In this document: one piece after another, positions 1 through 64,000 of the stretch
Position numbering within the stretch: the stretch's first letter is position 1
How the letters are laid out: each line of letters begins with the position of its first letter
From: an uncultured Gemmatimonadota bacterium
Lineage (GTDB): Bacteria; Gemmatimonadota; Gemmatimonadetes; Palauibacterales; Palauibacteraceae
Direction: 5' to 3'
Length of the DNA: 64,000 nt
NCBI GenBank assembly: GCA_964499635.1
Contig: CAZCLY010000013.1
Span: 62,329-126,328 of the forward strand
Made by a program: the position numbers and the translations under genes
The notes under the pieces: model-generated
The model's database searches: none
What the model was told of the DNA's origin: nothing
Seen by the model: only the letters and a program-made list of their open reading frames with translations

Positions 1-803
1 AGGTCGAGGGGAGCGGGGGGTGCCAGAAAGCGGACGAACGCGTCCACCGCCTCGACGTCGGGCGCCGTCGTCTCCGGGTCCGGGGCCGGGTCCGTCCCGG
101 GTGGTAGCGGATCACCCGCGACAGTGCCCTCGTCCGGCGCGCCGGGAGTCGTCACCCCCTGTTCGACCGGAAACGCGCCCTCGTTGAACTCCGTCAGACT
201 CGCCACCAGGGCCTTGCGGCCGAAGCGGCCGATCCGTCCGTCGAAGAATCGGTTGGGACGACCGGAGATCCCGTCGCCATCCTCGTCGTTCGGGTCGGCC
301 ATCGAGAGGATGACGGCGTCCGGAACCGCGTCGAGCAGGCCGAAGCCGAACACGTCGGGCGACGTGCGCGTCCCCCGATGGGTCGCCTCCGACGGGATCG
401 GCTCCGCATCGATGCCGAGGGCGTCCCGCAAGGCCTGCGTCACGTGCTGCTGGTACACGGGACCGCCGCGCTCGGGCAGGGGATCGCAGAATCCATCCGC
501 ACGCAACCGGGTGGCGTGCACCTCCGTGATCGGGCTGGCCCCGCCGGGCACGGGATCGCCGTGACAGGCCGCGCAGGCGGCGCCGTTGAACAGCGGCCCG
601 AGCCCCGAGGCCGCGTCGAACGTCCGCTCGAAGACCTGGCGGCCGGTCTCGAATCGACGGAGCTGGGCGTCCGTAAGCCCGTCGAGGGGATCGCCCGGTC
701 TCGGCGGTGGGCTCCCGCACGCGTAGAGGGACAGCGCCACGATCGCCGCCGCCAGCGCGACGCGCCCTCCGGCCGGCGCGGCCCCCGGTGGCGCGCCACT
801 CAC
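1..803 (-). CDS. DUF1111-like di-haem cytochrome c peroxidase-family protein (putative thiol oxidoreductase); N-terminal part only, 3' end lies beyond the window start
   Basis: This minus-strand frame is open from 803 to the window edge and is not in the ORF track. GTG at 803-801 overlaps the stop of the upstream gene (GTGA). N-terminus has a signal/lipoprotein-like region (VALAAAIVALSLYAC). Contains a CAACH haem-binding motif and a GRIGRFGRKA motif resembling the DUF1111 GRFGWK signature. Confidence 0.5.
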   Translation of the reverse strand, partial: MSGAPPGAAPAGGRVALAAAIVALSLYACGSPPPRPGDPLDGLTDAQLRRFETGRQVFERTFDAASGLGPLFNGAACAACHGDPVPGGASPITEVHATRLRADGFCDPLPERGGPVYQQHVTQALRDALGIDAEPIPSEATHRGTRTSPDVFGFGLLDAVPDAVILSMADPNDEDGDGISGRPNRFFDGRIGRFGRKALVASLTEFNEGAFPVEQGVTTPGAPDEGTVAGDPLPPGTDPAPDPETTAPDVEAVDAFVRFLAPPAPLD

Positions 804-1207
804 TGGAAGCGACTCCCGGGACGTTCCGGCGGAGGGTTGGCGTCGCCGATCTCTTCGATCCGTTCGGCGACCATGCCGGACTCCGTCCTGCGGTACTGGA
901 TCCGAACGATGTACCCCGGCACCATCGCGGTCAGCTGCACCTCCTCGCCGTGCCAGATGATGGGCACGCTCTCCGGAACTCGAAACTCCATGGCCTCGAT
1001 CACGAGCCCACGCCCGGTGAGCACTTCGAGCATCCGGCGAGCCGGCTGGACGGTCCGGATGGTGCCGGCGATCGCACCCCGGGGGGTCTCGACGTCGGCC
1101 GGTCCGGGCACGAATCGCGGCGACCGAGGGCCCCCGCAGCCATTCGGGAGAACGGCCAAAGCCATGCCGGCAGTCAGGAGAGCCGGCGCGCATGCGTTGC
1201 GGAGCAT
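800..1207 (-). CDS. small secreted/lipoprotein-like hypothetical protein (about 135 aa)
   Basis: Track ORF 800..1246. Internal ATG (MLRNACAPALLTAGMALAVLPNGC) is preceded by a G-rich RBS. Hydrophobic signal region. Its stop overlaps the start of the downstream gene. Confidence 0.4.
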   Translation of the reverse strand: MLRNACAPALLTAGMALAVLPNGCGGPRSPRFVPGPADVETPRGAIAGTIRTVQPARRMLEVLTGRGLVIEAMEFRVPESVPIIWHGEEVQLTAMVPGYIVRIQYRRTESGMVAERIEEIGDANPPPERPGSRFQ

Positions 1208-1511
1208 GTGGAACCCCCGTTCTCGCTTTCCGCGCTCCACGGGCAATCTAGCGTCAAGGAGGGGTCACACCATACCAGCCTTCCGAACGCGGGTCTCGTG
1301 GTGCGAGCGTCCTCGCTCTACTGGCAGGACAGCGATCCTACCGATGATCGTCCGTGGATCGAGCCCGATGTGGCGGTGGGGCCGACAGCCGCCGACTACC
1401 GGGCAGGCCGTGACCCCGTGCTCGACGCGGCCCTCGCGCAGCCGAGGTAGAAGCGCCCGATGACGGCCGAAGCCCACTACGGAATCGCGGCGGTTCGCCT
1501 CACGGGAGGCC

Positions 1512-2450
1512 TCACCCGTCAAGGGTGCCGAGATGCGCGAAGATGGCCCTCAAGTCGTCGTCATCCTGGAAGAACCCGCTCAGATCTTCCCACGGCATCA
1601 GCTCGCCGTCGACCGGCGGACCGCTCGGCCGCTCACCCGTTCGAATGAAATGGATGAACTGCTCCTCGGTCCAGGTGCGGCCCACGCCCGCCAGTGGCGG
1701 GGCGAGAAACGCCTCGATGCCACCGAGATCCGCACCGTGGCAGAGCGAGCAAACGACCGAGGCGAGGTACCCGCCGTGCGCCGCCGTGGGGCCCGGCGCC
1801 GGCGCCACGACGGGCTCGGTGAGCGGAGGCTGGACTTCGAAGGGTCCGCCCAGGGCCGCCATGATCGCGCCGAGCACGTTGAGCCGGTTGGTCGGCGTGT
1901 CGGGCTCCACGGGGGGCTGGGCACGCAAGTAGGCCACGATGGCCTGTACGTCGTCGTCGCTCAGATGCCGGAACACCGATGATGGCATGACCAGAAGGGA
2001 CCTGCCGCTCCGGTGCACGCCTTCCCGGATCGCCCGAATGATCTCGCCGTCCGTCCACTCACCCAGGTGCGTCGGGGTCAGGTTCGGCGCGTAGAACGTG
2101 CCAATCGGCGGGGCGTCTTCGAGGAAGTCGCTGCCTTCGATCGGCGGTGACTCGTCATCCGCGTGACACGCCGCCGCGCACAGGCGTCCGAATCGCTCGC
2201 CCTGCGCGATCCGCTCGGGCGTGACGTCGACCGAAACGCGAGGCACGGGATTGTCGTGCTTCCGGTTCAGCTTCGCGTAGCCGATGAAGACGAGGACGAG
2301 GGCCGCGGCCGATACGAGCGTCATCAGGCCCGACAGCATGGCCCCGGACCATCTCAGGACCCGCCGACGGGCACGCCACGCGCGGCGCGTGAGCCAGGCG
2401 AAGAGGACAGCCAGGCCGACGAGCAAGGAAACGCCGACAGTATCGAACAT
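1512..2450 (-). CDS. membrane-anchored di-haem c-type cytochrome
   Basis: Start chosen at MFDTVGVSLLVGLAVLFAWL, an N-terminal transmembrane anchor. Two CxxCH motifs (CAAACH, CSLCH). The longer track ORF 1512..2597 has a non-protein-like N-terminus. Confidence 0.7.
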   Translation of the reverse strand: MFDTVGVSLLVGLAVLFAWLTRRAWRARRRVLRWSGAMLSGLMTLVSAAALVLVFIGYAKLNRKHDNPVPRVSVDVTPERIAQGERFGRLCAAACHADDESPPIEGSDFLEDAPPIGTFYAPNLTPTHLGEWTDGEIIRAIREGVHRSGRSLLVMPSSVFRHLSDDDVQAIVAYLRAQPPVEPDTPTNRLNVLGAIMAALGGPFEVQPPLTEPVVAPAPGPTAAHGGYLASVVCSLCHGADLGGIEAFLAPPLAGVGRTWTEEQFIHFIRTGERPSGPPVDGELMPWEDLSGFFQDDDDLRAIFAHLGTLDG

Positions 2451-2572
2451 CCGCCGAGAATAGGTCGCGGGAGGGCCGACGCGCGAGGACACCCGCGCCG
2501 ACAGGCAGGTGAACGCGTAGATTCCTCTGCGGGCCGCACGCCCATCCGGGGCGGCGATACCGTCCCGTCGCG

Positions 2573-5035
2573 ATGCGCCGAGGCGTATACGTGGCAACCG
2601 AGCTCGACCGACTCACCGCGGGCCTCTCCGACCGCTACCGCCTGGTGCGCGAGCTCGGCCGGGGCGGCATGGCCACCGTCTACCTGGCCGAGGACCCGAA
2701 GCACGGACGGAGTGTCGCCGTCAAGGTCCTGCGACGCGAGCTGGCGGCCACGCTCGGGGCCGACCGGTTCCTGCGCGAGATCGCGATCGCCGCCAGGCTC
2801 ACCCACCCGAACATCCTGCCGCTGCACGACTCCGGAGAGGCCGCCGGGCTGCTCTACTACGTGATGCCGTTCGTCGAGGGCGAGTCGCTCCGCGACCGGC
2901 TCCAGCGCGAGAAGCAGCTTCCGGTGGACGAGGCGATCCGGATCGCGCGCGAGGTGGCGGCGGCCCTGAGCTACGCCCACGGGCAGGGAGTGATCCACCG
3001 CGACATCAAGCCTGAGAACATCCTCCTGTCGAGCGGTCAGGCGGTGGTCGCCGACTTCGGCATCGCTCGCGCCCTGTCGGTCGCCGCGGGGTCGACCCTG
3101 ACGGGGACCGGCATCGCCCTCGGGACCCTCGGCTACATGAGTCCCGAGCAGGCGAGCGGAGAGACCGACCTCGACGCCCGCGTCGATGTGTACGCCCTCG
3201 GGTGCACGCTGTACGAGATGCTGGCAGGCGAGACGCCGCATACGGGCGGCACCGTGCAGGCCCTCCTGAACCGCATGCTGACCGAGCCGGTGCGACCGCT
3301 GCACCCCATCCGGGAGACCGTCCCGCCGGCCCTGGACGACGTGCTGGGGAGGGCCCTGGCGCGCACGCCGGCCGACCGTTTCCCGACCGTGTCGCGGTTC
3401 GCCGACGCGCTCGCGCACGTATCGACGATCAGCGCGGCCGAGGGGGCGATGGGTTCGGGCCGCGCGCGCGGCGCGGAGGGTTCGGGGAGGCGGTGGCGTG
3501 TCGCGCTCTCCACCGCCGCGGTCGTCGCGGCCGTCGCGCTCGGAGGCTGGATCATCGGATCGAACGTTGGCCGGGGCGCCGGATCGCCGTCCTACCGGCG
3601 GCTCGCGGTGCTCCCGCTCGACGACGTGAATCGCGACACCGCGCAGGACTACTTCGTGGACGGGCTGACCGATGCCCTGATCGGCACGGTGGCCCAGATC
3701 GGTTCGCTCGAGGTCATCTCCCGCACCTCCGTCATGCAGTACCGGGGCACGGACAAGACGCTCCCCGAGATCGGGCGCGAGCTGAACGTGGATGCGGTGG
3801 TGGAAGGGTCCGTGTCCCGCTCGAGCGGACGCGTCCTCGTCCGCGTGCACCTGGTGGACGCCCGCACCGATGCGCAGCTCTGGAGTCGGGACTACGATCG
3901 CGAGCTCGGCGACATCCTCCTCCTCCAGAGCGAGATCGCCCGGGAGATCGCGCGCCACGTGGACGCCCGGCTCACGAAACGCGAGTCGGATCGGCTGGCC
4001 GCCGCGGAGGCGGTGAACCCGGAGGTGCACGAGGAGTATCTGCGCGGGCGTTTCCAGCTCGAGCCGCGCACTCCGGACGGCTTCCGCGAGGCCCTGGACC
4101 ATTTCCGCCAGGCGCTCCAGCTGGATCCGACCTTCGCCCCGGCCCACGCCGGCCTGGCGGACTACTACCGGCTGCTGCCGTTCTACGACAACGTCACGCC
4201 GGCCGAGGCGTTCGGCAGGGCCAGGGCGGCGGCTCTCAAGGCGCTGGAGCTCGACCCGTCGCTGGGGGTGGCGCACGCGGCGCTGGGGTATGTCGTGGCC
4301 TACGCCGACTGGGATTGGGCGCAAGCGGAAGGGGAGCTCCGCCAGGCGCTCGAGCTCAACCCCAACGATGCCGATACCCACCACGCCTACAGCCGGCTGC
4401 TGGCCGGACTCGGCCGGCTGCCGGAGGCCGAGGTGGAAGCGCGGCGTGCCGACGAGCTCGATCCGCTGTCGCTGGTCGCGCACGCGAACCTGGGGGTGAT
4501 CTCGTACTTCGGGCGGGACTACGCCCGCGCCGCATCGCAGCTGGAATCCACGCTCGAGATCGATCCCGACTTCCCGGTCGCGCACTGGGGTCTGGGACTC
4601 GTGAACGAGCAGCTCGAACAGTACGACCAGGCCGTGGCCGAGTTCGAGAAGGCCATGGCGCTCGCGGGACGCGGCGTGAACAGCCTCGCCTCGTTGGCAC
4701 ACGTCCTCGCCGTCGCGGGGCGCACGACGGAGGCGGAGGCGGTGCTCGACGAGGTGCTCGAACGCACACGCACCCGGCATGTATACTCGTATCAGGTCGC
4801 GCTCGTGTACGCGAGTCTCGGCCGCGCCGACGAGGCGTTCGACTGGCTCGAGCGCGCGTACGAGGAGCGGTCGCCGATGTTGAGCTACGCGAAGCAGGAT
4901 CCCCGCTTCGACGATCTGCGCTCGGACGCCCGGTTCGCGGACCTGCTCCGCCGGGTGAACCTGGCACCACCGGCGGTGGTGCGGCAGGACGCCGCCCCGC
5001 CCGCCGGAGCCGCGGACGGGTCATCCGTCCGCTAG
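2573..5035 (+). CDS. serine/threonine protein kinase with C-terminal TPR repeat domain
   Basis: Hanks kinase motifs: GRGGMATVYLA, VAVK, HRDIKPENILL, DFG, SPEQ. A TM-like segment follows (WRVALSTAAVVAAVALGGWII). The C-terminal half is TPR-like (repeated A..Y.RAL.L.P... units). Confidence 0.85.
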   Translation: MRRGVYVATELDRLTAGLSDRYRLVRELGRGGMATVYLAEDPKHGRSVAVKVLRRELAATLGADRFLREIAIAARLTHPNILPLHDSGEAAGLLYYVMPFVEGESLRDRLQREKQLPVDEAIRIAREVAAALSYAHGQGVIHRDIKPENILLSSGQAVVADFGIARALSVAAGSTLTGTGIALGTLGYMSPEQASGETDLDARVDVYALGCTLYEMLAGETPHTGGTVQALLNRMLTEPVRPLHPIRETVPPALDDVLGRALARTPADRFPTVSRFADALAHVSTISAAEGAMGSGRARGAEGSGRRWRVALSTAAVVAAVALGGWIIGSNVGRGAGSPSYRRLAVLPLDDVNRDTAQDYFVDGLTDALIGTVAQIGSLEVISRTSVMQYRGTDKTLPEIGRELNVDAVVEGSVSRSSGRVLVRVHLVDARTDAQLWSRDYDRELGDILLLQSEIAREIARHVDARLTKRESDRLAAAEAVNPEVHEEYLRGRFQLEPRTPDGFREALDHFRQALQLDPTFAPAHAGLADYYRLLPFYDNVTPAEAFGRARAAALKALELDPSLGVAHAALGYVVAYADWDWAQAEGELRQALELNPNDADTHHAYSRLLAGLGRLPEAEVEARRADELDPLSLVAHANLGVISYFGRDYARAASQLESTLEIDPDFPVAHWGLGLVNEQLEQYDQAVAEFEKAMALAGRGVNSLASLAHVLAVAGRTTEAEAVLDEVLERTRTRHVYSYQVALVYASLGRADEAFDWLERAYEERSPMLSYAKQDPRFDDLRSDARFADLLRRVNLAPPAVVRQDAAPPAGAADGSSVR

Positions 5036-5077
5036 CGACCCGATGAACTTGCCCACCACGTTGCGGATCGCCCCCCC
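5021..5077 (-). pseudogene. remnant of the C-terminal tail of a beta-lactamase-family paralog (about 18 codons)
   Basis: Minus-strand tail translates to GGAIRNVVGKFIGSLADG*. It matches the C-terminus GAILQLVGKFIASLPSG* of the intact gene at 9454..11094. Nucleotides match roughly 30/35 (GATGAACTT.CCCACCA..T.G.G.ATCGCCCCC). The upstream reading frame is not protein-like. Confidence 0.4.
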
Positions 5078-5133
5078 GCGGTGCGACACGCGCACATTGG
5101 CGTGCACGCTACTCAGCCCCGAAGCCCCTGCCT

Positions 5134-6321
5134 TCATCCGTGCACAGGGCCACCGACCGCCCCGGGCCCCTGGCTGTGGCGCACCCACGCCGACAGGAAC
5201 GGATCGATGAGCCGGAATCGAGGCTCCCCGTCGCGGTGCTCCCCGCGCACCACATGGAGATCCTCGAGCTGCCGGAGGGCGGTCCGGAGGCTCGAGGAGG
5301 CGATCTGGAAACGGCGCGCGACGGCCGCGGACGCCAGCCCGCGCCCGTCCGTCTCCATGATCGCCTTCACGGCCTTCTTCTGGTTCTGACTGAGCGAAGA
5401 CCACAGCTGGGCGTAGGCGGGGTCCTCTTTTCCGAGCAGGCGTACCAGCGCATGGTCCACGGACGCGGGGGTCATCGTCGGGTCGTCCGCCACGCGCAGT
5501 AGTTCCCACACTTCGTGCGCGAGACGCTCCACGTTGTACGGCACCTCGTCGGCGCGGTGGAGGATCGCGTCGATCCCGGCCTCTTCCGGGGCCATCCCGG
5601 ATGCCTCGAACGTCTCGCGAAGGTGGCGGTGGAACTCCTCCCGCGGGATCTCGCGGACGAACAGTCGAGCCCCGAGCCGCCAGAACGGTCGCTCGGGATC
5701 CTCGGTCATCTCGGCCAGGAGCCGGGTCGCGGAGCCGGCGAACACGTATGCGGTGTGCCGATGACGCTGAACGACCGAGCGGAGCTGGCGCTCGGCGGGA
5801 CGACCGTGCTCCACGACGATCGCCTGCACCTCGTCGAGCAGTACCGCGACCGGAGCCTCCGTCTTCGAGGCCAGCCGCTCGACCGCGTCCAGCGTCTCCC
5901 CGAAGAGGGGCAGGGGGTCCTCCTCCCGGAGGCCGAGCGACACCGTCACGCCGCCGGTCGTCGGGTCGAGGCCGAGCTCCGGCCGCAGCCGGCCCGCCGC
6001 CTCGTTGAGCGCGGCGAGCACGCGCTCCACCGGTCCTCGAAGCTCGCGGGCCGCGGCGGTCAGAAGCGCCTGCGCGAGAAGCGGCAGCGTCTCGTACCGC
6101 TCCGCGTCGATCCGGAGCACGCGCGCCCCCCGGCCGCGGGCCTCCTCGGCGGCGGCGGCGAGCAGCGAGGTCTTGCCGTACCGGCGGGGGCCGATCAGGA
6201 AGAGCTTGCCGCGGTTGTCGATCGTTCGGCCGATCTCCGCCAGCTCGTCCTCACGGTCGACCAGTTCGCGGGGGGAAAGCTCCCGGCCGTACGGAAACGG
6301 ATTTCGCTCCCTGGATCTCAC
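5134..6321 (-). CDS. AAA-family ATPase (archaeal-ATPase/DUF234-like, C-terminal winged helix)
   Basis: Walker A GPRRYGKTSLL and a DExx-type Walker B LLDEVQ. NPFPYGRELSPRELVDRE N-terminus typical of the Arch_ATPase family. Start proposed at GTG 6321-6319, 4 nt after GGAGG. The track ATG at 6351 lies inside the upstream palindrome. Confidence 0.7.
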   Translation of the reverse strand: MRSRERNPFPYGRELSPRELVDREDELAEIGRTIDNRGKLFLIGPRRYGKTSLLAAAAEEARGRGARVLRIDAERYETLPLLAQALLTAAARELRGPVERVLAALNEAAGRLRPELGLDPTTGGVTVSLGLREEDPLPLFGETLDAVERLASKTEAPVAVLLDEVQAIVVEHGRPAERQLRSVVQRHRHTAYVFAGSATRLLAEMTEDPERPFWRLGARLFVREIPREEFHRHLRETFEASGMAPEEAGIDAILHRADEVPYNVERLAHEVWELLRVADDPTMTPASVDHALVRLLGKEDPAYAQLWSSLSQNQKKAVKAIMETDGRGLASAAVARRFQIASSSLRTALRQLEDLHVVRGEHRDGEPRFRLIDPFLSAWVRHSQGPGAVGGPVHG

Positions 6322-6329
6322 AGGGCCTC

Positions 6330-6374
6330 CCGCGTAAATTGCGCAACGCAAATCACGACGCGCAATTTACGCGG
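6330..6374. promoter_or_regulatory. perfect 15-nt inverted repeat with 15-nt spacer (CCGCGTAAATTGCGC ... GCGCAATTTACGCGG); candidate operator in the divergent promoter region
   Basis: Read directly from the sequence. The AT-containing palindrome stands out in a GC-rich background. It sits immediately 5' of the RBS/start of the minus-strand ATPase gene, about 135 nt upstream of the plus-strand secreted-protein gene. Confidence 0.5.
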
Positions 6375-6509
6375 TGCGAGAGCTCGGGCAACCCATCCGG
6401 TTCGGCATCCGGAGGCCTTCTCAGGGCCCTGGTGAAGCCGTACCATAGCTTCTCGCCCACACCCTGCGTGATCGGTGGTTTCTCGCACCTGACCTGTGGA
6501 GGCTTCCCC

Positions 6510-6962
6510 ATGAGGCTACGCATCTTCACCCCTGTCGTCGCGACCGTCGTTCTCGGGTCGGCTCTCCACTCTCCGGCCCCCGGCCTCGCCGGCGCCGGGC
6601 AGGAGGCTCCGGTCGTGACGATCGGCCTCGATGACGAAGGAAACATCACGGTCTCCCCGGATCCGGTCGTCGTGAACCGGGGAGAGACCGTCGAGTGGGT
6701 GGCCGATCCCGAGAGCGCCGTCGAGTCGTGGACGATCCGCTTCCGGTCGCCCGTCCCCTTCGGGAACGCCGCGGCGCAGCAGGGGATCAACGGCAACAGG
6801 GGGCAGCGCCGCGGCCAGGCGCTCAACGCCGAGGCCCAGGTGGGTCGACGTTACAAGTACATGGTCAGCGTATGGGACGGCCAGCGCGTACGGATCCTCG
6901 ACCCCGAGATCGAGGTCGGACCGGGCCAGCTCGCCTCGAATCGATCACGACGGAATCGATGA
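6510..6962 (+). CDS. hypothetical secreted protein (about 150 aa)
   Basis: ATG 6510 is preceded by GGAGG. Signal-peptide-like MRLRIFTPVVATVVLGSALHSPAPGLAGA. GC3-rich frame. I recognise no family. Confidence 0.5.
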   Translation: MRLRIFTPVVATVVLGSALHSPAPGLAGAGQEAPVVTIGLDDEGNITVSPDPVVVNRGETVEWVADPESAVESWTIRFRSPVPFGNAAAQQGINGNRGQRRGQALNAEAQVGRRYKYMVSVWDGQRVRILDPEIEVGPGQLASNRSRRNR

Positions 6963-6989
6963 TCCGCCCTCGCCGGAGGCGGTAGTCCC

Positions 6990-9332
6990 TTGTCCGAGAT
7001 CCCGCGCGACGCCTCCCGGGTCGACCCCGGACGCGAGGGTGCGGGCGGCGGGGCCGGGTCCGAGGCGGGGTCGGGCGATGTGAACGACACTCCCCGGCAG
7101 ATCGGCCCCTACAGGATCCTCCGAACGCTCGGCGAGGGAGGGATGGGGGTCGTGTACGAGGCCCGACAGATCGAGCCCGTGCAGCGGCGCGTCGCCCTCA
7201 AGATCATCAAGCTCGGCATGGACACGAAGCAGGTCGTCGCCCGCTTCGAGGCCGAGCGCCAGGCCCTCGCGGTCATGGACCATCCCTTCATCGCCAAGGT
7301 CCTCGATGCGGGCGTGACCGAGACGGGCCGTCCGTACTTCGTCATGGAGCTGGTCAACGGGGTTCCCCTGACCGAGTACTGCGACGCGCAGAAGCTCGCC
7401 ACCGACCAGCGGCTCGAGCTCTTCATCCAGGTGTGCGCCGCGGTCCAGCATGCCCATCACAAAGGGGTCATCCACCGCGATCTCAAGCCGAGCAACGTCC
7501 TGGTCTCCCTGCAGGACGGGAAGCCGGTGCCGCGTGTGATCGACTTCGGGATCGCGAAGGCCGTGGGGCAGGACTTCACCGACCGGACACTGGTCACGCA
7601 GCTCGGCCAGATGGTGGGGACGCCCGAGTACATGAGTCCGGAGCAGGCCGAGATGTCGGGCATCGACGTCGACACCCGGACCGACATCTATTCGCTCGGC
7701 GTGATGCTGTACGAGCTCCTGGTGGGCGCGCTTCCCTTCGACCTGCGCGGCGTATCCGACATCGCCAGGCAGACCACGATCCGGGAGAGGAACGCCCCCA
7801 CGCCGAGTGCCCGGCTCACGACGCTCTCCGGAGAGCAGCAGGAAACCGTGGCCCGGTATCGTCATACCGATCCCGGAACGCTCAAGACGGCGCTCAAGGG
7901 GGACCTGGATTGGGTGGTGATGCGGTGTCTCGAGAAGGACCGGACGCGACGATACGAGACGGTCAATGCCCTCGCCATGGAGCTCGGGCGACACCTCGAT
8001 GACCAGCCGGTCCTCGCCCGGCCGCCGAGCACGAAGTACCGCCTGCAGAAGTTCGTGCGCCGGAACAGGACCGCCGTGATCGCCGCGTGCGTCGCGGGGC
8101 TCGCCATCTCGGGTGGAGCCGTGGCCGCCACCATCGGGATGGTGAAGGCGCGGCGCGCGGAGACGCGGGCCGAGCGGGAGTCGGCCACGGCCAAACAGGT
8201 GTCGGAGTTCCTCGAGGATCTGTTCGAGGTGAGCGATCCCAACGAGGCGCTCGGGAACACGATCACCGCCCGGGAGCTCCTGGATCGTGGAGCGGCGCGC
8301 ATCGAGGACGAGCTATCCGGCCAACCGCTGGTCCAAGCGCGGATGATGGCCTCGATGGGCGAGGTGTTCCGGAAGCTCGGGCTGTACGACAGCTCGCTCC
8401 CGCTGCTGGAGCGGGCCCTCGCCCTCCGGGAGCGGGAGCTGGGAAGCGACGACCTCGAGGTCGCCGCCAGCCTTCACCAGCTCGCGACCCTGCACCGTTA
8501 CCGGGGGGAGTACGACGCGGCGGAAGAGCTGTACAAGCGCGCGCTCGCCATCCGGGAGCGGAGGCTGGGGCCGAATGACCTCGATATGGCGACCAGCATC
8601 GGAGGTCTGGCCGGACTGTATCTGAGGCGGGAGCGATACGCCGAGGCCGAACCGCTGCTCCGGCGCGAGCTCGCAATCCGCGAAACGGCGCCCGGATCGG
8701 ATGAGCTCGACATGGCGACCACGCTCTCCGACCTAGGGGTCCTGTACTGGGGGCAAGGAGAGTACGCGGCGGCCGAGCCGTTCTTCGAGCGATCGGTCGA
8801 GATCCGGGAGTCGAAGCTCGGTCCCGACGACCCCACTGTCGCCTCGGCGTACAACAACCTCGGCGCGCTCTACTGGTCACAGGGGAAATACCAGGAGGCC
8901 GAGGGCGTCTACGAGAAGGCGAGGCGGATCTTCGAGAAGACGCTGGGGCCCGAGCATCCGCGGGTGGCGGGGATCCTCAACAACCTGGCGGAGACGGCCT
9001 GGGCGTTGAAGCGGTACGATGAGGCCGATTCGTTCTTCACGCGCTCGCTCGCGATCAAGGAACGAACCCTGGCGACGGATCACCCGAGCGTGGCGATCGG
9101 CCTGAACGGGCTGGCGAATCTGCGCCGCGATCAGGGCCGGTTCGCCGAGGCGGAATCCCTGTACCGGAGGGCGCTCGACATCCGGGAACGAGTGTTCGGA
9201 CCGGACGGCGGTCCGGTGGCGGAGACGCTCGAGGGGATGGCCGACCTTCTCCGGCGGGTGGATCGGACGGACGAGGCCGACAGGCTGGCAGCTCGGGCGC
9301 TCGACATCCGGACGTCGGCGAAGGACCGCTGA
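6990..9332 (+). CDS. serine/threonine protein kinase with C-terminal TPR (TPR_12-like) domain
   Basis: TTG start 10 nt after GGAGG. Kinase motifs: [36 protein letters not shown]-like segment [24 protein letters not shown]. The C-terminus has about 8 TPR-like repeats (LYRRAL.IRE..LGP.H). Confidence 0.85.
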
Positions 9333-9453
9333 CCAGAGCGTGCCGCGCCCGTGCGTGGCGGTCCGGACCTGGTGGTCGACCGGTCTTCGACGGCCTTCGA
9401 CACGGGGGGTGGCGGCCCGCACACGGGCAGGGCGTGCAGCGCACGCGGACCGA

Positions 9454-11094
9454 TCAGCCGCTCGGGAGGGACGCGATGAACTTCCCCACCAGCTGGAGAA
9501 TCGCCCCCTCGTACTCCCAGCTTTCCGCCGGTCCGAGGCGGTAGAGGGGGTCGGCGGCGGTGACGACAAGCATGTCGAGGTCGTGCAGCAGGACGATCAG
9601 ATTGCCGCCGTGTCCCCAGGCGAAGTCGAATCGGTGCTCGCCCACCCTCGCGGACCACCACTGATATCCGTAGGCGATGTTTCGAAGATAGGGGCCCATA
9701 TAGTTGTCGGAGTCCCGCCGCCAACGGTCGTCCCACATGCCCGTGGAATACGCCTGCAGGGACTCTCCGACCCAGTCCGCGGGGAGGACGCGAGTGCCCT
9801 CGTACTCACCTCCACGGAGATAAAGGAGGCCGAACTTGGCCATATCGCGAGGTGTAACGGAGATCTCGAACGAGCCGAAGTTGTAGCCATCCGCGTCGCG
9901 GGTCCAGCTCCCTAGCTGGGCGCCGAGCGGTGCGAACAGGGTTCGCTCGGCGAACGATTCGAGTGTCGTGTCGCACGCCCGCGCGACGATGATCCCGAGG
10001 ATGTGGGACGTCAGGTTGCTGTACCCGAATCCCGTGCCCGGATCATTGCTCAGAGGGAAGTCGACGAGGTGGGGGAGCCAGCGCAGGTCGCCGGTCGCGA
10101 ACAGGATCTCGGCATACGGCGGCTCGCGTTCCTCCCAGGGATATCCGGCGCGCATCTGGAGCAGCTGCCGGATCGTGATCCGCTCCTTCCGCGGGTCCGT
10201 GATCCGCCCGGCGAGCTCTGGGAAGAAGTCCATCATCCTCTGGTCCAGGCTCGCCAGGCATCCCCGATCGAGCGCGATGCCGACCAGCGCCGAGGTGTAG
10301 CTCTTGGTCACGGACTGAACGACGTTCTTCCGCTCCACCCCCCCATCGTTGAAGTATCCTTCCGCGATCAGTCGGCCGTTCTTGACGACCAGGACCCCGT
10401 TCAGGGTCGACAGCTCGGCGGCATCGAGATACAGCTCCGCCACGAGCGCCGGATCCAGCCCTTCCTCGCGCGGCGTGGACACGCTCCAATCGGCGCCCGG
10501 GAGCGGCGCGTATTCGACCCTCTCGAGATCCTCGGCACGAGGGTGCAGCATCGCCGCGATCCGGGGACGGGTCCTGCGGATCTGTTCGTAGTCGAGTTGC
10601 AGCCCCAGCGGCCCCAGGGCCTCTCCGAGCAGGTCGTAGATCCCCCTGGCATCCTCGAACGGAGCGGCGACGGCGTCGAACGGTGTCTGGCCCTCGTGGT
10701 CGCGGGCATACCTGTCGGCTCCCCCGTCCAGCAGGGCCCGCACGATCTCGACGCGGCAGAGGAACGCGGCGATGTAGAGCGGGGTGGCTCCGTCGTCGTT
10801 GGCGATCTCCAGGTCGACTCCCGCTTCGATCAACGCACGGGCTACCTCCACCCTGCCGAACGTGGCCGCGATGATCAGTGGCGTGGAGCCGTACCGGTCC
10901 CTCGCGTCCAGGTCCGTGCCCGCCGCGATGTGCCGACGAACGCCCTCGAGGTCTCCGCGCAGGGCCGCCAGGTGGAGGTCCACGCCCGGGGGCTGTTGCC
11001 TCGCGGCTGCGAGCGGACGCGACGCCACGAGCAGGACCGCCAGGGCCGCGCCGAGGAGCGCCGTCACGCCACGTCCCCCGAGCCGGGGGCTCAT
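9454..11094 (-). CDS. secreted ankyrin-repeat / beta-lactamase-family serine hydrolase fusion protein
   Basis: Start chosen at MSPRLGGRGVTALLGAALAVLLVASRPLAAA, a signal peptide; ATG 11094 follows GGAG. Ankyrin repeats (GSTPLIIAA..G..E....LI.AGADL, three units). C-terminal domain carries an SxxK motif (SVTKS) and YxN-like features of beta-lactamase/PBP-like esterases. The N-terminal 182 codons of the track ORF are not protein-like. Confidence 0.75.
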   Translation of the reverse strand: MSPRLGGRGVTALLGAALAVLLVASRPLAAARQQPPGVDLHLAALRGDLEGVRRHIAAGTDLDARDRYGSTPLIIAATFGRVEVARALIEAGVDLEIANDDGATPLYIAAFLCRVEIVRALLDGGADRYARDHEGQTPFDAVAAPFEDARGIYDLLGEALGPLGLQLDYEQIRRTRPRIAAMLHPRAEDLERVEYAPLPGADWSVSTPREEGLDPALVAELYLDAAELSTLNGVLVVKNGRLIAEGYFNDGGVERKNVVQSVTKSYTSALVGIALDRGCLASLDQRMMDFFPELAGRITDPRKERITIRQLLQMRAGYPWEEREPPYAEILFATGDLRWLPHLVDFPLSNDPGTGFGYSNLTSHILGIIVARACDTTLESFAERTLFAPLGAQLGSWTRDADGYNFGSFEISVTPRDMAKFGLLYLRGGEYEGTRVLPADWVGESLQAYSTGMWDDRWRRDSDNYMGPYLRNIAYGYQWWSARVGEHRFDFAWGHGGNLIVLLHDLDMLVVTAADPLYRLGPAESWEYEGAILQLVGKFIASLPSG

Positions 11095-11561
11095 CTCCGG
11101 GCCTCCGCGAGGGGATCGACGTGGGCCCTGAAGCCGGGGTCCGAGTCCGGGCCCTTGATCTCCCAATACAGCCGGTTGTCGGGCGTCTCCAGGGTCCCAC
11201 CCACCCACGCCGCGAGCTCCTCCGACCAGCCGCGCCGGCCGAAATCCGCCTCGTGCCCCAGCCAGATGAGCCACAGATGCCGCTCCCACAGGACCGCCTC
11301 CTCCGGCGTGAGGCCGTATCGCTCCGTCAGGGCCCGGGGCAATGGATCGGTCCCGTCGACCGCCTTGATCTTCGCCAGGACCGATGACAATCGCGGCGAT
11401 GAGAAGAAGGAGGTGTTCAACGCGGAGGCCCGATCGAGATCCGCCCGCCACTCGAGCGCCCGCGTGTTCCCTTCGACCTCCAGGATCAGGAAGACCAGCG
11501 TCACGACCATCGCGAAGCTGGCGACGATCTCCGCGCCGTGCGCCCAGGCCTGAAGCTTCAT
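11091..11561 (-). CDS. small hypothetical membrane protein (156 aa)
   Basis: Start at MKLQAWAHGAEIVASFAMVVTLVFLILEV, with GGGAG RBS 7 nt upstream. Its stop overlaps the start of the ankyrin/beta-lactamase gene (ATGA), suggesting co-translation. The upstream part of the track ORF 11091..12434 is a shadow of nfo. Confidence 0.5.
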   Translation of the reverse strand: MKLQAWAHGAEIVASFAMVVTLVFLILEVEGNTRALEWRADLDRASALNTSFFSSPRLSSVLAKIKAVDGTDPLPRALTERYGLTPEEAVLWERHLWLIWLGHEADFGRRGWSEELAAWVGGTLETPDNRLYWEIKGPDSDPGFRAHVDPLAEARR

Positions 11562-11827
11562 GACATGGCTCCCAGCTGAGGTGTCGCCGTCCGGCAGGAG
11601 AGAGGTCCGGGTTCGCAGGGACCTGCCACCCGCCGGGCACCCCGACCGAGCGGAAGCCGCGCGACGCGAGCTCAGCGGTGTCCCGACGTCGCCGGGGTGA
11701 GCGGTGCGTGCTCCCGAAAGGTACTCGAATCGAGGCCGGCCTGCCCCCGGATCGGGCCGCCGGGTCGGGCCCGCGGACCCGCCGGCGCGCTGCGCCCGCC
11801 GACGGGATCCTCCGGGGCGACGTGACC

Positions 11828-12691
11828 TCAGTCGCGGAGGCCGCGCAGCAAGCCCAGGTTCATGACGTCGAAGGTGAGTGGGCTGTCCTCCTTGGGTGTC
11901 TCGAGGAGCTTCGGCACGCCCGCGAAGCGCTCGTCGTTCATGAGGAGCCGAAACGGCTCGGTGCCGAGCGTTCCCCGGCCCAGGTGCTCGTGTCGGTCCC
12001 GGCGCGAGCCGAGCGGGTGCTTCGAGTCGTTGACGTGGAACAGGCGGAGCCGTTCGAGCCCGAGCGCGTCGTCGAAGCGCGTCCATACGCCCTCCCAGTC
12101 GCCGGCGAGGTCGTAGCCGGCGGCCCATGCGTGGCAGGTGTCGACGCACACACGGACCCGCGTCGCGAGGTGGCGGGGGAGGGCGCTGATGATCTCCGCG
12201 AGCTGCACGAACGATCCGCCGATGGACGTGCCCGATCCGGCCGTCAGCTCGAGGAGGACCGGCGTCGAGCCGCCGACCCGCTCCAGCGCACCCGTCAGCG
12301 CTTCGGCGTTCCGGGCCACCCCCGATGCAAGGTCGCCGTCGGTCGCGTTCCCCGGGTGGGTGACGAGGAAGTCGAGCCCGAGCATCGATGCGCGCGCCAG
12401 CTCGCCCTCGAAGGAGCGGAGCGACCGCTTCCACAGCGCCCGGTCCGGTGACGCCAGGTTGATGAGGTAGGAGTCGTGCGCCCCGGCCACGCGGATGCCG
12501 TGCGCCTCGCGGGCGCCCTTGAAGGCCTCGCAGGTCGCGTCATCGAGGGTCGGCTCGGCCCACCGCTGGGGCTGCTTGGTGAACAGCTGGAGACATGCGC
12601 ACCCGATCTCGACAGCGCGGCCCGGGGCCTTGTCCACGCCGCCCGCGGCGGACACGTGCGCGCCCAGCTCATCGGGGCTCGAGACTGGCAC
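11828..12691 (-). CDS. nfo: endonuclease IV (AP endonuclease family 2)
   Basis: Strong collinearity with Nfo: GAHVSAAGG, DSYLINLAS, HPG, CVDTCHAWAAGYDL, LFHVNDSK, HEHLG. GTG start at 12691, 7 nt after GGAGGG, gives a 287-aa product. The rest of the 1241-aa track ORF is a shadow of the plus-strand ADOP gene. Confidence 0.85.
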   Translation of the reverse strand: MPVSSPDELGAHVSAAGGVDKAPGRAVEIGCACLQLFTKQPQRWAEPTLDDATCEAFKGAREAHGIRVAGAHDSYLINLASPDRALWKRSLRSFEGELARASMLGLDFLVTHPGNATDGDLASGVARNAEALTGALERVGGSTPVLLELTAGSGTSIGGSFVQLAEIISALPRHLATRVRVCVDTCHAWAAGYDLAGDWEGVWTRFDDALGLERLRLFHVNDSKHPLGSRRDRHEHLGRGTLGTEPFRLLMNDERFAGVPKLLETPKEDSPLTFDVMNLGLLRGLRD

Positions 12692-12877
12692 CTCGGTTCC
12701 CTCCGTCGGGTCTCGGCCGGGAGCGGGGTCCCGGGGACGGAAGTTCGGGACCCCGCAGGATGTTCGACCGGGAGTGTGCCGGCGCGGGTCGCCCCTCGCC
12801 ACCACCGGATGAAACCACCCCGCCGGCGCAGCCGTAGTTCCCGCGTGTCCGCACCTCGACCCGAACGGACTAATCCC

Positions 12878-15319
12878 GTGCGCAAACTGCTCCGCGATCT
12901 CCGCTTCAGCGTCCGTATGCTGGCCAAGAGCCCCGTGTTCACGCTCGCCGCGGTGAGCACCCTGGCCCTGGGCATCGGCCTCAACGCCGCCACCTTCTCC
13001 GCGGTGCGCGGCATCCTCCTTCGCCCGCTGGGGGGGACGGAGAGCCCGGACGACCTGGTACAGCTGTACCGGAAATGGCCGGGGATGGACTACGGCTCGA
13101 ACTCCGTCCCCCACTACCAGGACCTCCGGGACCGCACGGGCGATGTGTTCTCCGACGTCGCGGCGTGGGGCTTCGTGCAGGCGGCGATGTCGGTGGATGG
13201 TCAGCCCGAGCGGCTCATGGGCCTCATGGTGAGCGCGAACTTCTTCCAGACCTACGGGGCGGAGATGCTCCTGGGCCGACCGTTCATCCCGGGAGAGGAG
13301 GATCGCGGGCCGGGCGCCCACCCGGTCGTCGTGCTCGGGAACACGTTGTGGCACAACCGCTTCGGGGGCGACCCGGAGGTCATCGGACGGACGATCGACA
13401 TCAATGGCCACCGCTTCGAGATCGTCGGCGTCACGCGGCCGGAGTTCAAGGGCCCGGCCACGTTCGCCGATGTCCCGTTCTATGCGCCGCTCATGATGCA
13501 GCACGAGATCAACCCGGGCTACGACATGCTCGAGGCGCGCGGGAACAACAGCCTCAACGTGGAGGCGCGCCTGCGGCCCGGGGTGACGATCGGGCGGGCC
13601 GAGCAGCGGCTCGATGCCGTGCTGGCGGAGCTCGGGGAGGAGCTGCCGGACAGCTACGACGACCAGGTTGGCACCTCGGTCGTCCCGCAGAAGATGGCCG
13701 GCTTCCACCCGACGTTGCGGGACGCGCAGGTGGGGATGTCGACGGTCATCACCGTCGTCGTGGCGCTTCTTCTCCTCATCGCCTGCGTCAACGTGGCGAA
13801 CCTGTTCCTGGCCCGCGCGCAGGACCGGCGACGCGAGATGGGGATCAGGTTGAGCCTCGGAGCCGGAAAGTCGGACATCATCCGACAGCTCCTCACGGAG
13901 GCCCTCGTGTTCAGTCTGCTCGGCGGTCTCGCCGGTCTGGCGCTGGCCTGGGGCGCGGTCCACGTGCTGGGTGGCATCCGGCCCCCGATGGATGGGCCGT
14001 GGTACTTCGACGTGTCCATCGACCGCGTCGTGCTCGGGTTCACCTTCGCCATCGCGGTCGGCGCCGGGCTGATCTTCGGTCTCGCCCCCGCGCTCCACGC
14101 CGCGCGTCCGGATACGATGGCCGCCATCAAGAGCGACTCGGAGCGCGGCGGAAAGTCCCGGGCGAGCCGCGCGCTGGTCGTCGTCCAGATGGCCCTGTCG
14201 CTGGTCCTCCTCATCAGCTCCGGGCTCTTCCTGCGCAGCCTCCAGCGCGCGGCCCTCATCGACCCGGGGATCGACGACCCGCGCAATCTGGTCACGCTCT
14301 CGATGGACCCCTCGCTGCGGGGCTATGACGACACGCGGACGCAGGCGTTCTTCGATCGGCTCATGGAGGAGGTCCGGGCCCTTCCCGAGATCCAGACCGT
14401 CGGGATGATCGACGCGCTCCCCCTCGGCCTCGGCGGGTCCGACCGCGGGGTCGACATCCCGGGCTACGAGTTCGCCGAAGGCGAGCTCCGGAGCATCATG
14501 TACGGCATCGTGACCGAGGGCTATCTGGAGGCGGCGGGGGTGCGTCTGGTCGAGGGGCGCACATTCGAGCGTCGGGACGACGCCACCGCGCCCCCGGTCA
14601 TCATCGTGAACCAGGAGTTCCGCGACCACTTCTGGCCGGGCGAATCGGGCGTGGGGAAGATCGTGCGCACCGCCGGCGAGGATCGCACGGTCATCGGGGT
14701 CGTGGAGACCGGCAAGTACCGGAGCCTCGGCGAACAGGACACCCAGTACATGTACCTCTCGCAGCGCGAGCTCCTGAGCTCCGAGATGTCCCTCGTCGCG
14801 CGCACATCGGGCGACCCGACCATCGCGCTGGGGCACATCCGCCAGGCCGTGCGTGAGCTGGATCCCGATCTGCCCGTGTACGACGTCCGCTCGGTGGAGA
14901 ATCACATGGGTATCGCGCTCATGCCGGCGCGGCTGGGAGGGTCGGTATTGGGGTTGTTCGGCCTCCTCGGACTGACGCTGGCGGCCGTCGGGATCTACGG
15001 GGTGATGGCCTACTCGGTCTCCCGGCGTCGTCGCGAGATCGGGATCCGTATCGCGCTCGGTGCCCGGCGCGGCCGGGTGATCGGAATGGTGCTCGGCGAG
15101 GGGCTCCGGCTGGTCGTGATCGGAGCCCTGCTCGGGCTGGCTGCCGCGGTGGCCGCCGCGCGGCTGGTGAGCGGCATGCTGTACGGCGCGAGCCCGCTCG
15201 ATCCGGTCGCCTTCGTGGGCGTGCCGCTCGTCCTGGTGGGCGTGGCCGCGCTGGCGGTGCTGCTGCCGGCACGCCGGGCGGCGTCGCTGCAGCCCATGCG
15301 CACGCTCCGGGCGGAGTAG
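12878..15319 (+). CDS. ADOP-family ABC transporter permease (MacB-like, duplicated FtsX domains)
   Basis: Family N-terminus LLRDLRFSVRML.KSP.FT. Two MacB_PCD/FtsX halves (VNVANLFLARAQDRRREMGIRLSLGA and SRRRREIGIRIALGA). GTG 12878 chosen for the canonical N-terminus; the in-frame ATG at 12809 is an alternative. There is no PadR partner; the divergent neighbour is nfo. Confidence 0.8.
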   Translation: MRKLLRDLRFSVRMLAKSPVFTLAAVSTLALGIGLNAATFSAVRGILLRPLGGTESPDDLVQLYRKWPGMDYGSNSVPHYQDLRDRTGDVFSDVAAWGFVQAAMSVDGQPERLMGLMVSANFFQTYGAEMLLGRPFIPGEEDRGPGAHPVVVLGNTLWHNRFGGDPEVIGRTIDINGHRFEIVGVTRPEFKGPATFADVPFYAPLMMQHEINPGYDMLEARGNNSLNVEARLRPGVTIGRAEQRLDAVLAELGEELPDSYDDQVGTSVVPQKMAGFHPTLRDAQVGMSTVITVVVALLLLIACVNVANLFLARAQDRRREMGIRLSLGAGKSDIIRQLLTEALVFSLLGGLAGLALAWGAVHVLGGIRPPMDGPWYFDVSIDRVVLGFTFAIAVGAGLIFGLAPALHAARPDTMAAIKSDSERGGKSRASRALVVVQMALSLVLLISSGLFLRSLQRAALIDPGIDDPRNLVTLSMDPSLRGYDDTRTQAFFDRLMEEVRALPEIQTVGMIDALPLGLGGSDRGVDIPGYEFAEGELRSIMYGIVTEGYLEAAGVRLVEGRTFERRDDATAPPVIIVNQEFRDHFWPGESGVGKIVRTAGEDRTVIGVVETGKYRSLGEQDTQYMYLSQRELLSSEMSLVARTSGDPTIALGHIRQAVRELDPDLPVYDVRSVENHMGIALMPARLGGSVLGLFGLLGLTLAAVGIYGVMAYSVSRRRREIGIRIALGARRGRVIGMVLGEGLRLVVIGALLGLAAAVAAARLVSGMLYGASPLDPVAFVGVPLVLVGVAALAVLLPARRAASLQPMRTLRAE

Positions 15320-15539
15320 CCGCGGACCGAACGACTCGACGGGTCCGGGTCGGACGCGCGAACCGGGCTGCTGTCCATCGCCCTGTCGACGACTATGGGT
15401 TTTGCCACATTCGTCTCCATCGGTCCATTGTCGACCACGGCGATCACTCGCCGGCGGTCTGTCGGCTCCGGGCCATCTTCGCGGGCGGACTGCAAGCGAC
15501 TGATGGGGGTGATTCGTGACCGGGTCCGTGTCCGGGGTC

Positions 15540-16250
15540 CTCGGCGCGGGCACTCATCATCCTCCCCGGCGACACGCTCCAGGTCCAGGACTTCATGGAC
15601 CGCGTCTACTTCGCGCCGGACGGTACCTTCCTGCATTCGCGAGACGACCGACATGCAGGCCCGGCCGAGGCGGTAGGAGGTCGCCGGGGGGCAGTCCGAG
15701 GGCGGACAGTGGATGGGAGATGGGACCCTGTTCGCTCCCATCTATCACTGGGACCGGAACCCCGACCCTTCCCGGCCCGGACCGCCCTACCGACCGCCGA
15801 TGACGCTGGTTCGCGTGTCCGCGGATCTCGCGGGCTGGACACGCTCGGCGACTACGGGGGCATTCAGCAGCGGTACGTGTACGTCGGGGGCACGTGGAAG
15901 CCCACCTCGATCGTACCGCCGTTCGCGTCCGATGCGTCGTGGGCGCTGGGCGCTGCGGATGGGACGATCGTCGTCGGAGACGACGCCTCCCCACAGGTCG
16001 ACCGGCCCGATGGGACGCGTTCGATCGTGCGCTGGGAGGCCGAGCCCGAGGCGATCACCGACGCGGACGTCGACGCGTGGAGAGGACCGGCAGCGAAACG
16101 CCTCGTGGACACGGGGACAGTTGCCGGAGCTGGAGCGGGGCTGGGCGGCCATGGACGTTCCGGAAACGAAGGCGTCCTACGAGCGGGGTGTTCGCCGGCT
16201 CGGACGGAACCGTGTGGGTCGCCCTCACGGAGCTCGCTCCATAAGGACCA
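15540..16250 (+). pseudogene. decayed gene, possibly a beta-propeller/lactonase-like protein broken by frameshifts
   Basis: Protein-like segments sit in three different plus frames: DFMDRVYFAPDGTFL, LGDYGGIQQRYVYVGGTWKPTSIVPPFASDASWALGAADGTIVVGDD, SDGTVWVALTELAP. No single long ORF. The 15320-16270 region lacks any intact gene. Confidence 0.25.
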
Positions 16251-16274
16251 CCGGCATCGGCCGCCGGGCGGGTC

Positions 16275-17123
16275 CTACGGAGCGTGCGGCTCGGTGGAGG
16301 CGAGCCGCGAGCCCTCCGCGCAGGGGTCGGCGAGGCCGCTTGCGCTGGCCGGACTCGTGGCCGTGACGCCCGTGTGGCAGAAGATGAGGGTGATCTCGGC
16401 CCACGCCGCGACGGGGCGCCCCCCGCGCAGCGCGGGCTGATACCTGAGGAGCCGCACCATCGACGCGATCTCGCGATTCATGTAGGGGTCCGCGGTCGGG
16501 GGGACCAGCTCCACGAGACCCGTGGCACGTCCGGCGGCGCTCGTGTGGACGCGGACCGTGATCTCGACGCCGTGCAGCTGCGTTCGGGGCTTCCAGTCCC
16601 GAAGAATCGACAGGGCCATGGGCCGGATGTACTCGTCTCCCTCCTCGGAGCTCGGTGCCGGTGCCGCGACCTCGGGACGTGGCGCGGGCATGGCCCACCC
16701 CGGGGGCGCGAGCTCGGCGAGCACCAGCTCCGGACCCCGCCGCATCGGGGCCGCGTCCACCAGCGTGACGGCGGGCACGTCGACGGGGACGACCGGTCGT
16801 CGGGACGGGGCGTCCGGGGCCGGCGATGGCTGGCGCACGCCGATCACCTGGATGGGGCGCACCAGCCGGGGCGGCGGCCCCGGATCCCGGGTGCCCTCGA
16901 CGGCGATCGACACGGCGGGCCACAGGAGGATGACGAGCGCGTGGAACAGCACGGAAGCGACGATCGCGTTCGCCCACGTCCCCCGCTCGCGGCGCGCGTA
17001 CCTCACGCTGCGCAGCTCGTGTCCGGATGAGCCGGGCACTTCAGCCGTGGCGCGTGTCCCGGAGGAGGCGGGGGTCAGGCGGAACACCCGGGGGGGCGGC
17101 GCCAGGAAGGATCTCACGTACAT
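16275..17123 (-). CDS. TonB-like energy transducer (N-terminal TM anchor, Pro-rich linker, TonB C-terminal-like domain)
   Basis: TM anchor WANAIVASVLFHALVILLW. Pro-rich middle (PPPRLVRP...PSPAPDAPSRRPVVPVDVP). C-terminus G.EI.V.V...G....V.LV..T.D..MN.EI...VR.LRY.PA...GRPVA.W. ATG 17123 follows GAGGTGA. Confidence 0.5.
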   Translation of the reverse strand: MYVRSFLAPPPRVFRLTPASSGTRATAEVPGSSGHELRSVRYARRERGTWANAIVASVLFHALVILLWPAVSIAVEGTRDPGPPPRLVRPIQVIGVRQPSPAPDAPSRRPVVPVDVPAVTLVDAAPMRRGPELVLAELAPPGWAMPAPRPEVAAPAPSSEEGDEYIRPMALSILRDWKPRTQLHGVEITVRVHTSAAGRATGLVELVPPTADPYMNREIASMVRLLRYQPALRGGRPVAAWAEITLIFCHTGVTATSPASASGLADPCAEGSRLASTEPHAP

Positions 17124-17387
17124 CCGTTCACCTCGACGTGTGCGCGCCCGGGCGACGGGACACCATGCCCGGCGTCCTGCACGATCGACTCATCGGTCTC
17201 ACGGACGGCCGTTTGGGAATTGCTCGCGGTTCGCTGGCTGCCGTCGCGCTTGGACTGGAAGGCGATCTGTCCGCCGTCCGGTCGCGACGGCCGGTCGGGT
17301 TCCGGCCGCCGCGGCGGTCGGACCGACGACGAGCACGAGGGTTCGGACTCGTATGGGTTGGCTTCGCATCGGCGTGCCCTCCTGTCC

Positions 17388-20033
17388 CTACTCTACCCTG
17401 AGCGCCACCACCGGGTCGATCCGTGTCGCCCGCCGGGCGGGGACCCAGCTCGCCAGGACGGCGACGCCGACCAGCACCGCCGATACCCCGACCAACGTCT
17501 CGAGGTCCTGGGCCGACACGCCGTACAACAGGGCCGCCAGAGTCCGCCCCGCCAGGGTCGCGACGGCGAGTCCCACGACCAACCCCGCCCCCGTGAGCGC
17601 CAGCCCCCGCGCGAGCACGCTCCGGAGCACCGATCCCCGGGCGGCCCCGAGCGCCATCCGCACCCCGATCTCCGCCGTCCGCTGCGTGACTGCGTGCGCG
17701 AGCACACCGTACAACCCCAGCGAGGCCAGCAGGAGCGCCAGCCCCGCCGCGATCCCGAGCACCGTGGTCGCGAGACGCTCGCGCGCGACCCCGTCCCCCA
17801 GCACGGCGTCGAGCGAGCGCATGGACATGAGCGGCACGGAGGGGTCCACCGAGCCCACGGCGCTCCGGAACGCCGGACCGAGGCTCGCCGCGTCGCCGGC
17901 GCCGGTCGCGATGAGGGCCATGCCCGCGAACGACTCGCTCCCGGGGATCTGCTCGAAGCAGAAGTACATGTGGGGCGCGGGGTCCTGGCGGGGCGGGCCG
18001 GCACGCACGTCGGCCACCACGCCCACCACCTGCATGAACGGGCCGTCGGGTCCCTCGACGCTGATCCGCGCGTCGAGCGGGTCGGAGCCCGTCAGATCCC
18101 GCACATAGGCGGCCCCGGCCTCGTTCACGACGATCACGGAGGGCGTCCCCTCGCGGTCGCCCGCCTCGAACGGCCGCCCGCGGCGGATCGGGATGCCGAG
18201 GGTCGAGAAATACGAGCGCGACACGACCGAGAACTGCATGTACGGGCTGCTCCCGTCTGGTGGCGCGTGGTCCTGGATGCGGATCATCATTCGATCGGCG
18301 TCGGGGCCCGGAAGCCGGCTCGAGAGCGCCACGCTCCGCACTTCGGGTCGCGCCCGAACGGCCTCGACCACGCCCTCGTGGAAGCGCTTCGCGCGCTCGT
18401 CCGTATAGCCCTGCAGGCTGGGGTCGAGCTCGGCGGTGAGGACGCCGTCCGACACGAACCCCGGGTCGAGGAGCCGCAGGTTGAGCAGCGTGCGGCCGAG
18501 CAGGCCGGCGGCCACGAGGACCGCGACCGAGAGCGCGACCTGGACCACGACGAGCGCCTCGGACGCCGCGATCGGGACGCGGCGCGGGGCAGGCGGTGGG
18601 GTCTCACGGAACCCGGAGACGAGCTCGTGCCGCGTGGCGCCGATCGCGGGCGCGAGCCCGAAGGCGAGGCCGGTCAGCACGGTGGCGGCGAGCGCGAACA
18701 GGACGACGTTCCGGTCCACGGCGAACGCCACTTCGAACGGGAGCGGGATGGTGGCCAGCAGGTGGTTCATCCAGAACGCGATCAGGAGACCCGCCACCCC
18801 ACCGATCAGCGCCAGCACGCCCGCCTCGGTCAACAGCTGCCGCACGAGGATGCCGCGCGTGGCGCCCAGCGAGCGTCGGACCGCGACCTCACGGTGCCGC
18901 GCGTGCGCGCGCGTGAGGAGCAGGTTCGCCACGTTCACGCACGCGATCAGGAGTACGAGGGTGACGAGCCCGATCAGGATCCCGCCGAACCCGAGGATGT
19001 CCGAGCGCACGCCGACCGGCATCGTGGCGTCGCGGAACGACCCGAGGGTGTACTGCCGGTCCCGGTTCGTGCGCGGGTAGGCCTCGCGCAGCCGCTCCCC
19101 GATCACCCGGAGCTCCGCCTGGGCCCGAGCGGTTGTGGCTCCCTTCGCGAGCCGTCCCAGCACGTCGATGCCGCCCCACCCGCGGCGATCGAGCAGCAGA
19201 CCGGACGATGGCATCAGCTGCGGCTGCATGGCCATCGGGACGAACACGTCGGGGGCGTTGACCAGGTTCGTTCCGCGGAACCCCTCCGGCGCCACGCCGA
19301 CGATGACGAACGCCCGCCGGTTGAGCGTGATCGTCTGTCCGACGACCTCTTCGCGCCCCCCGTAGCTCGACTGCCACAGCCCGTGCGACAGGACGGCGAC
19401 CGCCTCGGCGTTCGGGACCTCGTCCTCGTCCGGCGCGAAGAACCGCCCCACCCGAGGCCGCACGCCCAGGGTCCGGAAGTAGCTCTCCGACACCATGAGC
19501 CCCCGCAGCCGCACGGTCCCGGTCGGGGTCGTCGTGTCCACATCCCGGGCCTTGAAGGCGGCGAGCTCCTCGAGGGTCGTGACCTCCGCCGCGAAGTCCA
19601 CGTAGTCCATGTAGGACGAGACGCCGGGTCCGTCCCCCTCGTCGGTGTACAGCGCGACCAGACGACCGGGATCCTCGACCCCCGGGAGCGGGCTGAACAA
19701 GAGCGCATTGACGAGGCTGAACACCGAGGTGGTGAGACCGATCGACACCGCGATCGTGGTGAGCGCGATCGCCGCGAACCCGGGGCTGCGCCGGAGCTGG
19801 CGCCCCGCGAAGCGCAGGTCGCGGCCGAGACGGTCCACCCACAACCCGCCCCGGACGCGCCGCACGGCCTCCTTCACTTCGTCGGCGCGGCCGAACTCGC
19901 GCCGCGCCGCGTGCTCGGCCTCCTCCCGGGACTCTCCCCGCGCCACGCGCTCCTCGACGGCCATCCGGATGTGCGTGCGGATCTCCTCGTCGAGCTCCCG
20001 CGCCCGCCGGCGCCGGGACGGCCAGCCGATCAT
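17388..20033 (-). CDS. ADOP-family FtsX permease with N-terminal permease-prefix (HAAS-like) extension
   Basis: N-terminal prefix ELDEEIRTHIRMAVEERVARGESREEAEHAARREFG. Then the ADOP core (RDLRFAGRQLRRSPGFAAIALTTIAVSIGL) and two FtsX halves (RHREVAVRRSLGA / RTAEIGVRMALGA). Its start overlaps the PadR stop (ATGA). The plus-strand ORF 17220..20231 is a shadow. Confidence 0.85.
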   Translation of the reverse strand: MIGWPSRRRRARELDEEIRTHIRMAVEERVARGESREEAEHAARREFGRADEVKEAVRRVRGGLWVDRLGRDLRFAGRQLRRSPGFAAIALTTIAVSIGLTTSVFSLVNALLFSPLPGVEDPGRLVALYTDEGDGPGVSSYMDYVDFAAEVTTLEELAAFKARDVDTTTPTGTVRLRGLMVSESYFRTLGVRPRVGRFFAPDEDEVPNAEAVAVLSHGLWQSSYGGREEVVGQTITLNRRAFVIVGVAPEGFRGTNLVNAPDVFVPMAMQPQLMPSSGLLLDRRGWGGIDVLGRLAKGATTARAQAELRVIGERLREAYPRTNRDRQYTLGSFRDATMPVGVRSDILGFGGILIGLVTLVLLIACVNVANLLLTRAHARHREVAVRRSLGATRGILVRQLLTEAGVLALIGGVAGLLIAFWMNHLLATIPLPFEVAFAVDRNVVLFALAATVLTGLAFGLAPAIGATRHELVSGFRETPPPAPRRVPIAASEALVVVQVALSVAVLVAAGLLGRTLLNLRLLDPGFVSDGVLTAELDPSLQGYTDERAKRFHEGVVEAVRARPEVRSVALSSRLPGPDADRMMIRIQDHAPPDGSSPYMQFSVVSRSYFSTLGIPIRRGRPFEAGDREGTPSVIVVNEAGAAYVRDLTGSDPLDARISVEGPDGPFMQVVGVVADVRAGPPRQDPAPHMYFCFEQIPGSESFAGMALIATGAGDAASLGPAFRSAVGSVDPSVPLMSMRSLDAVLGDGVARERLATTVLGIAAGLALLLASLGLYGVLAHAVTQRTAEIGVRMALGAARGSVLRSVLARGLALTGAGLVVGLAVATLAGRTLAALLYGVSAQDLETLVGVSAVLVGVAVLASWVPARRATRIDPVVALRVE

Positions 20034-20395
20034 GCCTCACCCTCCTCCGGACGGAGCGCGAGGATGCGCGCCATGGCGTCCGAGAGCGTCTCCCAGCGCC
20101 TGCGCTCGACGACGAGGTGCTTCCGCCCGGCGTCCGTCAGGCGGTACTCGCGCACCCGCTGCCCCCTGTCCGACACGACCCACTCGGCCTCGATCCACCG
20201 CTTCTGCTCGAGCCGCTGGAGCGCGGGATAGAGCGAGCCGGTGTTGACCCGCAGGACGTCCTTCGAGGTCGACTGGATGAGCCGGGCGAGCCCGTACCCG
20301 TGGCACGGCCCCCACCGCAGCGACTGGAGTATGATCAGATCGAGCGTGCCCTGGAGCAGCTCGATCCGCGCGAGCGGGTCTCCGCGGTCGGTCAT
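20030..20395 (-). CDS. PadR-family transcriptional regulator
   Basis: PadR wHTH signature LDLIILQSLRWGPCHGYGLARLI..........GSLYPALQRLEQKRWIE...........REYRLTDAGR. Co-transcribed with the downstream ADOP permease. Confidence 0.85.
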   Translation of the reverse strand: MTDRGDPLARIELLQGTLDLIILQSLRWGPCHGYGLARLIQSTSKDVLRVNTGSLYPALQRLEQKRWIEAEWVVSDRGQRVREYRLTDAGRKHLVVERRRWETLSDAMARILALRPEEGEA

Positions 20396-20414
20396 GGGGC
20401 TTCCCCCCCCTGGG

Positions 20415-20453
20415 TGTAGGGTGTCTACAGCCTCAGGGAGTAGAATGTCTACA
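20415..20453. promoter_or_regulatory. two direct copies of a ~15-nt TGTCTACA-containing motif with internal dyad symmetry; candidate PadR operator pair
   Basis: Read from the sequence. TGTAGGGTGTCTACA (20415-20429) and GTAGAATGTCTACA (20440-20453) lie 20-60 nt upstream of the padR start on the minus strand. A G8/C8 homopolymer at 20403-20410 forms the padR RBS. Confidence 0.35.
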
Positions 20454-20671
20454 TGCCGGGCCCGACGTCAAGCGCGGCTCAGAACCCGCCGTCGCCCCCC
20501 GAGCGGCCCGCCTGCCCAGGGTACTCGCAGGTGGCGGGCTCCCCGGCCTCTGGCGGGCGACGCCGTTTCCAGCAGATTGTGGATCGGTGTTCCATGGCGC
20601 CGCTCTCCGCCTGCGCAGCGTCGCAGCGATCGAGGATCGAGAGAGAGCGCCTTGCACGAGGGATCTCCAAC

Positions 20672-22342
20672 ATGGCGCCACCATCCCGGGCTCCCGTATC
20701 GGGCACGCCGAACCCCCGCGAGGACATCTGGGGCGACATCGTTCACGACCGCGTGACCGTCGAGACCGCGACGGCCATGTACGAGCTGCTGGCGGGCGAC
20801 GCGGTCACCTCCGCGGAGACGCCCGACCAGATCGACGACGCCCTGGCGGCGCAGGTCGACTTCGTCGAGGCCGCGGTGGCTCTCGCCGCGACGAAGGGCC
20901 CGCAGGAGAAGGTCGCCCTCGCGCTCCTCGTCGAGGACGGCAAGATCGACGAGGTATCCGAGCGCCTGGACGAGATCATCCAGGCAGCCGGCGACGGCAT
21001 GATGGAGACGCTTCGCCTCAAGGGAAAGCTGTTCGCGCCGCTCAGGCCGCAGGTGGCCATGAACGCGTACGCGCGACTGCTCGGGCTCGAGCGGGACGAT
21101 GCGGACGCGCTCATGCGGCTCGCGAGCCTCGTGAACCGCTCGGGCGATCTCGCGGGGGCCGAGAAGTGGTACCGCGAGCTGCTCGCTGTTCCCGACCTCG
21201 GCAGCGAGCTCCGCGCCTCGGCCCTCGGGGATCTGGCGGACATGGCCGACCGGAGCGGGCAGCACGAGAAGGCCGACGCGTGGGGTGACGAGCTGGTGCG
21301 GCTGGCGGGCGATGCGGACTCGACCGATGCCGCCGTCGAGGAGCTCACCCGCCTCGCCGACAACGCCTGGGAGCGGGACGATCACGCCCGCGCCGGCCGC
21401 TGGCACGCGCTCCTGCTCGGCGTCTACGAGGAGGTCGGGGCGCCGAAGAGCATGGCCGAGACGTTCATCAACCTCGGGGCCAACGCCGCACACCTCGAGG
21501 ACCTGCCGGACGCGATGGCCAACTACACGCGGGCGCTCGAGCTGTACGAGCGACTCGACGATCGCGAGGGCATGGCGGACGCCCTCGGCCGCCTCGCCTC
21601 GGTCGAGGTCCTGCGCGAGAACCTGGCGGAGGCCGAGAGGCTCTACAAACGCGCCCTGTCGCACGAGAAGAAGCTCGGTGACCGGCGGGCGGCCGTCGAG
21701 ACCTTCGTCTTCCTCGCCGAGGTGGCCCGCAGGCGGGACAAGCACGGCCGAGCCGAGGACTATCTGAAGAAGGCCGTCGACCTCGGGATCGAGCTCGACG
21801 ACCCCGAGGTCACCGGGGACGCGTGGTGGAAGCTCGCGCGCCTGGCAGAAGGACAGGAGCACGAGGGGGACGCGCGGGAGTACGACGAGCGGGCCTTCGA
21901 GCGCTTCCAGGAGGCGGGGCTCCAATCGCGGGCCGCCGGAGCGGCCATGAAGCTTGGTGCGAGCTTTATGGGGGCCGGGGATCCGGACCGGGCGGCGACC
22001 TGGTACGAGGCGGCGCGGCGGGGGTTCGACGCCGCGGGCGAGAGGCTCAACGTCGCCCACAGCCTCTACAACCTCGGGATGGTCGCGAACCGGAAGGACG
22101 ACATCGACTCGGCGGAGCGCCACTTCGGCGAGGCGCAGACGATCTACGGGGAGCTCGACGACCAGCGGGGAAGCGCGAAGTCGTTCACGTATCTGGGGGA
22201 TCTCGCCGCCCGGCGTGGCGACATCGACGCGGCCCGCTCGAACTGGGGCAAGGCGCTGGCGCGGTGGGCCAACCTCGGCGAGCGGGACGGGCCGGCCGCG
22301 CAGCGGCTGATCGAGGCCCTCAACGGGACGGCGGGCCGGTAG
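20672..22342 (+). CDS. TPR-repeat protein
   Basis: Long stretches of TPR-like repeats (EAERLYKRAL, AEDYLKKAVDLG, YNLGMVANRKDDIDSAERHFGEAQTIYGEL, YLGDLAARRGDIDAAR). ATG 20672 chosen for its GAGGGA RBS. The track ORF starts at 20453, and 20594 is a further alternative. Confidence 0.6.
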   Translation: MAPPSRAPVSGTPNPREDIWGDIVHDRVTVETATAMYELLAGDAVTSAETPDQIDDALAAQVDFVEAAVALAATKGPQEKVALALLVEDGKIDEVSERLDEIIQAAGDGMMETLRLKGKLFAPLRPQVAMNAYARLLGLERDDADALMRLASLVNRSGDLAGAEKWYRELLAVPDLGSELRASALGDLADMADRSGQHEKADAWGDELVRLAGDADSTDAAVEELTRLADNAWERDDHARAGRWHALLLGVYEEVGAPKSMAETFINLGANAAHLEDLPDAMANYTRALELYERLDDREGMADALGRLASVEVLRENLAEAERLYKRALSHEKKLGDRRAAVETFVFLAEVARRRDKHGRAEDYLKKAVDLGIELDDPEVTGDAWWKLARLAEGQEHEGDAREYDERAFERFQEAGLQSRAAGAAMKLGASFMGAGDPDRAATWYEAARRGFDAAGERLNVAHSLYNLGMVANRKDDIDSAERHFGEAQTIYGELDDQRGSAKSFTYLGDLAARRGDIDAARSNWGKALARWANLGERDGPAAQRLIEALNGTAGR

Positions 22343-22343
22343 C

Positions 22344-23081
22344 TCAGGTCTGGACGACCCGCGCGAAGCGCCGCTGGAGAAGGAAGATCAGGAGCGCGAC
22401 GTAAAAGGTCCCGGCCGCCAGGTGGATCCACGCGTCCGACGCGCCGGCCTCGAGATCCCAGTACAACTTGGCCGGCCAGTACGTCGGGCAGAGCCCGAAG
22501 GCGAGCTGCCAGCGCGAGTCGACGAACCAGGCGATCAGCGGCGGCCAGTTGATCACCCCCGCCGCCTTCATGAGCGCGAAGCCCTGCACCTTGTTACGGG
22601 CAAAGGCGGCCAGGAAGAGGGCGAACGCGGGGCCGAAGGGAGCCGCGGCCAGGCCCGCGACGAGCTGCGCGCCGACGCCGAGGCGCGAGAAGCCGGACAG
22701 CGCCAGTACGACGGGAGCGATGAGGATGCCGAGCGCGACGGGGATCGCGATGCGATACGCGAGATACCCGCGCGCCGTCAGGGGCGTCACCCGGAGCGCC
22801 GTCAGGGTCCCGTCGTCCTTCTGATCGAGGAGCAGGAACCCGACCACCACGCCGTACACCATCGGCGCGAGGATGACCAGGGAGCTGGCCAGCAGCGGAT
22901 AATAGGTCGTCACATCCATGCCGAAGCGCTCGGCGAGCCAGGGGGCCGCCAGCGTCGCAACCCAGCGGAACAGAAGCGCGAAGAAGAGCGGCAGGACCAG
23001 CATCCAGCGGAGCAGGGGATCCCGGCGCACGTTGGCCGCGTCGATCGGGCCCAGGGCCCGCAGCACGGCGAGCGCGTTCAC
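22344..23081 (-). CDS. ABC-2 type transporter permease
   Basis: About 6 TM segments. ABC-2-like hydrophobic profile. Last gene of the peptidase-ABC operon. Converges on the TPR gene with a 1-nt gap. Confidence 0.65.
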   Translation of the reverse strand: MNALAVLRALGPIDAANVRRDPLLRWMLVLPLFFALLFRWVATLAAPWLAERFGMDVTTYYPLLASSLVILAPMVYGVVVGFLLLDQKDDGTLTALRVTPLTARGYLAYRIAIPVALGILIAPVVLALSGFSRLGVGAQLVAGLAAAPFGPAFALFLAAFARNKVQGFALMKAAGVINWPPLIAWFVDSRWQLAFGLCPTYWPAKLYWDLEAGASDAWIHLAAGTFYVALLIFLLQRRFARVVQT

Positions 23082-23099
23082 GCCGGCTTCCAGGTCACG

Positions 23100-23804
23100 T
23101 CAGCGGCCCCCCGCCGTCGCGATCACGAAGCGCCGGAACTCCCGTCGGCTCCAGGCGAATGCCATCCACGCGCACAGGGCCCCGTACCCGAGGCCGTACA
23201 TCCACTCCCACGCCGCGAGCGGTCGGAAGGCGCCTTCCAGAATCACGAGCGGTGCCTGGAAGGGATGGATGTACATGAGCGGGGTCGACCACAGCCCCGC
23301 GTAATCGAGGATCGGGAGCGCGAACAGCGTCACCCAGAACATGGTCGGGAACAGGAGCTCGTTGATCGAATCGTAGCGCACCGCGGCGGCGAATCCCGCC
23401 AGACAGTAGAGCCCGGCGGCCAGGGCGACGCCCGCGATGAGTGGCACGGGCGAGAAGTCGAATCCGACCGTGACCAGACAGATGACGAGGTGCTCGATGA
23501 TCGACAGGCCGGTAAGCGTGACCAGCTTGGACGCCAGGTACTCATCGACCGTCAACGGCGTCACGACCTGGGCCTCGATCGTCCCCTCCTCCTTCTCGAG
23601 CAGCACGAGCCCCGCCATGAAGAAGAACGTGGCCAGCGACAGGTTGGCGAGCACCAGCGGAGGCAGGACGGGGGCCCAGTCCAGCGACGGGAGCCGGCTA
23701 ATGACGGCCACGAGGATCGCGAGCAGGAAAGCCACGGCCCAATAGAAGCCGTTTCGGAATTGGAGACGGACATCGCAGGCCAGCGTCGCGACGAGGCGGC
23801 TCAC
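23100..23804 (-). CDS. ABC-2 type transporter permease
   Basis: GTG start 23804 overlaps the stop of the ATPase gene. N-terminus VSRLVATLACDVRLQFRNGFYW, then multiple TM segments. The 89 N-terminal codons of the track ORF lie inside the ATPase gene in another frame. Confidence 0.65.
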   Translation of the reverse strand: MSRLVATLACDVRLQFRNGFYWAVAFLLAILVAVISRLPSLDWAPVLPPLVLANLSLATFFFMAGLVLLEKEEGTIEAQVVTPLTVDEYLASKLVTLTGLSIIEHLVICLVTVGFDFSPVPLIAGVALAAGLYCLAGFAAAVRYDSINELLFPTMFWVTLFALPILDYAGLWSTPLMYIHPFQAPLVILEGAFRPLAAWEWMYGLGYGALCAWMAFAWSRREFRRFVIATAGGR

Positions 23805-24655
23805 GCGAGGCTGCGGCCCGTGATGCGGACGAATACGTCTTCGAGGGTCGCCTCGAGCGTGTGGATCCTCTCGAGCTCGGGGTGGCTCAGCAGGTCGAGG
23901 AACGCTTGCTCGGCCCCGAGGCCGTCGAGCGGAAACTCGCGTCGCTCGGTGCGCCCGTCCTCCAGATACTCGACCCGCACGCGTCGCTCTCCGTACTCGA
24001 GCTCGAGATTCCGGGGCGTGTCGATGAGCGCGATCCTGCCGTCGACGATGAAGGCCACCCGATCGCACAGGTCATCGGCCGCCGTCATGTCGTGCGTGGT
24101 GAGGAAGACGGTCTTCCCCGCCCGGCGCTGCCCCCGGATGAGCTCCTTGATCCGGCGCGCGCTCACCGGATCGAGGCCCGTGGTCGGCTCGTCGAGAAAC
24201 AGGATGTCCGGGTCGTTCAGAAGCGAGCGCGCGATGCTCAGGCGACCCTTCATTCCCTTCGAGTACCGCGACACCGGAACACCCGCCGCGTCGGCGAGAT
24301 CGACCCGCTCGAGGAGCTCCTCGGGGGAGATCGTCCCCTCGCTGTACAGGGCGCGAAAATAGGCGAGGTTCTCGAGACCCGTGAGCTTCAGATAGTGGTT
24401 CGGGAACTCGAACGCGACGCCGATGTGCTCGTACAGATCCGGGCCCCAGTCGGCGAGCGGCGTCCCGAGCACGGTCACCGTGCCATCGTACTCGCGCAGC
24501 AGCCCGATGAGGATCTTCTGCGTCGTCGACTTCCCGGCACCGTTCGGGCCCAGGAAGCCGAAGACCTCGCCGCGATCGATCTCGAACCGGAGTCCGTCGA
24601 CCGCGGGTCCGTCCGCGCCCGGATACGTGAAGCGAAGGTCGCCGACCTCGATCAC
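23801..24655 (-). CDS. ABC transporter ATP-binding protein
   Basis: Walker A GPNGAGKST. Q-loop. ABC signature YSKGMKGRL. Walker B ILFLDEPTTGLD. H-loop TTHDM. Confidence 0.85.
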   Translation of the reverse strand: MIEVGDLRFTYPGADGPAVDGLRFEIDRGEVFGFLGPNGAGKSTTQKILIGLLREYDGTVTVLGTPLADWGPDLYEHIGVAFEFPNHYLKLTGLENLAYFRALYSEGTISPEELLERVDLADAAGVPVSRYSKGMKGRLSIARSLLNDPDILFLDEPTTGLDPVSARRIKELIRGQRRAGKTVFLTTHDMTAADDLCDRVAFIVDGRIALIDTPRNLELEYGERRVRVEYLEDGRTERREFPLDGLGAEQAFLDLLSHPELERIHTLEATLEDVFVRITGRSLA

Positions 24656-24683
24656 GGCGACGTCCGGTGGCCCGGGTGGGGCA

Positions 24684-26870
24684 TCAGGGGCCGTCGCCCT
24701 CCTCCTCGCTCGTGGTCGCCGCGGCCGCCTCGGTATCGACCGGGAGCTCGATGTCCTCCCCCCAGATGTACTTGCCGAACCACTGCCAGTTGTGCCACAC
24801 GGCGGCCAGCAGCTCCTTCGGCTTGCTGATCCCGTGCCCGAACCCCTTGTACACGATGAGCTTCGTCTCGACCCCCTGATCCTGGAGGCCCTGGTAGAGC
24901 TCGTAGGCGTCCGAGATCGGAACCCGCCGATCGAGCTCGCCGTGCTGGATCAGGGTCGGTGTCGACGCGTGCGCGATGTTCGTGATGGGCGACGTCTCCG
25001 CGTACACGTCCGGATCGTCCCACGGCGTCCCCTTCAGGTACTGCCGCGTGAACGGGTGGATGTCGGTGCTCACGTAGTAGGTCATCCAGTCGGAGATCCC
25101 GGCCCCGACCGAGATCGCATCGAACATGTCCGTGTTCGTGGTCAGGAAGGCGGAGATGTAGCCCCCCTGGCTCCAACCCATGCACCCCAGCCGCTCGGGG
25201 TCGGCGATCCCGGCGTCGATCAGGTGCTCGACGCCGGATACGACGTCCCACATGTCCCCGACGCCCAGGTTTCGGACGTTCAGACTCCGGAACGCCTCAC
25301 CGTACCCGGCCGAGCCGCGGTAGTTGGGCTGGAGGACGACGGCCCCCTTCGCGAGCCAGTGGACGATCGGGTACACGTAGGACGGCACGAGGTCCGGGCG
25401 GGACGTCCCCGTCGGACCGCCGTGGATCTGGACGAGCAGCGGGTACCGCCGCGACGGGTCGTATCCGTCGGGCTTGTACAGCACGCCCTCGATCTCCGTC
25501 CCATCCTCGCTCTCCCACGTGATGACTTCCCGTGTGCCGAGCGCCCAGCCGTCGGTCTGGGCCGTCATGTCGGTCAGCCTTGCCCACTCCGGACGCGCGC
25601 CACCCACGCCGGCCCCCGACGCGACGCCGCCCCATGCCCGATAGACCTCGAAGAAGCTCTCGCCGCTCGCGCCGGTGAAGGCGACAGCGCTCCCGTCCGG
25701 GGTGAAGTCCCAGGCCCCGACCACCGGCGTGGGAAGCTCGAACGGCGTGACTCGCCGCGTGTCCGGGTCGAGACCGTACAGGACACGGCCGGTCCTCGCG
25801 CTCGCCACGAACCGGATCCCGGCCTCGGTCCACCGGGCGCCACCCGCATCCTCGTCGAAGCCGCGCGTCAGGACCTCGATCTCCCCGCCCCGCGAGGGGA
25901 TGCGCGCCAGCTCGCCGTTCAGGTAGAACAGCGATCCGAGGTCGCGGTCGAACTCGGAGAACAGGATCCACTCGCCATCGGGTGACCACACGGGGGACCC
26001 GTCGGGCCCGGGACCCACGACCAGCGGGCGGCTGTCGCCCGACGCCACGTCGAGCACATAGATGTCGGTCTCCATGAACGAGAGGAGATTCGAGTTCGGC
26101 TGTCGCACGTAGGCGATGCGCGTCCCGTCCGGAGACCAGCGGAAGTCCGCGACATCGAAGTCCCCCTCCGTGAGCCGCTCGGCCTCGCCCGCCTCGCCGT
26201 CCTCGTCGATCGACACCACCCACAGATGTGAGCTGGGGCCGGGCGCGTCCTCGATCGCGAAGGCTCCATACCCCTTCTCGCGCGCCTCGTCCGTCTTCGA
26301 CTCGGGGTCGCGGATCTGCAACAGCATCCGGCCGCCCGCCGGCGACCAGGCGAAGCCGCTCACCCCCTCCTCGACGTCGGTCATCGGCCACGCCTCGCCA
26401 CCCCGCGGATCGATGAGGTGGACCTGGGCCGCCTTCTCCTCTCCGCGCTTGGCGAGGAACGCCAGCCAGCGGCCGTCGGGCGACCACTGGGCCGAACTCG
26501 AGCTCCCGTCCGGTGTTCGCGTGAGCTGATACGGCTGGCCGTCGGGCGGCGCGATCCAGATCTCCGCGTCGTACCGGTTGTCGTCCCACACGGTGCTCCG
26601 AACGCTGTACGCCACCGAACGGCCGTCCGGCGAGATGGCCACCCCGCCCACGCCTTCCAGGGACAGGACCTCCTTGAACGACGGCAGGCCCGGGACGTCC
26701 TGGGCGGCCAGGGGGTCACGCGACGCGGCCAGGGCCACGACGAGGAGCACTGCCGCGAACGTGGCCCCCCGCGCGCCGATGAACGGCCGCGGGTCGCCTT
26801 TCGAGCTGTGCATGGCGAGGACCTTTCTCGATCGGGGGTCGAAGCGCGGTGTCCGCAGGGAGACGATCAT
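24684..26870 (-). CDS. S9-family serine peptidase (prolyl oligopeptidase/DPP-like: N-terminal beta-propeller, C-terminal alpha/beta hydrolase), secreted
   Basis: Propeller-like repeats (SPDGRSVAY, SPDGRWLAF, SPDGTRIAY, SPDGEWILF). Catalytic GWSQGG nucleophile elbow. Downstream D and GFGHGI histidine region. ATG 26870 has GGGAGGG 9 nt upstream; ATG 26813 is an alternative. Signal peptide FAAVLLVVALAAS. Confidence 0.8.
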   Translation of the reverse strand: MIVSLRTPRFDPRSRKVLAMHSSKGDPRPFIGARGATFAAVLLVVALAASRDPLAAQDVPGLPSFKEVLSLEGVGGVAISPDGRSVAYSVRSTVWDDNRYDAEIWIAPPDGQPYQLTRTPDGSSSSAQWSPDGRWLAFLAKRGEEKAAQVHLIDPRGGEAWPMTDVEEGVSGFAWSPAGGRMLLQIRDPESKTDEAREKGYGAFAIEDAPGPSSHLWVVSIDEDGEAGEAERLTEGDFDVADFRWSPDGTRIAYVRQPNSNLLSFMETDIYVLDVASGDSRPLVVGPGPDGSPVWSPDGEWILFSEFDRDLGSLFYLNGELARIPSRGGEIEVLTRGFDEDAGGARWTEAGIRFVASARTGRVLYGLDPDTRRVTPFELPTPVVGAWDFTPDGSAVAFTGASGESFFEVYRAWGGVASGAGVGGARPEWARLTDMTAQTDGWALGTREVITWESEDGTEIEGVLYKPDGYDPSRRYPLLVQIHGGPTGTSRPDLVPSYVYPIVHWLAKGAVVLQPNYRGSAGYGEAFRSLNVRNLGVGDMWDVVSGVEHLIDAGIADPERLGCMGWSQGGYISAFLTTNTDMFDAISVGAGISDWMTYYVSTDIHPFTRQYLKGTPWDDPDVYAETSPITNIAHASTPTLIQHGELDRRVPISDAYELYQGLQDQGVETKLIVYKGFGHGISKPKELLAAVWHNWQWFGKYIWGEDIELPVDTEAAAATTSEEEGDGP

Positions 26871-27089
26871 GGGCGGATGCCCTCCCGGGGCTGTCGGTGG
26901 ATGGCAGGATCGGCGACGGCGTTGGAGGTCGGGCGCATGGAAGGCACGATACGCATCGGCCGCGCCGGACGCAGGATCTCGTCGGGTCGCTCGACACGAT
27001 ACGTCTCGACCCGACGGCCGTGCCGGCCGCCGGGTGGTCGCGCGACCCGCACGCCGGGACCACATTGGTCCCACACGGGACCGCACGGA

Positions 27090-27446
27090 ATGGAGGTGGT
27101 TGTGTCATTGCAGATCACGGGACGCGTCATCGAGATCCTCGAGGAGCAATCCGGGACGGGGAAGAACGGGCCGTGGCGCAAACAGGACTTCATCCTCGAG
27201 ACCGAGGGGCGCTTTCCGAGCCAGGTCTGCATCACGCAATGGGGCGAGAACATCGAGCAGTTCGCGGTGGAGCCGGGGGAGAATCTCACGGCTCATATCG
27301 ATATCCGCAGCCGTGAGTACAACGGCCGCTGGTACACCGACGTGAAGGCCTGGAAGGTCGAGCGGGGGGATCGAACCGGGGAGTCGGGCGGCGGATCGCT
27401 GCCCCCGCCCGTCGAGGAGGACCTGGACGCCGACCTGCCGTTCTGA
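27090..27446 (+). CDS. DUF3127-family small protein
   Basis: Family profile SLQITGRVIEILEEQSGTGKNGPWRKQDFILET....P...CIT.WG.NI.QF.........H....SREYNGRWYTDVKAWKVE. An alternative GTG start at 27102 lies 5 nt after GGAGG. Confidence 0.65.
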   Translation: MEVVVSLQITGRVIEILEEQSGTGKNGPWRKQDFILETEGRFPSQVCITQWGENIEQFAVEPGENLTAHIDIRSREYNGRWYTDVKAWKVERGDRTGESGGGSLPPPVEEDLDADLPF

Positions 27447-27552
27447 GCCTCGGGGGTCTCGACGCCGTGGGAGCCGCGGCGTCAGCGGGCCGGCCGTCGG
27501 GCGTGCCTCGGTCGGCGAGGGTACCAAACACGCCACCGGAAAGGGGAAAGCC

Positions 27553-29040
27553 ATGGATCGACGCGGATTCTGTCGGAGCGCGCTGGCGGCGGGGGTCACC
27601 GTCGCCCTTCCGGGCTTCACGGCCTGCGAGCGGATGGCGCGGAACGCGACGCGCGCGCGGGTCCCCGCGATCTCGCTCGCCGGAGAGGAGATCGAGCTCG
27701 AGGGGGCCGCGATCCAGGAGCTGGCGGACGCCATGACCGGTCCGCTCCTTCTCGCCGACGACCCGGGGTACGAGCAGGCCCGGCACATCTGGAACGGCAT
27801 GCACGACAAGCACCCCGCCCTCATCGCGCGTTGCCGGAATCCCGCCGATGTCACGCACGCCGTGAGCTTCGCGCGCGAGCGCGAGCTACTGCTCGCGGTG
27901 AAGGGTGGTGGCCACAGCTGGCCCGGCACGTCGGTGTGCGAGGGCGGGCTGATGGTCGACCTCTCCTCGATGAACGGGGTCACCGTGGACGCGGAAGCAC
28001 GCACGGCGGCCGCCGGGGGTGGCGCGCTCCTCAACGGGCTCGACACGGCGACACTCGCGCAGGGCCTGGTCACCACCGCCGGGGTCGTGTCGCACACCGG
28101 AGTGGGTGGCTTCACGCTCGGGGGCGGCTTCGGGCGGGTGAACCGCAAGTTCGGTCTGGCGGTCGACAACCTCGTATCGGCCGAGATCGTCACGGCCGAC
28201 GGCCAGCTGCGCCGTGTGAGCGAGGAGGAGGAGCCCGATCTGTTCTGGGCGATCCGCGGCGGGGGCGGCAACTTCGGGGTCGTGACGCAGTTCGTGTACC
28301 GCGTCCATCCGTTCGACCGGAACGTGCTGTCGGGGATGATCATGTGGCCGATGGACCAGGCGCACGACGTCCTCGACTTCTACGGCGGGTGGTACGGCGG
28401 GCTGTCCGATGAGCTGTACGTCGGACCGGTGCTGGTGACGACGCCCGACGGCCAGGGCGTCGTCGTGATGGAGGTCGTCTACGCCGGGGACCCGGCGGCG
28501 GGCGAGCGCGAGCTCGCGCCGCTCCGCCGCCTCGGCACGCCGATCGAGGACGGGGTCGTCGTCCAGGACTACATGGTGATGCAGACGAAGGACGACGAGC
28601 CGTTCGCTCCCGGCGTCCGATCCTACGCCAAGAACGGCATGGTGAAGGAGATCACCCCCGAGCTGCTCGACGCGATGATCGACGCGTACGTGGCCGACCC
28701 GCGTCTCGCGTGCTTCACGCACACGGTGGGCGGGGCCGTGAAGCGGGTCGACGAGCTCGCGACGGCGTTTCCGCACCGGAACGTCGAGTCGATGATCATC
28801 GTCGCGGGCGGGTGGCACGATCCGGCCCAGGACGAGGAGGCGATCGCCACGGCGCGCGAGTGGTTCGGGGCGCTCGAGCCGTTCACGGGCGGCTACTACG
28901 ACAACATCGACTACGAGCGCACCGCGGCCACCGGGAACTACGGCCCGGCGTACGAGCGACTGAGCCGCATAAAGGCGCGGTACGATCCGATGAACCTGTT
29001 CCGCCTGAACAGCAACATCGCGCCCCTGGCCGGCGCCTGA
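27553..29040 (+). CDS. FAD-linked oxidase (berberine-bridge-enzyme-like), Tat-secreted
   Basis: Twin-arginine signal MDRRGFCRSALAAGVTVALPGFTA. FAD-binding PCMH region (VKGGGHSW, GGGFG). C-terminal BBE-like domain. Confidence 0.8.
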   Translation: MDRRGFCRSALAAGVTVALPGFTACERMARNATRARVPAISLAGEEIELEGAAIQELADAMTGPLLLADDPGYEQARHIWNGMHDKHPALIARCRNPADVTHAVSFARERELLLAVKGGGHSWPGTSVCEGGLMVDLSSMNGVTVDAEARTAAAGGGALLNGLDTATLAQGLVTTAGVVSHTGVGGFTLGGGFGRVNRKFGLAVDNLVSAEIVTADGQLRRVSEEEEPDLFWAIRGGGGNFGVVTQFVYRVHPFDRNVLSGMIMWPMDQAHDVLDFYGGWYGGLSDELYVGPVLVTTPDGQGVVVMEVVYAGDPAAGERELAPLRRLGTPIEDGVVVQDYMVMQTKDDEPFAPGVRSYAKNGMVKEITPELLDAMIDAYVADPRLACFTHTVGGAVKRVDELATAFPHRNVESMIIVAGGWHDPAQDEEAIATAREWFGALEPFTGGYYDNIDYERTAATGNYGPAYERLSRIKARYDPMNLFRLNSNIAPLAGA

Positions 29041-29110
29041 ACGACAACCTTCCGGCGCCCCGGTCGATCAAACCGATCGCGACGAAGACGAGTCCTCGTC
29101 AGGGCAGGGC

Positions 29111-29600
29111 ATGCTGCGAGATCTGCGATACGCGCTCCGGGCGATGCGACGCGAGCCCGGCTTCTTCGGCCTCACGGCACTCATCGTCGGGGTGGGGTCG
29201 GCGCCTGTACCGCCGTGTTCAGCGTGCTGAACCCGGTCCTGCTTCGGCCGCTCCCCTTCCGGGAGCCCGACCGGCTCGGGTGGATCGCGAACGCCGGCGA
29301 CCCGAGCGCGGGGATGTCCGGGGTCACCTCCCGCCCTTCCAACCTGTGCGACTTCCGTGCTCTCGGCCGATCCTTCGAGGGCCTAGCCGCTACAACGCGT
29401 TCTTCGGGCAGGGGAGCTACAACCTGGTCGGCGACGGCGAGCCCGAGCGGCTGATCGGCGCGGGCGTGGCACGGGATTTCCTCGACGTGCTGGGCGTGCG
29501 GCGCTCGAGTCGCGGCGCGAGACCCGCCGGGCTCGTCCGGCGCTCGTTCCGGGGCTACCGCCAAGACACCCCGGGACCGGTCCCGACCTCCCGCGGCGCG
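29111..29600 (+). pseudogene. N-terminal fragment of an ADOP/FtsX permease gene (frameshifted and truncated)
   Basis: ATG 29111 encodes the canonical ADOP start MLRDLRYALRAMRREPGFFGLTALIVGVG, then hits a stop at 29228. The family sequence continues after a +1 shift (FSVLNPVLLRPLPFREPDRL...FEGLAA) and a second 1-nt shift (YNAFFGQGSYNLVGDGEPERLIGAGVARDFLDVLGV). Similarity then fades. The region overlaps the 3' end of the convergent flavoprotein gene. Confidence 0.55.
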
Positions 29601-30844
29601 CCGGCTGCGGTTCGGTTCCTCGCCAGGTACCCCGCCAGGTGCGCGCTCAGGTCCCGGGCGTCGTCGCCGGCCCCGTCGATGAGGCTCGACTTGCGGCGTC
29701 TCAGGAACGGGATGCCCATGAGGTACATGCCGGGGGCCTCGACCACGCCGCCGTCGTGCCGGATGCGCCCCTTGCGGTCGAACACGGGGACCTCGATCCA
29801 CGAATGATCGGGCCGGAACCCGGTCGCCCACATGATGGTGCGGATCTCGCCGCTCGTCAGATCGACACCGAGCGGCGGCGATGCCTCCACACGGGTCGGC
29901 TCGAAGCGGTGCGCCGGCTCGACGGTCCCCTCGAGCCCGTTCTCCAGAACCCACTCGTCGATCCGGTCGAGCAGGCGGTTCATCTTGAGGTCGGCCAGGG
30001 CGCATACGTTCGGGAGCGAGCCGGAGAGCTGGGCCGTTCCCTGCTGGATGCCGGCGAGCCGGCCGATGAGCTTCACGCCGATCGCGGTGAGCGAGTTGAG
30101 ATCGACGGTGTGGCGGTCTTCGGAGCCCGCGAGCTGCAGCGAGGGGAGGCTCCGCACCCGGTCGAGGTTGTCGACCTCGTCGTAGCGCTCGTCGAGCACG
30201 CCGCAACGGTCCATCCACCACTCGATGTCCCGCCCGCGATACACGCGCGGCACGCGCACGTGCTCGCCCACCGACAGCGTGACGGGCCGGCCGGAGCGGT
30301 GGACCTCGTCGGCGATCTGGCTCCCCGTGGCCGACGCGCCCACGATGAGCACGCCGCCCTCGGCGAGCTGCTCGGGGTTCCGGTACTCCATCGGAGTGAG
30401 CGTATCGATCCCCGCGGGCACGAGATCCGCGACGCGCGGCACGCTGGGGGTGTTGCAGGCGCCGCTCGCGATCACCACGGCCTTCGTCTCCCAGCTCCCG
30501 CGGTCGGTCGACACCCGGTAGCCCTCGTCCATGGCCTTCACCGAGGTGACGGTGGTGTGCGTCTCTACCGGGGCGCGGATCGCCTTCGCGTAGCGCGTGA
30601 TGAAGGCGATCGTCTCGGGCATGTCGCGGAAGCCGTCGGGATCTTCCCCGTCGTAGCCGAAGCCGGGGAGCCGGCTCTGCCAGTTGGGCGTCAGAAGCCG
30701 GAGCGAGTCCCAGCGCTCGGTCCGCCACGAGTTCGCCACCTCGCCGCGCTCGAGGACCACGTGGTCGATCGAGCGCTCGGCGAGACAGCGACTCATGGCC
30801 AGACCGGCGTGGCCGGCCCCGATGATGACGGTCGTGGTGCGCAC
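29555..30844 (-). CDS. flavin-containing monooxygenase-like NAD(P)/FAD-binding oxidoreductase (CzcO-like)
   Basis: GTG 30844, 9 nt after AGGGAG, gives N-terminus MRTTTVIIGAGHAGLA (GxGxxG FAD site). A second dinucleotide motif VLIVGASATGSQIA. The track ORF extends 47 codons upstream with non-protein-like sequence. Confidence 0.7.
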   Translation of the reverse strand: MRTTTVIIGAGHAGLAMSRCLAERSIDHVVLERGEVANSWRTERWDSLRLLTPNWQSRLPGFGYDGEDPDGFRDMPETIAFITRYAKAIRAPVETHTTVTSVKAMDEGYRVSTDRGSWETKAVVIASGACNTPSVPRVADLVPAGIDTLTPMEYRNPEQLAEGGVLIVGASATGSQIADEVHRSGRPVTLSVGEHVRVPRVYRGRDIEWWMDRCGVLDERYDEVDNLDRVRSLPSLQLAGSEDRHTVDLNSLTAIGVKLIGRLAGIQQGTAQLSGSLPNVCALADLKMNRLLDRIDEWVLENGLEGTVEPAHRFEPTRVEASPPLGVDLTSGEIRTIMWATGFRPDHSWIEVPVFDRKGRIRHDGGVVEAPGMYLMGIPFLRRRKSSLIDGAGDDARDLSAHLAGYLARNRTAAGAPREVGTGPGVSWR

Positions 30845-30872
30845 GGGAACGGTCTCCCTCGTCCGCTTCCGC

Positions 30873-31436
30873 CTAGACGACGTCGACCGTGACGTTCGTC
30901 GGGTTGGTGACGATGTCGTACACCGCCGAGCGCTTCTGCGACTGGGCCACGACGGCCCTGATCTCGTCGGGCGTCGCGTCCGCATCGATCTCGTACCTCA
31001 CCTTGATCCCGTCGAACCCGTTCCGGACCTCGCCGTCGATCCCGAGGATCCCCTGGATGTCCATCCCGCCCTCGAGCGTCGCGGTCACGGACCGGAGCTG
31101 GATGTCGCGCATCTGAGCGACCGAAGCGATCCCCGCCGTGAGGCAGCTCGCCAGTCCGGCGAGCACCATCTCCACGGGGGTCGCGCCGTGATCCTCCGAG
31201 GCGAACACCTCGGGGTGGTCGGCGTCGAAGGTGAACGCCGTCCGGTGCCTCTGCTCTTCGCCCAGACCGAAGAACCCCTCCACGGTGGAGCGGCTGTGCG
31301 TGCCGTTGATCCACTCGCAGGTCGTGCGCCACTGGAAGCGGGCGGCTTCGGGGGCCTCCGACAGGGCCTCGCGGGCACCCAGCAGGGCCTCCACGTTGAC
31401 TCCGTTGTCGACCGGCCGGGTGGTGGTGGTCTCCAT
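30873..31436 (-). CDS. OsmC/Ohr-family peroxiredoxin-like protein
   Basis: ATG 31436 after AGGAGGAG. 187-aa product whose length and the two conserved Cys positions (CEWINGT and SCLTAGI) fit the OsmC family. The upstream 81 codons of the track ORF are not protein-like. Confidence 0.8.
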   Translation of the reverse strand: METTTTRPVDNGVNVEALLGAREALSEAPEAARFQWRTTCEWINGTHSRSTVEGFFGLGEEQRHRTAFTFDADHPEVFASEDHGATPVEMVLAGLASCLTAGIASVAQMRDIQLRSVTATLEGGMDIQGILGIDGEVRNGFDGIKVRYEIDADATPDEIRAVVAQSQKRSAVYDIVTNPTNVTVDVV

Positions 31437-31669
31437 GGTCGTTCTCCTCCTGTCGATTTCGGGTGTGGGCGAGTCATCGCGACCTGTGCGGATGCACGCC
31501 GCCATCCGTAAGCTTCGCCGATCGGGAGCCACTCGGCCAGCGCTGCCCGCGTGGCGGTCGGTGGCTCCGTGCCGAGCGTGGCGGGAACCGCTCCGCGTCC
31601 TGCTTCTGTCGTGTCGGCGCGCGGACCCGCATCTTCGTGTACACCCCATACGACCGGAAAAAGGCTTCC

Positions 31670-32842
31670 GTGGGCTCACCGTTCACCCGAGACCGGTACG
31701 ACGTCGTGATCGCGGGCGCGCGCTGTGCGGGCGCCCCGACCGCCATGCTGCTGGCACGCCGCGGACTCCGCGTGCTGGCGGTCGACCCGGTGCGCTACGG
31801 GGCGGACACGCTCTCGACGCACGCACTCATGCGGGGCGCCGTGCTGCAGCTTCACCGCTGGGGCGTGCTCGAGGCGGTGCGCGCGTCGGGGACGACCGCG
31901 ATCACCACGACGACCTTCCACTACGGCGCCGAGACGATCGAGGTGCGCATCGAGCCGCGGAACGGGGTCGACGCCCTGTATGCGCCCAGACGGACGGTGC
32001 TCGACCCGATCCTGGTGGATGCAGCGCTGGAAGCGGGCGCCGAGGTGGTGCACGGGCGTTCCGTCGTCGACCTGATCCGTGACGACGCGGGCCGCGTGCG
32101 CGGCGCGAGGATCTCCGGCGCCGATCGCGCGACGACCGACGTAGTGGCCGACCTCGTGATCGGCGCCGATGGGATGCGGTCGAGGGTAGCACGCATCCTC
32201 GACGCCGAGGTCGACTACACGGTGCCCCACGCCGCCTGCTCGATCTACGGGTACTGGCGGGGCGTCCCGTTCGAGGGCAACCACTGGTTCTACGACCCCG
32301 GCGTGAGCATCGGGACGATCCCCACCAACGATGACGCCACGTGCGTGTTCGCCCTCATCCCGCAGAGCCGGTTCCGGGAGCGGCGAGAGGAAGGGATCGA
32401 TGTCCTGTTCCACGAGGCCGTGGGTCGCGTGTCGCCCGAGCTCGCGGCGGTCGTGTCGGCGGAGCCGGCGGATGCCGCCCCGGAGAACGGCGCGACGGGA
32501 AAGCTGCGCGCCTTCGCGGGCTCGCCCGGCTTCCTGCGTCGCGCCGCGGGACCGGGTTGGGCGCTGGTCGGCGACGCCGGCTACTTCCGGGACCCGATCA
32601 CCGCGCACGGCATCAGCGACGCCCTCCGCGAAGCCGAGCTCCTGTCGCGTGCGATCACCCGTGACGGGGACGACGGTCTTCGCACCTACCAGACGGAACG
32701 CGATGCGCGCGTCAGGGGGCTCCTCGACGTGACCCACCGCATCTCGTCCTTCGACTGGAACCTGAAGCAGGCGAAAGAGCTTCACCTCGAGCTGAACCGC
32801 CAGATGAAGGCGCAGGTGGAGGTCCTGCTGGCCCTGGACTAG
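31670..32842 (+). CDS. FAD-dependent monooxygenase (aromatic-ring hydroxylase-like)
   Basis: GTG 31670 gives MGSPFTRDRYDVVIAGARCAGAPTAMLLARRG (GxGxxG). DG motif LVIGADGMRSRVA. GDAGYFRDPITAHGISDAL FAD-binding C-motif. Divergent from the OsmC gene. Confidence 0.7.
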   Translation: MGSPFTRDRYDVVIAGARCAGAPTAMLLARRGLRVLAVDPVRYGADTLSTHALMRGAVLQLHRWGVLEAVRASGTTAITTTTFHYGAETIEVRIEPRNGVDALYAPRRTVLDPILVDAALEAGAEVVHGRSVVDLIRDDAGRVRGARISGADRATTDVVADLVIGADGMRSRVARILDAEVDYTVPHAACSIYGYWRGVPFEGNHWFYDPGVSIGTIPTNDDATCVFALIPQSRFRERREEGIDVLFHEAVGRVSPELAAVVSAEPADAAPENGATGKLRAFAGSPGFLRRAAGPGWALVGDAGYFRDPITAHGISDALREAELLSRAITRDGDDGLRTYQTERDARVRGLLDVTHRISSFDWNLKQAKELHLELNRQMKAQVEVLLALD

Positions 32843-32953
32843 CCACCGGCGGCGCACCACGTGCGTCAGTTGCGCCACGTTCGACCGCGGCGCGCCATGG
32901 GTCCCGCCACGACCGCTCCGGTCTCCCCTCGACTTCGCTCTGTGTCGCGAAGC

Positions 32954-33057
32954 TGCGAATCGCAATCACGAATCGAACCCGCGGATGCTGGGGACACCCG
33001 CCATTACGCCGCTTCACGAATGTACGAATCGCGAGGTTGCGACAGGGGGACACGAAT
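32954..33057. promoter_or_regulatory. cluster of five ACGAAT/CGAATCG motifs (A/T-rich island) upstream of the ABC exporter gene
   Basis: Read from the sequence. TGCGAATCGCAATCACGAATCGAAC ... CACGAATGTACGAATCGCGAGG ... CACGAATGG, 90-190 nt upstream of the 33146 start. Shares GCAA(A)TCACGA with the 6330-6374 palindrome region. Confidence 0.25.
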
Positions 33058-33145
33058 GGCCGGCCACGACGCTCGGGCGCGTCGGCGGTGGCGACCGTCG
33101 TAGATTGCCCGACGCGAGTTCACGAGCGGGGAGTCCGGACGAGAC

Positions 33146-35008
33146 ATGGGCGACGAGAAGAGGAAAGTCCGATTGCGCGATGTACGCGGCGAGGCGTGGT
33201 CGCTGATCGTCGCGCAGCGGGGACCGCTCGGTGTGGGCCTCGGGCTGATGATCATCGGCCGTCTGGCGAGCTTCGTCCTGCCGGCGAGCTCGAAGTTCAT
33301 CATCGACGATGTGATCGGGAAGGGGCGCCCGGAGCTCCTCGTGCCGATCGCGCTGGCTGCCGGCGCGGCCACGCTGGTGCAGGCGGCCACCTCGTTCGGT
33401 CTGGCCAGGATCGTGAGCATCGCCGCGCAGCGGGCGATCCGCGACATGCGCACCACGGTCCAGGCGCACGTGATCCGCCTGCCGGTCGCGTTCTTCGATG
33501 CCACAAAGTCGGGCACGCTGATCACCCGCATCATGAGCGACGCGGAGGGCATCCGGAACCTGGTCGGCACGGGGCTGGTGCAGCTCGTCGGCGGTCTCAC
33601 GACGGCCGTGCTCGCGCTCGGCGTCCTTCTGTGGCTCAACTGGGCGATGACGATCGGCGCCATCGCCCTCCTGGCGGTGTTCGCCGTGGTCATCGGCTGG
33701 TCGATGAAGAAGCTGCGACCGATCTTTCGCGAGCGGTGGCAGATCGAGTCCGAGGTGACGGGGCGGCTGGGCGAAGCGCTGGGCGGCGTGCGGCTCCTCA
33801 AGGTGTACGTGGCCGAGGAGCGCGAGCGCGGCATCTTCCACGACGGCGTCGACCGGCTGTTCCGCACGATCGCGAAGACGATCACCGGGACATCCGCCGT
33901 GTCGGCCTTCTCGACGGTGGTGGTGGGCGCGATCAGCATGCTCATCATGATCGTCGGCGGCCGCGCCATTCTCGCGGGCAGCATGACCCTCGGCGACCTG
34001 GTCATGTACATCTTCTTCGTCGGGCTCATGGTCGCGCCGCTGGTCCAGATCGCCTCCATCGGGACGCAGCTCAGCGAGGCGTTCGCGGGTCTCGACCGGA
34101 TCCGGGAGATCCGGGGCAAGCCGACCGAGGACGCGGAGGACGATCGCCGCGAGCCGGCGGCGGAGCTCGAGGGGGCCGTCTCGTTCGACGGCGTGGACTT
34201 CGAGTACGAGCCCGACACGCCGGTCCTGCGCGACGTCTCCTTCGACGCGCCCGCCGGCACGACCACCGCGCTCGTCGGCCCGAGCGGGGCGGGGAAGAGC
34301 ACGCTCATCAACCTGGTGATGGCGTTCGCGCGACCGAAGCGCGGGCGCGTGCTCGTGGATGGGCGGGATCTTGCGATCCTCCGCCTGCGCGACTACCGCC
34401 GGCAGCTCGGCGTCGTCATGCAGGAGAACATCCTGTTCGACGGAACGATCGCCGAGAACATCGCCTTCGCCCACCCGGACGCCCCCGAGGAGGAGATCAT
34501 CGCCGCGGCGCGCGTGGCGCACTGCGACGAGTTCGTCGACCGCTTCGAGAACGGGTACGACACGGTGGTGGGTGAGCGCGGCGTCAAGCTGTCGGGCGGG
34601 CAGCGCCAGCGGGTCGCGATCGCGCGGGCCATCCTCGCCGATCCCCGCATCCTGATCCTCGACGAGGCCACCTCGAGCCTGGACAGCGAGAGCGAGGCGC
34701 TCATCCGGGACGGCCTCCTGAACCTGCGCCGCGGGCGCACGACGTTCGTGATCGCGCACCGGCTGTCGACCATCCAGAGCGCCGACCAGATCCTCGTCCT
34801 CGACGGCGGTCGGATCGTCGAGCGCGGACGGCACGTGGAGCTGCTGGCCGACGGCGAGGGCCTGTATCGCCGACTGTACGAGAAGCAGCGCATGATCGTG
34901 GAGGACGCGTACGTGAACCCAGGCGAGGATCCGATCCCGGACGCCGCGCGGCCGGGTCCGGAGCCGGACGACGACCGGGCGATCGCGTCGGCATCCCGCC
35001 GTCTGTGA
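33146..35008 (+). CDS. ABC exporter, fused permease/ATP-binding protein (MsbA-like type I exporter)
   Basis: Six-TM N-terminal domain. Walker A GPSGAGKST. Signature LSGGQRQR. Walker B ILILDEATSSLD. H-loop AHRLST. Confidence 0.9.
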   Translation: MGDEKRKVRLRDVRGEAWSLIVAQRGPLGVGLGLMIIGRLASFVLPASSKFIIDDVIGKGRPELLVPIALAAGAATLVQAATSFGLARIVSIAAQRAIRDMRTTVQAHVIRLPVAFFDATKSGTLITRIMSDAEGIRNLVGTGLVQLVGGLTTAVLALGVLLWLNWAMTIGAIALLAVFAVVIGWSMKKLRPIFRERWQIESEVTGRLGEALGGVRLLKVYVAEERERGIFHDGVDRLFRTIAKTITGTSAVSAFSTVVVGAISMLIMIVGGRAILAGSMTLGDLVMYIFFVGLMVAPLVQIASIGTQLSEAFAGLDRIREIRGKPTEDAEDDRREPAAELEGAVSFDGVDFEYEPDTPVLRDVSFDAPAGTTTALVGPSGAGKSTLINLVMAFARPKRGRVLVDGRDLAILRLRDYRRQLGVVMQENILFDGTIAENIAFAHPDAPEEEIIAAARVAHCDEFVDRFENGYDTVVGERGVKLSGGQRQRVAIARAILADPRILILDEATSSLDSESEALIRDGLLNLRRGRTTFVIAHRLSTIQSADQILVLDGGRIVERGRHVELLADGEGLYRRLYEKQRMIVEDAYVNPGEDPIPDAARPGPEPDDDRAIASASRRL

Positions 35009-35027
35009 TGGGGCGTCCCTCCCCCGG

Positions 35028-37502
35028 CTACTCCGCCCTCACCGCCACCATCGGATCCACACGTGACGCCCGGCGTGCCGGGACGAAGTTGGCGAGCGCC
35101 GCCACCGCCGCCAGGATCCCGCACGCGAGGGCGAAGCTGACGAGATCGAGGGGGCCGACGAACAGCACACTCGACAGGAAGCGCGCGCTCGCCGCGGCGA
35201 GCAGCACCCCGATCACGGCCCCGACCGCCACGAGGGCCATCCCCTCGCGGAGAACCATGCCCACCACCATGCCGCTCGCCGCACCAAGCGCCTTCCGGAT
35301 CCCGATCTCGCGCGAGCGCCGGCTCACCGAGTAGTTGACGACGCCGTACAGACCCACGGAGGCTATGACCAGGGCGAGGATGCCGAAGATCCCGATCAGC
35401 CAGGCCCCCGCCCGGATGGGGAACAGTCGTACGTCGGCGAGCCCTCGGGCCGTGCCGGTCCCGAGGAAGACGAGGTCCGGATCGAGCGCCCGGAGCTCCC
35501 TCTCGAGGCCGAGCACCGACCCCGTGGCCGGCGTGGCGGTGCGCACGAGGTAGTCGGCGTACATCGCGTCGTGTCGGAGCGGGATGTGGATGTAGGGCTT
35601 CGGCGACTCGCCGGGGGTGTCCACCTTGTAGTCCCCCACGACGCCGACGATGCGGTACGGGCGCCCGCCCCACGACGTGCGGAACTCGTGCCCCACCGCG
35701 TCCTCGTTCGGCCAGTAGCGCTCGGCCATCGTGCGGGTCACGACGGCCACGCGCTCGCCGCCGTCCCGGTCGGTCTCCTCGATCCCGCGGCCTGCGAGGA
35801 TGTGCAGATCGAGCGCGTCGAAGTAGTGCTCGTCGACGCTCGCCCCGTCGATGATGTAGGGCCGGCTGTCGGCGGACGTCTGATGGCCGTCGATGAATAC
35901 CCCGAAGCCGTTGTTGTTGAGCGACAGCGGCATGCGGCTGGCCAGCCCCACGGCCTCGACCTGTGGCAGGGCGCGGATGCGCCGCGTGCTCTCCGCGATG
36001 AAGGCGGCGGCCTCGTCGGGCTCGTAGCCGTTCATCTCCAAGGCCAGCGACAGGTACGCGATGCGGTCGATGTCGTACCCCATATCGACGCGCCCGGCGG
36101 CGTCCAGGCTCCTGACCAGGAGCGCACCGGCGACGAGCACGACGATTGACACGGCGACCTGGACCACGACGAGCGCGTTCCGGAGGCTGAGGCGCCTCCG
36201 CCGGCCGTCGCCCTCGCTCGTCCCCTTGAGGGCCGGCACCAGCTCGGCGCGCGACGCACGCCACGCGGGCACGAGTCCGAACGCGATGCCCGTGCCGCAC
36301 GCCACCAGGAGGGTGAACACCAGCACACGCCAATCGGGCGTGACGTCGAGCCCCAGGTCGATGGGGAGCGGCGGCTGGAACCGGGCGATGAAGCGCGCTA
36401 GCCCGTGCGCGAGGGCCATGGCGAGGGCCCCGCCGGCGAGCGAGAGCATCATGCTCTCGGTCAACAGCTGGCGCACCAGACGCCCCGGACCCGCTCCGAG
36501 GGTGTGGCGCAGGGCGAGCTCCCGCGCCCGGGACGAGGCGCGGGCGAGCGTCATGTTGGCCAGGTTGGCGCACGCCACGAGCAGCACGAGACCGACCGCG
36601 CCCAGCAACACCATCCCCGCCGGCGCGATCGTGCGGTCGAAGTCCGGGTTGAGCGCCACGTCGTTCGTGGCGAGGACGGCCACGCGCTCGAGCTCGTTCG
36701 TCTCCGGATACTCGGCCGACAGCCGGGCCGCGATCCCCTCCATCTCCGCTCGTACCCGGTCGACGGACACGCCCGGCTTCCTTCGTCCCTTGATCCACAG
36801 GAAGTGCTGCCCGCGGCGTTCGAGACGGTTGTCGCCGCCACCGGCGCCCGACCCGCGCTGGTTCCCGAGCGGCTCCACCTCCTCGACCATCGTGACGGGC
36901 AGCCACATCTGCGCGGTCACGGCGGGGAACATCCCGCCGAACCCGTCAGGTGCCACCCCCACCACCGTGTACGTGGTCCCGTTCAGCCTGAGCGTGCGCC
37001 CGACCACGTCCGGGTCGGCCGCGAAGCGGCTCTGCCAGAACGGATAGCTGAGGATCGCGACGGGGGCCGCGCCCACGGCCGCGAACTCGTCGGGGGAGAA
37101 CCCGCGCCCCATGACCGGTCTGACGCCGAGGACCTCCAAGTAGTCCCGCGACACGAGCTCGCCCACGACGAGCTCCGAGCTCCCCGCGATCGACAGGCTC
37201 GCGAAGAAGTTCGTGAACGCCATCATCCCCGAAAGCGTCTCGGTCTGGTCGCGATAGTCCACGAAGTTCGGATACGAGCTCGACCCGTGGTCCGACGAAG
37301 TAGCGGCGCGGCCGTAGATGTCGACGAGCTGCTCGGGGTGCTCGACGGGGAGGGGCCGGAACAGCACCGCGTTCACGAGGCTGAAGATGGTGCTGTTGAC
37401 GCCGATCCCCAGGGCGATCGTTACGACCGCGACGACAGTGAATCCTGGCGCGCGCAGCAGGGAGCGGAGTCCGTAGCGGAGATCTCGAGTCAGCTTTTCC
37501 AT
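35028..37502 (-). CDS. ADOP-family FtsX permease
   Basis: ATG 37502 gives the canonical MEKLTRDLRYGLRSLLRAPGFTVVAVVTIALGIG N-terminus. Two FtsX halves (SSRARELALRHTLGA / RRSREIGIRKALGA). The 104 upstream codons of the track ORF are not protein-like. No PadR gene upstream. Confidence 0.85.
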   Translation of the reverse strand: MEKLTRDLRYGLRSLLRAPGFTVVAVVTIALGIGVNSTIFSLVNAVLFRPLPVEHPEQLVDIYGRAATSSDHGSSSYPNFVDYRDQTETLSGMMAFTNFFASLSIAGSSELVVGELVSRDYLEVLGVRPVMGRGFSPDEFAAVGAAPVAILSYPFWQSRFAADPDVVGRTLRLNGTTYTVVGVAPDGFGGMFPAVTAQMWLPVTMVEEVEPLGNQRGSGAGGGDNRLERRGQHFLWIKGRRKPGVSVDRVRAEMEGIAARLSAEYPETNELERVAVLATNDVALNPDFDRTIAPAGMVLLGAVGLVLLVACANLANMTLARASSRARELALRHTLGAGPGRLVRQLLTESMMLSLAGGALAMALAHGLARFIARFQPPLPIDLGLDVTPDWRVLVFTLLVACGTGIAFGLVPAWRASRAELVPALKGTSEGDGRRRRLSLRNALVVVQVAVSIVVLVAGALLVRSLDAAGRVDMGYDIDRIAYLSLALEMNGYEPDEAAAFIAESTRRIRALPQVEAVGLASRMPLSLNNNGFGVFIDGHQTSADSRPYIIDGASVDEHYFDALDLHILAGRGIEETDRDGGERVAVVTRTMAERYWPNEDAVGHEFRTSWGGRPYRIVGVVGDYKVDTPGESPKPYIHIPLRHDAMYADYLVRTATPATGSVLGLERELRALDPDLVFLGTGTARGLADVRLFPIRAGAWLIGIFGILALVIASVGLYGVVNYSVSRRSREIGIRKALGAASGMVVGMVLREGMALVAVGAVIGVLLAAASARFLSSVLFVGPLDLVSFALACGILAAVAALANFVPARRASRVDPMVAVRAE

Positions 37503-37984
37503 GTCGCTCCGTCCTGGCCGCACGGTGAGGAGCCGCAGGTACGTACGGCGCGGCGAGTCGAGGCGTTTCGCCCGCCCGCCGCCCGGGGACGCGAGTGGTG
37601 CAGCTCGCCGGGGCGTCGGCGAGCCGTTACCAACACCCGGACCCGGGATTCGATTCCACGCCAACGTAGCACGGCGAAGGGGACGTGCCAGCGTGGGGGC
37701 CAGAAACGCGTGCGACTCCGTGGGCGCCGCGTCCAGATTCTCGCTGGGCCGCGACGGCCTCGCGTGCCCCGGCGGCGCGTCGCACACCGCCACGGGCGAA
37801 GCGGAGATCTGCACAGGAGGTCACCGTCACGGATGCATCGGTCGACGGACACCACACCTGCCCGGAGGTCGACTCGTACGACCGAAGACCGCCAACGTGG
37901 GGAGGATCGGGATCGAGATCAGGTTCGCGGCCGGGTCGTGAGTCGCCGCTCCGTCTCCCAATTCGGGGAGCCCGTCCGTCATGT

Positions 37985-38383
37985 TCAGCGGCCCCCGGTC
38001 GCGGCGTCGAACTGACGCTCGATGAGACGCCGCTCGTGCTCCGTCGGAGCGCCGGCGAGCGCCTCCTCGAGGAAGCGTCGGGCCGCCTCCAGCGAGCCCG
38101 CGCGCGTGTACAGGTTGGCCAGGACGGACACCGCCGGGCCGTGAGGGGGCGCCGCGATCGCCGCCTCGAGATGGTACGCACCGGCCTGCATCCGGTCCAT
38201 CCTCGACGAGCGGGCCAGGTAGGCGAACCCCCGGGCGATGAGTGCCGCGTCCCAGAGCGACCGCTCCTGCCGATCGAGGGGGATGAGCCGCCCCTCGCCG
38301 CCCGGCCTGCGCGTGAGGACCGCGATCAAGCGACCCGACTCGCCCCGGAAGAGGCCTTCCATGTCGGTTTCGGGCGGAGTCAT
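37985..38383 (-). pseudogene. C-terminal fragment of an ECF sigma factor of the DUF6596-containing type (paralog of 54874..56232)
   Basis: The 132-aa ORF aligns only to the C-terminal region of the intact sigma gene. PLDRQERSLWDAALIARGFAYLARSS matches LEDQDRSRWDRGLIEEGATLVQRALSS, and AGAYHLEAAIAA matches FTLQAAIAAVHAE. No sigma-70 region 2/4 is encoded upstream. Confidence 0.5.
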
Positions 38384-38662
38384 GCGGCCTCTCGACCCGG
38401 ACGTCGGCTCCGGGGTTCATGATTCGCCATGTGGTCGTGGCGCAACAGCCGCGCGGGTCACGGATCGGCACCCGGACGATGCGGCAGGCGTCGTATCTCC
38501 CCGCCGCAGGGGACGCGCCCCTGCCCCCGCTACTACTGCCATGATGGCACGATCGTTGCCCCCCCAGGGCCGACTGGTTCGCACGCACGTCCGTAGCCTC
38601 CGGGAGGGGGAGGTGCGTGGTGTCCCGCCGGTCACGGAAAGACCCCTATCGACAGTGACGCC

Positions 38663-39802
38663 GTGCGCACACGACCGCCAGCGTGGCCCGACCGCATCGA
38701 GTCCGTGCTGTCGGTCGTCGGTGCGCGTCCGAATTTCATGAAGCTCGCCCCGGTCGCCCGGGAGCTCGCCCGCCGTCCCGACGTCGGGCACGTGATTCTC
38801 CACACCGGCCAGCACTACGATCGGGAGATGTCGGACGACTTCTTCACCGATCTCGGCATCCCCGAGCCCCACGAGAACCTCGAGGTGGGGTCCGGAAGCC
38901 ACGCGCGCCAGACGGCAGCCATCCTCGAGCGTTTCGAGGCGTTCGTGGCGAGCGACCGACCCGACGTGGTTCTGGTGTACGGCGATGTCAACTCGACGCT
39001 CGCCGCCGCGCTGGTGTGCGCGAAGGCAGGGATCCCGGTGGCGCACGTCGAGGCCGGTCTCAGGAGCGCCGACTGGTCCATGCCGGAGGAGATCAACCGG
39101 ATCGTGACCGATCGTCTCTCGAGCCTCCTCCTCCTGCCATCCCGCGATGCCGCGGACAACCTGCGGGCCGAGGGAGTTCCGTCCGAGCGTCTCGAGTTCG
39201 TCGGAAACGTGATGATCGATTCGCTCGTGCGCGCCTTGCCGGCGGCCCGGGAGCGCGACGCGGCCGCCGGGCTGGGTGTGGAGCCGCGGGGGTACGTCGT
39301 CGTCACGCTCCACCGGCCGTCGAACGTCGACCGACCGGACCGGCTGAGGGCCATTCTGCGGGTCCTCGCGGAGCTGTCCCGTCGGCACCCGGTCCTCTTC
39401 CCGGCGCACCCGCGGACGCGCGATCGGATCGAGACGCTGGGGTGGAGCGTCCCCCCGGGGTGCGATCTCCGGCTCCTCGATCCGGCTCCCTATCTGAGCA
39501 TGTTGTCTCTCCTGGCCTCGTCGCGTCTGGTCATCACGGACTCCGGCGGGATCCAGGAGGAGACCAGTTTCCTCGGGATTCCGTGCGCCACCTTGCGGCC
39601 CAACACCGAGCGTCCGATCACGTGCACGGCGGGGACGAACACCTTGCTTCCGCCGGACGACCCCGGCCTGCTCGAGGCGTGCATCGAGCTGCTGGATGGA
39701 GGACCGACTGGAGACGCCGCGTGCGCGATCGAGCGCTGGGACGGGAGGACCGCCGGCCGCATCGTCGACGTCCTGTGCGATGGGGGGCATTATCCGGTCT
39801 GA
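38663..39802 (+). CDS. wecB: UDP-N-acetylglucosamine 2-epimerase (non-hydrolysing)
   Basis: Collinear with WecB/MnaA: VVGARPNFMKLAPV, HTGQHYD, DVVLVYGDVNSTLAAALVCAKAGIPVAHVEAGLRS, EE.NR, DSGGIQEE. First gene of the sugar cluster. Confidence 0.85.
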   Translation: MRTRPPAWPDRIESVLSVVGARPNFMKLAPVARELARRPDVGHVILHTGQHYDREMSDDFFTDLGIPEPHENLEVGSGSHARQTAAILERFEAFVASDRPDVVLVYGDVNSTLAAALVCAKAGIPVAHVEAGLRSADWSMPEEINRIVTDRLSSLLLLPSRDAADNLRAEGVPSERLEFVGNVMIDSLVRALPAARERDAAAGLGVEPRGYVVVTLHRPSNVDRPDRLRAILRVLAELSRRHPVLFPAHPRTRDRIETLGWSVPPGCDLRLLDPAPYLSMLSLLASSRLVITDSGGIQEETSFLGIPCATLRPNTERPITCTAGTNTLLPPDDPGLLEACIELLDGGPTGDAACAIERWDGRTAGRIVDVLCDGGHYPV

Positions 39803-39833
39803 GACGCCCGGCAGGGGAAGGAACGGTCTCGCA

Positions 39834-40844
39834 TTGAAGATCGTCCGGCTGGCGGTCGGCGTGGCCCTGTTCGGCTGGGTGCTCGCCAGGACCGATGCGC
39901 CCGAGGCCCTTGCCCGTCTGCTCGGAGCTCCCTGGGCCCTCGCGGCCATCGTCGCGATCCCGTTTCTGGGAGCCGCCATCGAGGCCATCAGATTGCACCT
40001 GCTGTTCGAGGCGCAGGGTCTCGACGTGTCGATCCCGTACGCGTATCGCATCGTGGCCATCGCGACGCTGTTCAACTTCACGCTCCCCGGCGGGACGGGC
40101 GGCGACGCGCTCAAGCTCTACTACCTGTGCGGGCGACACCGGGGCCGCGTGCTCGAGATCGGGACCACGCTGCTCGCCGATCGGATCATCGCGCTGTTCG
40201 CGTTCATCGTGGTCACGCTGGCGCTCGGTCTCGCCGTGCTGACGGAGGTGCTCGACATCCCGTCGATCCGGAGCCTGTACGTGTTTCTCGCGGCGGTAGG
40301 CGCCGCCCTCCTCCTCGGAGCGGCGTTCCTCGGTTCGGCCAGGCTGCGGCGCAGCGCTCTCTTGGAGCGGGGCCGGGGACGCTTCTTCCCGCCGGGGAGC
40401 CGTGTCGAGCGCGTGGGACGCGCCGTGGCGACCCTGGCGAGCAATCGCGCCGCGTCCGTGAAGGCCTGCGCGATCTCGGCCGTGGGGCACATCGCCCTGG
40501 CAGCCATGTTCGTCGTCGCGGGGGCGGTCATCCTCCCGGACGCCGGACCGATGACCGTGTGCTTTCTCTCCCTGCTCGGACTCCTGGCCAACGCGCTTCC
40601 GCTCACCCCTGGCGGGCTGGGGGTCGGCGAGGCCGCGTTCGACCGGCTGTTCGGACTGGCCGGCCATGCCGGGGGAGCCGCGCTCCTGCTCGCGTGGCGT
40701 GCCGCCATCATCCCGGTCGGGGCTCTCGGCATGTGGTGGTATGCGCGGGGAGCCGGGTCGGGTGGCGCCCTCCGACCGGATCAGGTTCCGGAACCCGGGA
40801 CCGCCCCACCACTGTCCCGCGACCTGCCCGGGGGTGCCGGGTGA
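39834..40844 (+). CDS. flippase-like membrane protein (lysyl-phosphatidylglycerol synthase TM-region family, UPF0104)
   Basis: TTG 39834, 7 nt after GGAAGGA. About 8 TM segments. Family phrases LLFEAQGLDVSIPYAYRIVAIATLFNFTLPGGTGGDALKLYYL and LANALPLTPGGLGVGEAAF. Confidence 0.6.
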   Translation: MKIVRLAVGVALFGWVLARTDAPEALARLLGAPWALAAIVAIPFLGAAIEAIRLHLLFEAQGLDVSIPYAYRIVAIATLFNFTLPGGTGGDALKLYYLCGRHRGRVLEIGTTLLADRIIALFAFIVVTLALGLAVLTEVLDIPSIRSLYVFLAAVGAALLLGAAFLGSARLRRSALLERGRGRFFPPGSRVERVGRAVATLASNRAASVKACAISAVGHIALAAMFVVAGAVILPDAGPMTVCFLSLLGLLANALPLTPGGLGVGEAAFDRLFGLAGHAGGAALLLAWRAAIIPVGALGMWWYARGAGSGGALRPDQVPEPGTAPPLSRDLPGGAG

Positions 40845-42022
40845 CCGTCCTCGCCGTGTCGGGGTACGGGCCCGGGGAGCGGGGGGTGTGGTCGGCCGGA
40901 CCGATCGGCGCGTACGAACGTGCCGGCGCGGCCGCCGTCGATGCGCCGTTCGCGTGCGCGTTCTCTCGGGCCCGGCATGCGCTGGTCGCGATCCTCCGGT
41001 CGCTCGACGTCACGGGACGAGTCGCCGTCTCGGGCCTCACGTGCTCGGTCGTGCCGATGGCCGTGATGCGGGCCGGTCTCCGCCCGGTGTACGTGGACAT
41101 CGATCGGCGGACGCTCAACATGTCCCCGGACGCCCTGTCGGCGATCGAGCCCTCTCCGGCGGTCGCCCTCTTCCAGCGCACGTACGGCAACGCGTCGGGG
41201 GCCGCGGAGGTGGCCGCCCGCGCCGGGGCCCTCGGCATACCGCTGGTGGAGGATCGCGCACAGGACGTCCCCCTGTCGAACGGGGAGGCCGCGCTCGGCA
41301 GCCACCCGATCGCGGCGCTGTTCTCGAACGACCTGTTGAAGCCCGTACCGGCCGGGGCAGGAGGGTTGGCGGTCACGACCGACCGGGCGCTCGCGAAGCG
41401 GGTGGCGGCGTGGCGCGATCGGGCGCCTGCCGCCGGGCCGCTGGCGCGAGTCGCCATCCGGGCGCGGGCCCTCGGAACCGCGACGCTCCTTCACCCGAAC
41501 ACGTACTGGACGCTGCTCGGCGTGCACGACATGATCGTCCGAGGCGCACGACCGGCCACGATCGATGAAGCGCTCGAGCGCGAGTTCGGAGAGCCCCGCA
41601 CGCTCTCCGCCTGGGAAGCCCGGCGTGGTCTCTCCTGGATGCGCCGGGCAGAGGAGGTCGCGGCGCACCGGACGGCCCGCTCCATCGAGTACGCCGACGG
41701 CCTTGCCGGGCTCACGCGGTGCGAGATGCTCCCATGGCCGGCGGCACGACCGTACTACCTGTTCCCGGTCCTGGTCGACGACAAGGCCGCGTTGCTCGAC
41801 GAGGCCCGCCGTCGCCGCCTCGAGCTGGTCGACTGGCCGGGCTCGACGCCCCTGTACGGCGTGAGGCGCGCGAAGGAACTGGCCATCTACGGATACCAGC
41901 CGGGGTGCTGTCCGAACGCCGAAGCGGTCGCCACGCGCCTCGTCGGGCTCCCCACCCACCCGCGGGTCGGGCCGGACACGAGCCGGCGCCTGCTGGAGCT
42001 CCTGCGAGATCGATATGAATAG
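40841..42022 (+). CDS. DegT/DnrJ/EryC1/StrS-family (sugar aminotransferase-like) protein
   Basis: GTG 40841 overlaps the upstream stop (GTGA). Fold-type I order conserved: RPVYVDIDRRTLNMSPDALSAIEPSPAVALFQRTYGNASGAAEVAARAGALGIPLVEDRAQ, then FSNDLLKPVPAGAGGLAVT with a candidate PLP lysine. Divergent from canonical DegT. Confidence 0.6.
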   Translation: MTVLAVSGYGPGERGVWSAGPIGAYERAGAAAVDAPFACAFSRARHALVAILRSLDVTGRVAVSGLTCSVVPMAVMRAGLRPVYVDIDRRTLNMSPDALSAIEPSPAVALFQRTYGNASGAAEVAARAGALGIPLVEDRAQDVPLSNGEAALGSHPIAALFSNDLLKPVPAGAGGLAVTTDRALAKRVAAWRDRAPAAGPLARVAIRARALGTATLLHPNTYWTLLGVHDMIVRGARPATIDEALEREFGEPRTLSAWEARRGLSWMRRAEEVAAHRTARSIEYADGLAGLTRCEMLPWPAARPYYLFPVLVDDKAALLDEARRRRLELVDWPGSTPLYGVRRAKELAIYGYQPGCCPNAEAVATRLVGLPTHPRVGPDTSRRLLELLRDRYE

Positions 42023-42073
42023 GATGCCCCCCGTATCGACGGGACCCCGTTCCCTGCCGGTTCAGGCGAAGGC

Positions 42074-42832
42074 GTGATGGCCGTTTCCACGCAAGAGAAG
42101 CGATCCGAGAAGGCCTTCTACGACGACCTGTTCGGCCGCCGTCAGCGGTTCGATCAGTTCCAGATGGAGATCTACGAGCGGATCGCACACACGGCGGCCG
42201 ACGGAGCGCCGGGGCGCCGGACGATCGAGCTGGGGTGCGGCTCGGGCTCACAGGCTATCTGCCTCGCCCGGTGCGGGATGCAGACCCTGGCGACCGACCT
42301 GTCCATCGAGGGCTGTCGTGTCGCGAGAGCCACCGTCGAGGGGGAGGGCCTCTCGATCGCGATCCTGAACGCCGATGCGGAACACCTGCCCGTCTCGGAT
42401 CGAGTGTTCGACGCCTGCATCTGCGGGTTGCTTCTGCACCATTTCGCGGACTTCTCGCGGGTCGCCGACGAGATCGCCCGTGTCCTCCGGCCCGGCGGGG
42501 TCGTGGTCGCGCTCGATGCCAACGCCCACAACCCCGCGCAGTGGGTGTTCATGAACGTCCTGCACCGTCTGAAACGGAATCCGCGTCTCACCCCCAACCA
42601 GCGGGCGTTGTGGAAGCGGGAGCTGGTGTCCGTATTCGGCGCGCGGGGCTTCGAGGGATTCCAGTTCGAATCGGTGAAGAGCGAGCTCAGGAAGGACTGG
42701 CTGGGCGATTCTCCGGGCGCGTGGCTCAACTACCACACGCGGAAGCTCGTCCTCGGACTCACCGACCTGGTCCTGCCCCCCATCGCCCGGGGAAACCTGC
42801 TCCTGGCCGTGTTCCGCAAGTCCGACCCGTGA
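42074..42832 (+). CDS. class I SAM-dependent methyltransferase
   Basis: Motif I IELGCGSGSQA. Motif post-I ATDLS. LLLHHFAD motif II region. Confidence 0.8.
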   Translation: MMAVSTQEKRSEKAFYDDLFGRRQRFDQFQMEIYERIAHTAADGAPGRRTIELGCGSGSQAICLARCGMQTLATDLSIEGCRVARATVEGEGLSIAILNADAEHLPVSDRVFDACICGLLLHHFADFSRVADEIARVLRPGGVVVALDANAHNPAQWVFMNVLHRLKRNPRLTPNQRALWKRELVSVFGARGFEGFQFESVKSELRKDWLGDSPGAWLNYHTRKLVLGLTDLVLPPIARGNLLLAVFRKSDP

Positions 42833-42857
42833 CCCGTGACCCGGTCGATCGCTCTCG

Positions 42858-43922
42858 ATGCTGACCGTCGAGCGCCTGTCCGAATCATCCCCGGGCGAAC
42901 CGGCGGAGCTGTGGGATGCCTATATCGCGGGCAACCGGGATGCCGACCTGTATCACACGAGGGAATGGGCGGCGCTCATCCGGGAGGTGTTCGGGCACCG
43001 GCCCCACTACCTCCTCGCCCGGCGTGGCTCCCGCCCGGTCGGCGTGCTGGCCATATTCGAGATCCGGCTTCCGCTGCTCGGGCGAAAGCTGGTGTCGATG
43101 CCGTACGATGCGGGATCCGGAGGACCGCTCGCCGACGACCCGGAGGCGGAACGGGCCCTCGCCGGGCACGCACTCGCGCTCGCGAAAGAGCTGCGCGCGC
43201 GCTCGCTCGAGCTCAGGTGCGGCCACGACCGTCCCTCCCTGGAGAGCATGTCGTTCCACGTCGATCACCCGATCATGTTGTCGGAGACGTGCCTCGAGGC
43301 TGGGTCCGAGGCGTGGGAGCGGGTCGCCCCGGATCAGCGGAAATCCCTCTCGAAGGCGGAGCGGCGGGGCGTGCGCGTCAGGTTGGCCGATGATCCGGCG
43401 GACTATGATGCGTTCTACGAGGTCTATCTGCGCGTGTTCCGGGATTTCGGAACGCCGCCGTACGCGCGGCGCTACTTCGTGGCGGTGTCGAGGTCGCTCG
43501 TCCCGCACGCCAGGGCGCAGCTGCTGCTGGCGGAGCGCGAAGGCGCCGTCATCGGCGGAGCGCTGCTGTTCTGCTTCGGTTCCACGGCGATCAGCAAGTT
43601 CGCCGTGGTGCTACCCGACGCGGTCGAGTACCGGACATTCTCCGCCCTGTACGGAAAGACGCTCGACATCTGTATCGAGCGCGGATTCCGGAAGGTCGGA
43701 TGGGGCACCTCCTCCCGAACGCAGACCGGGCTGATCGACTTCAAGGAGCGGTGGGGGGCCGAGACCCGTCCGGTCACTATCTACACGCGCACGAGGTCGG
43801 GTCGGCCGGTCTCGCTCGAGAAGTATTACGACTCCGATCCTCTGGCGCGGAAGCTCTGGCGCCGCCTTCCCGTCCGCCTGACGCCGGTGCCGGGCCACAC
43901 GTTGAACCGCTGGTTCTGCTGA
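42858..43922 (+). CDS. FemAB-like / Acetyltransf_6 (GNAT-fold) family protein of the exopolysaccharide-locus-associated type
   Basis: About 350 aa. Profile typical of FemAB-related proteins found in EPS loci (WAALIREVFGHRPHYLLARRGSRPVGVLAIFEIR...; C-terminal LLAEREGAVIGGALLFCFGSTAISKFAVVLPD..FSALYGKTLDICIERGFRKVGWGTS). Confidence 0.7.
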   Translation: MLTVERLSESSPGEPAELWDAYIAGNRDADLYHTREWAALIREVFGHRPHYLLARRGSRPVGVLAIFEIRLPLLGRKLVSMPYDAGSGGPLADDPEAERALAGHALALAKELRARSLELRCGHDRPSLESMSFHVDHPIMLSETCLEAGSEAWERVAPDQRKSLSKAERRGVRVRLADDPADYDAFYEVYLRVFRDFGTPPYARRYFVAVSRSLVPHARAQLLLAEREGAVIGGALLFCFGSTAISKFAVVLPDAVEYRTFSALYGKTLDICIERGFRKVGWGTSSRTQTGLIDFKERWGAETRPVTIYTRTRSGRPVSLEKYYDSDPLARKLWRRLPVRLTPVPGHTLNRWFC

Positions 43923-43939
43923 GTGGAGCGTACCCTGGC

Positions 43940-44806
43940 ATGATGCCGGAGGACCGTCCACCCGGGACCGTTCACATCGACCTCGACGGCGCGAAGCATA
44001 TCTTCGCGGCCCACGGGTGGGAGTATCCCCTCGACCGCGACGACCTCTTCCTCTCCGGGCTCGAAGCGGCGCTCGACTTCCTGGGGCGCGCCCGGGTGTG
44101 CGCGACCTTTTTCGTGATCGCGGAGGATCTCGGGGATCCGGCCAAGCGGGAGGCGCTCGGCGAGGTCGTCGCGTGCGGTCACGAGCTCGGGTCCCACGGC
44201 TGGAGTCACCGACGGCTGAGCGGATTGGGAGCCGCGGAGCTGGATCGCGAGATCGCGGACAGCCGCAAGGCGATCGAGGACGGGCTCGGCGTCTCCGTGA
44301 GGGGCTTCAGGGCCCCCGGATTCGACCTCGATCGAGCGGTCCTCGAGCGCATCGCGGAGGCCGGATACGCGTACGATTCGTCGTTGCATCCATCCCGCGG
44401 TGGGGCCCGCCGGCTCGGTGTCGACCGCATCCCGGCCCACCCGCATCGTCCCCTCGCCGGGCCCCTCCTCGAGCTCCCGCTGCCGGGGCACGGCGGGCTG
44501 CCGCTCCCCTTCCACCCCAGCTACGCCCTGGTGCTCGGCAAGTGGTATTTCGGCACCGGGTTACGACGCTTCGCGCGGCAGCGGGCACCGCTGGTTCTCC
44601 TGTTCCACCTCACCGATTTCGCACGACCGCTGTCGGAGGGTATCCGCGGTCCCGCGCAGCGGCTGTTCACCATCTCGCATCGATCGCAGCCGGACAAGCT
44701 CGACTCTTGCAGTGGCATGCTGAATCTCGCGCGCGAGCGCTTCCGCCTGGTAGCGACCAGCGAGATCTTGGCGCACCTCTCCGGGGGGGAAGAGGCGTAC
44801 CCGTGA
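43940..44806 (+). CDS. polysaccharide deacetylase-family protein (NodB homology domain)
   Basis: NodB motifs: ATFFVIA (TFDDG-like region replaced), HELGSHGWSH, RGFRAPG. Double ATG at 43940/43943. Confidence 0.8.
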   Translation: MMPEDRPPGTVHIDLDGAKHIFAAHGWEYPLDRDDLFLSGLEAALDFLGRARVCATFFVIAEDLGDPAKREALGEVVACGHELGSHGWSHRRLSGLGAAELDREIADSRKAIEDGLGVSVRGFRAPGFDLDRAVLERIAEAGYAYDSSLHPSRGGARRLGVDRIPAHPHRPLAGPLLELPLPGHGGLPLPFHPSYALVLGKWYFGTGLRRFARQRAPLVLLFHLTDFARPLSEGIRGPAQRLFTISHRSQPDKLDSCSGMLNLARERFRLVATSEILAHLSGGEEAYP

Positions 44807-46992
44807 AAGCCGTCATCCAGGACCTCGCGAACGGCGAGGTCCGGGTCGAAGAGGTCCCGCCTCCGCAGCTGCACCCCGGGGGCGTCCTCGTCCGCACCCG
44901 CCGGTCGCTGATCAGCCTGGGGACGGAGCGTGCCGTCATGTCCCTGGCCGGCAAGGGACCGATCGGCAAGGCCCGCGACCGGCCCGACCTCGCGCGCAAG
45001 GTCCTGAACAAGGCGAAGCAGGAAGGCTACTGGGGGACGTACAGAGTCGTGCGCAACCTGCTGGCCTCCCCCATTCCGCTCGGATACTCGTGCGCCGGGG
45101 AGGTCATCGCGGTCGGAGGCGAGGTCACGGAGCTGGTGGCCGGCGATCGAGTCGCGTGCGCCGGGCTCAACTTCGCGAACCACGCCGAGGTCAACTACAT
45201 CCCCCGCAACCTCGTCGTGAAGCTCCCCGCCGATCTCGACTACGATGCGGCTTCGTTCGTGACCGTGGGGACGATCGCCATGCACGGGGTTCGGCTGGCC
45301 GACCTGGCGCTCGGCGATGTGGTCGTCGTGATCGGGCTCGGGCTGGTCGGGCAGCTGGCGGCGCAGCTGGCGCGCGCCGGGGGCGCGACGGTCATCGCCA
45401 CCGACCTCGATCCGGACAAGTGCGAGCTCGCCCTCCGACTGGGGGCCCATCGGGCAAGCGCCGATCCCGGTCGGGTGCAGGAGCTGGTGCACGGCATGAC
45501 CGACGGCCACGGCGCGGACGCGGTGCTCGTGTGTGCCGCCGCCGAGTCCTCCGCGCCGCTGCGACAGGCCGTGAAGCTGTCGCGGATCCGCGGCCGCGTC
45601 GTCCTGGTGGGCGATGTCGGCATGGACCTGGAGCGTCGCCCCCTGTTCGAGAAGGAGGTGCGGCTGGTCGTGAGCCGCTCGTACGGCCCGGGACGCTACG
45701 ATCCCGCCTACGAGGTGCGCGGGGACGACTATCCGTACGAATACGTCCGGTGGACGGAGCGGCGGAACATGCAGGCGTTCATCGACCTGCTGGCGCGTGG
45801 CGACGTCGAGGTCGCCCCCCTGATCACGCACCGGTACGAGATCGACGCGGCCGAGAACGCCTACCGGACTGTGAAGGGGGCCGATGAAGACCCTCCCATC
45901 GGCATTCTGCTCCAATATCCGGGGGAGGAGGGGCGAACACGGGTCGTCCTCTCCGGGGGTCGCCCCGCCGCGCCCCCCGGGACGATTCGCCTCGGCGTGA
46001 TCGGCGCCGGACAATTCGCCAAGGGGGTGCTGCTTCCCGCCTTCGCGCGCTCGAACGACGTCCGGTTCGAGGGCTTCAGCACGGCCTCGGGCATCACCAG
46101 CCGGCGGGTGGCCGAACGGTTCGGGGCCGCGTTCTGTACATCGGATCCCGCGGAGATCATCGGGCACGACGCGATCGACGCGGTCGTGATCGCGACGCGC
46201 CACGACCGGCACGCGGGGCTGGCGATGGAAGCGCTGAGGTCGGGCAAGGCGGTGTTCGTCGAGAAGCCACTCGCGCTGGACGAGGACTCGCTCGCGGAGC
46301 TGTCCGAGGTGCTCGGGTCCTGCGAGAACCCGCGGCTCATGGTGGGCTTCAATCGCCGCTTCTCTCCACTGGCCGTCCGCTGCCGGGACTTCTTCCAGCC
46401 ACGGACCCGTCCCCTGAACGTCTCGTATCGGGTGAACGCGGGCGCCGTCGAACGGGGAAGCTGGGTCCTCGACCCGGTCGAGGGTGGGGGACGGATCATC
46501 GGCGAGGGGTGCCACTTCGTGGACCTGGTCTGCTACCTGACCGGCTCCATACCCGAACGCGTATCGGCGGCGAAGACGTCCGGCGGACGGGAGGCGGACC
46601 TGGATCCGGATGGCATCGCGATCACTCTGCGGATGGCCGACGGATCGGTGGGCGTCATCCACTATGCGGCGAACGGTGACCCGAGCCTGCCCAAGGAATA
46701 TTGCGAGGTGTTCGGAGGCGGACGCGTCGCCATCCTCGACAACTATCGCCGGGCCACTTTCCACGCCGGCAATCGGGCGAGGAAGAAGCGTCTGTGGAAT
46801 CAGGCGAAGGGTCATGCCGAGGAGGTGGAGGCGTTCTTGCGCGCGCTCCTGCGCGCCGAGCCCATGCCGATCGATCCGGGGACGCTGATCGCGGTGACCC
46901 AAACGACGTTCCTCGTCCACGAGAGCCTCGAAACGGGGCGCACGGTGGAGTATCGGTCGCCCCTCCGGCACTCCGCGCGAGGAGACGCTTGA
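44803..46992 (+). CDS. bi-domain oxidoreductase: N-terminal zinc-type MDR alcohol-dehydrogenase-like domain fused to a C-terminal Gfo/Idh/MocA NAD(P)-binding oxidoreductase domain
   Basis: GTG 44803 overlaps the upstream stop. MDR half: GYSCAGEVIAVG, VIGLGLVGQLAAQLARAGGATVIATD. Gfo/Idh/MocA half: IRLGVIGAGQFAKGVLLPAF, AVVIATRHDRHAGLAMEALRSGKAVFVEKP, GFNRRF. 729 aa. Confidence 0.8.
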   Translation: MKAVIQDLANGEVRVEEVPPPQLHPGGVLVRTRRSLISLGTERAVMSLAGKGPIGKARDRPDLARKVLNKAKQEGYWGTYRVVRNLLASPIPLGYSCAGEVIAVGGEVTELVAGDRVACAGLNFANHAEVNYIPRNLVVKLPADLDYDAASFVTVGTIAMHGVRLADLALGDVVVVIGLGLVGQLAAQLARAGGATVIATDLDPDKCELALRLGAHRASADPGRVQELVHGMTDGHGADAVLVCAAAESSAPLRQAVKLSRIRGRVVLVGDVGMDLERRPLFEKEVRLVVSRSYGPGRYDPAYEVRGDDYPYEYVRWTERRNMQAFIDLLARGDVEVAPLITHRYEIDAAENAYRTVKGADEDPPIGILLQYPGEEGRTRVVLSGGRPAAPPGTIRLGVIGAGQFAKGVLLPAFARSNDVRFEGFSTASGITSRRVAERFGAAFCTSDPAEIIGHDAIDAVVIATRHDRHAGLAMEALRSGKAVFVEKPLALDEDSLAELSEVLGSCENPRLMVGFNRRFSPLAVRCRDFFQPRTRPLNVSYRVNAGAVERGSWVLDPVEGGGRIIGEGCHFVDLVCYLTGSIPERVSAAKTSGGREADLDPDGIAITLRMADGSVGVIHYAANGDPSLPKEYCEVFGGGRVAILDNYRRATFHAGNRARKKRLWNQAKGHAEEVEAFLRALLRAEPMPIDPGTLIAVTQTTFLVHESLETGRTVEYRSPLRHSARGDA

Positions 46993-47015
46993 GCGCGGTC
47001 GACTGTGCGGCCCGC

Positions 47016-48656
47016 ATGTACTGGGATGCGATTCGGACCGAGGCTCCACGAGTCCTCGGCCTCATGGACCGGGAGGGCATGAGCCCGACTGCCGGTTGCT
47101 GCGACCGGAACTACTGGGCCTGGAAGTTCGTCGACTTTCCGGGCGCAAGGTTCCAGGAGTCGCTGTGCGCGCTGGCGTTCGTGTGGAGCGAGTCCGCGCC
47201 CGACAGCCCGTTCCGGGGGAGCCCGACGCTTCTGGAGTGGATCCACCTCGGCCTGGAGTTCTGGTGCGGCCTGCAACACCGCGACGGCAGCTTCGACGAG
47301 GCGTATCCGTTCGAGCGCTCGCTGGCCGCGACCGCCTTCACCACCTTCTACGTTTCGGAGGCGGTCGAGATGCTGGGGGACGCGATCCGCGACCACACCC
47401 GGGAGCGGGTCGTCGAAACCGTGCACGACGCCGGGCGGTGGCTGCTCGCCAACGACGAGTCGCACGGCGTGCTCTCGAACCACCTCGCGGCGGCCGCCGC
47501 GGCTCTCGCGCACGCCCACCGGCTCACCGGAGTGCGGGCGCTCGGGGACCGCAGTCGGTACTTCCTCGGCCTCATCCTGTCCCGTCAGTCCGACGAGGGG
47601 TGGTACGAGGAATACGGCGGGGCGGACCCCGGCTACCAGACGCACGGCAGCTTCTATCTGGCGCGCTGTCTCGAACTGGCGCCCGACGAGAACCTACGGC
47701 GGAGTCTGTATCGATCGGTGGACTTCATCGCCCACTTCGTGCACCCCGATCGCAGTCTGGGCGGCGAATACGCCAGCCGGAACACCAAGACCTACTATCC
47801 GGCCGCCTTCGAGATGCTGGCCGCCGAGCACGAGGGAGCGGCCTGGATCGCCGGACACATGCGGCCGGGTGTGGCGGTGGGCGCCGCGGCGAGCCTGCGC
47901 GGCATCGATGCATACAACTACTTCCCGTTCCTCAACAACTATGTGTTCGCGCTGCGAGCCTGCGCCGAGCGCGATGGGGATGGAGGGATGGCGCGGGATC
48001 CGACCCCCGGGAGCGGCTGCACGCGCTTTCCGGATGCCGGCCTCCTGAGGGTCCGGCGACCGAGCTACGAGCTGTTCATGGGGACGACCAAGGGCGGCGT
48101 GCTGAAAGTGTTCGACCGGTCGACCGGAGAGCTCCTGCTCTCCGACTGCGGGTACGTGGGCCGGCTGTCCGACGGGCGGCTGTGCTCGAGCCAGTACCTC
48201 GACCCCCGGCGGCCCGTCGAGACGCGCGATGACGAGGTCATCGTGGAAGGCTCCTTCATGGAGCTCGGTCGCCCCGCGATGACCCCCGCACGGTTCATCG
48301 GCTTCCGCCTGTTCAGCCTGACCGTGGGACGGGTTCCCCCTGTGGGGCGCTGGCTCAAGAGACTCCTGGTCCGTGTCCTCATCCACCGCAAGCGGCCGAT
48401 TCCGCTGCGCTTCGAGCGTCGCGTTCGGTTCGCGGAGGGCATCGTGGAAGTGGAGGATCGCATCGGGGGACCGGGGCTGGCGCGTCTCGAGAGATTGGAG
48501 TGGGCCCCGCTGCTGACCACGATCCACATGGGCTCTGCCCGCTACTACGTGGCCAACGAGCTCGCGAGCGGCGCGGAGCGCTCCATCGACCTGCGCGAGC
48601 TCGCGACGGGGGCTCCGCTGCGCCGCTCCGCCCGCCCCGTTCGCGCGGACGCCTGA
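47016..48656 (+). CDS. conserved hypothetical protein (547 aa), possibly an alpha/alpha-toroid polysaccharide-modifying enzyme (heparinase II/III-like)
   Basis: ATG 47016; an alternative TTG at 46989 overlaps the upstream stop. Protein-like throughout (WIHLGLEFWCGLQHRDGSFDEAYPFERS, DEGWYEEYGGADPGYQTHGSFYLARCLE). No family confidently recognised. Family assignment is a guess from neighbourhood and size. Confidence 0.5.
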   Translation: MYWDAIRTEAPRVLGLMDREGMSPTAGCCDRNYWAWKFVDFPGARFQESLCALAFVWSESAPDSPFRGSPTLLEWIHLGLEFWCGLQHRDGSFDEAYPFERSLAATAFTTFYVSEAVEMLGDAIRDHTRERVVETVHDAGRWLLANDESHGVLSNHLAAAAAALAHAHRLTGVRALGDRSRYFLGLILSRQSDEGWYEEYGGADPGYQTHGSFYLARCLELAPDENLRRSLYRSVDFIAHFVHPDRSLGGEYASRNTKTYYPAAFEMLAAEHEGAAWIAGHMRPGVAVGAAASLRGIDAYNYFPFLNNYVFALRACAERDGDGGMARDPTPGSGCTRFPDAGLLRVRRPSYELFMGTTKGGVLKVFDRSTGELLLSDCGYVGRLSDGRLCSSQYLDPRRPVETRDDEVIVEGSFMELGRPAMTPARFIGFRLFSLTVGRVPPVGRWLKRLLVRVLIHRKRPIPLRFERRVRFAEGIVEVEDRIGGPGLARLERLEWAPLLTTIHMGSARYYVANELASGAERSIDLRELATGAPLRRSARPVRADA

Positions 48657-48657
48657 T

Positions 48658-50589
48658 ATGTGCGGCATCTGCGGGTACGTGGGAATCCACGAGCCGGGGC
48701 TGCTTCGATCGATGACCGAGGCGATCGCGCACCGGGGTCCGGACGGGCAGGGGTGCTTCGCGGAGGAGGCCATCGGGCTCGGTCACCGGAGGCTGAGCAT
48801 CATCGACGTGGCGGGCGGTCAACAGCCGATCTTCAACGAGGATCGTTCGGTGGTGTTGATCGCGAACGGCGAGATCTACAACCACCGGGAGCTCCGTTCC
48901 GAGCTCGAAGCGAAAGGCCACCGCTTCCGCTCGCGGTCCGACTCGGAAGTTCTGGTCCACCTGTACGAGGAGGAGGGCCCGGAAGGCGTGCGGCGGTTGG
49001 GCGGGATGTACGCCTACGCCATCTACGATACGCGGGATCGCTCGCTGTTCCTCGCGCGCGATCGACTCGGCATCAAGCCCCTGTACTACGCGGACCTCCC
49101 GGGCGGCCGGTTCCTGTTCGCGTCGGAGAGCAAGTCGATTCTCCGCTACGGGGGACTCCGGCCGACCCTCGACCCCCGCGCCGTGCACGACTACCTGGCG
49201 CTGCGATACGTGCCCGGGCCGGGAGGGATGATCGCCGAGATCCGCAAGCTCCCGGCCGCGCATTGGGCGCGATACCGCGATGGACGCCTGGAGCTCAGGC
49301 GCTATTGGCAGCCCGAGCTGTACGAGGGCCCGTTCCCGTACCGGGACGAGGAGTACCTCGAAGGTTTCGCGCAGCGCTTCGAGATGAGCGTAGAGCGACG
49401 TCTGATGTCGGAGGTGCCCTTCGGCGCCTACCTGAGTGGCGGGCTCGACTCGAGCGTCATCGTCGCCGCCATGGCGGCGCGCGTCTCGACCCCGGTCCGC
49501 ACGTTCGCCGTCGGGTTCGACTATGCGCACGACGAGCTCGCGGCGGCGTCCGAGACCGCCCGCCTGCTGGGGTGCGAGCACACCGAGATCGCCTGCACGA
49601 TCGACGACATCGAGCTGCTCCCCGACCTCGTGTACCATCTGGACGAGCCGCTCGGCGATCCCATCGTGATCCCCATGCACCGCCTCGCGCGGACGGCCAA
49701 GAGCCACGTCACCGTGATCCAGGCCGGGGAGGGAGCGGACGAGATCCTCGGCGGCTATCTGTTCCACAAGGCCCTGTTGGGTGGCTGCCGACTGAATCGG
49801 GCCGTGCCCGGCTTCATTCGCCGCGGCCTGCTCGGCCCAGCGCTGCGGGCGACCCCGGCCCGCGTCCTGAACCTCGCGTTCAGCTACCCGGCGGCGTTGG
49901 GTGGGCGCGGCAAGCAGAAGCTGCTGGACTACCTCGATCTCACGGGTGCCGACCGGCTTCCGGAGGCGTATCGGCACCTGATCTCGCTGTTCGACGCGCG
50001 CGATGTCGAGGCGCTCTACGCGAACGAGTTCGAGCGGGCCCTCGGCGATGCACCGCCACACGAACTCGCGTCGCCCGACGGTGCGGCCCCGTACCTGAAC
50101 CGCATCCTGCACCTCCAGTTCGCGCACTGGCTCCCGGACGACATCCTCATGAAGCAGGACAAGATGTCGATGGCCAGCGGCGTCGAGGTGCGGGTTCCCT
50201 TCCTCGACCACGAGCTCGTCGAGTACGTGCTTCGCGTCCCCCCGCGCCTCAAGATCCGGGGTCTGACGTCGAAGCACCTGCTGCGCCGCTACGCGTCGCG
50301 AGTCCTCCCCGATCGGATCGTTCGGCGCCGCAAGATGCCGTTCTATCTCCCGCTCGAGAAGTACGCCCGACACCCGACCTTCCTGGCGTTCGTGGACGAG
50401 ACGCTCTCGGAGAAGACGGTGAGGGAGCGGGGGCTGTTCCGGCCGGCCGGGGTGCAGGCTCTCCGTGACCGGGCCGTGGGCGGAGAGTTCGTGTACGTCA
50501 AGCAGCTCTTCAGCCTGGTGGTGCTCGAGCTGTGGATGCGGGGGGTGTTCGACCGGTCGGGCCGGACGGGCGCGAGGCGAGCGGGATGA
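48658..50589 (+). CDS. asnB: asparagine synthetase B-type glutamine amidotransferase
   Basis: N-terminal MCGICG nucleophile Cys. GATase-2 domain. SGGLDSS PP-loop. 643 aa. Starts 1 nt after the upstream stop. Confidence 0.9.
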   Translation: MCGICGYVGIHEPGLLRSMTEAIAHRGPDGQGCFAEEAIGLGHRRLSIIDVAGGQQPIFNEDRSVVLIANGEIYNHRELRSELEAKGHRFRSRSDSEVLVHLYEEEGPEGVRRLGGMYAYAIYDTRDRSLFLARDRLGIKPLYYADLPGGRFLFASESKSILRYGGLRPTLDPRAVHDYLALRYVPGPGGMIAEIRKLPAAHWARYRDGRLELRRYWQPELYEGPFPYRDEEYLEGFAQRFEMSVERRLMSEVPFGAYLSGGLDSSVIVAAMAARVSTPVRTFAVGFDYAHDELAAASETARLLGCEHTEIACTIDDIELLPDLVYHLDEPLGDPIVIPMHRLARTAKSHVTVIQAGEGADEILGGYLFHKALLGGCRLNRAVPGFIRRGLLGPALRATPARVLNLAFSYPAALGGRGKQKLLDYLDLTGADRLPEAYRHLISLFDARDVEALYANEFERALGDAPPHELASPDGAAPYLNRILHLQFAHWLPDDILMKQDKMSMASGVEVRVPFLDHELVEYVLRVPPRLKIRGLTSKHLLRRYASRVLPDRIVRRRKMPFYLPLEKYARHPTFLAFVDETLSEKTVRERGLFRPAGVQALRDRAVGGEFVYVKQLFSLVVLELWMRGVFDRSGRTGARRAG

Positions 50590-52322
50590 GTGCGCCGGCG
50601 CTTACGCGGCCGCGCGGGCCGCTCGTCGGGCTCGCCCTGGGGGCGTTCGCGTGCTACGCGCCGGGCTTCTGGTGGGGGGCGCCGCACGCCACGTCTGCGG
50701 ACAGGGTCCGGCCCTGGGGTGTCGACGACGAGACCCCGCTCGGCACGCTCGGACAGGTCGCGGACATCGTCGCGCCGCGACCCCGCCGCAATGCCGGCTA
50801 CCCGAAGATGCACGCGCTCATGTCGACCGCCGCGATGGCCCCCTACATCGTGTGGAGCCGGGCGACGGGTCGGATGTCGGGGTTCGACGACGAGTACCCG
50901 TTCGGGTTCGCCGACCCGGTGACCGGGATCGAACGGCTCTCGAACGTCGCGCACCTGCTCTCCGTCCTGCTGGGCGTGGGGATCGTGCTGGCCGCGTTCG
51001 ATGTGGGGCGTGTGCTGTGGACACCGGGGACCGGCGTCCTGTCGGCATCGTTCGCTGCGGTGGTCTTCCCGATGTTCTACTACGCCCGCACCGGCAACGT
51101 GGACGTGCCGATGTTGTTCTTCATAGCCCTGGCCCTGTCCGCCTATGTCCGGGCGTTGCGCGGTGGGGTCACTGCGCGCCGCGCGGTGTGGGCGGGGATC
51201 TGGATCGGGCTTGCGGTCGCGACGAAGGAATCCGCGTTCGGCGCCGTGGCCCCCATCCCGCTCGTCATGGCGTGGATCGCGGTCCGGAATCCCGCCGAGG
51301 CCGCGCCCGACGGCATCCGGAAGCCGCTCTTGTGGGGTGGCCTCGCGTGCGTCCTCGCCTACGGTCTCGGCAGCGGGCTGTTCCTGGATCCGGGCTGGTA
51401 CATCGATCACGTCCGATTCCTGCTGGCCCGGACCGCCACCGTGGCCCGGGAGGGCGAGGGGGTCGTTCGGAGCTACCCACGTACCTTGTCCGGCGACCTC
51501 GCCTACCTGGGTGCGGGGGGTCGGTATCTGGTCTCCGCCATGAACCCCGTGATCTTCGGGCTGGGGGCGGTCGGGGTGGCGCTGGGGCTTCGCGAGCGTC
51601 GCACGCGACTGCTGCTGATCCCGGCGTTGGGATACGCGATCTTCATGTTCCTCACGGTCCGCACGCTTCAGCTCCGCTACGTGCTGCCATTCGCGTACGT
51701 GCTCGCGATCCTCGCCGGCGGGGCGGTGGCATCCGCGTGGCGCTCCGATCGCGCGTGGCTGCGAATAAGCGCCATCGCGGCGGCCACCACCGGTCTGGGG
51801 ATCGGGCTCCTGTGGGGTGGCGAGCTCACGTACGAGATGGTGCGTGACTCCCGGAACGACGCGGCCCGATGGCTGGCCGCGAGGACCGAGAGCGGGGACC
51901 GGGTCGCCTACTTCGGGCCCATCCAGAAGCTGCCGCCCCTCGAGCGCGGTGTCGTCTCCGACCAGTCCGCTCCCTTTGAGGGGATGTGGGCCACGCGTCC
52001 GGATGACGCCGTCGCGCCGAGGAAGATCCTGGATCACTGGGAGCGAACGCGGCCCGCCTTCGTCATCGTCATGCCGGACCACGTCAGCTATCCGGGCGTG
52101 CCACACAACATCACGCTGCCGCCCGAGCTCTTCGACGCCCTCGAGGCGGGCGCCACGCCCTTCCGGCCGGTCGCCCGATTCCGGACGGAGCCGCTCCTTC
52201 CGTGGACGGGCATGCCGGCGCTCGACTACCCGACCGTCAATCCGACGATTCGGATCTACGAGCGAGTCGATGGAGCGGCGCGAGCCCACGGAGGGGACCG
52301 GCCACCCGGGGGTGGACGTTGA
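50586..52322 (+). CDS. glycosyltransferase family 39-like (GT-C fold, PMT/ArnT-type polyprenyl-phosphate-sugar-dependent transferase)
   Basis: ATG overlaps the asnB stop (ATGA). 10+ TM segments. N-terminal periplasmic-loop DE-type motif region (GVDDETPLG). Large hydrophilic C-terminal domain. Layout typical of GT39/GT83. Confidence 0.75.
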   Translation: MSAPALTRPRGPLVGLALGAFACYAPGFWWGAPHATSADRVRPWGVDDETPLGTLGQVADIVAPRPRRNAGYPKMHALMSTAAMAPYIVWSRATGRMSGFDDEYPFGFADPVTGIERLSNVAHLLSVLLGVGIVLAAFDVGRVLWTPGTGVLSASFAAVVFPMFYYARTGNVDVPMLFFIALALSAYVRALRGGVTARRAVWAGIWIGLAVATKESAFGAVAPIPLVMAWIAVRNPAEAAPDGIRKPLLWGGLACVLAYGLGSGLFLDPGWYIDHVRFLLARTATVAREGEGVVRSYPRTLSGDLAYLGAGGRYLVSAMNPVIFGLGAVGVALGLRERRTRLLLIPALGYAIFMFLTVRTLQLRYVLPFAYVLAILAGGAVASAWRSDRAWLRISAIAAATTGLGIGLLWGGELTYEMVRDSRNDAARWLAARTESGDRVAYFGPIQKLPPLERGVVSDQSAPFEGMWATRPDDAVAPRKILDHWERTRPAFVIVMPDHVSYPGVPHNITLPPELFDALEAGATPFRPVARFRTEPLLPWTGMPALDYPTVNPTIRIYERVDGAARAHGGDRPPGGGR

Positions 52323-52381
52323 CCAGAACGACTTCGGACGATCCGAGGGCGGGTCGCGAAGCGACGGAGAGACGTAGAGAG

Positions 52382-53461
52382 ATGAGCATGAGAACCAATC
52401 CCGTGGTAGACATTCCGGGGCCCATGGCGACCCCCGGCGAAGCGGCCGTGGACGTGTCCGTCGTGTGCCCCTTCTACAATGAGGAGAAGATCCTCGAGTC
52501 CGCGGTGCGGCGACTGTTGGCACGTCTGGAAGCGATGGAGGAGTCGTGGGAGCTGCTCATTGTCAACGACGGCTCGACGGACGGTTCGGGCGAGATCGCG
52601 GCGCGGCTCGCTGCGGGGCACGAACGCCTCCGATGTGTGGGATACACGACCAACCGCGGGCGCGGGTACGCGCTCAGAACGGGAATCGGGGCGGCCCGGG
52701 GAGCCGTCGTGATCACCACCGAGATCGATCTCTCCTGGGGCGAGGACATCGTCGAGCGGCTCCTCGCCGCAATGAACGAGTGGCCCGATGCCGACATCGT
52801 CGTCGCGAGTCCGCATCTGCCGGGCGGCGGGTACAGGAACGTGCCCGGCAAGCGGGTCTTCCTGAGCAGGTTCGGGAATCACGTGATCCGGGCCTGCATG
52901 TCGCAGGCCGTCACGATGAACACGGGTATGACGCGCGCGTACCGACGCGGAGTGATCCGCTCGCTGCCCCTTCGCGAGGATCGCAAGCAGTTTCATCTCG
53001 AGGTCCTGCTCAAGGCGACCGCGCTCGGCTACCGCGTACGCGAGATCCCCACGGTCCTCGAGTGGCTGGAGTACAAGCATGAGGGTCGGCGGGTGAAGCG
53101 GAAGAGCGCGTCGCAGCTCCGACCGGTCATCAAGTCGCACACCCTGTTCAGCCTGTTCGCCGAGCCGCTGCGGTACGTGTGGGCCATGAGCCTGGCCGCG
53201 TTGTTCGTCGGCATGACCTCGCTGGTGTGGGCGATCGTGCTCACGGCCCAGGGCGAGGTGTCCGTGTACATGGCCCTGCTGAGCGTGCTGATGGTCATCC
53301 TGTCGATCGTGCTGTTCGTGCTCGGCGTGGTCCTCCAGCAGGGGAACGCGATCCAGCGGGAGCTGTGGATGACCCAGCGCCAGCTCAACCGCCTGCCGGG
53401 GATGTCGGAGGCGGACGAGCGCGTGCGGGACGCCTCTCCCCCGCCGCCCCCCCGGGCGTGA
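52382..53461 (+). CDS. glycosyltransferase family 2 (polyprenyl-phosphate sugar synthase type, DPM1/ArnC/GtrB-like) with C-terminal TM helices
   Basis: GT-A signature VSVVCPFYNEE, LLIVNDGSTDGS, DxD-like ITTEIDLS. Two C-terminal TM helices (LAALFVGMTSLVWAIVL, ALLSVLMVILSIVLFVLGVVL). GGAGAG RBS. Confidence 0.85.
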   Translation: MSMRTNPVVDIPGPMATPGEAAVDVSVVCPFYNEEKILESAVRRLLARLEAMEESWELLIVNDGSTDGSGEIAARLAAGHERLRCVGYTTNRGRGYALRTGIGAARGAVVITTEIDLSWGEDIVERLLAAMNEWPDADIVVASPHLPGGGYRNVPGKRVFLSRFGNHVIRACMSQAVTMNTGMTRAYRRGVIRSLPLREDRKQFHLEVLLKATALGYRVREIPTVLEWLEYKHEGRRVKRKSASQLRPVIKSHTLFSLFAEPLRYVWAMSLAALFVGMTSLVWAIVLTAQGEVSVYMALLSVLMVILSIVLFVLGVVLQQGNAIQRELWMTQRQLNRLPGMSEADERVRDASPPPPPRA

Positions 53462-53497
53462 GGGAGGCGACGGGGGGCCGGTGCTCCCCGCTCTCGT

Positions 53498-53860
53498 CTA
53501 CGGCGGCTCCGGGACGAACAGCGGCCGCACCGCCACGTACCACCCGAGCTCCTCGCCCATGCGGCCGGCGGGGTGGAGGGACGCGAGCTCGACCGCCTCC
53601 TCCAGGTCGTCGGCCTCGACGACGAACACGCCACCGATCTCCTTCGACTCGATGAACGGCCCGTCGGTGATCAGGCGCTCTCCGCCCCGGCTGCGCACGA
53701 TCCTGCCGCCTCCCGCGAGGCCCGCGTACAGCTGCACGCGCTCGTCGGCCGCGAGCTCCTCGTCGTACGCGCGGCAGCGATCCATGTAGACCTGCCGCTC
53801 CTCCTCGGTCAGCTTCTCCCACGCCGATCCGTCCCCACAGGCCAGGCACAGGTACTTCAT
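53498..53860 (-). CDS. YCII-related domain protein
   Basis: ATG 53860 after GGAGGAGG; overlaps the stop of the upstream VOC gene (ATGA). Profile MKYLCLACGDGSAWEKLTEEERQVYMDRCRAYDEEL...LITDGPF.E.KE..GG....EA.DL.EA.E.A...P. The 60 upstream codons of the track ORF are not protein-like. Confidence 0.75.
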   Translation of the reverse strand: MKYLCLACGDGSAWEKLTEEERQVYMDRCRAYDEELAADERVQLYAGLAGGGRIVRSRGGERLITDGPFIESKEIGGVFVVEADDLEEAVELASLHPAGRMGEELGWYVAVRPLFVPEPP

Positions 53861-54276
53861 CCGTCCTCCTCCGCCAGGTTGCCGTTGATGATCCACGCGG
53901 TCCCGTAGCGGTCGACGAGCATGCCGAAGCGCTCGGCCCAGAAGGTCCCCTGTATGGGCATCTTCACGTCGGCCCCATCCGCGAACGCGGCGAAGATGCG
54001 CTCGGCATCGGCGGCCCCGTCGACGTTGAGCGCCACCCACATGGTCCGCGACGTGCCGTCGCCCGGAGGCGGTCCGTCGGAGCCGTACAGCTCGGCGCCG
54101 CCGGCGATCAGCCGGGCGTGCATGATCCCGCGGTGGGACTCCGGCGGCATCTCGCTCGCCATCGGCGACTCGCCGTACGTCAGGATCCCGGTGATCTCGC
54201 CGCCCAGGACGTCACGGTAGAACTCGAACGCCTCCCGGCAGCGCCCATCGAAGTTGAGGTATGGAATGGACCGCAT
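53857..54276 (-). CDS. VOC-family (glyoxalase/PhnB-like) protein
   Basis: ATG 54276 after GGGAGA. PhnB-like profile: MRSIPYLNFDGRCREAFEFYRDVLGGEI ... GTFWAERFGMLVDRYGTAWIIN. Confidence 0.75.
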   Translation of the reverse strand: MRSIPYLNFDGRCREAFEFYRDVLGGEITGILTYGESPMASEMPPESHRGIMHARLIAGGAELYGSDGPPPGDGTSRTMWVALNVDGAADAERIFAAFADGADVKMPIQGTFWAERFGMLVDRYGTAWIINGNLAEEDG

Positions 54277-54494
54277 GGCTCGTCTCCCGTGGTTCCGGAT
54301 GTGGATACGGGCCGGCGGAGGGACGGCGTGTGGCCCGCCGCCGACGTTCTTCACTCCATGGTCGAGCGGAGGGAGACGGATTCGACAGCCGGCACTCGGC
54401 CGCCGGGCAGCTAGATGCGAAGGGCCTCGTATCTCCGGCGTCGCGACCCCACCCGCGCCGCGTCGGAGGGGGCGCGCCGTCTACGGGACCGGAG

Positions 54495-54860
54495 TCAGCC
54501 GCGCCAGCGCGAGCCGTCCGGGACGAGCGGGCGGACCTCCATCACCCCGCCCACGGCGAGCGTCGGGAAGCGGGCGGCGATCTCGGTCGCCTCCGAGAGG
54601 TCGCCGCACTCGATGAGGTGGTAACCCCCGAGGTGCTCCTTGGTCTCCATGAAGGGGCCATCGGTCACGGGCGCCCGGCCATCGTGACGGACCGTACGGC
54701 CCATGGCGGCGGGCTGGAGCTTGGCGGTGGCCAGGTGGCGGCCGGTGCGATCGAGATCGTCGAGCACGGCGTGGTACTCGTCCATGATCGCTTCGCGCTC
54801 GAACCTCGGGATCGCTTCCCACGCCTCCTCGTTGAACCGGCACAAGAGCAGATACTGCAT
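54495..54860 (-). CDS. YCII-related domain protein
   Basis: ATG 54860 after GAGGAG, 13 nt downstream of the sigma-factor stop. MQYLLLCRFNEEAWEAIPRFEREAIMDEYHAVLDDL...VTDGPFMETKEHLGGYHLIECGDLSEATEIAARFP. Confidence 0.75.
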   Translation of the reverse strand: MQYLLLCRFNEEAWEAIPRFEREAIMDEYHAVLDDLDRTGRHLATAKLQPAAMGRTVRHDGRAPVTDGPFMETKEHLGGYHLIECGDLSEATEIAARFPTLAVGGVMEVRPLVPDGSRWRG

Positions 54861-54873
54861 CGGGTCTCCTCGA

Positions 54874-56232
54874 TCACTCGTTGGTGTCGTCCGTCGTCGC
54901 CTCCCCGGCGACCCCCGCCAGCCTTCCCTCGAGAAATGCGCGCTGCGACGCCTCTCCGGTGAGCTCGAGGGCACGTCGATAGGCGTCGGCCGCCTCGGCA
55001 TTCCGCCCGAGCCGGCGGCACAGATCCGCCCTCGTCGCGTGAGCCAGGCGATATTCGGCGAGCTCGCCCGACTCGAGCAACTCGTCGACGGCCTCGAGAC
55101 CGGCCGCGGGTCCGTCGCGCATGGCGACCGCCACCGCCCGGTTGAGCGCCACCACGGGCGAAGGCTCGATCCGGAGCAGCAGGTCGTAGAGCGCCGTGAT
55201 CTGGGTCCAGTCGGTGTCTGCCACCGAGGGCGCCTCGGCGTGCACCGCCGCGATGGCCGCCTGGAGCGTGAACGGGCCGAACCGGCGCGACGACAGCGCC
55301 CGCTGCACCAGGGTGGCTCCTTCCTCGATGAGCCCCCGGTCCCAGCGCGACCGGTCCTGATCCTCGAGCAGCACGAGACTGCCCGCCGGGGTCGTGCGGG
55401 CCGGCCGGCGGGCTTCGTGGAGGAGCATCAGGGCGAGGAGTCCCTCCACCTCGGGCTCGGGCAGGAGCTCGACGAGCAGGCGGCCCAACCGGATCGCCTC
55501 GTCGCTCACATCGGGACGGGTGAGCCCGTCCCCCGCCGAGGCGAAGTAGCCTTCGTTGAACACGAGGTATACGACGCGCAGCACGGTGTCGAGCCGCTCG
55601 GGGAGCTCGGCGCGCGCGGGCACCTCGTACGGGATGCCGGCGTCGCGGATCTTCGACTTGGCGCGCACGATGCGCTGCGCCAGCGTCGGCGTGCGGAGCA
55701 GGAAGGCGTGCGCGATCTCCTCGGTCGTGAGGCCACACACCTCCCGGAGCGTGAGCGCGATGCGCGCGTCGGCCGACAACGCGGGGTGACAGCAGGTGAA
55801 GATCAGACGCAGGCGATCGTCCACCAGACCGCTGTCATCGTCCAGACGCTCGGCCACCTCGTCGCCATCGGGCGTCTCGAGCCGGAACTGGTGGACGATC
55901 TCGGCCTCGGTGCGCGCGTCGTCGAGCTTCGATCGGCGGCGTAGCCGGTCGATCGCCCGGAAGCGCCCGGCCGAGATGAGCCAGCCGCGCGGGTTGCCAG
56001 GGATGCCGTCGCGCGGCCAGGTGCGGAGCGCCGCCTCGAAGGCATCGTGCAGGGCCTCCTCGGCGAGGTCGAAGTCGCCCAGCAATCGGATGAGGGTGGC
56101 GAGCACGCGCCGGGATTCATTCCGATAGACCTCCTCCACCGCGTCGTGCACCGGGGAGGCATCCGTGTCGCGCGCCGGGGTGTCGGCGGCCGGACGGGCC
56201 GGGTCGCGCGCACGGGAGGATCCGGATCTCAT
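54874..56232 (-). CDS. ECF-type RNA polymerase sigma factor with C-terminal DUF6596-like domain
   Basis: ATG 56232 after AGGGA. Sigma-70 region 2 (RVLATLIRLLGDFDLAEEALHDAFEAALRTW) and region 4 (ALTLREVCGLTTEEIAHAFLLRTPTLAQRIVRAKSKIR). Long helical C-terminal extension. 452 aa. Confidence 0.8.
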   Translation of the reverse strand: MRSGSSRARDPARPAADTPARDTDASPVHDAVEEVYRNESRRVLATLIRLLGDFDLAEEALHDAFEAALRTWPRDGIPGNPRGWLISAGRFRAIDRLRRRSKLDDARTEAEIVHQFRLETPDGDEVAERLDDDSGLVDDRLRLIFTCCHPALSADARIALTLREVCGLTTEEIAHAFLLRTPTLAQRIVRAKSKIRDAGIPYEVPARAELPERLDTVLRVVYLVFNEGYFASAGDGLTRPDVSDEAIRLGRLLVELLPEPEVEGLLALMLLHEARRPARTTPAGSLVLLEDQDRSRWDRGLIEEGATLVQRALSSRRFGPFTLQAAIAAVHAEAPSVADTDWTQITALYDLLLRIEPSPVVALNRAVAVAMRDGPAAGLEAVDELLESGELAEYRLAHATRADLCRRLGRNAEAADAYRRALELTGEASQRAFLEGRLAGVAGEATTDDTNE

Positions 56233-56289
56233 GGCGTGTTTCCCTGGGTGTGCGGAACGACCGCTCGCGGAAGGTGGCGGGTGTCCCGA

Positions 56290-56631
56290 CCATCTACCCG
56301 ACCTCGGCCGCGGCGTTTCCCGAGGACCTCGGATCGGCCGGATCTCGATGCTCCCCGCCCGTCCGGACGGGAGCCCGGCGGCCAGCCGAATCGCCTCGTT
56401 GAGGTCGCGCGCCTCCACCACGAGCACGCGGCTCAGATGCTCGCCGCCGTTCGTCGCGGGTCCGTCGGTCGTGATGGGTCGGCCCACGCGGACGCGGACG
56501 GTCGTGGCCGCACGCACGGAGTGCAGTGGCTCCGCGCTCACCAGGTGACCGCTGCGGCCCAGCTCGGCCTCGCAAGCGTCGGATTCGAATCGACACGTGG
56601 TGGATCGGGCCCGACCCGATTCGCACGCCAT
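56290..56631 (-). pseudogene. remnant of a YCII-domain gene, start-less, fused in-frame to the 5' end of the sigma-factor ORF
   Basis: Upstream in-frame codons of the track ORF 54874..56631 read VRVGRPITTDGPATNGGEHLSRVLVVEARDLNEAIRLAAGLPSGRAGSIEIRPI. This matches the C-terminal half of the YCII proteins at 53498 and 54495 (VTDGPFMETKEHLGGYHLIECGDLSEATEIAARFP...VMEVRPL). No proper N-terminal half or start. Confidence 0.3.
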
Positions 56632-56678
56632 CTCCGGTCCGACGGCCTCGGGAACACGGCCGCGGGAGTGTGGACCAC

Positions 56679-56738
56679 CGGGGAACCTGGCTGCCGAACA
56701 GGTTCACGAGGCCATCCCCGGTCGCCGGCGGGGCCCCG
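56679..56738. repeat. copy A of a ~45-60 nt dispersed direct repeat (core ACCGGGGA.CCT.G.T.CCGAACAGGTTCACGA.G.CATC)
   Basis: About 35/41 core identity to copy B at 60016-60081. Copy A also folds as a nested hairpin (ACCGGGGA...TCCCCGGT enclosing AACCTG...CAGGTT). Lies 60-120 nt upstream of padR 56805. Confidence 0.4.
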
Positions 56739-56767
56739 GAGAGCTTGTGCGAGTCTCCGTACGGCCA

Positions 56768-56786
56768 TATATCAGTAACTGATATA
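56768..56786. promoter_or_regulatory. perfect 19-bp AT-rich palindrome TATATCAGTAACTGATATA 19 nt upstream of the padR start; candidate PadR autoregulatory operator
   Basis: Read from the sequence. 9-nt arms around a single central base. Overlaps the expected -10/RBS-proximal region of padR (AGGAG at 56792-56796). AT-rich in a roughly 70% GC context. Confidence 0.45.
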
Positions 56787-56804
56787 CAGGCCAGGAGACA
56801 CGCT

Positions 56805-57158
56805 ATGGCCAGTTCGAGCCCCGAGCCGCCGTTCAAGATCACGCCGATCGTGCTTCACGTCCTGCTGTCGCTCGGCGACGACGAGGCGCACGGGTACGCG
56901 ATCATGGTCGAGGTGACCGCGCGCACGGGCGGGCGGGTGAAGATCGGGCCCGGCTCCCTGTACTTCACCTTGAGCCGGCTGGCCGACGCCGGGCTCATCG
57001 AGGAGGTGGAGGATGGGGGAGGGGACGACGAACGCCGGCGTACCTACCGTTTGACCCCGTACGGGCGCTCCATCCTCGTGTCGGAGCTCGAGATGATGTC
57101 CGACATCGTCCGCTCGGCCCGCGACAAGCGGCTGCTGCGCGACGCGAGCGCCGCCTGA
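56805..57158 (+). CDS. PadR-family transcriptional regulator
   Basis: ATG 56805 after AGGAG. PadR signature ITPIVLHVLLSLGDDEAHGYAIMVEV......GRVKIGPGSLYFTLSRLADAGLIEE.......RRRTYRLTPYGR. The stop is 3 nt before the ADOP start. Confidence 0.85.
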   Translation: MASSSPEPPFKITPIVLHVLLSLGDDEAHGYAIMVEVTARTGGRVKIGPGSLYFTLSRLADAGLIEEVEDGGGDDERRRTYRLTPYGRSILVSELEMMSDIVRSARDKRLLRDASAA

Positions 57159-57161
57159 CCG

Positions 57162-59864
57162 GTGCGCCCCGTCGAGCCGACGTCGTTCGGGGAACGGCTG
57201 TTCCGCGCCTCCCTGCTCCTCTTCCCGCGCGCGTTCCGGCGCGCCTACGGGGAGGAGATGATCCATACGTACCAGGAGTACGTACGCGACTCCGAGCGGC
57301 CGGGCGTGCGCCTCGCCCTTCACCTCGTGGCTGACACGGTGTGGGCCGCGTTGCGGGCGCACCGCCATCGAACGACTCGTCGACGGGTGGCTCCTTCGGG
57401 CCCCGGGAAGGATCGAGATCCCATGCTGGCCGTTCTGGGCGACCACATCCGGCTGTCGGTGCGCACCCTCACCCGGCACCCCGGCTTCGCTGCGATCACG
57501 ATCGTGACCCTCGGGCTAGGGATCGGGGCGACCACGGCGATCTACAGCGTCGTCGAGGCGGTGCTCCTCAACCCGCTCCCCTACGCGCAGGCGGGCGACC
57601 TCGTCTGGGTCCAGAACCGATACCTGCCGGGCGGTGGCGTCGGGGGCGTCTCGCCGGCCGAGCTCGCCGAGTACCGCGGGTCCGCCGGGGCCTTCGAGGG
57701 GCTCGCGGCCCTGTCCCTGGAGTCGGACAACCTCACGGGTCTCGACACGCCGCTGCGGCTCCAGGGTCTCCGTGTGTCGGGGTCCTACTTCGACCTGCTA
57801 CGCGTCCCGTTCGCGGCCGGTCGCGGGTTCACGCCCGAGGAAGAGAGTCCCGGCGGCCCTCGCCCGGTCGTCATCAGCCACCGGCTGTGGCAGATGGCCC
57901 TCGGGGGCGATCCCGCGGTCCTCGGCCGCACCCTCGTCATGGGCGGCGTGTCACGCACGATCGTCGGCGTCGTGAGCCCCGGGCACACGCCGCTCGCCGG
58001 ATACCTGTTCCCCGGTCGGAGTGTGGATTTCTGGACCCCCGCCGTGATCGACCCGGCGACGTTCGACGACAGGACGGTCGAGATCCACAGCCTGTTCGTC
58101 CTCGGGCGTCTGGCGCCGGGCGTCGAGCCGCCGGGTGCCGAACGGGCGCTCCTCCCGGCCGTGGCGCGTCTCGAAGCGAGGTATCCGGGGATCTCCTCGG
58201 CCGGCAGCCGCGACGTCGCCGTGACGCCGCTCCAGGATCGGATCGTCGGCGATGTCGGGTCGACGCTGTGGGTCGTCCTGGCGGCGGTCGGCCTCCTCCT
58301 CCTGCTGGCCTGCATCAACGTGGCGAACATGCTGCTCGCCCGCGGAGAGGCCCGACTCGGCGAGTCGTCCATCCACTCGGCGCTCGGGGCCGGCCGGTCA
58401 CGGCTCGCGCTGCGGGCGTTGACGGAAAGCGCTCTCATCGGGTTGTGCGGCGGCGGGCTCGGCATCCTCCTCGCCTTCTGGGCACAGAAGGGCCTGGTGC
58501 GACTCGCTCCGCCCTCGTTCCCGCGCGTCGACGAGATCGGCCTCGATGTGCGGGTCCTCGCGTTCTGCGCCGGGATCTCCCTCGTGGCGGGCGCCCTCGC
58601 GGGGTCGCTCCCCTCGCTCCGGCTGGCGCGCTCGGAACCCTTCCAGGAGCTCAAGGCCTCCGGCAGGGGCGGGGCCCTCGGACGCCGTCGGACCATCCTG
58701 CGCCGGGCGCTGGTGGTCGCGCAGGTGGCCGGCGCCGTGGTGATCGCGTCGGCCGCGGGGCTTCTCGGACGGACGCTGGTCGCGCTACGCGCGGTGGACC
58801 CGGGCTTCCAGCCCGAGGATCTCCTCAGCTTCCAGGTCAACGCCCCGCGGGCGAGCTACGGGGATCCGGCGGCCATCCGCGCCCTGTATCGCACGCTGCT
58901 CGAGGACATCGATGCCCTGCCGGGTGTCGCCGCCGCGGCGGCGTCGTGGCAGACCCCCCTCCAGACCGGGATGAGCGATTGGCCGGTTCGTCCGAAAGCC
59001 GAGGAGAGCGAGTGGGTCAGCGCGGACCCCAACGTGGTGACGAACGACTACTTCGAGACGTTCGGGATCCGGCTCGTCGAGGGCCGGCTGTTCGACGAGT
59101 CCGACCTCGCCCGACCCGAAGGGTCCGTGCTCGTGAGCGAGACCGCGGCCCGCCGGTTGTTCGCGGACGGCCGGGCGGTCGGACGTCTGGTGAACGTGAA
59201 CTTCGATCGGCCCGTATGGCGCGAGGTCGTGGGAATCGTCCACGATGTCCGCATCCGGGGTCTGGGGAGCGAGCCCGGACCCCAGACGTACTTCACGCTT
59301 TCGGCCCTGCCGTTCGGCCCGAGCCCGTCGCTCATGGTCACCGTCCGGACGCGGCGGTCGGCCGCCGACCTGCGGGGGGCTATGGTGGACATCATGCGCC
59401 GGCTGGACCCCGACATCCCGCTCGGGGCGGTGACGTCGATGGAGGACCAGGTGGGGGTCTCCGTCGCCCGCGAGCGATTCCTGACGATGCTCCTCGGCGC
59501 GTTCGCCGGCACGGCGCTGCTGCTCGGCGCGATCGGGGTGTACGGGCTGCTGGCCTACGACGTGTCACGCCGGCGTCGCGAGATCGGCCTCCGCATCGCC
59601 CTCGGCGCTCGACCCGCCGTGGTCCTGGGCGGGGTCGTGCGTGGCGCCCTCCTTCTCGGCGCGATCGGGGTCGTCCTCGGAGGGGCCGGCGCCCTCGCGA
59701 CGAGCCGCCTGCTGGAGGGATTTCTGTACGGTGTCTCGAGCACGGATCCGCTGACCGTCACGGGCGTCGCCGGCGTCGTGCTCGCCGCTGCGTTGCTGGC
59801 GGGGTGGGTGCCGGCGAGACGCGCGGCCGCCGTCGACCCCCTGAGCGCGCTACGGGCGGACTGA
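57162..59864 (+). CDS. ADOP-family FtsX permease with N-terminal permease-prefix extension
   Basis: GTG start. Prefix FGERLFRASLLLFPRAFRRAYGEEMIHTYQEYVRD. Core LAVLGDHIRLSVRTLTRHPGFAAITIVTLGLGIGATTAIYSV. Two FtsX halves (SIHSALGA region / RRRREIGLRIALGA). The parallel plus-frame ORF 57341..59902 is a frame shadow. Confidence 0.85.
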   Translation: MRPVEPTSFGERLFRASLLLFPRAFRRAYGEEMIHTYQEYVRDSERPGVRLALHLVADTVWAALRAHRHRTTRRRVAPSGPGKDRDPMLAVLGDHIRLSVRTLTRHPGFAAITIVTLGLGIGATTAIYSVVEAVLLNPLPYAQAGDLVWVQNRYLPGGGVGGVSPAELAEYRGSAGAFEGLAALSLESDNLTGLDTPLRLQGLRVSGSYFDLLRVPFAAGRGFTPEEESPGGPRPVVISHRLWQMALGGDPAVLGRTLVMGGVSRTIVGVVSPGHTPLAGYLFPGRSVDFWTPAVIDPATFDDRTVEIHSLFVLGRLAPGVEPPGAERALLPAVARLEARYPGISSAGSRDVAVTPLQDRIVGDVGSTLWVVLAAVGLLLLLACINVANMLLARGEARLGESSIHSALGAGRSRLALRALTESALIGLCGGGLGILLAFWAQKGLVRLAPPSFPRVDEIGLDVRVLAFCAGISLVAGALAGSLPSLRLARSEPFQELKASGRGGALGRRRTILRRALVVAQVAGAVVIASAAGLLGRTLVALRAVDPGFQPEDLLSFQVNAPRASYGDPAAIRALYRTLLEDIDALPGVAAAAASWQTPLQTGMSDWPVRPKAEESEWVSADPNVVTNDYFETFGIRLVEGRLFDESDLARPEGSVLVSETAARRLFADGRAVGRLVNVNFDRPVWREVVGIVHDVRIRGLGSEPGPQTYFTLSALPFGPSPSLMVTVRTRRSAADLRGAMVDIMRRLDPDIPLGAVTSMEDQVGVSVARERFLTMLLGAFAGTALLLGAIGVYGLLAYDVSRRRREIGLRIALGARPAVVLGGVVRGALLLGAIGVVLGGAGALATSRLLEGFLYGVSSTDPLTVTGVAGVVLAAALLAGWVPARRAAAVDPLSALRAD

Positions 59865-60015
59865 CCCGCATCGACTACGCAGCGACGCCCGCCTCGGTGT
59901 GAACGCCGCCCGCTGGAAGAACAGGGAGCTCGGTGGCGCCACGCCGTGCTTGCGGAAGGGCGCGACGATCTGTCCGTCCACATCGCGTGCTGGTGTAGCT
60001 CGTCCCAGATTGCCG

Positions 60016-60081
60016 ACCGGGGACCCTCGTTCCCGAACAGGTTCACGATGTCATCGCCGTTCGATGGCCGGGGTGCGCCGG
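60016..60081. repeat. copy B of the dispersed direct repeat (see 56679..56738), about 150 nt downstream of the ADOP stop
   Basis: Shares the exact 16-mer CCGAACAGGTTCACGA and about 85% identity over roughly 41 nt with copy A. The copy A hairpin is not conserved in B. Confidence 0.4.
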
Positions 60082-60360
60082 CCTGCATGGGGGGACGATC
60101 TGTCACCGGGAGGGTGCGAGGTCGGGTCGGAACGTCCCGTGTGAAGAGTCGCCAGCCGGTGGCCTCGGCCGATCTCCCCGTGTGTACCGGGCGTTGATGA
60201 CTGCGGCCGGGGAACGCATAATCCGGCCCGTGTCGTGCGTCGGCATGCGACCACTCGCGAGAGACTCGCCGCCTTCCGACGAGCTCGGCAGCCGGGCGGA
60301 GGGCGTCCGCTCATCGCGCGTCTCCGTCCGCCTGGGCAATAATGACTCCTGGAGGCATCC

Positions 60361-61143
60361 ATGAGCACTGGAAGCGGACCTCGCGCACCGCGGGGTGCCG
60401 GCGCGGGGCGCCTTCCGGCCGTCGGCGCATTCCTGGTGGTGGCGCTCCTCGTCTCCGCCGCGGCGACGTTCGGTGGCTGCGCCCGGGAACGGGACTCGCA
60501 AGCGACGCTCGCCCTCATCGACAGCGTCATGACGGAGCTCGGAGGTCAGGCGATCGGCGTGATGAACCGGACCCAGAGGTGGCGGATGATCAGCTCCGTC
60601 GGACCCGGGCTCCCTCCCCCCGGCTTCGACCGCGAGAACCTGCCCGACCCGGACTCGAGGGGCGCGGCGCTTCTCCAGGCCCATTGCCAGAGCTGTCACT
60701 GGATGCCCGCGCCACAGATGCACAGCGCGCGGGAGTGGCCGCTCCTGCTGAGACGCATGGAGCTGCGCGCCGCCACGCTGGGTGAGCACATGGGTGGTCC
60801 GCTGACCATCGAGCTCCTCGGGAGCGAGCGGCTGCTGGAGGGGATGAGGTGGTCGTACATGCCGTCGGCCGAAGACGCGGACAGCCTGCTCGCCTACCTC
60901 GAGGCCCATGCCATGCCGGTGGCCGGCCCGGGGGAGATCGGTACGGGGGACGACGCGACGCTGTACATCGAGTCCTGCACCCGATGCCACGAGACGCCGT
61001 CGCCGAAGGCCCATACGGCTGCCGAGTGGGCCGGCGTGGTGGGCCGGATGCAGGCGAACATGCCGCAGATGGGCGTCGATCCGCTGAGCGAGGACGTCAG
61101 GTCCCGGATCGTCTCGTTCCTCGAGAGCCACGCGGCGCCCTGA
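60361..61143 (+). CDS. di-haem c-type cytochrome lipoprotein
   Basis: GGAGG RBS. Lipoprotein signal ending AATFGGC. Two CxxCH motifs (CQSCH, CTRCH), each followed by a conserved SAREW/AAEW region, giving an internal duplication. Confidence 0.7.
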   Translation: MSTGSGPRAPRGAGAGRLPAVGAFLVVALLVSAAATFGGCARERDSQATLALIDSVMTELGGQAIGVMNRTQRWRMISSVGPGLPPPGFDRENLPDPDSRGAALLQAHCQSCHWMPAPQMHSAREWPLLLRRMELRAATLGEHMGGPLTIELLGSERLLEGMRWSYMPSAEDADSLLAYLEAHAMPVAGPGEIGTGDDATLYIESCTRCHETPSPKAHTAAEWAGVVGRMQANMPQMGVDPLSEDVRSRIVSFLESHAAP

Positions 61144-61352
61144 TCGAAGGTCGCGCCGGGGAGCCGACATGGAGGCGACCTCGCCGCACGGGGTGGAGCG
61201 AGCCATGCGCTCGCTCCGCGCCCCTCCCGCCGCCCGGCCGGCGGCCGGCGTCGCACTCCGGCCGCGCGGCTTGCCGAGTCCGCCGGGCTCCTCCCACGTT
61301 GCCCACCGATCTCGCGTCCCGTTTTCAGAGCCACTCCAACCCGGGTTCACGC

Positions 61353-62765
61353 ATGCGCCCCACCGAGCGGTTCTTCGAGCAGGTCAACCGGTACTTCGAC
61401 AAGGCCGCAGCGCTCACCGACCACCCACCGGGTCTCCTCGACCAGATCAAGCAGTGCAACAGCGTGTATCACGTCGCCTTTCCGCTCGAGCGGGACGACG
61501 GCACGATCGAGGTGCTGCATGCGTGGCGCGCGCTGCACAGCAGCCACAAGCTGCCCGCGAAGGGGGGGATCCGCTTCGCCCCCACCGTGTCGGAGGACGA
61601 GGTCACGGCGCTCGCCGCGCTGATGACCTACAAGTGCGCCATCGTGGACGTGCCGTTCGGCGGTGCCAAGGGAGGCGTGCAGTTCGACCGGACGCGGTAT
61701 TCGGAGCACGAGCTCGAACGCATCACGCGGAGGTTCACCTTCGAGCTCATCAAGAAGAACTGCATCGGGCCCGCCGTCGACGTGCCCGCCCCCGACTACG
61801 GCACCGGTCCGAAAGAGATGGCGTGGATCGTCGACACGTATCTGTCGATGCGTCCCGACGAGCTGCACGGGGCGGCGTGCGTGACCGGGAAGCCGCTCGC
61901 CGAGGGAGGGGTCCGCGGCCGGCTGGAGGCGACGGGTAGAGGCGTGTTCTTCGGGGTCCGGGAGGCACTCGACGATCGCGAGGAGATGAAGGCCAGGGGA
62001 CTCGAGCCGGGTCTCGAGGGGAAGCGGATCGTGGTCCAGGGGTTGGGGAACGTAGGCTACTACACGGCCAAGTTCCTGAGCGAGGCGGGGGCCCTGATCG
62101 TCGCCATCGCCGAGCGCGACGTGGCGATCACGAACGAGGGGGGCCTCGATGTGGAGGCGGCTCGGTCGCACCTGGACGAATCGGGCGGCCTGTCGGGGTT
62201 TCCGGGCGCGACGGGGGAGATCGAGGAGTCGGCGCGGGCCCTCGAGCTCGAATGCGACATCCTGGTCCCCGCGGCCCTGGAGGGGCAGATCATGTCGAGC
62301 AACGTGGAGCGCGTACGGGCACCGATCATCGCCGAAGCGGCGAACGGGCCCGTATCCGCGGCCGCCAGCGAGAGCCTCCAGGAGCGCGGCGCGCTGGTCC
62401 TGCCCGATCTGTTCCTCAACGCGGGCGGGGTCACCGCCTCGTACTTCGAGTGGATCAAGAACCTGAGCCACGTGCGGTTCGGGCGCCTGCAGAAGCGCTT
62501 CCAGGAGACCAGCAGCCGTCGATTGCTGGAGGCGGTCGAGGGGGCGACGGGGGAGCGCTTCAGCGACGAGACCCTCGAGCGGATCGCGCACGGAGCGGAC
62601 GAGGAGGACCTCGTGAACTCCGGGCTCGAGGAGACCATGGTGTCCGCGTACCACTCGATCGCCGAAGCGGCCCGCCGGGATGACACCGATCTCAGATCCG
62701 CGGCCTTCCGGATCGCGATCGACAAGGTGGCCGTCATCTACGGGCAGCGCGGGATCTTCCCCTGA
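61353..62765 (+). CDS. gdhA: NAD(P)-dependent glutamate dehydrogenase (Glu/Leu/Phe/Val dehydrogenase family)
   Basis: Catalytic lysine-region motif VPFGGAKGGV. GxGxVG dinucleotide fold QGLGNVGY. 470 aa. The 168 N-terminal codons of the track ORF are not protein-like. Confidence 0.9.
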   Translation: MRPTERFFEQVNRYFDKAAALTDHPPGLLDQIKQCNSVYHVAFPLERDDGTIEVLHAWRALHSSHKLPAKGGIRFAPTVSEDEVTALAALMTYKCAIVDVPFGGAKGGVQFDRTRYSEHELERITRRFTFELIKKNCIGPAVDVPAPDYGTGPKEMAWIVDTYLSMRPDELHGAACVTGKPLAEGGVRGRLEATGRGVFFGVREALDDREEMKARGLEPGLEGKRIVVQGLGNVGYYTAKFLSEAGALIVAIAERDVAITNEGGLDVEAARSHLDESGGLSGFPGATGEIEESARALELECDILVPAALEGQIMSSNVERVRAPIIAEAANGPVSAAASESLQERGALVLPDLFLNAGGVTASYFEWIKNLSHVRFGRLQKRFQETSSRRLLEAVEGATGERFSDETLERIAHGADEEDLVNSGLEETMVSAYHSIAEAARRDDTDLRSAAFRIAIDKVAVIYGQRGIFP

Positions 62766-62888
62766 GCGGTTGGGCCCGGAGTCGCACAAGAACGGAGATC
62801 GGCTCCCGGGTGCGCAGCATGGTGGGTGGGGCCGCCCGTCGGCCCAACCAACGCCGCATGGGTCGGGGACGTCCGGGACCCGCTAGCC

Positions 62889-63509
62889 CTACGCTACCAC
62901 GTGTCCGCCGTCGGCCGCGCCGTCACCTTCCGGTCGCAGGGGGGCGGTCACGACCGCCACGACCCAGACGACGAGGAGCATGCGGAGGTTGGCGAGCACC
63001 CTCGCGTGGATGGCCAGGCCGAGGACCGCCGGTACCGCGCAGAGGAGGGAGAGGGCAACGGACCGGCGCACGGTGACGACGGCCCCCAGCGTCATCAGCG
63101 CGATTGCAAGCAACACCGTCACCTGCTCGGCCGTCGACCACCCCACGAGTCCAGGATCCGGCGCGACCACCGCCATGGCCGCGAACACGGAATACACTCC
63201 CGCCATGCACGAGAAGACCCTTCGCAGCAGGGCGGCGAGACGTGGATGAGCCGTCGAGCCCGAGCTTCGATCCCGACTCGCCATCGTCCGCCGCCAGCCG
63301 ATATCCGCCGCCATGCCGGCCAGGACCCTCCACAGCACGTGAGCCGCGGTCGGGAGCGCCGGCCGATCACGTCCGGCGACACCTTGCTCCCACACGTCCG
63401 ACTCCAGCTCCTCGATCCTGCGACTCCGGACGGCCTCGGACAGCCCCAGCGTGTACAGGCGGACCCACGCCATCACGATTCGTCTCGCGAGGGCCATGGA
63501 CCTCCTCAT
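62889..63509 (-). CDS. PadR-associated membrane protein (HAAS/permease-prefix-like N-terminal helix followed by TM segments)
   Basis: ATG 63509 overlaps the padR stop (ATGA). N-terminal SEAVRSRRIEELESDVWEQ resembles the prefix region of the ADOP proteins at 17388 and 57162. Four hydrophobic segments. Confidence 0.55.
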   Translation of the reverse strand: MRRSMALARRIVMAWVRLYTLGLSEAVRSRRIEELESDVWEQGVAGRDRPALPTAAHVLWRVLAGMAADIGWRRTMASRDRSSGSTAHPRLAALLRRVFSCMAGVYSVFAAMAVVAPDPGLVGWSTAEQVTVLLAIALMTLGAVVTVRRSVALSLLCAVPAVLGLAIHARVLANLRMLLVVWVVAVVTAPLRPEGDGAADGGHVVA

Positions 63510-63868
63510 GTTCCCAGAGCCGGGATCCGGACACGGTCGCTTCGGGTAGCTGCCGCCCGTCCGACTGCGGCCGCGACCTCCCTCCCGCGCGAGCTGAGTC
63601 GATAGAGTCGACGGCGCGGACGGCCCTCCGCCAGCGCCCGGTCGGCTTCCTCCCAACGGCTCGACAGCAGTCCCAGATCCTCGAGCCTCCGCAGAGCCTT
63701 GTAGAGCGTGCCATGCGAGGTGAGGACCCTGGCGCGCGATCCATCGGCCATCGCCGAAGCGAGCGCGAACCCGTGGATCTCGAGAGGATCCGATCCCCCG
63801 CCCGGTCGCGCCATCGCGGCCAGGATGCGCTGCTCGATCGGGAGGAGGTGCCCGGGCCTACGCCGCAT
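63506..63868 (-). CDS. PadR-family transcriptional regulator
   Basis: LLPIEQRILAAMARPGG.SDPLEIHGFALA......RARVLTSHGTLYKALRRLEDLGLLSS.W.E......RRRLYRLSSRGRE. wHTH PadR signature. Confidence 0.8.
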   Translation of the reverse strand: MRRRPGHLLPIEQRILAAMARPGGGSDPLEIHGFALASAMADGSRARVLTSHGTLYKALRRLEDLGLLSSRWEEADRALAEGRPRRRLYRLSSRGREVAAAVGRAAATRSDRVRIPALGT

Positions 63869-64000
63869 GCGTACGAATCCGCTCAGAAGAACGGCGGCAG
63901 CGGTCGTGTCAACAGGACGCGACTGGAGTCGCTGTCCAGGGACCGAACGCGCACGGAAACGCTCGCCTCATCGGTCGCGACGAATGCCAACAGGGTACCG

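Follow-up and report, generated by a model that had tools for sequence, protein, structure and literature searches.

Orphan C-terminal ends are found in Rhs and CDI loci. Homology-facilitated illegitimate recombination has reportedly been proposed for the orphan effector ends of T6SS arrays, and the sequential displacement of T6SS effector genes is the subject of PMC5361080. Such displaced 3' ends, together with the ordinary gene remnants of bacteria, which are truncated pseudogene fragments that a deletion or replacement leaves behind, are the described systems to which we compare a feature from an uncultured Gemmatimonadota lineage, located in a 64,000-nt stretch of contig CAZCLY010000013.1 (hereafter the window), where the 3' end of a serine hydrolase gene occurs twice, once without the rest of the gene. 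A first-pass annotation had read this arrangement as the trace left by duplication of a unit of kinase and hydrolase. The feature is instead an ordinary gene remnant, which documents one rearrangement breakpoint in this lineage and on which no open biological question hinges.

A second hydrolase gene end in the window

The remnant occupies positions 5021-5077 on the minus strand and comprises the last 18 codons and the stop of an ankyrin/beta-lactamase-family gene (GGAIRNVVGKFIGSLADG, then TGA at 5021-5023, the frame ending in HRGGAIRNVVGKFIGSLADG before the stop). It overlaps, in antisense, the final 15 nt of a Ser/Thr kinase gene (kinase 1, 2573-5035, plus strand). An intact gene of the same family lies at 9454-11094, also on the minus strand, and encodes a 546-aa serine hydrolase with a signal-peptide-like N-terminus, ankyrin repeats and a PF00144 beta-lactamase-family domain, ending in EGAILQLVGKFIASLPSG; it converges on a second kinase gene (kinase 2, 6990-9332, plus strand). 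Such hydrolases carry the source annotation 'CubicO group peptidase (beta-lactamase class C family)', and the named top matches of the family belong to Gemmatimonadales/Gemmatimonadota, with genome records labelled with many phyla. The first-pass annotation had correctly placed and read both kinases, the frame of the remnant and the end of the intact hydrolase, and had rightly seen in the 18 codons a true remnant of such a gene whose body is gone; the nucleotide identity that it gave for the two tails, 30/35, is actually 28/35.

The two ends form an ungapped 68-nt direct repeat, 5011-5078 and 9444-9511 (the intact 3' end plus 10 nt past its stop), with 52/68 identical positions (76%) and an offset of 4433 nt from one copy to the other. 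Instead of coding homology, chance likeness might be suspected, or a cis-element common to both sites (a convergent terminator, for instance), in a 70% GC genome holding many 40-57-nt repeats of 70-80% identity, and an 8-bp hairpin is indeed present at 5012-5032. Nevertheless, we regard this explanation as extremely improbable. Over the whole window and both strands, the next-best ungapped match to the 68-mer reaches 39/68, the 17-mer core occurs only in the two repeat copies and never in shuffled sequences, and the tail peptide motif appears only twice in the six-frame translation. The hairpin is missing from the second copy and folding is no better than in shuffles (z -0.2 to -1.5). As no terminator-like sites were found either, a shared RNA or terminator element was rejected. 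The match is, moreover, in frame and terminates at a stop. A profile HMM built from the final 21 residues of 92 homologues, all from other genomes and with the local hydrolase left out, still detects the remnant (E=6.7e-4, profile columns 5-18, against E=2.9 for the second-best match), whose stop codon falls at the family stop position.

The family tail, W-x2-E-G-A-I-I-N-L-V-G-K-F-I-x-S-L-P-x-x-stop, is kept in nearly all of 120 homologues. The match of the remnant to this tail covers its last 17 codons; among the strongly conserved columns between 5 and 21, column 19 is the only one where the majority residue is not kept. Directly upstream, where the invariant W1 and E4 should stand, both are missing, placing a sharp breakpoint at about 5075-5078. 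Beyond this point, the frame upstream is Arg/Pro/Gly-rich and corresponds to an off-frame of the neighbouring ATPase gene, and the 162-aa ORF in the remnant frame has no Pfam match; the frame itself stays open. A tblastn search of the window with the full hydrolase returned, besides the intact gene, only a 14-aa tail at 5033-5074. The remnant retains only a part of the C-terminal family signature, G-A-I-x-N-x-V-G-K-F-I-x-S-L-x-x-G-stop, and, unlike the family genes, lacks the N-terminal ankyrin repeats, the PF00144 hydrolase domain, in which the S-x-x-K motif lies, and the tail-opening W and E; judged by its residues, it is a fragment of a gene of this family and not a member gene. It also occurs on three further contigs of the same population, from separate samples or assemblies and all >99.9% identical, and is therefore not an assembly artefact; no SNPs were observed within it in this population.

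Two residues of the remnant were unseen in the 92 homologue tails, an R in a hydrophobic column and an A where 91/92 have P, each one nucleotide away from a family residue. Compared with the neighbouring hydrolase, seven of its codons are identical, five synonymous and six non-synonymous. Since 5 of the 12 codons that agree in amino acid differ synonymously, the two tails diverged long ago. Identity over the 42-nt core is 33/42 with the neighbour and 34/42 and 32/42 with orthologues from other genomes, so that, on sequence grounds, the remnant does not derive from the neighbour in particular. The first 10 nt past both stops match at 8/10 positions, a post hoc observation that weakly hints at a more specific link between the copies.

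Flanking kinases and the intervening segment

The first-pass annotation had proposed a tandem duplication of a kinase and hydrolase unit, the hydrolase of the first copy being later deleted save for its 3' end. Each hydrolase tail does converge on a Ser/Thr kinase-TPR gene and the repeat is direct, as such a duplication would leave, but the kinases themselves are unrelated beyond their common domain. Their identity is 33% and confined to the kinase domain, and their C-terminal architectures differ: kinase 1 combines a Pkinase domain with a membrane-proximal region (annotated as 'TolB-like' in the source records of its homologues, with no Pfam model match here) and classical TPR, while kinase 2 carries Pkinase and TPR_10/TPR_12, with 126-nt repeats at 8376-9225. 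The two are also not each other's closest paralogues, kinase 1 being closer to more than 100 full-length homologues elsewhere (46-63% identity), the nearest of which (63% and 56%) are followed by unrelated genes.

The linkage of kinase and hydrolase is likewise absent in the relatives compared. No convergent kinase was found beside the hydrolase orthologues of loci L001, L002 and the other loci compared, and tail comparison was possible for 14 family loci, of which a single one (L006) encodes a kinase, upstream and not convergent. Similarity between the two copies also ends at the tail, as identity upstream of 5078 is at background (24%) and that of the 3' flank, 38-40% against a null of 29%, is not significant (P = 0.03-0.1). 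Kinases are abundant in these genomes, with four in 22 kb at locus L005, making the adjacency of kinase and hydrolase a mild coincidence. Taken with this evidence, a duplication is very improbable, and the locus illustrates how readily kinases in convergent orientation lead to a duplication story that over-interprets the sequence. PADLOC matches to both kinases cover kinase domains only and were not accepted as evidence for a defence system.

The place where the lost hydrolase body would be is occupied, as the first-pass annotation had stated, by the gene of an AAA-type ATPase (PF01637/AAA_16) with a C-terminal region (5134-6321, minus strand). Its homology to relatives is confined to 5167-6309; three of these, with 81%, 80% and 70% nucleotide identity, align across the coding sequence only, and their flanks are all unrelated. 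An operator-like inverted repeat (CGCGTAAATTGCGC-N15-GCGCAATTTACGCG) lies upstream at 6331-6373, and the homologues in L086-L088 are also preceded by similar AT-rich repeats. As far as these alignments indicate, the gene is a self-contained, context-independent unit with its own operator-like repeat, and we flag it for its different context in every relative examined. Scanning metagenomes with the ATPase recovered only relatives of at most 55% identity, none of them with the remnant.

Between the ATPase gene and kinase 2, and directly upstream of the latter, a 150-aa protein without family match and with a hydrophobic, signal-peptide-like N-terminus is encoded at 6510-6962 (plus strand). The 4.4-kb segment flanked by the two copies of the 76%-identical repeat (5079-9443) encodes only the ATPase, this protein and kinase 2. 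Flanking direct repeats are a feature of att sites and target-site duplications; the segment is devoid of integrase, transposase and recombinase genes and of terminal inverted repeats, and a mobile element was rejected.

The same geometry could have arisen by displacement of the tail of a single hydrolase gene by incoming DNA carrying a hydrolase 3' portion, kinase 2, the small ORF and the ATPase gene. The block would have entered by homologous recombination within the hydrolase gene at one end and by an illegitimate join, at codon ~530, at the other, pushing the resident tail 4.4 kb downstream, a course of events that amounts to homology-facilitated illegitimate recombination. The remnant does follow the intact gene downstream in the same orientation, as a direct repeat, and the divergence of the two tails matches that between orthologues of different genomes, as would fit the arrival of a foreign allele. 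A homologous join at one end combined with an illegitimate one at the other is a mechanism described in PMC3240628. By contrast, GC and GC3 give no compositional sign of foreign DNA, GC3 being uniform (0.83-0.91) over the block and its flanks, and the ATPase is a single-gene unit in relatives that does not travel with kinase 2. We consider a displacement possible but rather unlikely.

The junction and its 38-codon reading frame

The junction DNA between the remnant and the conserved part of the ATPase gene (5078-5167) is without assignable homology. It encodes the tail of the ATPase, which is not conserved, and the N-terminal 20 codons of a 38-codon ORF (5021-5137, minus strand; MKAGASGLSSVHANVRVSHRGGAIRNVVGKFIGSLADG) that runs into the remnant and shares its stop. 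This ORF calls for caution in annotation, as gene callers turn the remnant into a 38-aa 'protein' on all three same-population contigs examined.

The ORF could be a real small-protein gene, translationally coupled to the ATPase, in which the hydrolase tail was recruited as a functional peptide. Its ATG overlaps the TGA of the ATPase (ATGA), it is called on three contigs of one population, and its GC by codon position (0.64/0.53/0.84) is coding-like. Its N-terminal 20 codons alone, although a small sample, have a coding-like GC3 of 0.79, a value unexpected for random junction DNA that counts against viewing the ORF as a remnant only. However, high GC3 and long open off-frames are common in a 70% GC genome, the ORF has no family match, its N-terminal half is without homologue, and the two family-atypical substitutions are consistent with decay. 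The ORF is present solely in the same-population contigs, and neither it nor the tail was found beside the ATPase homologues, whether 70-81% identical or more distant (L086-L088, L091-L115), nor was the ORF found beside the kinase 1 homologues L004 and L005. A genuine small-protein gene is thus very unlikely, and the ORF is probably fortuitous. Still bolder, and highly improbable, is an expressed ORF, coupled to the ATPase via ATGA, whose hydrolase-derived C-terminal peptide (GAIRNVVGKFIGSL) has taken on a new role by exaptation, such as that of a decoy or of an interaction tag connected with the hydrolase next to it; if true, this would represent the de novo birth of a small gene out of a gene remnant.

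Proposed history and comparison with described systems

We consider it likely that 5021-5077 is a non-functional 3' remnant of an ankyrin/beta-lactamase-family serine hydrolase gene, left behind by a rearrangement. The parent gene would have been a family member distinct from the present tail of the neighbour, a second paralogue or else the tail of an older allele, and would formerly have faced kinase 1 in convergent orientation across a spacer of some 50 nt. The rearrangement may then have deleted everything upstream of codon ~530 and, in the same event, left the self-contained ATPase gene some 90 nt away from the breakpoint. This truncation may be fairly recent, the tail being still family-like save for the two residues unseen among homologues. 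Kinase 1 ends in a lineage-specific extension of ~21 codons (about 4973-5032) and stops within the remnant; this extension could have been acquired since or have been there already.

No close relative with the same locus occurs in the collections searched, where the next homologue of kinase 1 reaches 63% identity, and the ancestral arrangement is consequently not directly visible. Searches for proteins identical to kinase 1 and to the ATPase gave no match with starts of our own choosing and, with the database versions, only same-population contigs. A degenerate DNA pattern for NVVGKFIGSL, designed for an intact relative of the parent of the remnant, had no match in metagenome_contigs, and the gene contexts of hydrolase orthologues are not conserved.

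Compared with displaced orphan 3' ends, the locus presents the same layout: downstream of an intact gene and in the same orientation lies a second, diverged version of that gene's 3' end, and the genes that separate the two are unrelated. It differs in not being a polymorphic toxin locus, in having no immunity gene after the fragment, and in that no recombination breakpoint is demonstrated inside the intact hydrolase. It is unlike typical gene remnants in its size of only 17-18 codons, in being in frame with its stop intact, and in its chance fusion to an ATG overlapping the stop of a neighbour, which yields a predicted 38-aa protein. Yet, like other bacterial gene remnants, it is short, has no start, preserves only the 3' end of a gene whose family can be recognised, and sits in an intergenic position with a sharp breakpoint; it also shows early signs of decay, here two family-atypical substitutions.

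Layout of the locus and anatomy of the relic tail

Within this GC-rich window (70% GC), whose best-named gene homologues originate from Gemmatimonadota/Gemmatimonadales MAGs, kinase 1 (2573–5035, + strand) combines a Pkinase domain, a membrane-proximal region and classical TPR; the middle region matched no Pfam model here, and source annotations of kinase 1 homologues describe it as TolB-like. The 3' end of this gene is overlapped by 15 nt by a start-less tail on the opposite strand (5021–5077, −), reading GGAIRNVVGKFIGSLADG up to a stop. Beyond it lie an AAA-type ATPase (PF01637/AAA_16; 5134–6321/6351, −), a 150-aa protein with a hydrophobic, signal-peptide-like N-terminus (6510–6962, +) and kinase 2 (6990–9332, +; Pkinase and TPR_10/TPR_12), on which converges an ankyrin and PF00144 beta-lactamase-family hydrolase gene (9454–11094, −) with the C-terminal end EGAILQLVGKFIASLPSG and a stop. 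Two other repeats were noted in the window: a 126-nt (42-aa) TPR_10/TPR_12 unit in six copies within kinase 2 (8376–9225; 62–70% nucleotide identity), and a 57-nt direct repeat (56677–56733 and 60016–60072, spacing 3339 nt, 81% identity) that probably reflects paralogous genes.

A repeat finder recovered the two hydrolase tails as an ungapped 68-nt direct repeat (5011–5078 and 9444–9511) with 52/68 identical positions, against 39/68 for the runner-up when this 68-mer was scored at every window position on both strands. Its 17-nt core GATGAACTTSCCCACCA occupies two sites only in the window, even with 2 mismatches allowed, and never arose in shuffles, while six-frame translation of the window yielded the peptide motif [VLIM]G[KR][FYL][IVLM]x[SAT][LIV] just twice. 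Of 120 homologues in other genomes, nearly all keep the family tail, W-x2-E-G-A-I-I-N-L-V-G-K-F-I-x-S-L-P-x-x before the stop. When 92 of these tails were combined into a profile HMM that leaves out the local gene, it matched the intact gene (E=5e-11) and the relic (E=6.7e-4), and the remaining window sequence no better than E=2.9. In addition, the relic stop codon falls at the family stop position. The relic also lies on three further same-population contigs, each >99.9% identical and derived from a separate sample or assembly; it is therefore not an assembly artefact. This population is represented in SRR8557363 and in JGI 3300032062 and 3300031360. The relic is real, statistically sound and more than chance. 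The first-pass annotation had located all features correctly, including the overlap with kinase 1, and its recognition of a hydrolase relic is borne out by the repeat, the profile match and the stop position; the near-match it reported between the tails also holds, at 28/35 nucleotides instead of the slightly high 30/35.

Across tail columns 5–21, the relic has the majority residue at each strongly conserved position except column 19; in place of the invariant tail-opening residues W1 and E4 it has S and G. Directly upstream, nucleotide identity falls to background (24%), which together with these losses places the breakpoint at ~5075–5078. Two relic residues are absent from all 92 homologue tails (an R in a hydrophobic column, and an A where 91/92 have P), both one nucleotide away from a family residue, as early decay would be expected to look. 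Searching with the full hydrolase (tblastn) revealed no further fragments in the window, and the ~90 nt separating the relic from conserved ATPase sequence (5078–5167) could not be assigned an origin. The relic is an ordinary gene remnant.

Relation to the neighbouring hydrolase and the kinases

Over the 42-nt core encoding GAIxxxVGKFIxSL, the relic is no closer to the neighbouring gene (33/42) than to orthologues from other genomes (34/42 in L002; 32/42 in L013, L015 and L030), giving no support to its being a copy of this neighbour. Its nucleotide similarity is fully explained by family-level protein conservation and GC-rich codon usage. Relic and neighbour share 7 identical codons, with 5 synonymous and 6 non-synonymous differences, the latter mainly in family-variable columns; this pattern indicates an old divergence of the two tails, for the most part under selection, and a truncation of the relic's parent that happened only recently. 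A closer link is hinted at solely by the first 10 nt past both stops (8/10 identical), similarity deeper into the 3' flank being not significant against random segment pairs (P 0.03–0.1).

The two tails had also been read as the footprint of a duplicated kinase and hydrolase unit, and this part did not withstand comparison. The kinases share 33% identity, confined to the kinase domain, with different C-terminal architectures, and kinase 1 has >100 full-length homologues in other genomes at 46–63% identity; with such low mutual identity and closer homologues elsewhere, they are not each other's closest paralogues. A kinase gene occurs at one of 14 family loci with comparable tails, lying upstream and not convergent. 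These genomes are rich in such kinases (four in 22 kb in L005, a kinase 1 homologue locus), so one facing each tail is only a mild coincidence. What stands of the earlier interpretation is a hydrolase relic whose body was replaced.

Kinase 1 ends in a low-complexity extension of 21 residues (4973–5035; PAVVRQDAAPPAGAADGSSVR) that is absent from seven homologues, crosses what used to be spacer and terminates within the relic; the ancestral kinase stop thus lay ~50 nt from the hydrolase stop.

Ank and PF00144 orthologues (L006–L030; 50–64% identity) come from MAGs labelled Gemmatimonadota, Eiseniibacteriota, Phycisphaeraceae, Deinococcales, Acidobacteriota, Spirochaetota and others, suggesting wide horizontal spread or mis-binning. 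The best protein-collection match of the intact hydrolase is 69%, with none at 100%; 100% matches exist for kinase 1 and the ATPase, on the same contig. Orthologues in MAGs whose labels name different phyla share a hairpin directly 3' of the stop, such as GCCGG-AGTAACGTT-CCGGC or one containing GACGTTCCGG (L001 ~11630–11660, L002 ~5040–5070, L023 ~2210–2240, L030 ~785–815), which is absent from the window and might represent a terminator or a 3' element transferred along with the gene.

The ATPase gene and a small overlapping frame

The ATPase relatives in L086, L087 and L088 (81%, 80% and 70% nucleotide identity) are homologous to the window over coding sequence only (window 5167–6309), and their flanks share no homology with the window or among themselves; their neighbours are a hotdog-like gene (read from translation), a PIN/antitoxin pair and an alpha/beta hydrolase, one in each. 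A perfect 14-nt inverted repeat, CGCGTAAATTGCGC-N15-GCGCAATTTACGCG, lies 5' of the gene (6331–6373), and similar AT-rich CGTAAATT(G/A)CG repeats lie 5' of the homologues (L086 ~960–1040, L087 ~740–810, L088 ~2400–2480). Some homologues have MarR-type or IclR-type HTH Pfam matches, or are named at source as, for instance, ArsR/IclR regulator, and the repeat looks like an autoregulatory operator for a DNA-binding C-terminal region. Given this coding-limited homology and these upstream repeats, the ATPase gene acts as a self-contained entity, carries its own putative operator and sits in a context that differs per relative; gene and operator seem to relocate as a unit.

A 38-codon ORF, reading MKAGASGLSSVHANVRVSHRGGAIRNVVGKFIGSLADG up to a stop, has its ATG (5137) overlapping the ATPase TGA (ATGA). 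Gene callers predicted it on three same-population contigs, and its codon-position GC resembles that of coding sequence (0.64/0.53/0.84); at 70% GC, long off-frame ORFs of high GC3 are routine. It matched no family and was absent beside all ATPase or kinase 1 homologues outside this population, and we consider a real small protein highly improbable.

Candidate histories of the locus

A hydrolase family member was most likely once convergent on kinase 1, and a rearrangement would then have stripped everything upstream of codon ~530, leaving the ATPase unit beside the stump. A mobile-element reading is unsupported, as neither an integrase or transposase nor terminal inverted repeats were found, and so is a cis-element reading (no shared fold or terminator). 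At both loci inspected (L001 13453–16618; L002 6670–10481), genes typical of mobile elements (DDE transposase, Fic, Tn3 transposase and resolvase) occur a few kb 3' of the hydrolase orthologue.

Two routes to such a truncation are candidates. A second, old hydrolase paralogue may have been truncated, which fits slightly better with uniform GC3 and the single-gene behaviour of the ATPase. Alternatively, the tail of a single resident gene may have been displaced by incoming DNA, with homologous recombination inside the gene and an illegitimate event at codon ~530; such a displacement predicts the relic's same-strand position downstream of the intact hydrolase, but the uniform GC3 (0.83–0.91) bears no sign of foreign DNA. 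The mechanism of this displacement would be homology-facilitated illegitimate recombination, as described in PMC3240628, and sequential displacement is, by its title, the subject of PMC5361080 for T6SS effector genes.

Follow-up and report, generated by a model that had tools for sequence, protein, structure and literature searches.

An eleven-gene operon conserved across bacterial phyla and predicted to build, load and deliver a modified amino sugar acid

What kind of product is made by a locus that joins amino-sugar tailoring genes to genes for polyprenyl-phosphate sugar transfer? The question is raised by a 64,000-nt stretch of DNA from an uncultured Gemmatimonadota bacterium (the window), in which ORF reading places eleven co-directional, tightly packed genes (g1 to g11) at positions 38663–53461 of the forward strand. 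A sequence-only reading had proposed that they build one decorated amino sugar on a polyprenyl-phosphate carrier for periplasmic transfer by a GT-C enzyme. Our analysis supports this proposal, the function being predicted from the genes. The best explanation, to which we give a probability of roughly 60%, is one heavily modified amino sugar acid that would be loaded onto a lipid carrier and attached to an acceptor on the cell membrane's outer face.

All eleven ORFs lie on the + strand and show a coding-type GC3 of 0.77–0.88 in a window with a GC content of 70%. The coupling signals noticed earlier lie exactly where they had been placed: GTGA overlaps at 40841–40844 (g2/g3) and 44803–44806 (g6/g7), an ATGA overlap at 50586–50589 (g9/g10), and a TGA stop of g8 ending at 48656, one base before the g9 ATG at 48658. 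The remaining intergenic gaps are each ≤70 nt, and no terminator-like excess was found. The eleven genes are one real operon, which splits into a tailoring half (g1, g3–g9) and a delivery half (g11, g2, g10). The start of g1 must be GTG 38663 or GTG 38705, because ATG 38738, used in public gene calls, removes the conserved N-terminal VVGARPNF strand. g2 probably starts at TTG 39834, behind GGAAGGA (alternatives 39696 and 39780), and g8 has an alternative start at 47064. For g11, the most likely start is ATG 52382, which sits behind GGAGAG and leaves a gap of 59 nt; GTG 52202, with a 120-nt overlap with the preceding gene, is disfavoured.

Pfam backed every family that had been named for the cluster, and HMM searches supported the DegT, GT-C and GT2 assignments. 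In the tailoring half, g1 (38663–39802) is a non-hydrolysing UDP-GlcNAc 2-epimerase of the WecB/WbpI type, matching Epimerase_2 (PF02350, 332 bits) and TIGR00236 (291.6 bits, clearing the cutoff of 210). g3 (40841–42022) is a divergent member of the DegT/WbpE/ArnB family, PLP-dependent and either a sugar aminotransferase or a dehydratase-type enzyme: it matched DegT_DnrJ_EryC1 (PF01041, 94.5 bits), its PDB matches include 2po3, WbpE and ArnB, its Schiff-base lysine K167 is present in 18/18 orthologues, and the E137-D138-x-A-Q (EDxAQ) motif is retained. g4 (42074–42832) is a class I SAM-dependent methyltransferase (Methyltransf_11, 80.7 bits), for which no NCBIfam model reached its cutoff. g5 (42858–43922), a FemAB-like/VimA-like acyl- or aminoacyl-transferase, matched Acetyltransf_6 (PF13480, 51 bits), with FemAB_like sub-threshold. 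A CE4/NodB-type deacetylase (VimE-like) is encoded by g6 (43940–44806; Polysacc_deac_1, PF01522, 68 bits). Its CE4 D-x-D, HxxxH and RxP motifs are intact (HIDLDG, SHGWSH, RAPGF), its PDB matches are generic CE4 enzymes, and a scan for TM segments found none, consistent with a cytoplasmic location; the NCBIfam search gave no match to the ArnD model. g9 (48658–50589) is a glutamine-dependent AsnB-family amidotransferase (WbpS-like) with GATase_7 and Asn_synthase domains (the latter 309 bits), in which both Cys2 (MCGICG) and the SGGLDS PP-loop were found; it is predicted to convert a sugar carboxylate into a carboxamide. Three of these enzymes align with PEP-CTERM models, all under the curated cutoffs: g5 full-length with TIGR03019 pepcterm_femAB (166.8 bits, cutoff 260), g6 with TIGR03006 as its top NCBIfam match (81 bits, cutoff 276), and g9 full-length with TIGR03108 (513 bits, cutoff 817).

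The bi-domain oxidoreductase g7 (44803–46992) fuses a zinc-free MDR domain (ADH_zinc_N) to a Gfo/Idh/MocA domain (GFO_IDH_MocA) in a single 729-aa protein. Its zinc sites are replaced in 38/38 orthologues (LGYS for GHE, SxGTE for the Cys motif), and the Gfo EKP and the E-x-C-H-x-x-D motif are invariant. WbpB had been cited as a Gfo/Idh/MocA counterpart; in the PDB, g7 is not specifically WbpB-like, its neighbours being inositol/sugar dehydrogenases and sorbitol/secondary-alcohol dehydrogenases.

g8 (47016–48656) had been listed as an unknown 547-aa protein. The protein is there, but it is not without a family: it has a precomputed match to PF25840 (Ulvan_lyase_N), and its predicted two-domain fold, an (alpha/alpha)6-toroid followed by a beta-sandwich, is closest to dermatan-sulfate epimerase and heparinase III. 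We predict a cytoplasmic protein and, from the modelled fold, an epimerase- or lyase-type enzyme acting on a sugar acid. Homologues exist fused to GNAT and amidohydrolase domains.

In the delivery half, g11 (52382–53461) is a family 2 glycosyltransferase (GT2), predicted from its sequence to be a polyprenyl-phosphate sugar synthase of ArnC/GtrB/DPMS architecture. It matched Glycos_transf_2 (PF00535, 91 bits) and, in the PDB, ArnC (3.9e-15), Dol-P-Man synthase and, in a full-length alignment over residues 20–319, GtrB sll0501. D63, D67, E114 and D116 are invariant, a C-terminal TM hairpin lies at ∼265–325, and identity across phyla is 44–68%. The polytopic LPG_synthase_TM (MprF-flippase-domain-like) protein g2 (39834–40844; PF03706, 110 bits) has several TM-like segments and is a candidate flippase; its TIGR00374 'flippase-like domain' match (41 bits) is slightly under the cutoff. 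g10 (50586–52322) had been called GT39-like. Its GT-C fold and PMT_2 family membership (41.6 bits, cutoff 26.1) held, but no subfamily was specifically supported. It has ∼10 or more TM segments, a C-terminal periplasmic domain and invariant W44-x-x-D47-D48 (after TM1) and K214-E215. Foldseek searches with its AF2 model (pLDDT 84) returned exclusively GT-C enzymes with polyprenyl-linked donors, with ALG12 on top (4.8e-10), followed by ALG9, STT3/PglB/AglB, DPY19, ArnT, Pmt4 and Aft/Emb; the fold itself offers no clue to the acceptor.

We compared g8-homologue loci in 45 other species with full 10-kb flanks. The cluster genes are syntenic rather than scattered. As a unit, the cluster is conserved in many phyla of bacteria from soil and water, and it occurs in Acidobacteriota, Gemmatimonadota, Nitrospirales, Planctomycetota and delta-, alpha- and gammaproteobacteria; the genes that flank it in the window are carried by 0/45 related loci. 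g8 is its most conserved marker. AsnB adjoins it in 38/45 loci, and GT2 is present in 35, the fused oxidoreductase in 28, GT-C or another polytopic membrane protein in 27, the deacetylase in 25, the methyltransferase in 20, FemAB in 18 and DegT in 17. A g2 orthologue is found in 18/45, beside GT-C or DegT. FemAB occurs with the deacetylase in 17/18 loci and with DegT in 15/18, and never shares a locus with a deacetylase-carbamoyltransferase fusion, a pattern that fits deacetylation followed by re-acylation. The oxidoreductase and DegT are only weakly associated (both in 12 loci, oxidoreductase only in 16, DegT only in 5). In the type II layout, the fusion replaces the oxidoreductase, DegT and FemAB genes, giving an operon of GT-C, GT2, deacetylase-carbamoyltransferase, flippase-like gene, g8 and AsnB. 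The alphaproteobacterial operon comprises WecB, a 12-TM protein, AsnB, methyltransferase, oxidoreductase, g8 and GT2, and in Planctomycetales a PMT_2 GT-C adjoins g8. The pairing of GT2 with a large membrane protein is thus kept in independent architectures. Less favourable to the best explanation, only ∼60% of loci have the GT-C gene alongside, and one complete genome carries it away from the cluster, beside a Wzx-like gene.

Our preferred reading starts from what the sequences show, namely gene content, catalytic motifs, the predicted folds and synteny across phyla; the order of steps, the exact sugar and the acceptor are what we infer. The tailoring half would act in the cytoplasm, either while the sugar is still nucleotide-bound or once it is lipid-linked, with a UDP-HexNAc as the starting material and the amide of a multiply modified amino-hexuronic acid as the product. 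WecB would fix the manno configuration. g7 would provide oxidised positions, either a keto group on which the DegT-type transaminase could act or the carboxylate at C-6, the latter a possible role because no UDP-sugar 6-dehydrogenase is encoded at the locus. Indeed, neither a WbpA/WecC-type 6-dehydrogenase nor a WbpD-type acetyltransferase was found within the window, so the carboxylate source is a guess. g8 could epimerise or eliminate at C-5/C-4 of the uronate, g9 would amidate the carboxylate as WbpS does, g6 would strip the 2-N-acetyl group like VimE, g5 would place a new acyl group, probably an amino acid, on the exposed amine like VimA, and g4 would contribute a methyl group. At the inner face of the membrane, g11 would load the sugar onto polyprenyl phosphate; g2 would flip it, and g10 would transfer it in the periplasm to an acceptor, with lipid A/LPS core, another glycan or a protein as candidates.

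The strongest rival, which we nevertheless consider unlikely, is a cassette that supplies and decorates nucleotide sugars for a conventional polysaccharide of the Wzx/Wzy- or ABC-dependent kind (O-antigen, capsule or EPS), with the initiating transferase, polymerase and exporter elsewhere in the genome, GT2 as an ordinary chain-building transferase and GT-C as a ligase- or polymerase-like partner. Some related loci do include GT4, UDP-glucose-dehydrogenase-type or Wzx-like genes: L086 and L087 have GT4 glycosyltransferases, a second AsnB and a UDP-glucose-dehydrogenase-type gene, L085 has a Wzx-like Polysacc_synt gene next to the cluster, and L089 has one next to its separated GT-C. Furthermore, XrtA/PEP-CTERM EPS loci typically carry the trio of FemAB, deacetylase and AsnB, and a comparable Porphyromonas gingivalis sugar enters an Und-PP-linked LPS glycan (PMC7468200). 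However, the absence of Wzx, Wzy, Wzz, an initiating phosphoglycosyltransferase and an O-antigen ABC exporter noted earlier holds over the whole 64-kb window, and GT4 (8/45) and Wzx-like genes (2/45) are rare beside GT2 (35/45), which argues against a fragment of a standard O-antigen locus. The GT2 architecture is of the polyprenyl-phosphate-transferase kind, neither soluble nor processive, and the flippase-like gene and GT-C co-travel (both in 15 loci, one alone in 8 and 3).

GT-C enzymes can also polymerise from polyprenyl-phosphate sugars, and the absence of a polymer product is therefore likely rather than proven. A GT-C that works as a polymerase in the periplasm, as mycobacterial MptA, Emb and Aft do, and makes a homopolymer or side chains of the modified sugar without Wzy, is a somewhat weaker candidate still: its donor-side genes would be identical to those of our preferred reading and the g10 neighbours include the chain-extending ALG9/ALG12, AftA/B/D and EmbA/B/C, but there is a single GT-C gene and no primer-forming enzyme. 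We find it slightly more doubtful again that the end product is a membrane glycolipid made by a split-MprF logic rather than a decoration of another molecule, aminoacylated on the lipid-linked sugar by the FemAB-like enzyme at the inner leaflet and flipped outward as a charged lipid by the LPG_synthase_TM protein. MprF itself joins an aminoacyl-tRNA-dependent GNAT-like synthase to a PF03706 flippase domain, and PF03706 and FemAB-like genes co-occur (both in 14 loci, one alone in 4 and 4), usually in one sub-operon with DegT; yet the GT-C that accompanies the flippase-like gene would have no role, and type II loci have the flippase-like gene without FemAB. A soluble secondary metabolite (aminoglycoside- or nucleoside-type) or compatible solute is very improbable: DegT, methyltransferase, AsnB, the type II carbamoyltransferase and the B12-radical-SAM genes of a few related loci are frequent in natural-product clusters too, but the polyprenyl-phosphate-type GT2, flippase-like protein and GT-C are envelope glyco-conjugate machinery, and no exporter, resistance gene or regulator of the kind seen in antibiotic clusters is conserved with it.

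How does the operon, as we prefer to read it, compare with described systems? The Arn-type analogy drawn earlier stands for delivery, where a GtrB/ArnC-type GT2, an LPG_synthase_TM protein and a GT-C-fold enzyme follow Arn/Gtr logic, but not for the NodB gene as ArnD. The NodB, FemAB and AsnB genes fit VimE, VimA and WbpS of the Wbp/Vim pathway better (PMC7468200), so the tailoring chemistry is partly a described pathway and this half is not wholly new. The exact combination had not been recognised earlier as a described pathway, and the operon has never been studied. The Wbp/Vim product is a 2-N-aminoacyl uronamide: the trio of VimE, VimA and WbpS yields 2-N-seryl or 2-N-glycyl-3-N-acetyl hexuron(amide), with P. 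gingivalis VimA determining the amino acid placed on N-2 (PMC7468200); VimA and g5 match the same model, TIGR03019. PGN_1234/WbpS and WbqG, of the same family as g9, produce uronamides (PMC7468200), and a methylated ManNAc-uronamide is found where wecB, wecC, asnB and methyltransferases cluster (PMC6120980).

We called coding regions in the window (70% G+C) by GC3-based frame analysis together with a listing of open reading frames, and annotated nearly every gene across its 64 kb. Between 38663 and 53461 lie eleven coding regions, all co-directional on the + strand and here called g1 to g11. The first, g1, encodes a WecB-type UDP-GlcNAc 2-epimerase scoring above the cutoff of TIGR00236. Profile searches identified the product of g2 as an LPG_synthase_TM membrane protein, g3 as a divergent member of the DegT family, g4 as a class I methyltransferase, g5 as an Acetyltransf_6/FemAB-like protein, g6 as a CE4/NodB deacetylase, g7 as a 729-aa protein with an MDR domain (ADH_zinc_N) fused to a Gfo/Idh/MocA domain (the bi-domain oxidoreductase), g9 as a glutamine-dependent AsnB, g10 as a polytopic PMT_2 protein and g11 as a family 2 glycosyltransferase (GT2). 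The 546-aa product of g8 had no match in the local profile libraries. All gene families named in the sequence-only reading were thus borne out by the profile searches, and the coupling signals were as it had given them: GTGA at 40841 and 44803, ATGA at 50586 and a one-base gap at 48657. The largest intergenic gap within the cluster is ∼70 nt. An Rfam scan of 37800–54900 (E ≤ 0.1) returned zero matches, and promoter- or terminator-like sites showed no excess over expectation within the cluster. For g1, public metagenome gene calls use ATG 38738, which removes the conserved N-terminal VVGARPNF strand; a GTG start at 38663 or 38705 agrees better with the TIGR00236 model.

Scanning one genome per species with a g8 profile yielded 80 related loci in Acidobacteriota, Gemmatimonadota, Planctomycetota, Nitrospirales, delta-, alpha- and gammaproteobacteria, Omnitrophota and other groups; the operon was found in at least seven phyla. 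Onto these loci we mapped the eleven window proteins and the Pfam-labelled genes of four reference loci, and then clustered all locus open reading frames. Among the 45 loci whose 10-kb flanks were complete, AsnB was present in 38, GT2 in 35, the bi-domain oxidoreductase in 28, a GT-C or other large polytopic protein in 27, the deacetylase in 25, the methyltransferase in 20, the FemAB-like protein and LPG_synthase_TM in 18 each, DegT in 17 and WecB in 14. Identity across phyla was 44–68% for GT2 and only 29–48% for GT-C. Two sub-modules recurred: GT-C, flippase-like protein, methyltransferase, DegT and FemAB, often as one operon, and deacetylase, oxidoreductase, g8, AsnB and GT2. In one complete Longimicrobiales genome, adjacency was limited to oxidoreductase, g8 and AsnB, and the GT-C orthologue lay elsewhere, beside a Wzx-like gene. 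A distant match (31.6% identity) came from a Phyllobacterium plasmid, whose record carries no annotation. None of the genes flanking the cluster in the window adjoins it in related loci; the limits of the conserved unit are those of the eleven genes.

Directly upstream of the cluster, 37985–38383 (− strand) holds a 132-aa remnant of an ECF-type sigma factor, of which just the C-terminal DUF6596/TPR part is left. Beyond the far end of the cluster (54874–56703, − strand) lies a full-length YCII-sigma-DUF6596 gene, and the remnant shares 34% identity with residues 415–469 of its product; the absent 5′ half of the remnant would fall where the cluster starts. The cluster may have inserted into or beside a sigma-factor gene. 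An MsbA-like ABC exporter (33146–35008, + strand; TIGR02203 446 bits, cutoff 602) lies 3.6 kb upstream, with a divergent ADOP gene standing between it and the cluster; such an exporter was near the cluster in none of the 80 related loci. The ADOP family of duplicated FtsX/MacB permeases is represented four times in the window (12452–15319, 17388–20036, 35028–37814 and 57162–59864), the two tested scoring 820–849 bits with TIGR03434, and PadR regulators (20030–20467 and 56475–57158) precede two of them. This set is typical of Acidobacteriota-like genomes and has no relation to the cluster. Further genes, at 9454–11859 (− strand), 2513–5035 (+ strand) and 6963–9332 (+ strand), include one for an 801-aa protein combining ankyrin repeats with a serine beta-lactamase-like domain and two for Ser/Thr protein kinases fused to long TPR arrays. 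Among the related loci, sulfatase genes (PF00884 with SGSH_C) stand beside the cluster in 7 of 80, the Bradyrhizobium locus encodes a formylglycine-generating enzyme, and L090 has an APS-kinase/CysN gene; the coordinates of this set are 16399–21605 in L085, 1039–2892 and 1–821 in L090, and 17112–17975 in L079. Together, these genes hint at a link to sulfated glycans.

By their motifs, architecture and predicted folds, the cluster proteins look functional. In g3, a lysine aligns with the Schiff-base lysine (SFHxxK) of DegT enzymes and is invariant in 18 orthologues, as is EDxAQ. In g6, all of D-x-D, HxxxH and RxP are present, the metal and catalytic motifs of CE4 enzymes; its PDB matches are generic CE4 enzymes, and its best NCBIfam match is TIGR03006 (81 bits, cutoff 276). 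Both an N-terminal Cys2 and the SGGLDS pyrophosphatase loop are found in g9, which matches TIGR03108 over its full length (513 bits, cutoff 817); a full-length match was similarly obtained between g5 and TIGR03019 (166.8 bits, cutoff 260). In g7, EKP and a conserved His/Asp are retained in the Gfo half. Its MDR half has none of the catalytic zinc ligands in any of the 38 orthologues: LGYS stands in the position of GHE and SxGTE in that of the Cys motif. This family-wide absence rules out a zinc alcohol dehydrogenase, and the domain therefore resembles the zinc-free MDRs of quinone or enoyl reductase type, which elsewhere mostly reduce C=C bonds or quinones. The PDB ranking gives no support for g7 being WbpB, which is absent from its 60 best PDB matches. 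In the Wbp/Vim pathway, WbpB and WbpE couple 3-oxidation to transamination; across related loci g7 and g3, which carry EKP and the lysine respectively, are only loosely associated.

The g8 product, labelled 'hypothetical protein' in RefSeq, has more than 790 close homologues (54–61% identity), nearly all with a precomputed match to PF25840 (Ulvan_lyase_N), and a profile search at E ≤ 1e-30 retrieved 1033 representative clusters (50% identity). Conservation in this family is unusually high: mean column identity is 64%, and the alignment is marked by extended invariant stretches in which His, Tyr, Asn, Arg and Glu are frequent. Since hydrophobic segments are absent, the protein is probably cytoplasmic. 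Its predicted model (pLDDT 78) has an (alpha/alpha)-toroid and, after it, a beta-sandwich, the two-domain layout of dermatan-sulfate epimerase 1, heparinase III and PL35 lyases, whose activity is the abstraction of the C-5 proton from uronic acid. Sequence identity to these enzymes is, however, only 12–14%, and, unlike them, g8 is predicted to be cytoplasmic, lacks a signal peptide and belongs to a biosynthetic operon. The toroid by itself is also similar to N-acylglucosamine 2-epimerases, cellobiose 2-epimerases and terpene cyclases. In natural fusions, the g8 domain is joined to a GNAT acetyltransferase (N- or C-terminal), Amidohydro_1 or a GH30C-like beta-sandwich (family members P0311, P0281, P0362 and P0342). 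The GNAT and amidohydrolase fusions associate g8 with N-acylation or N-deacylation of a small substrate, and thus point to a monomeric sugar, not a polymer, as its substrate. Free Amidohydro_1 genes flank the cluster in L086 and L090.

As for delivery, the architecture of g11 is that of a predicted polyprenyl-phosphate sugar synthase of GtrB/ArnC/DPMS type, with a GT-A domain, acidic motifs and a transmembrane hairpin. The protein matches PF00535 (91 bits) and aligns in the PDB with ArnC, GtrB (residues 20–319) and an archaeal Dol-P-Man synthase; D63, D67, E114 and D116 do not vary among 46 orthologues, and the C-terminal hydrophobic hairpin lies at ∼265–325. For g10 we count approximately 10 or more transmembrane segments, with WGVDDETP following the first and a soluble domain at the C-terminus; W44, D47 and D48 (W-x-x-D-D) are invariant in 24 homologues. 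Searching the PDB by Foldseek with its AlphaFold (AF2) model (pLDDT 84), all 46 matches at E < 0.05 were GT-C enzymes (or PIGU). ALG12 and ALG9 ranked best, followed by STT3/PglB/AglB, DPY19, ArnT, Pmt4 and Aft/Emb; the match to ArnT (5ezm) had an E-value of 5e-6 and a TM-score of ∼0.4 and ranked below ALG12, ALG9 and STT3, and Pmt4 came at rank 29 with a partial alignment. PF13231 (PMT_2, the broad ArnT/PMT family) scored 41.6 bits and PF02366 (PMT) 24.7 bits, barely over its cutoff of 22.7. Pfam detected no MIR domain in g10, and its family profile searched against PDB sequences gave neither a PMT nor any match informative on the GT-C subfamily. The modelled fold thus supports a GT-C enzyme, as was implied by the earlier label 'GT39-like', whereas an assignment to GT39 (or to ArnT) found no specific support.

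Other arrangements of these genes bear on the chemistry. A second layout consists of GT-C, GT2, a deacetylase-carbamoyltransferase fusion, LPG_synthase_TM, g8 and AsnB, and occurs in Planctomycetota, Chromatiaceae, Pseudomonadales and Ferruginivarius (L020, L030, L034, L036, L040, L042 and L068), sometimes adjoined by a pair of WecB and UDP-glucose-dehydrogenase-type (WecC-like) genes. The 878-aa fusion combines a CE4 deacetylase with a NodU/CmcH-type carbamoyltransferase. It never co-occurs with the FemAB gene, which is accompanied by the deacetylase in 17 of 18 loci. This mutual exclusion and the pairing of FemAB with the deacetylase are most simply explained by loss of an N-acetyl group and fresh acylation of the exposed amine, the incoming group being an amino acid in one type of locus and carbamoyl in the other. 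In alphaproteobacterial operons the genes are WecB, a 12-TM 651-aa protein without a Pfam match, AsnB, methyltransferase, oxidoreductase, g8 and GT2. The bi-domain oxidoreductase is the sole redox enzyme of these operons, which is the main reason to suspect that it can supply the carboxylate for AsnB. One of the related loci, from Bradyrhizobium sp. (L079, 636–14184), has the core order GT2, AsnB, oxidoreductase, methyltransferase, g8, flanked on one side by a GDP-mannose-dehydratase-like gene and ManC and on the other by genes for a 359-aa protein and an MBOAT O-acyltransferase. Partial versions of the cluster also occur in the culturable Bradyrhizobium retamae Ro19 and Ferruginivarius sediminum WD2A32. 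In four Planctomycetales loci (L037, L041, L043 and L044), the g8 homologue lies near genes for a PMT_2 GT-C protein and an Rce1-like (CPBP) intramembrane protease, and the remaining cluster genes are all missing.

We propose that the eleven genes form a tailoring half (g1 and g3 to g9) and a delivery half (g11, g2 and g10), a general scheme to which we give a probability of about 0.6. UDP-GlcNAc would be epimerised by g1 and the sugar oxidised by g7, yielding either a keto sugar for g3 or an acid at C-6; g8 would act at C-5/C-4, and g9 would amidate the sugar. The N-acetyl group would be removed by g6 and the amine re-acylated by g5, and g4 would add a methyl group. Loading onto polyprenyl phosphate by g11, flipping by g2 and transfer to a periplasmic acceptor by g10 would complete the route; the scheme allows each tailoring step to be placed before or after lipid transfer. 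Our confidence in any specific sugar structure is much lower. Four rival readings concern the fate of the sugar. The cluster might be a supply cassette for a conventional polymer; among the 45 loci with full flanks, a GT4 gene is present in only 8, though, and a Wzx-like gene in only 2. Alternatively, the GT-C enzyme itself might build a polymer in the periplasm, or the product might be a terminal glycolipid or else a soluble metabolite. We rejected the idea that the cluster is a piece of an ordinary O-antigen or EPS locus: with nearly all genes of the window annotated, neither Wzx, Wzy or Wzz nor a phosphoglycosyltransferase, an exosortase or an ABC exporter for O-antigen was found. The sequence-only reading had likewise stated that polymer-locus genes are missing, which holds within the 64 kb, and its interpretation (a single decorated amino sugar on a polyprenyl-phosphate carrier, transferred in the periplasm by the GT-C enzyme and not polymerised) still stands after family profiles, possible scattering of the genes across genomes and an O-antigen origin were checked.

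If the tailoring-plus-delivery scheme is right, it describes a widespread modification of the Gram-negative envelope in three phyla about whose surface chemistry next to nothing is known: Acidobacteriota, Gemmatimonadota and Planctomycetota. The cluster is not confined to one metagenome bin, and its phyla dominate soils and sediments. The scheme would also give the dermatan-sulfate-epimerase/heparinase-like fold a new biosynthetic use inside the cytoplasm, and may include a route to a sugar acid that bypasses the usual UDP-sugar 6-dehydrogenase.

A bolder extension, which we consider improbable, is that the sugar is an amino-acid-capped amide like the 'linking sugar' of Porphyromonas gingivalis, placed on the envelope through the lipid-phosphate carrier and GT-C, and that its alpha-amine serves as the nucleophile for sortase-like protein anchoring in Acidobacteriota, Gemmatimonadota, Planctomycetota and others. 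The sortase-like enzyme would then be an exosortase or another intramembrane protease. Two leads are compatible with protein anchoring: the best matches of g5, g6 and g9 are PEP-CTERM-associated models, and an Rce1-like protease gene lies beside g8 and GT-C in several Planctomycetales loci. The same speculation has been raised for VimA-like loci (PMC7468200). In the Wbp/Vim system the sugar acts as the nucleophile when proteins are attached in sortase-like fashion (PorU/T9SS); in the window, T9SS, exosortase and rhombosortase genes were not found. Were anchoring to hold true, C-terminal attachment of proteins to glycans would reach far beyond Bacteroidota, and the long-sought acceptor of PEP-CTERM-type sorting would be identified.

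We compared the eleven genes, read as a tailoring-plus-delivery cluster, with known systems. In Gtr-type systems (GtrA/GtrB/GtrC, CsbB/GtcA/YfhO and streptococcal PgfS/PgfM), single sugars are put on an existing glycan or protein by three components, namely a polytopic transferase, a small flippase and a GT2 of GtrB type, and g11 aligns over its full length with GtrB sll0501 and the PgfS model. These systems, however, use plain UDP-Glc or UDP-GlcNAc, lack tailoring enzymes and have a flippase of GtrA type rather than PF03706. Polyprenyl-phosphate HexNAc modification of lipid A or the cell wall is carried out by Francisella FlmF2/NaxD/FlmK, Bordetella LgmABCD and mycobacterial PpgS/Rv3779: once a GT2 has made the polyprenyl-P-HexNAc, its amine is unmasked by a deacetylase, and transfer of the sugar outside the cytoplasm falls to a GT-C enzyme. 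The match of g11 to the PpgS model is weak (31.6 bits), the sugars of these systems are plain GalN or GlcN, and their deacetylase families differ, NaxD being of YdjC type; we know of none with AsnB, a FemAB-like protein, g8 or the bi-domain oxidoreductase. The best NCBIfam models of g5, g6 and g9 are those of the XrtA/PEP-CTERM exopolysaccharide trio (FemAB, deacetylase and amidotransferase, respectively). Membership in that system was rejected: all three scores are under the cutoffs, and the window contains no exosortase, EpsH or PEP-CTERM gene. The cluster nevertheless offers a concrete handle on the product of the FemAB/deacetylase/AsnB trio in PEP-CTERM loci.

The Arn system (PmrHFIJKLM), which adds L-Ara4N to lipid A, has a logic in common with the cluster: a UDP-sugar is oxidised, transaminated and N-acylated, loaded onto undecaprenyl phosphate by a GT2 with a C-terminal TM hairpin, deacylated by a NodB-type enzyme, flipped and transferred by a GT-C enzyme. 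ArnC is the best PDB and NCBIfam match of g11, ArnB is matched by g3, and ArnT, which acts on lipid A phosphate, by g10 among other GT-C enzymes; ArnT is no nearer to g10 than ALG, STT3 or Pmt enzymes are. Orthology was rejected because every Arn equivalog model scored far under its cutoff, with 43.4 bits for NF008658 (ArnB; cutoff 631) and 66.9 bits for NF007986 (ArnC; cutoff 529), and the likeness, as judged by these comparisons, is at the level of family and architecture only. ArnD models gave no match to g6 at E ≤ 0.001. ArnA fuses an SDR-type UDP-GlcA C-4'' oxidative decarboxylase to a formyltransferase; an SDR or Formyl_trans_N domain is encoded neither in the eleven genes nor elsewhere in the 64-kb window, and among related loci Formyl_trans_N occurs only in L090. 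The Arn flippase is the SMR pair ArnE/F, whereas the cluster has no small SMR-pair genes and its candidate flippase is a PF03706 protein. Relative to Arn, the cluster has g8, AsnB, the FemAB-like protein, the methyltransferase and WecB in addition. The Arn-type analogy drawn in the sequence-only reading is apt for the delivery logic, but part of the chemistry belongs to the Wbp/Vim pathway and not to an ArnD-type step.

The Wbp/Vim pathway, which makes the 'linking sugar' of type IX secretion in P. gingivalis and Tannerella forsythia, has a matching enzyme set (PMC7468200), with counterparts by family in the cluster for Gfo/Idh/MocA (WbpB), DegT (WbpE), the WecB-type epimerase (WbpI), CE4 (VimE), FemAB-like (VimA) and AsnB (WbpS). 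Its product is a 2-N-aminoacyl-3-N-acetyl-hexuronic acid or amide (PMC7468200), and the sugar amide-linked to type IX secretion cargo is 2-N-seryl-3-N-acetylglucuronamide (PMC7468200; also PMC13086638). For 2-N-deacetylation, VimE has been proposed (Veith et al. 2020, PMC7468200); VimA matches TIGR03019 and, in an interspecies swap, decides between serine and glycine attachment (PMC7468200); deletion of PGN_1234/WbpS, of the TIGR03108 family, abolishes the uronamide (PMC7468200). Judged via common NCBIfam models and motifs, a trio of VimA, VimE and WbpS type is present in the cluster (TIGR03019 for g5, CE4 motifs for g6 and TIGR03108 for g9). The T. forsythia O-glycan, furthermore, contains methylated ManNAc-uronamide, and its cluster includes wecB, wecC, asnB and methyltransferases (PMC6120980). 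No UDPG_MGDP_dh or hexapeptide-repeat gene, corresponding to WbpA and WbpD, is present in the window; such genes occur in 5 and 7 of the 45 related loci, respectively, and WbpA and WbpD could be encoded elsewhere in this genome. Conversely, the Wbp/Vim pathway has no counterpart for g8 or the methyltransferase, and the oxidoreductase of g7, joined as it is to a zinc-free MDR domain, shows no specific likeness to WbpB. P. gingivalis incorporates its sugar into an Und-PP-linked LPS glycan by means of GT4 and WbaP enzymes; the cluster instead encodes a flippase-like protein, a GT-C enzyme and a GT2 of GtrB type.

The delivery half presumably follows the logic of Arn, Gtr, Flm/NaxD, Lgm and PpgS, and the tailoring half is a relative of the described Wbp/Vim chemistry. 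In our literature search, only the Wbp/Vim and T. forsythia papers touched on parts of the cluster, and no paper dealt with both halves together, with g8 or with the bi-domain oxidoreductase in such a role. The earlier statement that the combination is not a described pathway is accordingly upheld for the two halves together, but the FemAB-like/CE4/AsnB trio within it is that of the published Wbp/Vim pathway (PMC7468200). The cluster is thus a widespread variant joining known kinds of system and, if our model is right, it brings together tailoring as in Wbp/Vim and delivery of Arn/Gtr type, each a known logic.

Follow-up and report, generated by a model that had tools for sequence, protein, structure and literature searches.

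A widespread bi-domain oxidoreductase of surface-sugar clusters, and its possible role with a lyase/epimerase-fold partner in the formation of L-configured aminouronic acids

The closest described relatives of the protein considered here carry the NCBI/RefSeq product name "bi-domain-containing oxidoreductase", which refers to architecture only and for which no function assignment was found; a literature search for the biochemistry of any member likewise returned none. For instance, S. coelicolor SCO0387, which bears this name, belongs to the cryptic SCO0381-0401 glycan cluster and has the asparagine synthetase SCO0386 as its neighbor (PMC3610822). Going by name and pairing, it would share architecture and length with the present protein. 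Each half of the protein also has described relatives of its own. The best matches of the MDR half (residues ~88-360) are in the polyol-dehydrogenase branch (sorbitol, xylitol, and butanediol dehydrogenases; E. coli ECK1772, 5vm2). For the Gfo/Idh/MocA half (residues 394-729), the best sequence and fold matches are the aminoglycoside 3''-dehydrogenases KanD2 (6jw6; E ~1e-19, 26-27% identity) and GenD2 (6nor; 22%), sugar 3''-OH dehydrogenases that together with inositol dehydrogenases are its nearest solved relatives. The WbpB/WlbA/GnnA-type UDP-GlcNAc(A) 3-dehydrogenases also share the Gfo/Idh/MocA fold and are found in surface-glycan operons with DegT-type transaminases, but they have no MDR fusion, and DegT is not a conserved neighbor of the bi-domain family.

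In the window, a 64-kb stretch of DNA from an uncultured Gemmatimonadota bacterium, the bi-domain gene occupies 44803..46992 on the plus strand and encodes 729 amino acids plus stop (GTG start, TGA stop; ORF translation, Pfam, coding-frame check, homologs). GGGGGGGAAGAGG stands before the start at 44803, there is a 4-nt overlap with the stop of the upstream deacetylase gene, and homologs begin with the same M-K-A-V. A sequence-only reading of this DNA had described one ORF with two independent NAD(P)-binding folds; translation, motifs, and Pfam bear this out, with two NAD-type Rossmann domains in one polypeptide. Of the two quoted strings, VIGLGLVGQLAAQLARAGGATVIATD occupies residues 176-201 (nt 45328-45405) and IRLGVIGAGQFAKGVLLPAF residues 395-414 (nt 45985-46044), and the uninterrupted frame includes ADH_zinc_N (182-301, E 3e-20), a weak ADH_N (86-119), GFO_IDH_MocA (PF01408, 395-509, E 5e-20), and GFO_IDH_MocA_C3 (539-637, E 4e-10). 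The domain boundaries place the MDR half at residues 1-372, the Gfo/Idh/MocA half at residues 394-729, and between them a linker (residues 373-393, 45919..45981, plus strand) that has the lowest column conservation of the protein. Mean conservation, calculated from 84 sequences of many phyla, is 0.62 for the MDR half, 0.54-0.56 for the Gfo half, and 0.22 for the linker; both Rossmann motifs, EKP, His571, Tyr95, Thr41, and D201 are invariant. To judge from this alignment, both halves are under selection. The chance that two neighboring genes were merged into this fusion through a sequencing or assembly error is vanishingly small, because third-position GC indicates a single coding frame through the entire ORF, linker included, the identical protein is recorded from four contigs, and full-length relatives number in the thousands; the outcome of two separate genes is thereby refuted. 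It is close to certain that this is a real, conserved gene for two-domain NAD-dependent glycan tailoring.

By its sequence, the 729-aa protein is a member of the widespread, already named family, being 58-67% identical, across 98-100% of its length, to proteins named "bi-domain-containing oxidoreductase". Database homologs at 60-64% identity bear this name, as do plasmid-borne ones in Streptomyces and Sphingobium. Full-length relatives occur in at least 598 species genomes of many phyla, and at E<=1e-30 there are matches to 2,526 cluster representatives (50% identity). The 120 best database relatives are all 700-765 aa long and matched in one stretch from residue 1 to ~715, and the same holds for nearly all of the best 150 of the 2,526 representatives. 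The family signatures, at least 97% invariant, are present as well (SRSYGPGRYD...YVRWTExRN at 291-322 and G-E-x-C-H-x-x-D at 567-574). The fusion is thus kept in orthologous clusters, and the joining of MDR to Gfo/Idh/MocA within a sugar cluster is nothing unusual but a common arrangement.

The MDR-fold half (44803..45918, plus strand; Pfam, PDB alignments, AF2 secondary structure) consists of a GroES-like lobe and a Rossmann lobe, and AF2 secondary structure places a helical insertion of ~30-45 residues in the former, at about residues 43-88. It has the features of the MDR superfamily, namely the ADH_zinc_N and weak ADH_N matches, the invariant GLGLVG at 178-183, and Foldseek matches to TDH, SDH, and ADH; it has in common with the polyol-dehydrogenase branch the combination of GroES-like and Rossmann lobes and an acidic residue for the NAD ribose. 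The first Rossmann motif, VIGLGLVG...D201 (45328..45405, plus strand), has as invariant residues G178, G180, G183, and the acidic D201, the last of which may be read as a preference for NAD rather than NADP. Unlike in polyol dehydrogenases, the zinc ligands are replaced and the structural-zinc lobe is missing, so that the earlier label "zinc-type" has to be dropped. The GHE zinc-ligand motif is replaced by G94-Y95-S96 (45082..45090, plus strand; alignments, conservation), where G94 and Y95 are at least 97% and S96 90-97% invariant; compared with sorbitol, xylitol, and butanediol dehydrogenases, LGHE has become LGYS (His to Tyr95, Glu to Ser96). The position of the SDH zinc ligand Glu155 aligns with Thr154, and the first ligand position, placed by eye rather than aligned by a tool, falls in S38-L39-G40-T41, which has no conserved Cys. 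A four-Cys structural-zinc lobe is found in many but not all zinc MDRs; here no four-Cys cluster is found, with just ~8 residues between GDRVAC(119) and NFANHAE(123-129). Thr41, at the position of the proton-relay Ser/Thr of ADH, Tyr95, and His127 are invariant in the 84 sequences. Added relative to polyol dehydrogenases are the helical insertion and a 35-residue invariant insert, the family-specific segment SRSYGPGRYDPxYExxGxDYPxxYVRWTExRN (residues 291-325, 45673..45777, plus strand; conservation 0.80), which surpasses every other stretch of the protein in conservation, yet is modeled with low confidence (pLDDT <50 at 295-317). The suspicion that one half could be degenerate therefore fits in form only: the zinc ligands are gone, but conservation in the MDR half is no lower than in the Gfo half, and it has its own set of invariant residues. 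It descends from the polyol-dehydrogenase branch with loss of the zinc ligands, and would be an example of a zinc-less domain of such origin that is still strongly selected.

The Gfo/Idh/MocA half (45982..46989, plus strand; Pfam, PDB alignments, fold matches) contains the second Rossmann motif, located in the translation (45985..46044, plus strand), with the GxGxxG/A pattern as GVIGAG at 398-403. The catalytic-lysine motif of the Gfo family, E487-K488-P489 (46261..46269, plus strand; alignments, conservation), is invariant in the 84 sequences. The catalytic His is kept in G567-E568-G-C570-H571-F-V-D574 (46501..46524, plus strand; alignments to 6jw6 and 3e18, conservation), whereas an invariant Gly567, next to an equally invariant Glu568, stands where the D-x3-H motif usually has its Asp. 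KanD2 and GenD2 have in common with this half the EKP lysine and the G-C-H context of the histidine; they differ in being single-domain proteins with pseudo-oligosaccharide substrates and in keeping the Asp four residues before the His. With the UDP-GlcNAc 3-dehydrogenase model NF040723 the score is 51 bits (cutoff 450), and with the myo-inositol dehydrogenase model TIGR04380 it is 94 (cutoff 355). Given the former score and the Gly in place of the Asp, the earlier assignment to the WbpB type is not upheld. The accompanying idea of oxidation followed by transamination has a basis, in that KanD2 and GenD2 are 3''-dehydrogenases whose keto products are transaminated.

As had been stated, the gene lies inside a sugar cluster, which comprises 11 plus-strand genes at ~38.7-53.5 kb. 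Upstream are a WecB-type non-hydrolysing UDP-GlcNAc 2-epimerase (38738..39802, above the NCBIfam cutoff) and, identified by domain matches, a membrane protein with an LPG_synthase_TM / flippase-like domain (39834..40844), a DegT/DnrJ/EryC1-family sugar aminotransferase (40856..42022), which is the DegT-like gene of the sequence-only reading, a SAM-dependent methyltransferase (42077..42832), a FemAB-like GNAT acyltransferase (42858..43922), and the NodB-type polysaccharide deacetylase whose stop overlaps the oxidoreductase start (43940..44806). Downstream follow a hypothetical protein with a polysaccharide-lyase / dermatan-sulfate-epimerase fold (47016..48656; homology, structure model), an AsnB-type glutamine amidotransferase resembling, below cutoff, the XrtA/PEP-CTERM amidotransferase model (48658..50589), a GT-C (PMT_2 / ArnT-like) membrane glycosyltransferase (50586..52322), and a GT2 glycosyltransferase with best NCBIfam resemblance to ArnC-type polyprenyl-phosphate sugar transferases (52382..53461). 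The 64-kb window contains no UDP-sugar 6-dehydrogenase, and therefore a uronate substrate would need a gene encoded elsewhere.

The gene directly downstream, for which an alternative TTG start at 46989 would overlap the oxidoreductase stop, is modeled as an (alpha/alpha) toroid plus beta-sandwich. By hhalign (probability 95%), its family shares ancestry with the heparinase II/III group, and the model matches PL8, PL12, PL15, PL17, and PL33 lyases and human dermatan-sulfate epimerase 1. No obvious signal peptide is seen in the window's protein, and it appears to be cytoplasmic. Toroid proteins, counted as heparinase II/III, GH88-like, glucuronyl C5-epimerase C-terminal domain, or Ulvan_lyase_N-like classes, are present in 44 of 63 related loci and stand directly downstream on the same strand in 27; none is found within 10 kb in the other 19, and in some Pyrinomonadaceae loci the oxidoreductase is paired with AsnB alone. 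For at least 27 of the 120 best partner homologs, the longest contig listed is equal in size to that of some oxidoreductase homolog. AsnB-type genes occur in 22 of the 63 loci (adjacent in 13) and DegT in only nine, adjacent in none. Thus DegT, taken earlier for the defining partner, gives way to the downstream lyase/epimerase-fold protein, which is the conserved partner and was absent from that reading; the bi-domain family usually lies beside such a protein in surface-sugar clusters.

A 39%-identical homolog lies within the EPS I operon of Ralstonia solanacearum, a polysaccharide that is a major virulence factor in wilt disease. Its gene and a heparinase-like gene of the same operon overlap by stop and start, and this pair adjoins a WecB-type epimerase and a gene of the UDP-ManNAc-dehydrogenase type. 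The PglF/PglE/PglD-like bacillosamine genes of the operon, DegT included, are accounted for, and several eps genes have no Pfam assignment. EPS I contains L-GalNAcA (PMC11200240), which by Fischer-projection reasoning is the 3,5-epimer of D-ManNAcA. By elimination, the sole identifiable unassigned chemistry of the operon is the conversion of D-ManNAcA to L-GalNAcA, with inversion at C3 and C5, and from this step follows our working hypothesis of a two-site redox epimerase with a uronate C5-epimerase-like partner.

We suggest that the oxidoreductase works in the cytoplasm as a two-headed NAD-dependent sugar-tailoring enzyme and is probably co-produced with the downstream protein. Tentatively, and with less than even confidence, we read it as a redox-neutral epimerase that works with this partner; we infer the substrate, the oxidised position, the directions of the half-reactions, and the epimerase outcome, and the oxidised position is not readable from sequence. 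The Gfo half (Lys488, His571) would oxidise a ring hydroxyl, most likely C3-OH, to a keto intermediate on a ManNAc-derived, probably uronic-acid nucleotide sugar; the presence of wecB in the same operon is a point for this reading. The zinc-free MDR half (Thr41, Tyr95, His127, and the NAD site with Asp201) would reduce the keto group from the opposite face, leaving the polypeptide redox-neutral overall. The (alpha/alpha)-toroid partner would invert C5 by abstracting the proton beside the carboxylate, and the net result would be conversion of a D-manno aminouronate to an L-configured one, e.g. L-GalNAcA. In the window, the AsnB-type enzyme could next amidate or amidinate the product, which DegT may also intercept, and final delivery would be by the GT2 / GT-C route. 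Substrate channelling between the halves, proposed earlier, is plausible.

Several observations count against redox epimerisation: the 19 loci without a nearby toroid partner and the AsnB-only Pyrinomonadaceae pairings, the missing Asp of the Gfo family, the reputation of zinc-free MDRs chiefly as C=C reductases, which would suggest different chemistry, and the lack of a UDP-sugar 6-dehydrogenase in the window, together with the argument by elimination in Ralstonia. The sequence-only reading had the Gfo half act as a WbpB/GnnA-type UDP-sugar C3 dehydrogenase feeding DegT to give a 3-amino sugar, with the MDR half providing a second redox step or cofactor recycling. The operon does contain DegT, its GNAT acyltransferase and NodB deacetylase would suit an amino sugar, KanD2 and GenD2 precede DegT-type transaminations, and the two closest genome loci with a sugar cluster have DegT upstream. 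We nevertheless consider this rather unlikely, given the rarity of DegT in related loci, where it is never adjacent, the low score of the 3-dehydrogenase model, and the conserved partner that is left unexplained; moreover, in Ralstonia the DegT gene is part of the bacillosamine branch, and no 3-amino sugar occurs in EPS I (PMC11200240). A four-electron oxidation of the C6 hydroxyl to a carboxylate by both domains, replacing the UDP-sugar 6-dehydrogenase, is distinctly unlikely. One head would convert the alcohol to the aldehyde and the other the aldehyde hydrate or hemiacetal to the acid, which the AsnB-type enzyme would amidate and the toroid partner act on. This would suit a window with wecB, an AsnB-type gene, and a uronate-type lyase/epimerase-fold partner in which that dehydrogenase is missing, as well as the frequency of AsnB-type neighbors; some Gfo-family enzymes oxidise hemiacetals, and the PDB matches include PmdC and aldose oxidoreductases. 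However, the Ralstonia eps operon and seven other loci have both the bi-domain enzyme and a gene of the UDP-ManNAc/Glc-dehydrogenase family, the missing gene may be encoded outside the window, and we know of no MDR plus Gfo pair with such activity.

The replaced zinc ligands allow two other views of the MDR half. That it is a non-catalytic pseudo-enzyme, i.e. a scaffold, oligomerisation module, or nucleotide sensor, with catalysis confined to the Gfo half, would agree with the loss of the canonical zinc machinery and with a most conserved segment (291-325) modeled at low confidence, as an interface element might be. It is very unlikely in view of the NAD-binding glycines, Asp201, Thr41, Tyr95, and His127, invariant in 84 sequences from many phyla, and of conservation above that of the Gfo half. 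Most characterised zinc-free MDRs reduce C=C bonds, and the half could be an ene-reductase that saturates a 4,5-unsaturated uronate or other enone to give a deoxy sugar acid; the unsaturated compound would come from the partner, acting as a true lyase or dehydratase once the Gfo half has carried out its oxidation. Loss of all alignable zinc ligands, the lyase fold of the partner, and PDB matches to quinone oxidoreductases and the CurK enoyl reductase point this way. We regard it as highly improbable, since by sequence the half groups with polyol dehydrogenases rather than the QOR type, D201 suggests NAD as opposed to the NADPH typical of ene-reductases, and no deoxy-uronate is reported in Ralstonia EPS I (PMC11200240).

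Returning to the epimerase reading, its fuller form is a two-protein, three-active-site 3,5-epimerase system that would convert UDP-D-ManNAcA or a related D-aminouronate to L-aminouronic acids, e.g. L-GalNAcA, in the order of oxidation by the Gfo half, C5 inversion by the toroid partner, and stereo-inverting reduction by the zinc-free MDR half; we consider this possible but doubtful. If true, it would fill the missing steps of EPS I biosynthesis in R. solanacearum and might explain L-GalNAcA glycans of other bacteria, which are also listed for Pseudomonas aeruginosa O-antigens and Vibrio vulnificus (PMC11200240). For a large family apparently without an assigned reaction, the pairing with a lyase-fold protein and the position in EPS I provide a hypothesis that can be tested by knockout and that bears on how L-configured aminouronic acids arise. 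Dermatan-sulfate epimerase 1 and the PL8/PL12/PL15/PL17 lyases, which abstract the C5 proton of uronates, have the same toroid plus beta-sandwich fold as the partner; the likeness is at fold level, with 8-13% identity, and the partner differs in being apparently cytoplasmic and encoded in a biosynthetic operon. GDP-mannose 3,5-epimerase and the RmlB/RmlC/RmlD enzymes oxidise, epimerise beside the keto group, and reduce. The proposed route is alike in its logic, from D-manno to L-galacto via a transient keto sugar, an analogy only and no homology: those enzymes are SDR and cupin proteins with one tightly bound cofactor, whereas the system proposed here would employ two Rossmann domains of other superfamilies and a lyase-fold partner.

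The oxidoreductase gene (window 44803-46992, + strand) is a single ORF of 729 codons plus a stop. A purine-rich run resembling a Shine-Dalgarno site stands before its GTG start, which shares four bases with the stop of the polysaccharide-deacetylase gene lying upstream; the M-K-A-V start is common to this protein and its homologs. Pfam assigns a weak ADH_N match (residues 86-119) and ADH_zinc_N (182-301) to the MDR half, and GFO_IDH_MocA (395-509) and GFO_IDH_MocA_C3 (539-637) to the Gfo/Idh/MocA half. Both Rossmann motifs listed in the sequence-only reading of this DNA were found, at residues 176-201 and 395-414, and the NAD motifs are invariant in both halves. That reading was right about two redox heads in one chain. 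The check for a frameshift proposed in that reading was carried out and yielded one continuous gene. A frameshift or assembly fusion is ruled out by the third-position GC signal, which stays in one frame across the entire ORF including the linker (the DNA is 70% GC), by the identical 729-aa protein recorded from four contigs, and by the full-length relatives. An antisense ORF of 842 aa (window 44521-47049, - strand) covers the whole gene, but by its composition it is a shadow ORF typical of high GC and not a gene.

The fusion is widely conserved, as the sequence-only reading had asked. The best 120 of 8,000 scored candidates are all 704-765 aa long with both domains present, and those among them named by NCBI are called "bi-domain-containing oxidoreductase". 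When one genome was scanned for each GTDB species, at least 598 proved to encode a relative. In the 80 loci retained, the match spans residues 1 to about 715; these loci come from Gemmatimonadota, Acidobacteriota, Bacteroidota, Chloroflexota, Planctomycetota, Verrucomicrobiota, Nitrospirota, Campylobacterota, Firmicutes, Alpha- and Deltaproteobacteria, and further groups. An exhaustive phmmer search of 1.84 billion cluster representatives gave 2,526 matches at E<=1e-30, the best 150 of which are almost all full length and aligned in one stretch. The family name is at least as old as Streptomyces coelicolor SCO0387, which adjoins the asparagine synthetase SCO0386 in the cryptic glycan cluster SCO0381-0401 (PMC3610822). 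No single-chain entry with both domains was found in the PDB, searched by sequence and fold, and a literature search found no functional study of the bi-domain family. The window protein, 67% identical to its nearest database relative, is a new member of a large, already named family; the fusion is genuine, though as an architecture it is nothing unusual.

The MDR half, called zinc-type in the sequence-only reading, clusters with polyol dehydrogenases (the branch of the xylitol, sorbitol, and butanediol dehydrogenases and ECK1772). However, the LGHE motif of the zinc polyol dehydrogenases is replaced by LGYS, their zinc ligand Glu155 corresponds to Thr154, and the Cys-rich structural-zinc lobe is absent. 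From these residues we conclude that the MDR half does not belong to the zinc enzymes. Residues from about 43 to 88 hold a helical insertion, roughly 30-45 residues long, and residues 291-325 a 35-residue signature, SRSYGPGRYD...YVRWTExRN, which is poorly modelled by AlphaFold. Conservation, measured as mean top-residue frequency in 84 sequences of at least 40% identity, is highest for the whole protein in this signature insert (0.80), followed by the MDR lobes (0.62), the Gfo half (0.54-0.56), and the linker at residues 373-393 (0.22). Asp201, Thr41, Tyr95, His127, and the NAD glycines are invariant. The MDR half lacks the canonical zinc machinery, yet its residue pattern is clearly not that of a decaying domain: in spite of the lost zinc ligands, the NAD site is retained without exception, as are many residues specific to the family, so that the degenerate half allowed for in the sequence-only reading is ruled out. 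That the MDR half is non-catalytic, as the loss of its zinc ligands might suggest, is for the same reason improbable.

Invariant in the Gfo half are the Rossmann glycines, E487-K488-P489, GxNRRF, and His571. When it is aligned to KanD2 (6jw6) and 3e18, the usual Asp position four residues before the His is occupied by Gly567, which is invariant, as is the following Glu568. Among solved structures, KanD2, GenD2, and inositol dehydrogenases are nearest to it in both sequence and fold. The Gfo half reached no NCBIfam equivalog cutoff.

For the analysis of neighbours, the ORFs of 82 loci were clustered and Pfam was applied to the clusters; genes were counted in the 63 loci that extend 2.5 kb or more to either side. 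The most frequent neighbour is an (alpha/alpha)-toroid protein, found in 44 of the 63 loci and adjacent in 27, always downstream and on the same strand. By type, these are heparinase II/III (N+C) proteins (30 loci, 18 adjacent), GH88/Pec_lyase-like proteins (12, 7 adjacent), proteins with the glucuronyl C5-epimerase C-terminal domain (7, 4 adjacent), and Ulvan_lyase_N-like proteins, the type present in the window (3, 2 adjacent). Other neighbours are GT2 (23 loci, 1 adjacent), AsnB-type amidotransferase (22, 13 adjacent), methyltransferase (20, 4 adjacent), wecB (14, 2 adjacent), WecG/TagA (9, 1 adjacent), carbamoyltransferase (8, 5 adjacent), and UDP-sugar 6-dehydrogenase (7, 1 adjacent); GT4 genes are frequent as well. 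The bacterial proteins with PF06662, the D-glucuronyl C5-epimerase C-terminal domain, occur at locus L017 (12370-13401) and six other loci; in some loci from Acidobacteriota and Deltaproteobacteria they directly follow the oxidoreductase, and they are related to the GH88-like partners (hhalign probability 91%). In five Pyrinomonadaceae loci (L007 12289-14265, L005, L011, L021, and L037), the oxidoreductase is directly followed by an AsnB-type amidotransferase, and no lyase-fold gene was found within 10 kb, which shows that the toroid partner is not obligatory. Standalone paralogs of the Gfo half lie near the fused gene in L069 (8106-9320), L055 (20980-22152), L036 (9185-10759), and L070 (14497-15510), and of the MDR half in L011 (12988-13992, - strand) and L012 (18162-19112, - strand).

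The corresponding gene of the window (47016-48656, + strand) starts 24 nt past the oxidoreductase stop; with TTG 46989 as its start codon it would overlap that stop. It encodes a 546-aa "hypothetical" protein that gives no Pfam match itself and whose N terminus bears no obvious signal peptide. Its homologs are likewise "hypothetical" and have PF25840 matches. Tblastn with the window neighbours and iterative HMM searches were too insensitive to find this family elsewhere; it was resolved by all-against-all ORF clustering, Pfam on cluster representatives, and hhalign, which links it to the heparinase II/III group (probability 95%, E 2.5e-8). The AlphaFold model (pLDDT 78, pTM 0.81) is a helical toroid with a beta-sandwich and matches the PL8, PL12, PL15, PL17, and PL33 lyases and human dermatan-sulfate epimerase 1, all of which take the C5 proton from a uronic acid. 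The family counts 791 matches at E<=1e-5, and His, Tyr, Asn, and Arg are invariant at many positions, so the partner is probably an active cytoplasmic enzyme of a biosynthetic operon. In the window subclade, the longest contig is of the same size as that of an oxidoreductase homolog for at least 27 of the best 120 homologs of the partner. This co-occurrence and the neighbour counts indicate that the recurrent functional partner of the bi-domain oxidoreductase is the lyase/epimerase-fold protein, missed in the sequence-only reading, and not DegT.

Full-length homologs with 39-40% identity are present on 132 Ralstonia megaplasmid records. As the PLSDB megaplasmid records carry no usable annotation, we annotated the locus in R. 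solanacearum Po82. It is the EPS I (eps) operon, and its plus-strand order is Wza-like, Wzc-like, WecB-type 2-epimerase, UDP-ManNAc-dehydrogenase-family gene, a gene without assignment, EpsG-type polymerase, GT4, the bi-domain oxidoreductase (locus L083, 13965-16142), a heparinase II/III-like gene whose start overlaps the oxidoreductase stop (16139-17974), GT4, Bac_transf, PglD-like acyltransferase, DegT, and PAP2, with a PglF-like dehydratase on the opposite strand at the end. RSp1012 was rejected as the Ralstonia bi-domain gene, being an LpxA-like acyltransferase. An alpha-L-GalNAcA-(1->3)-beta-D-Bac motif is present in EPS I (PMC11200240, citing Orgambide 1991), whose diamino-trideoxy sugar is 3-hydroxybutanoylated (bioRxiv 10.1101/2022.11.03.515128). 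The dehydratase, DegT, and acyltransferase are used by the bacillosamine branch, while the 2-epimerase and 6-dehydrogenase lead to UDP-D-ManNAcA. In Fischer notation, the C2-C5 configuration reads L,L,R,R for D-manno and L,R,R,L for L-galacto, which makes L-GalNAcA the 3,5-epimer of D-ManNAcA. L-GalNAcA or L-GalNAmA is also known from P. aeruginosa O3, O10, O13, O14, and O19, V. vulnificus YJ016, and R. pickettii, and V. cholerae vps is an example of a locus for L-GulNAcA. Of the eps steps that can be enumerated, only this inversion has no gene assigned to it, and the obvious enzymes without an assigned step are the bi-domain oxidoreductase and its lyase-fold neighbour. Several other eps genes have no Pfam assignment either. 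The two enzymes are candidates for the conversion of D-ManNAcA to L-GalNAcA; no published function was found in the literature for either gene.

We tentatively suggest that the Gfo half would oxidize the C3 hydroxyl with NAD+, the zinc-free MDR half would re-reduce the keto group from the other face with NADH, giving net C3 epimerization, and the toroid partner would invert C5 beside the carboxylate. The AsnB-type enzyme of the window could go on to amidate or amidinate the product, and in the window subclade the keto intermediate may be taken by DegT. Such a pathway would explain the two stereochemically distinct dehydrogenase sites in one chain, the near-universal fusion, and the uronate-type fold of the partner. 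Against it, the 64-kb window contains no 6-dehydrogenase, a toroid partner is not detectable in the 10-kb flanks of 19 of the 63 loci, and some oxidoreductases are paired with AsnB only.

The sequence-only reading had proposed a WbpB-like Gfo enzyme feeding a DegT aminotransferase. A DegT gene does lie in the same 11-gene cluster, but it occurs in 9 of the 63 loci and is never adjacent, and the Gfo half scores 51 bits with the UDP-GlcNAc 3-dehydrogenase (WbpB-type) model, whose cutoff is 450. This coupling is not supported as the logic of the family, and we regard it as a rather unlikely account of the enzyme. Two redox heads could also serve a split four-electron oxidation at C6, which appears doubtful, and a zinc-free MDR half could act as an ene-reductase, which we consider very unlikely.

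The epimerizing oxidoreductase proposed here lies within a plus-strand cluster (window 38738-53461) flanked by unrelated genes. The order is WecB-type UDP-GlcNAc 2-epimerase, flippase-like membrane protein, DegT aminotransferase, SAM methyltransferase, FemAB-like GNAT, NodB deacetylase, oxidoreductase, its 546-aa partner, AsnB-type amidotransferase, GT-C glycosyltransferase (PMT_2, ArnT-like), and GT2 glycosyltransferase (ArnC-like). The GNAT (42858-43922, + strand), deacetylase (43940-44806, + strand), and amidotransferase (48658-50589, + strand) best match the XrtA/PEP-CTERM-locus models TIGR03019, TIGR03006, and TIGR03108, respectively, each under the curated cutoff, and may be a paralogous trio outside exosortase systems. 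The region is bracketed by genes for MacB_PCD/FtsX-type permeases of about 900 aa each (35028-37820, - strand; 57159-59864, + strand), and an ABC exporter (33104-35008) lies upstream of the cluster. A stop-to-stop ORF at 54874-56703 (- strand) combines YCII, ECF-type sigma-70 regions 2 and 4, DUF6596, and TPR; it may represent a pair of neighbouring genes or a single ECF sigma factor whose C terminus is much extended. Neither GT4, WecG, nor carbamoyltransferase genes were found within the window, and Pfam identified no Wzx/Wzy or priming transferase among the cluster genes and nearest flanking ORFs. With its GT2, GT-C, deacetylase, DegT, and flippase-like protein, the cluster resembles the Arn/Gtr-type route, and looks like a lipid-carrier decoration pathway of this style rather than a repeat-unit polysaccharide locus; polyprenyl phosphate would carry a modified sugar to a periplasmic acceptor. 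In this comparison, the NodB deacetylase is ArnD-like and the DegT aminotransferase ArnB-like.
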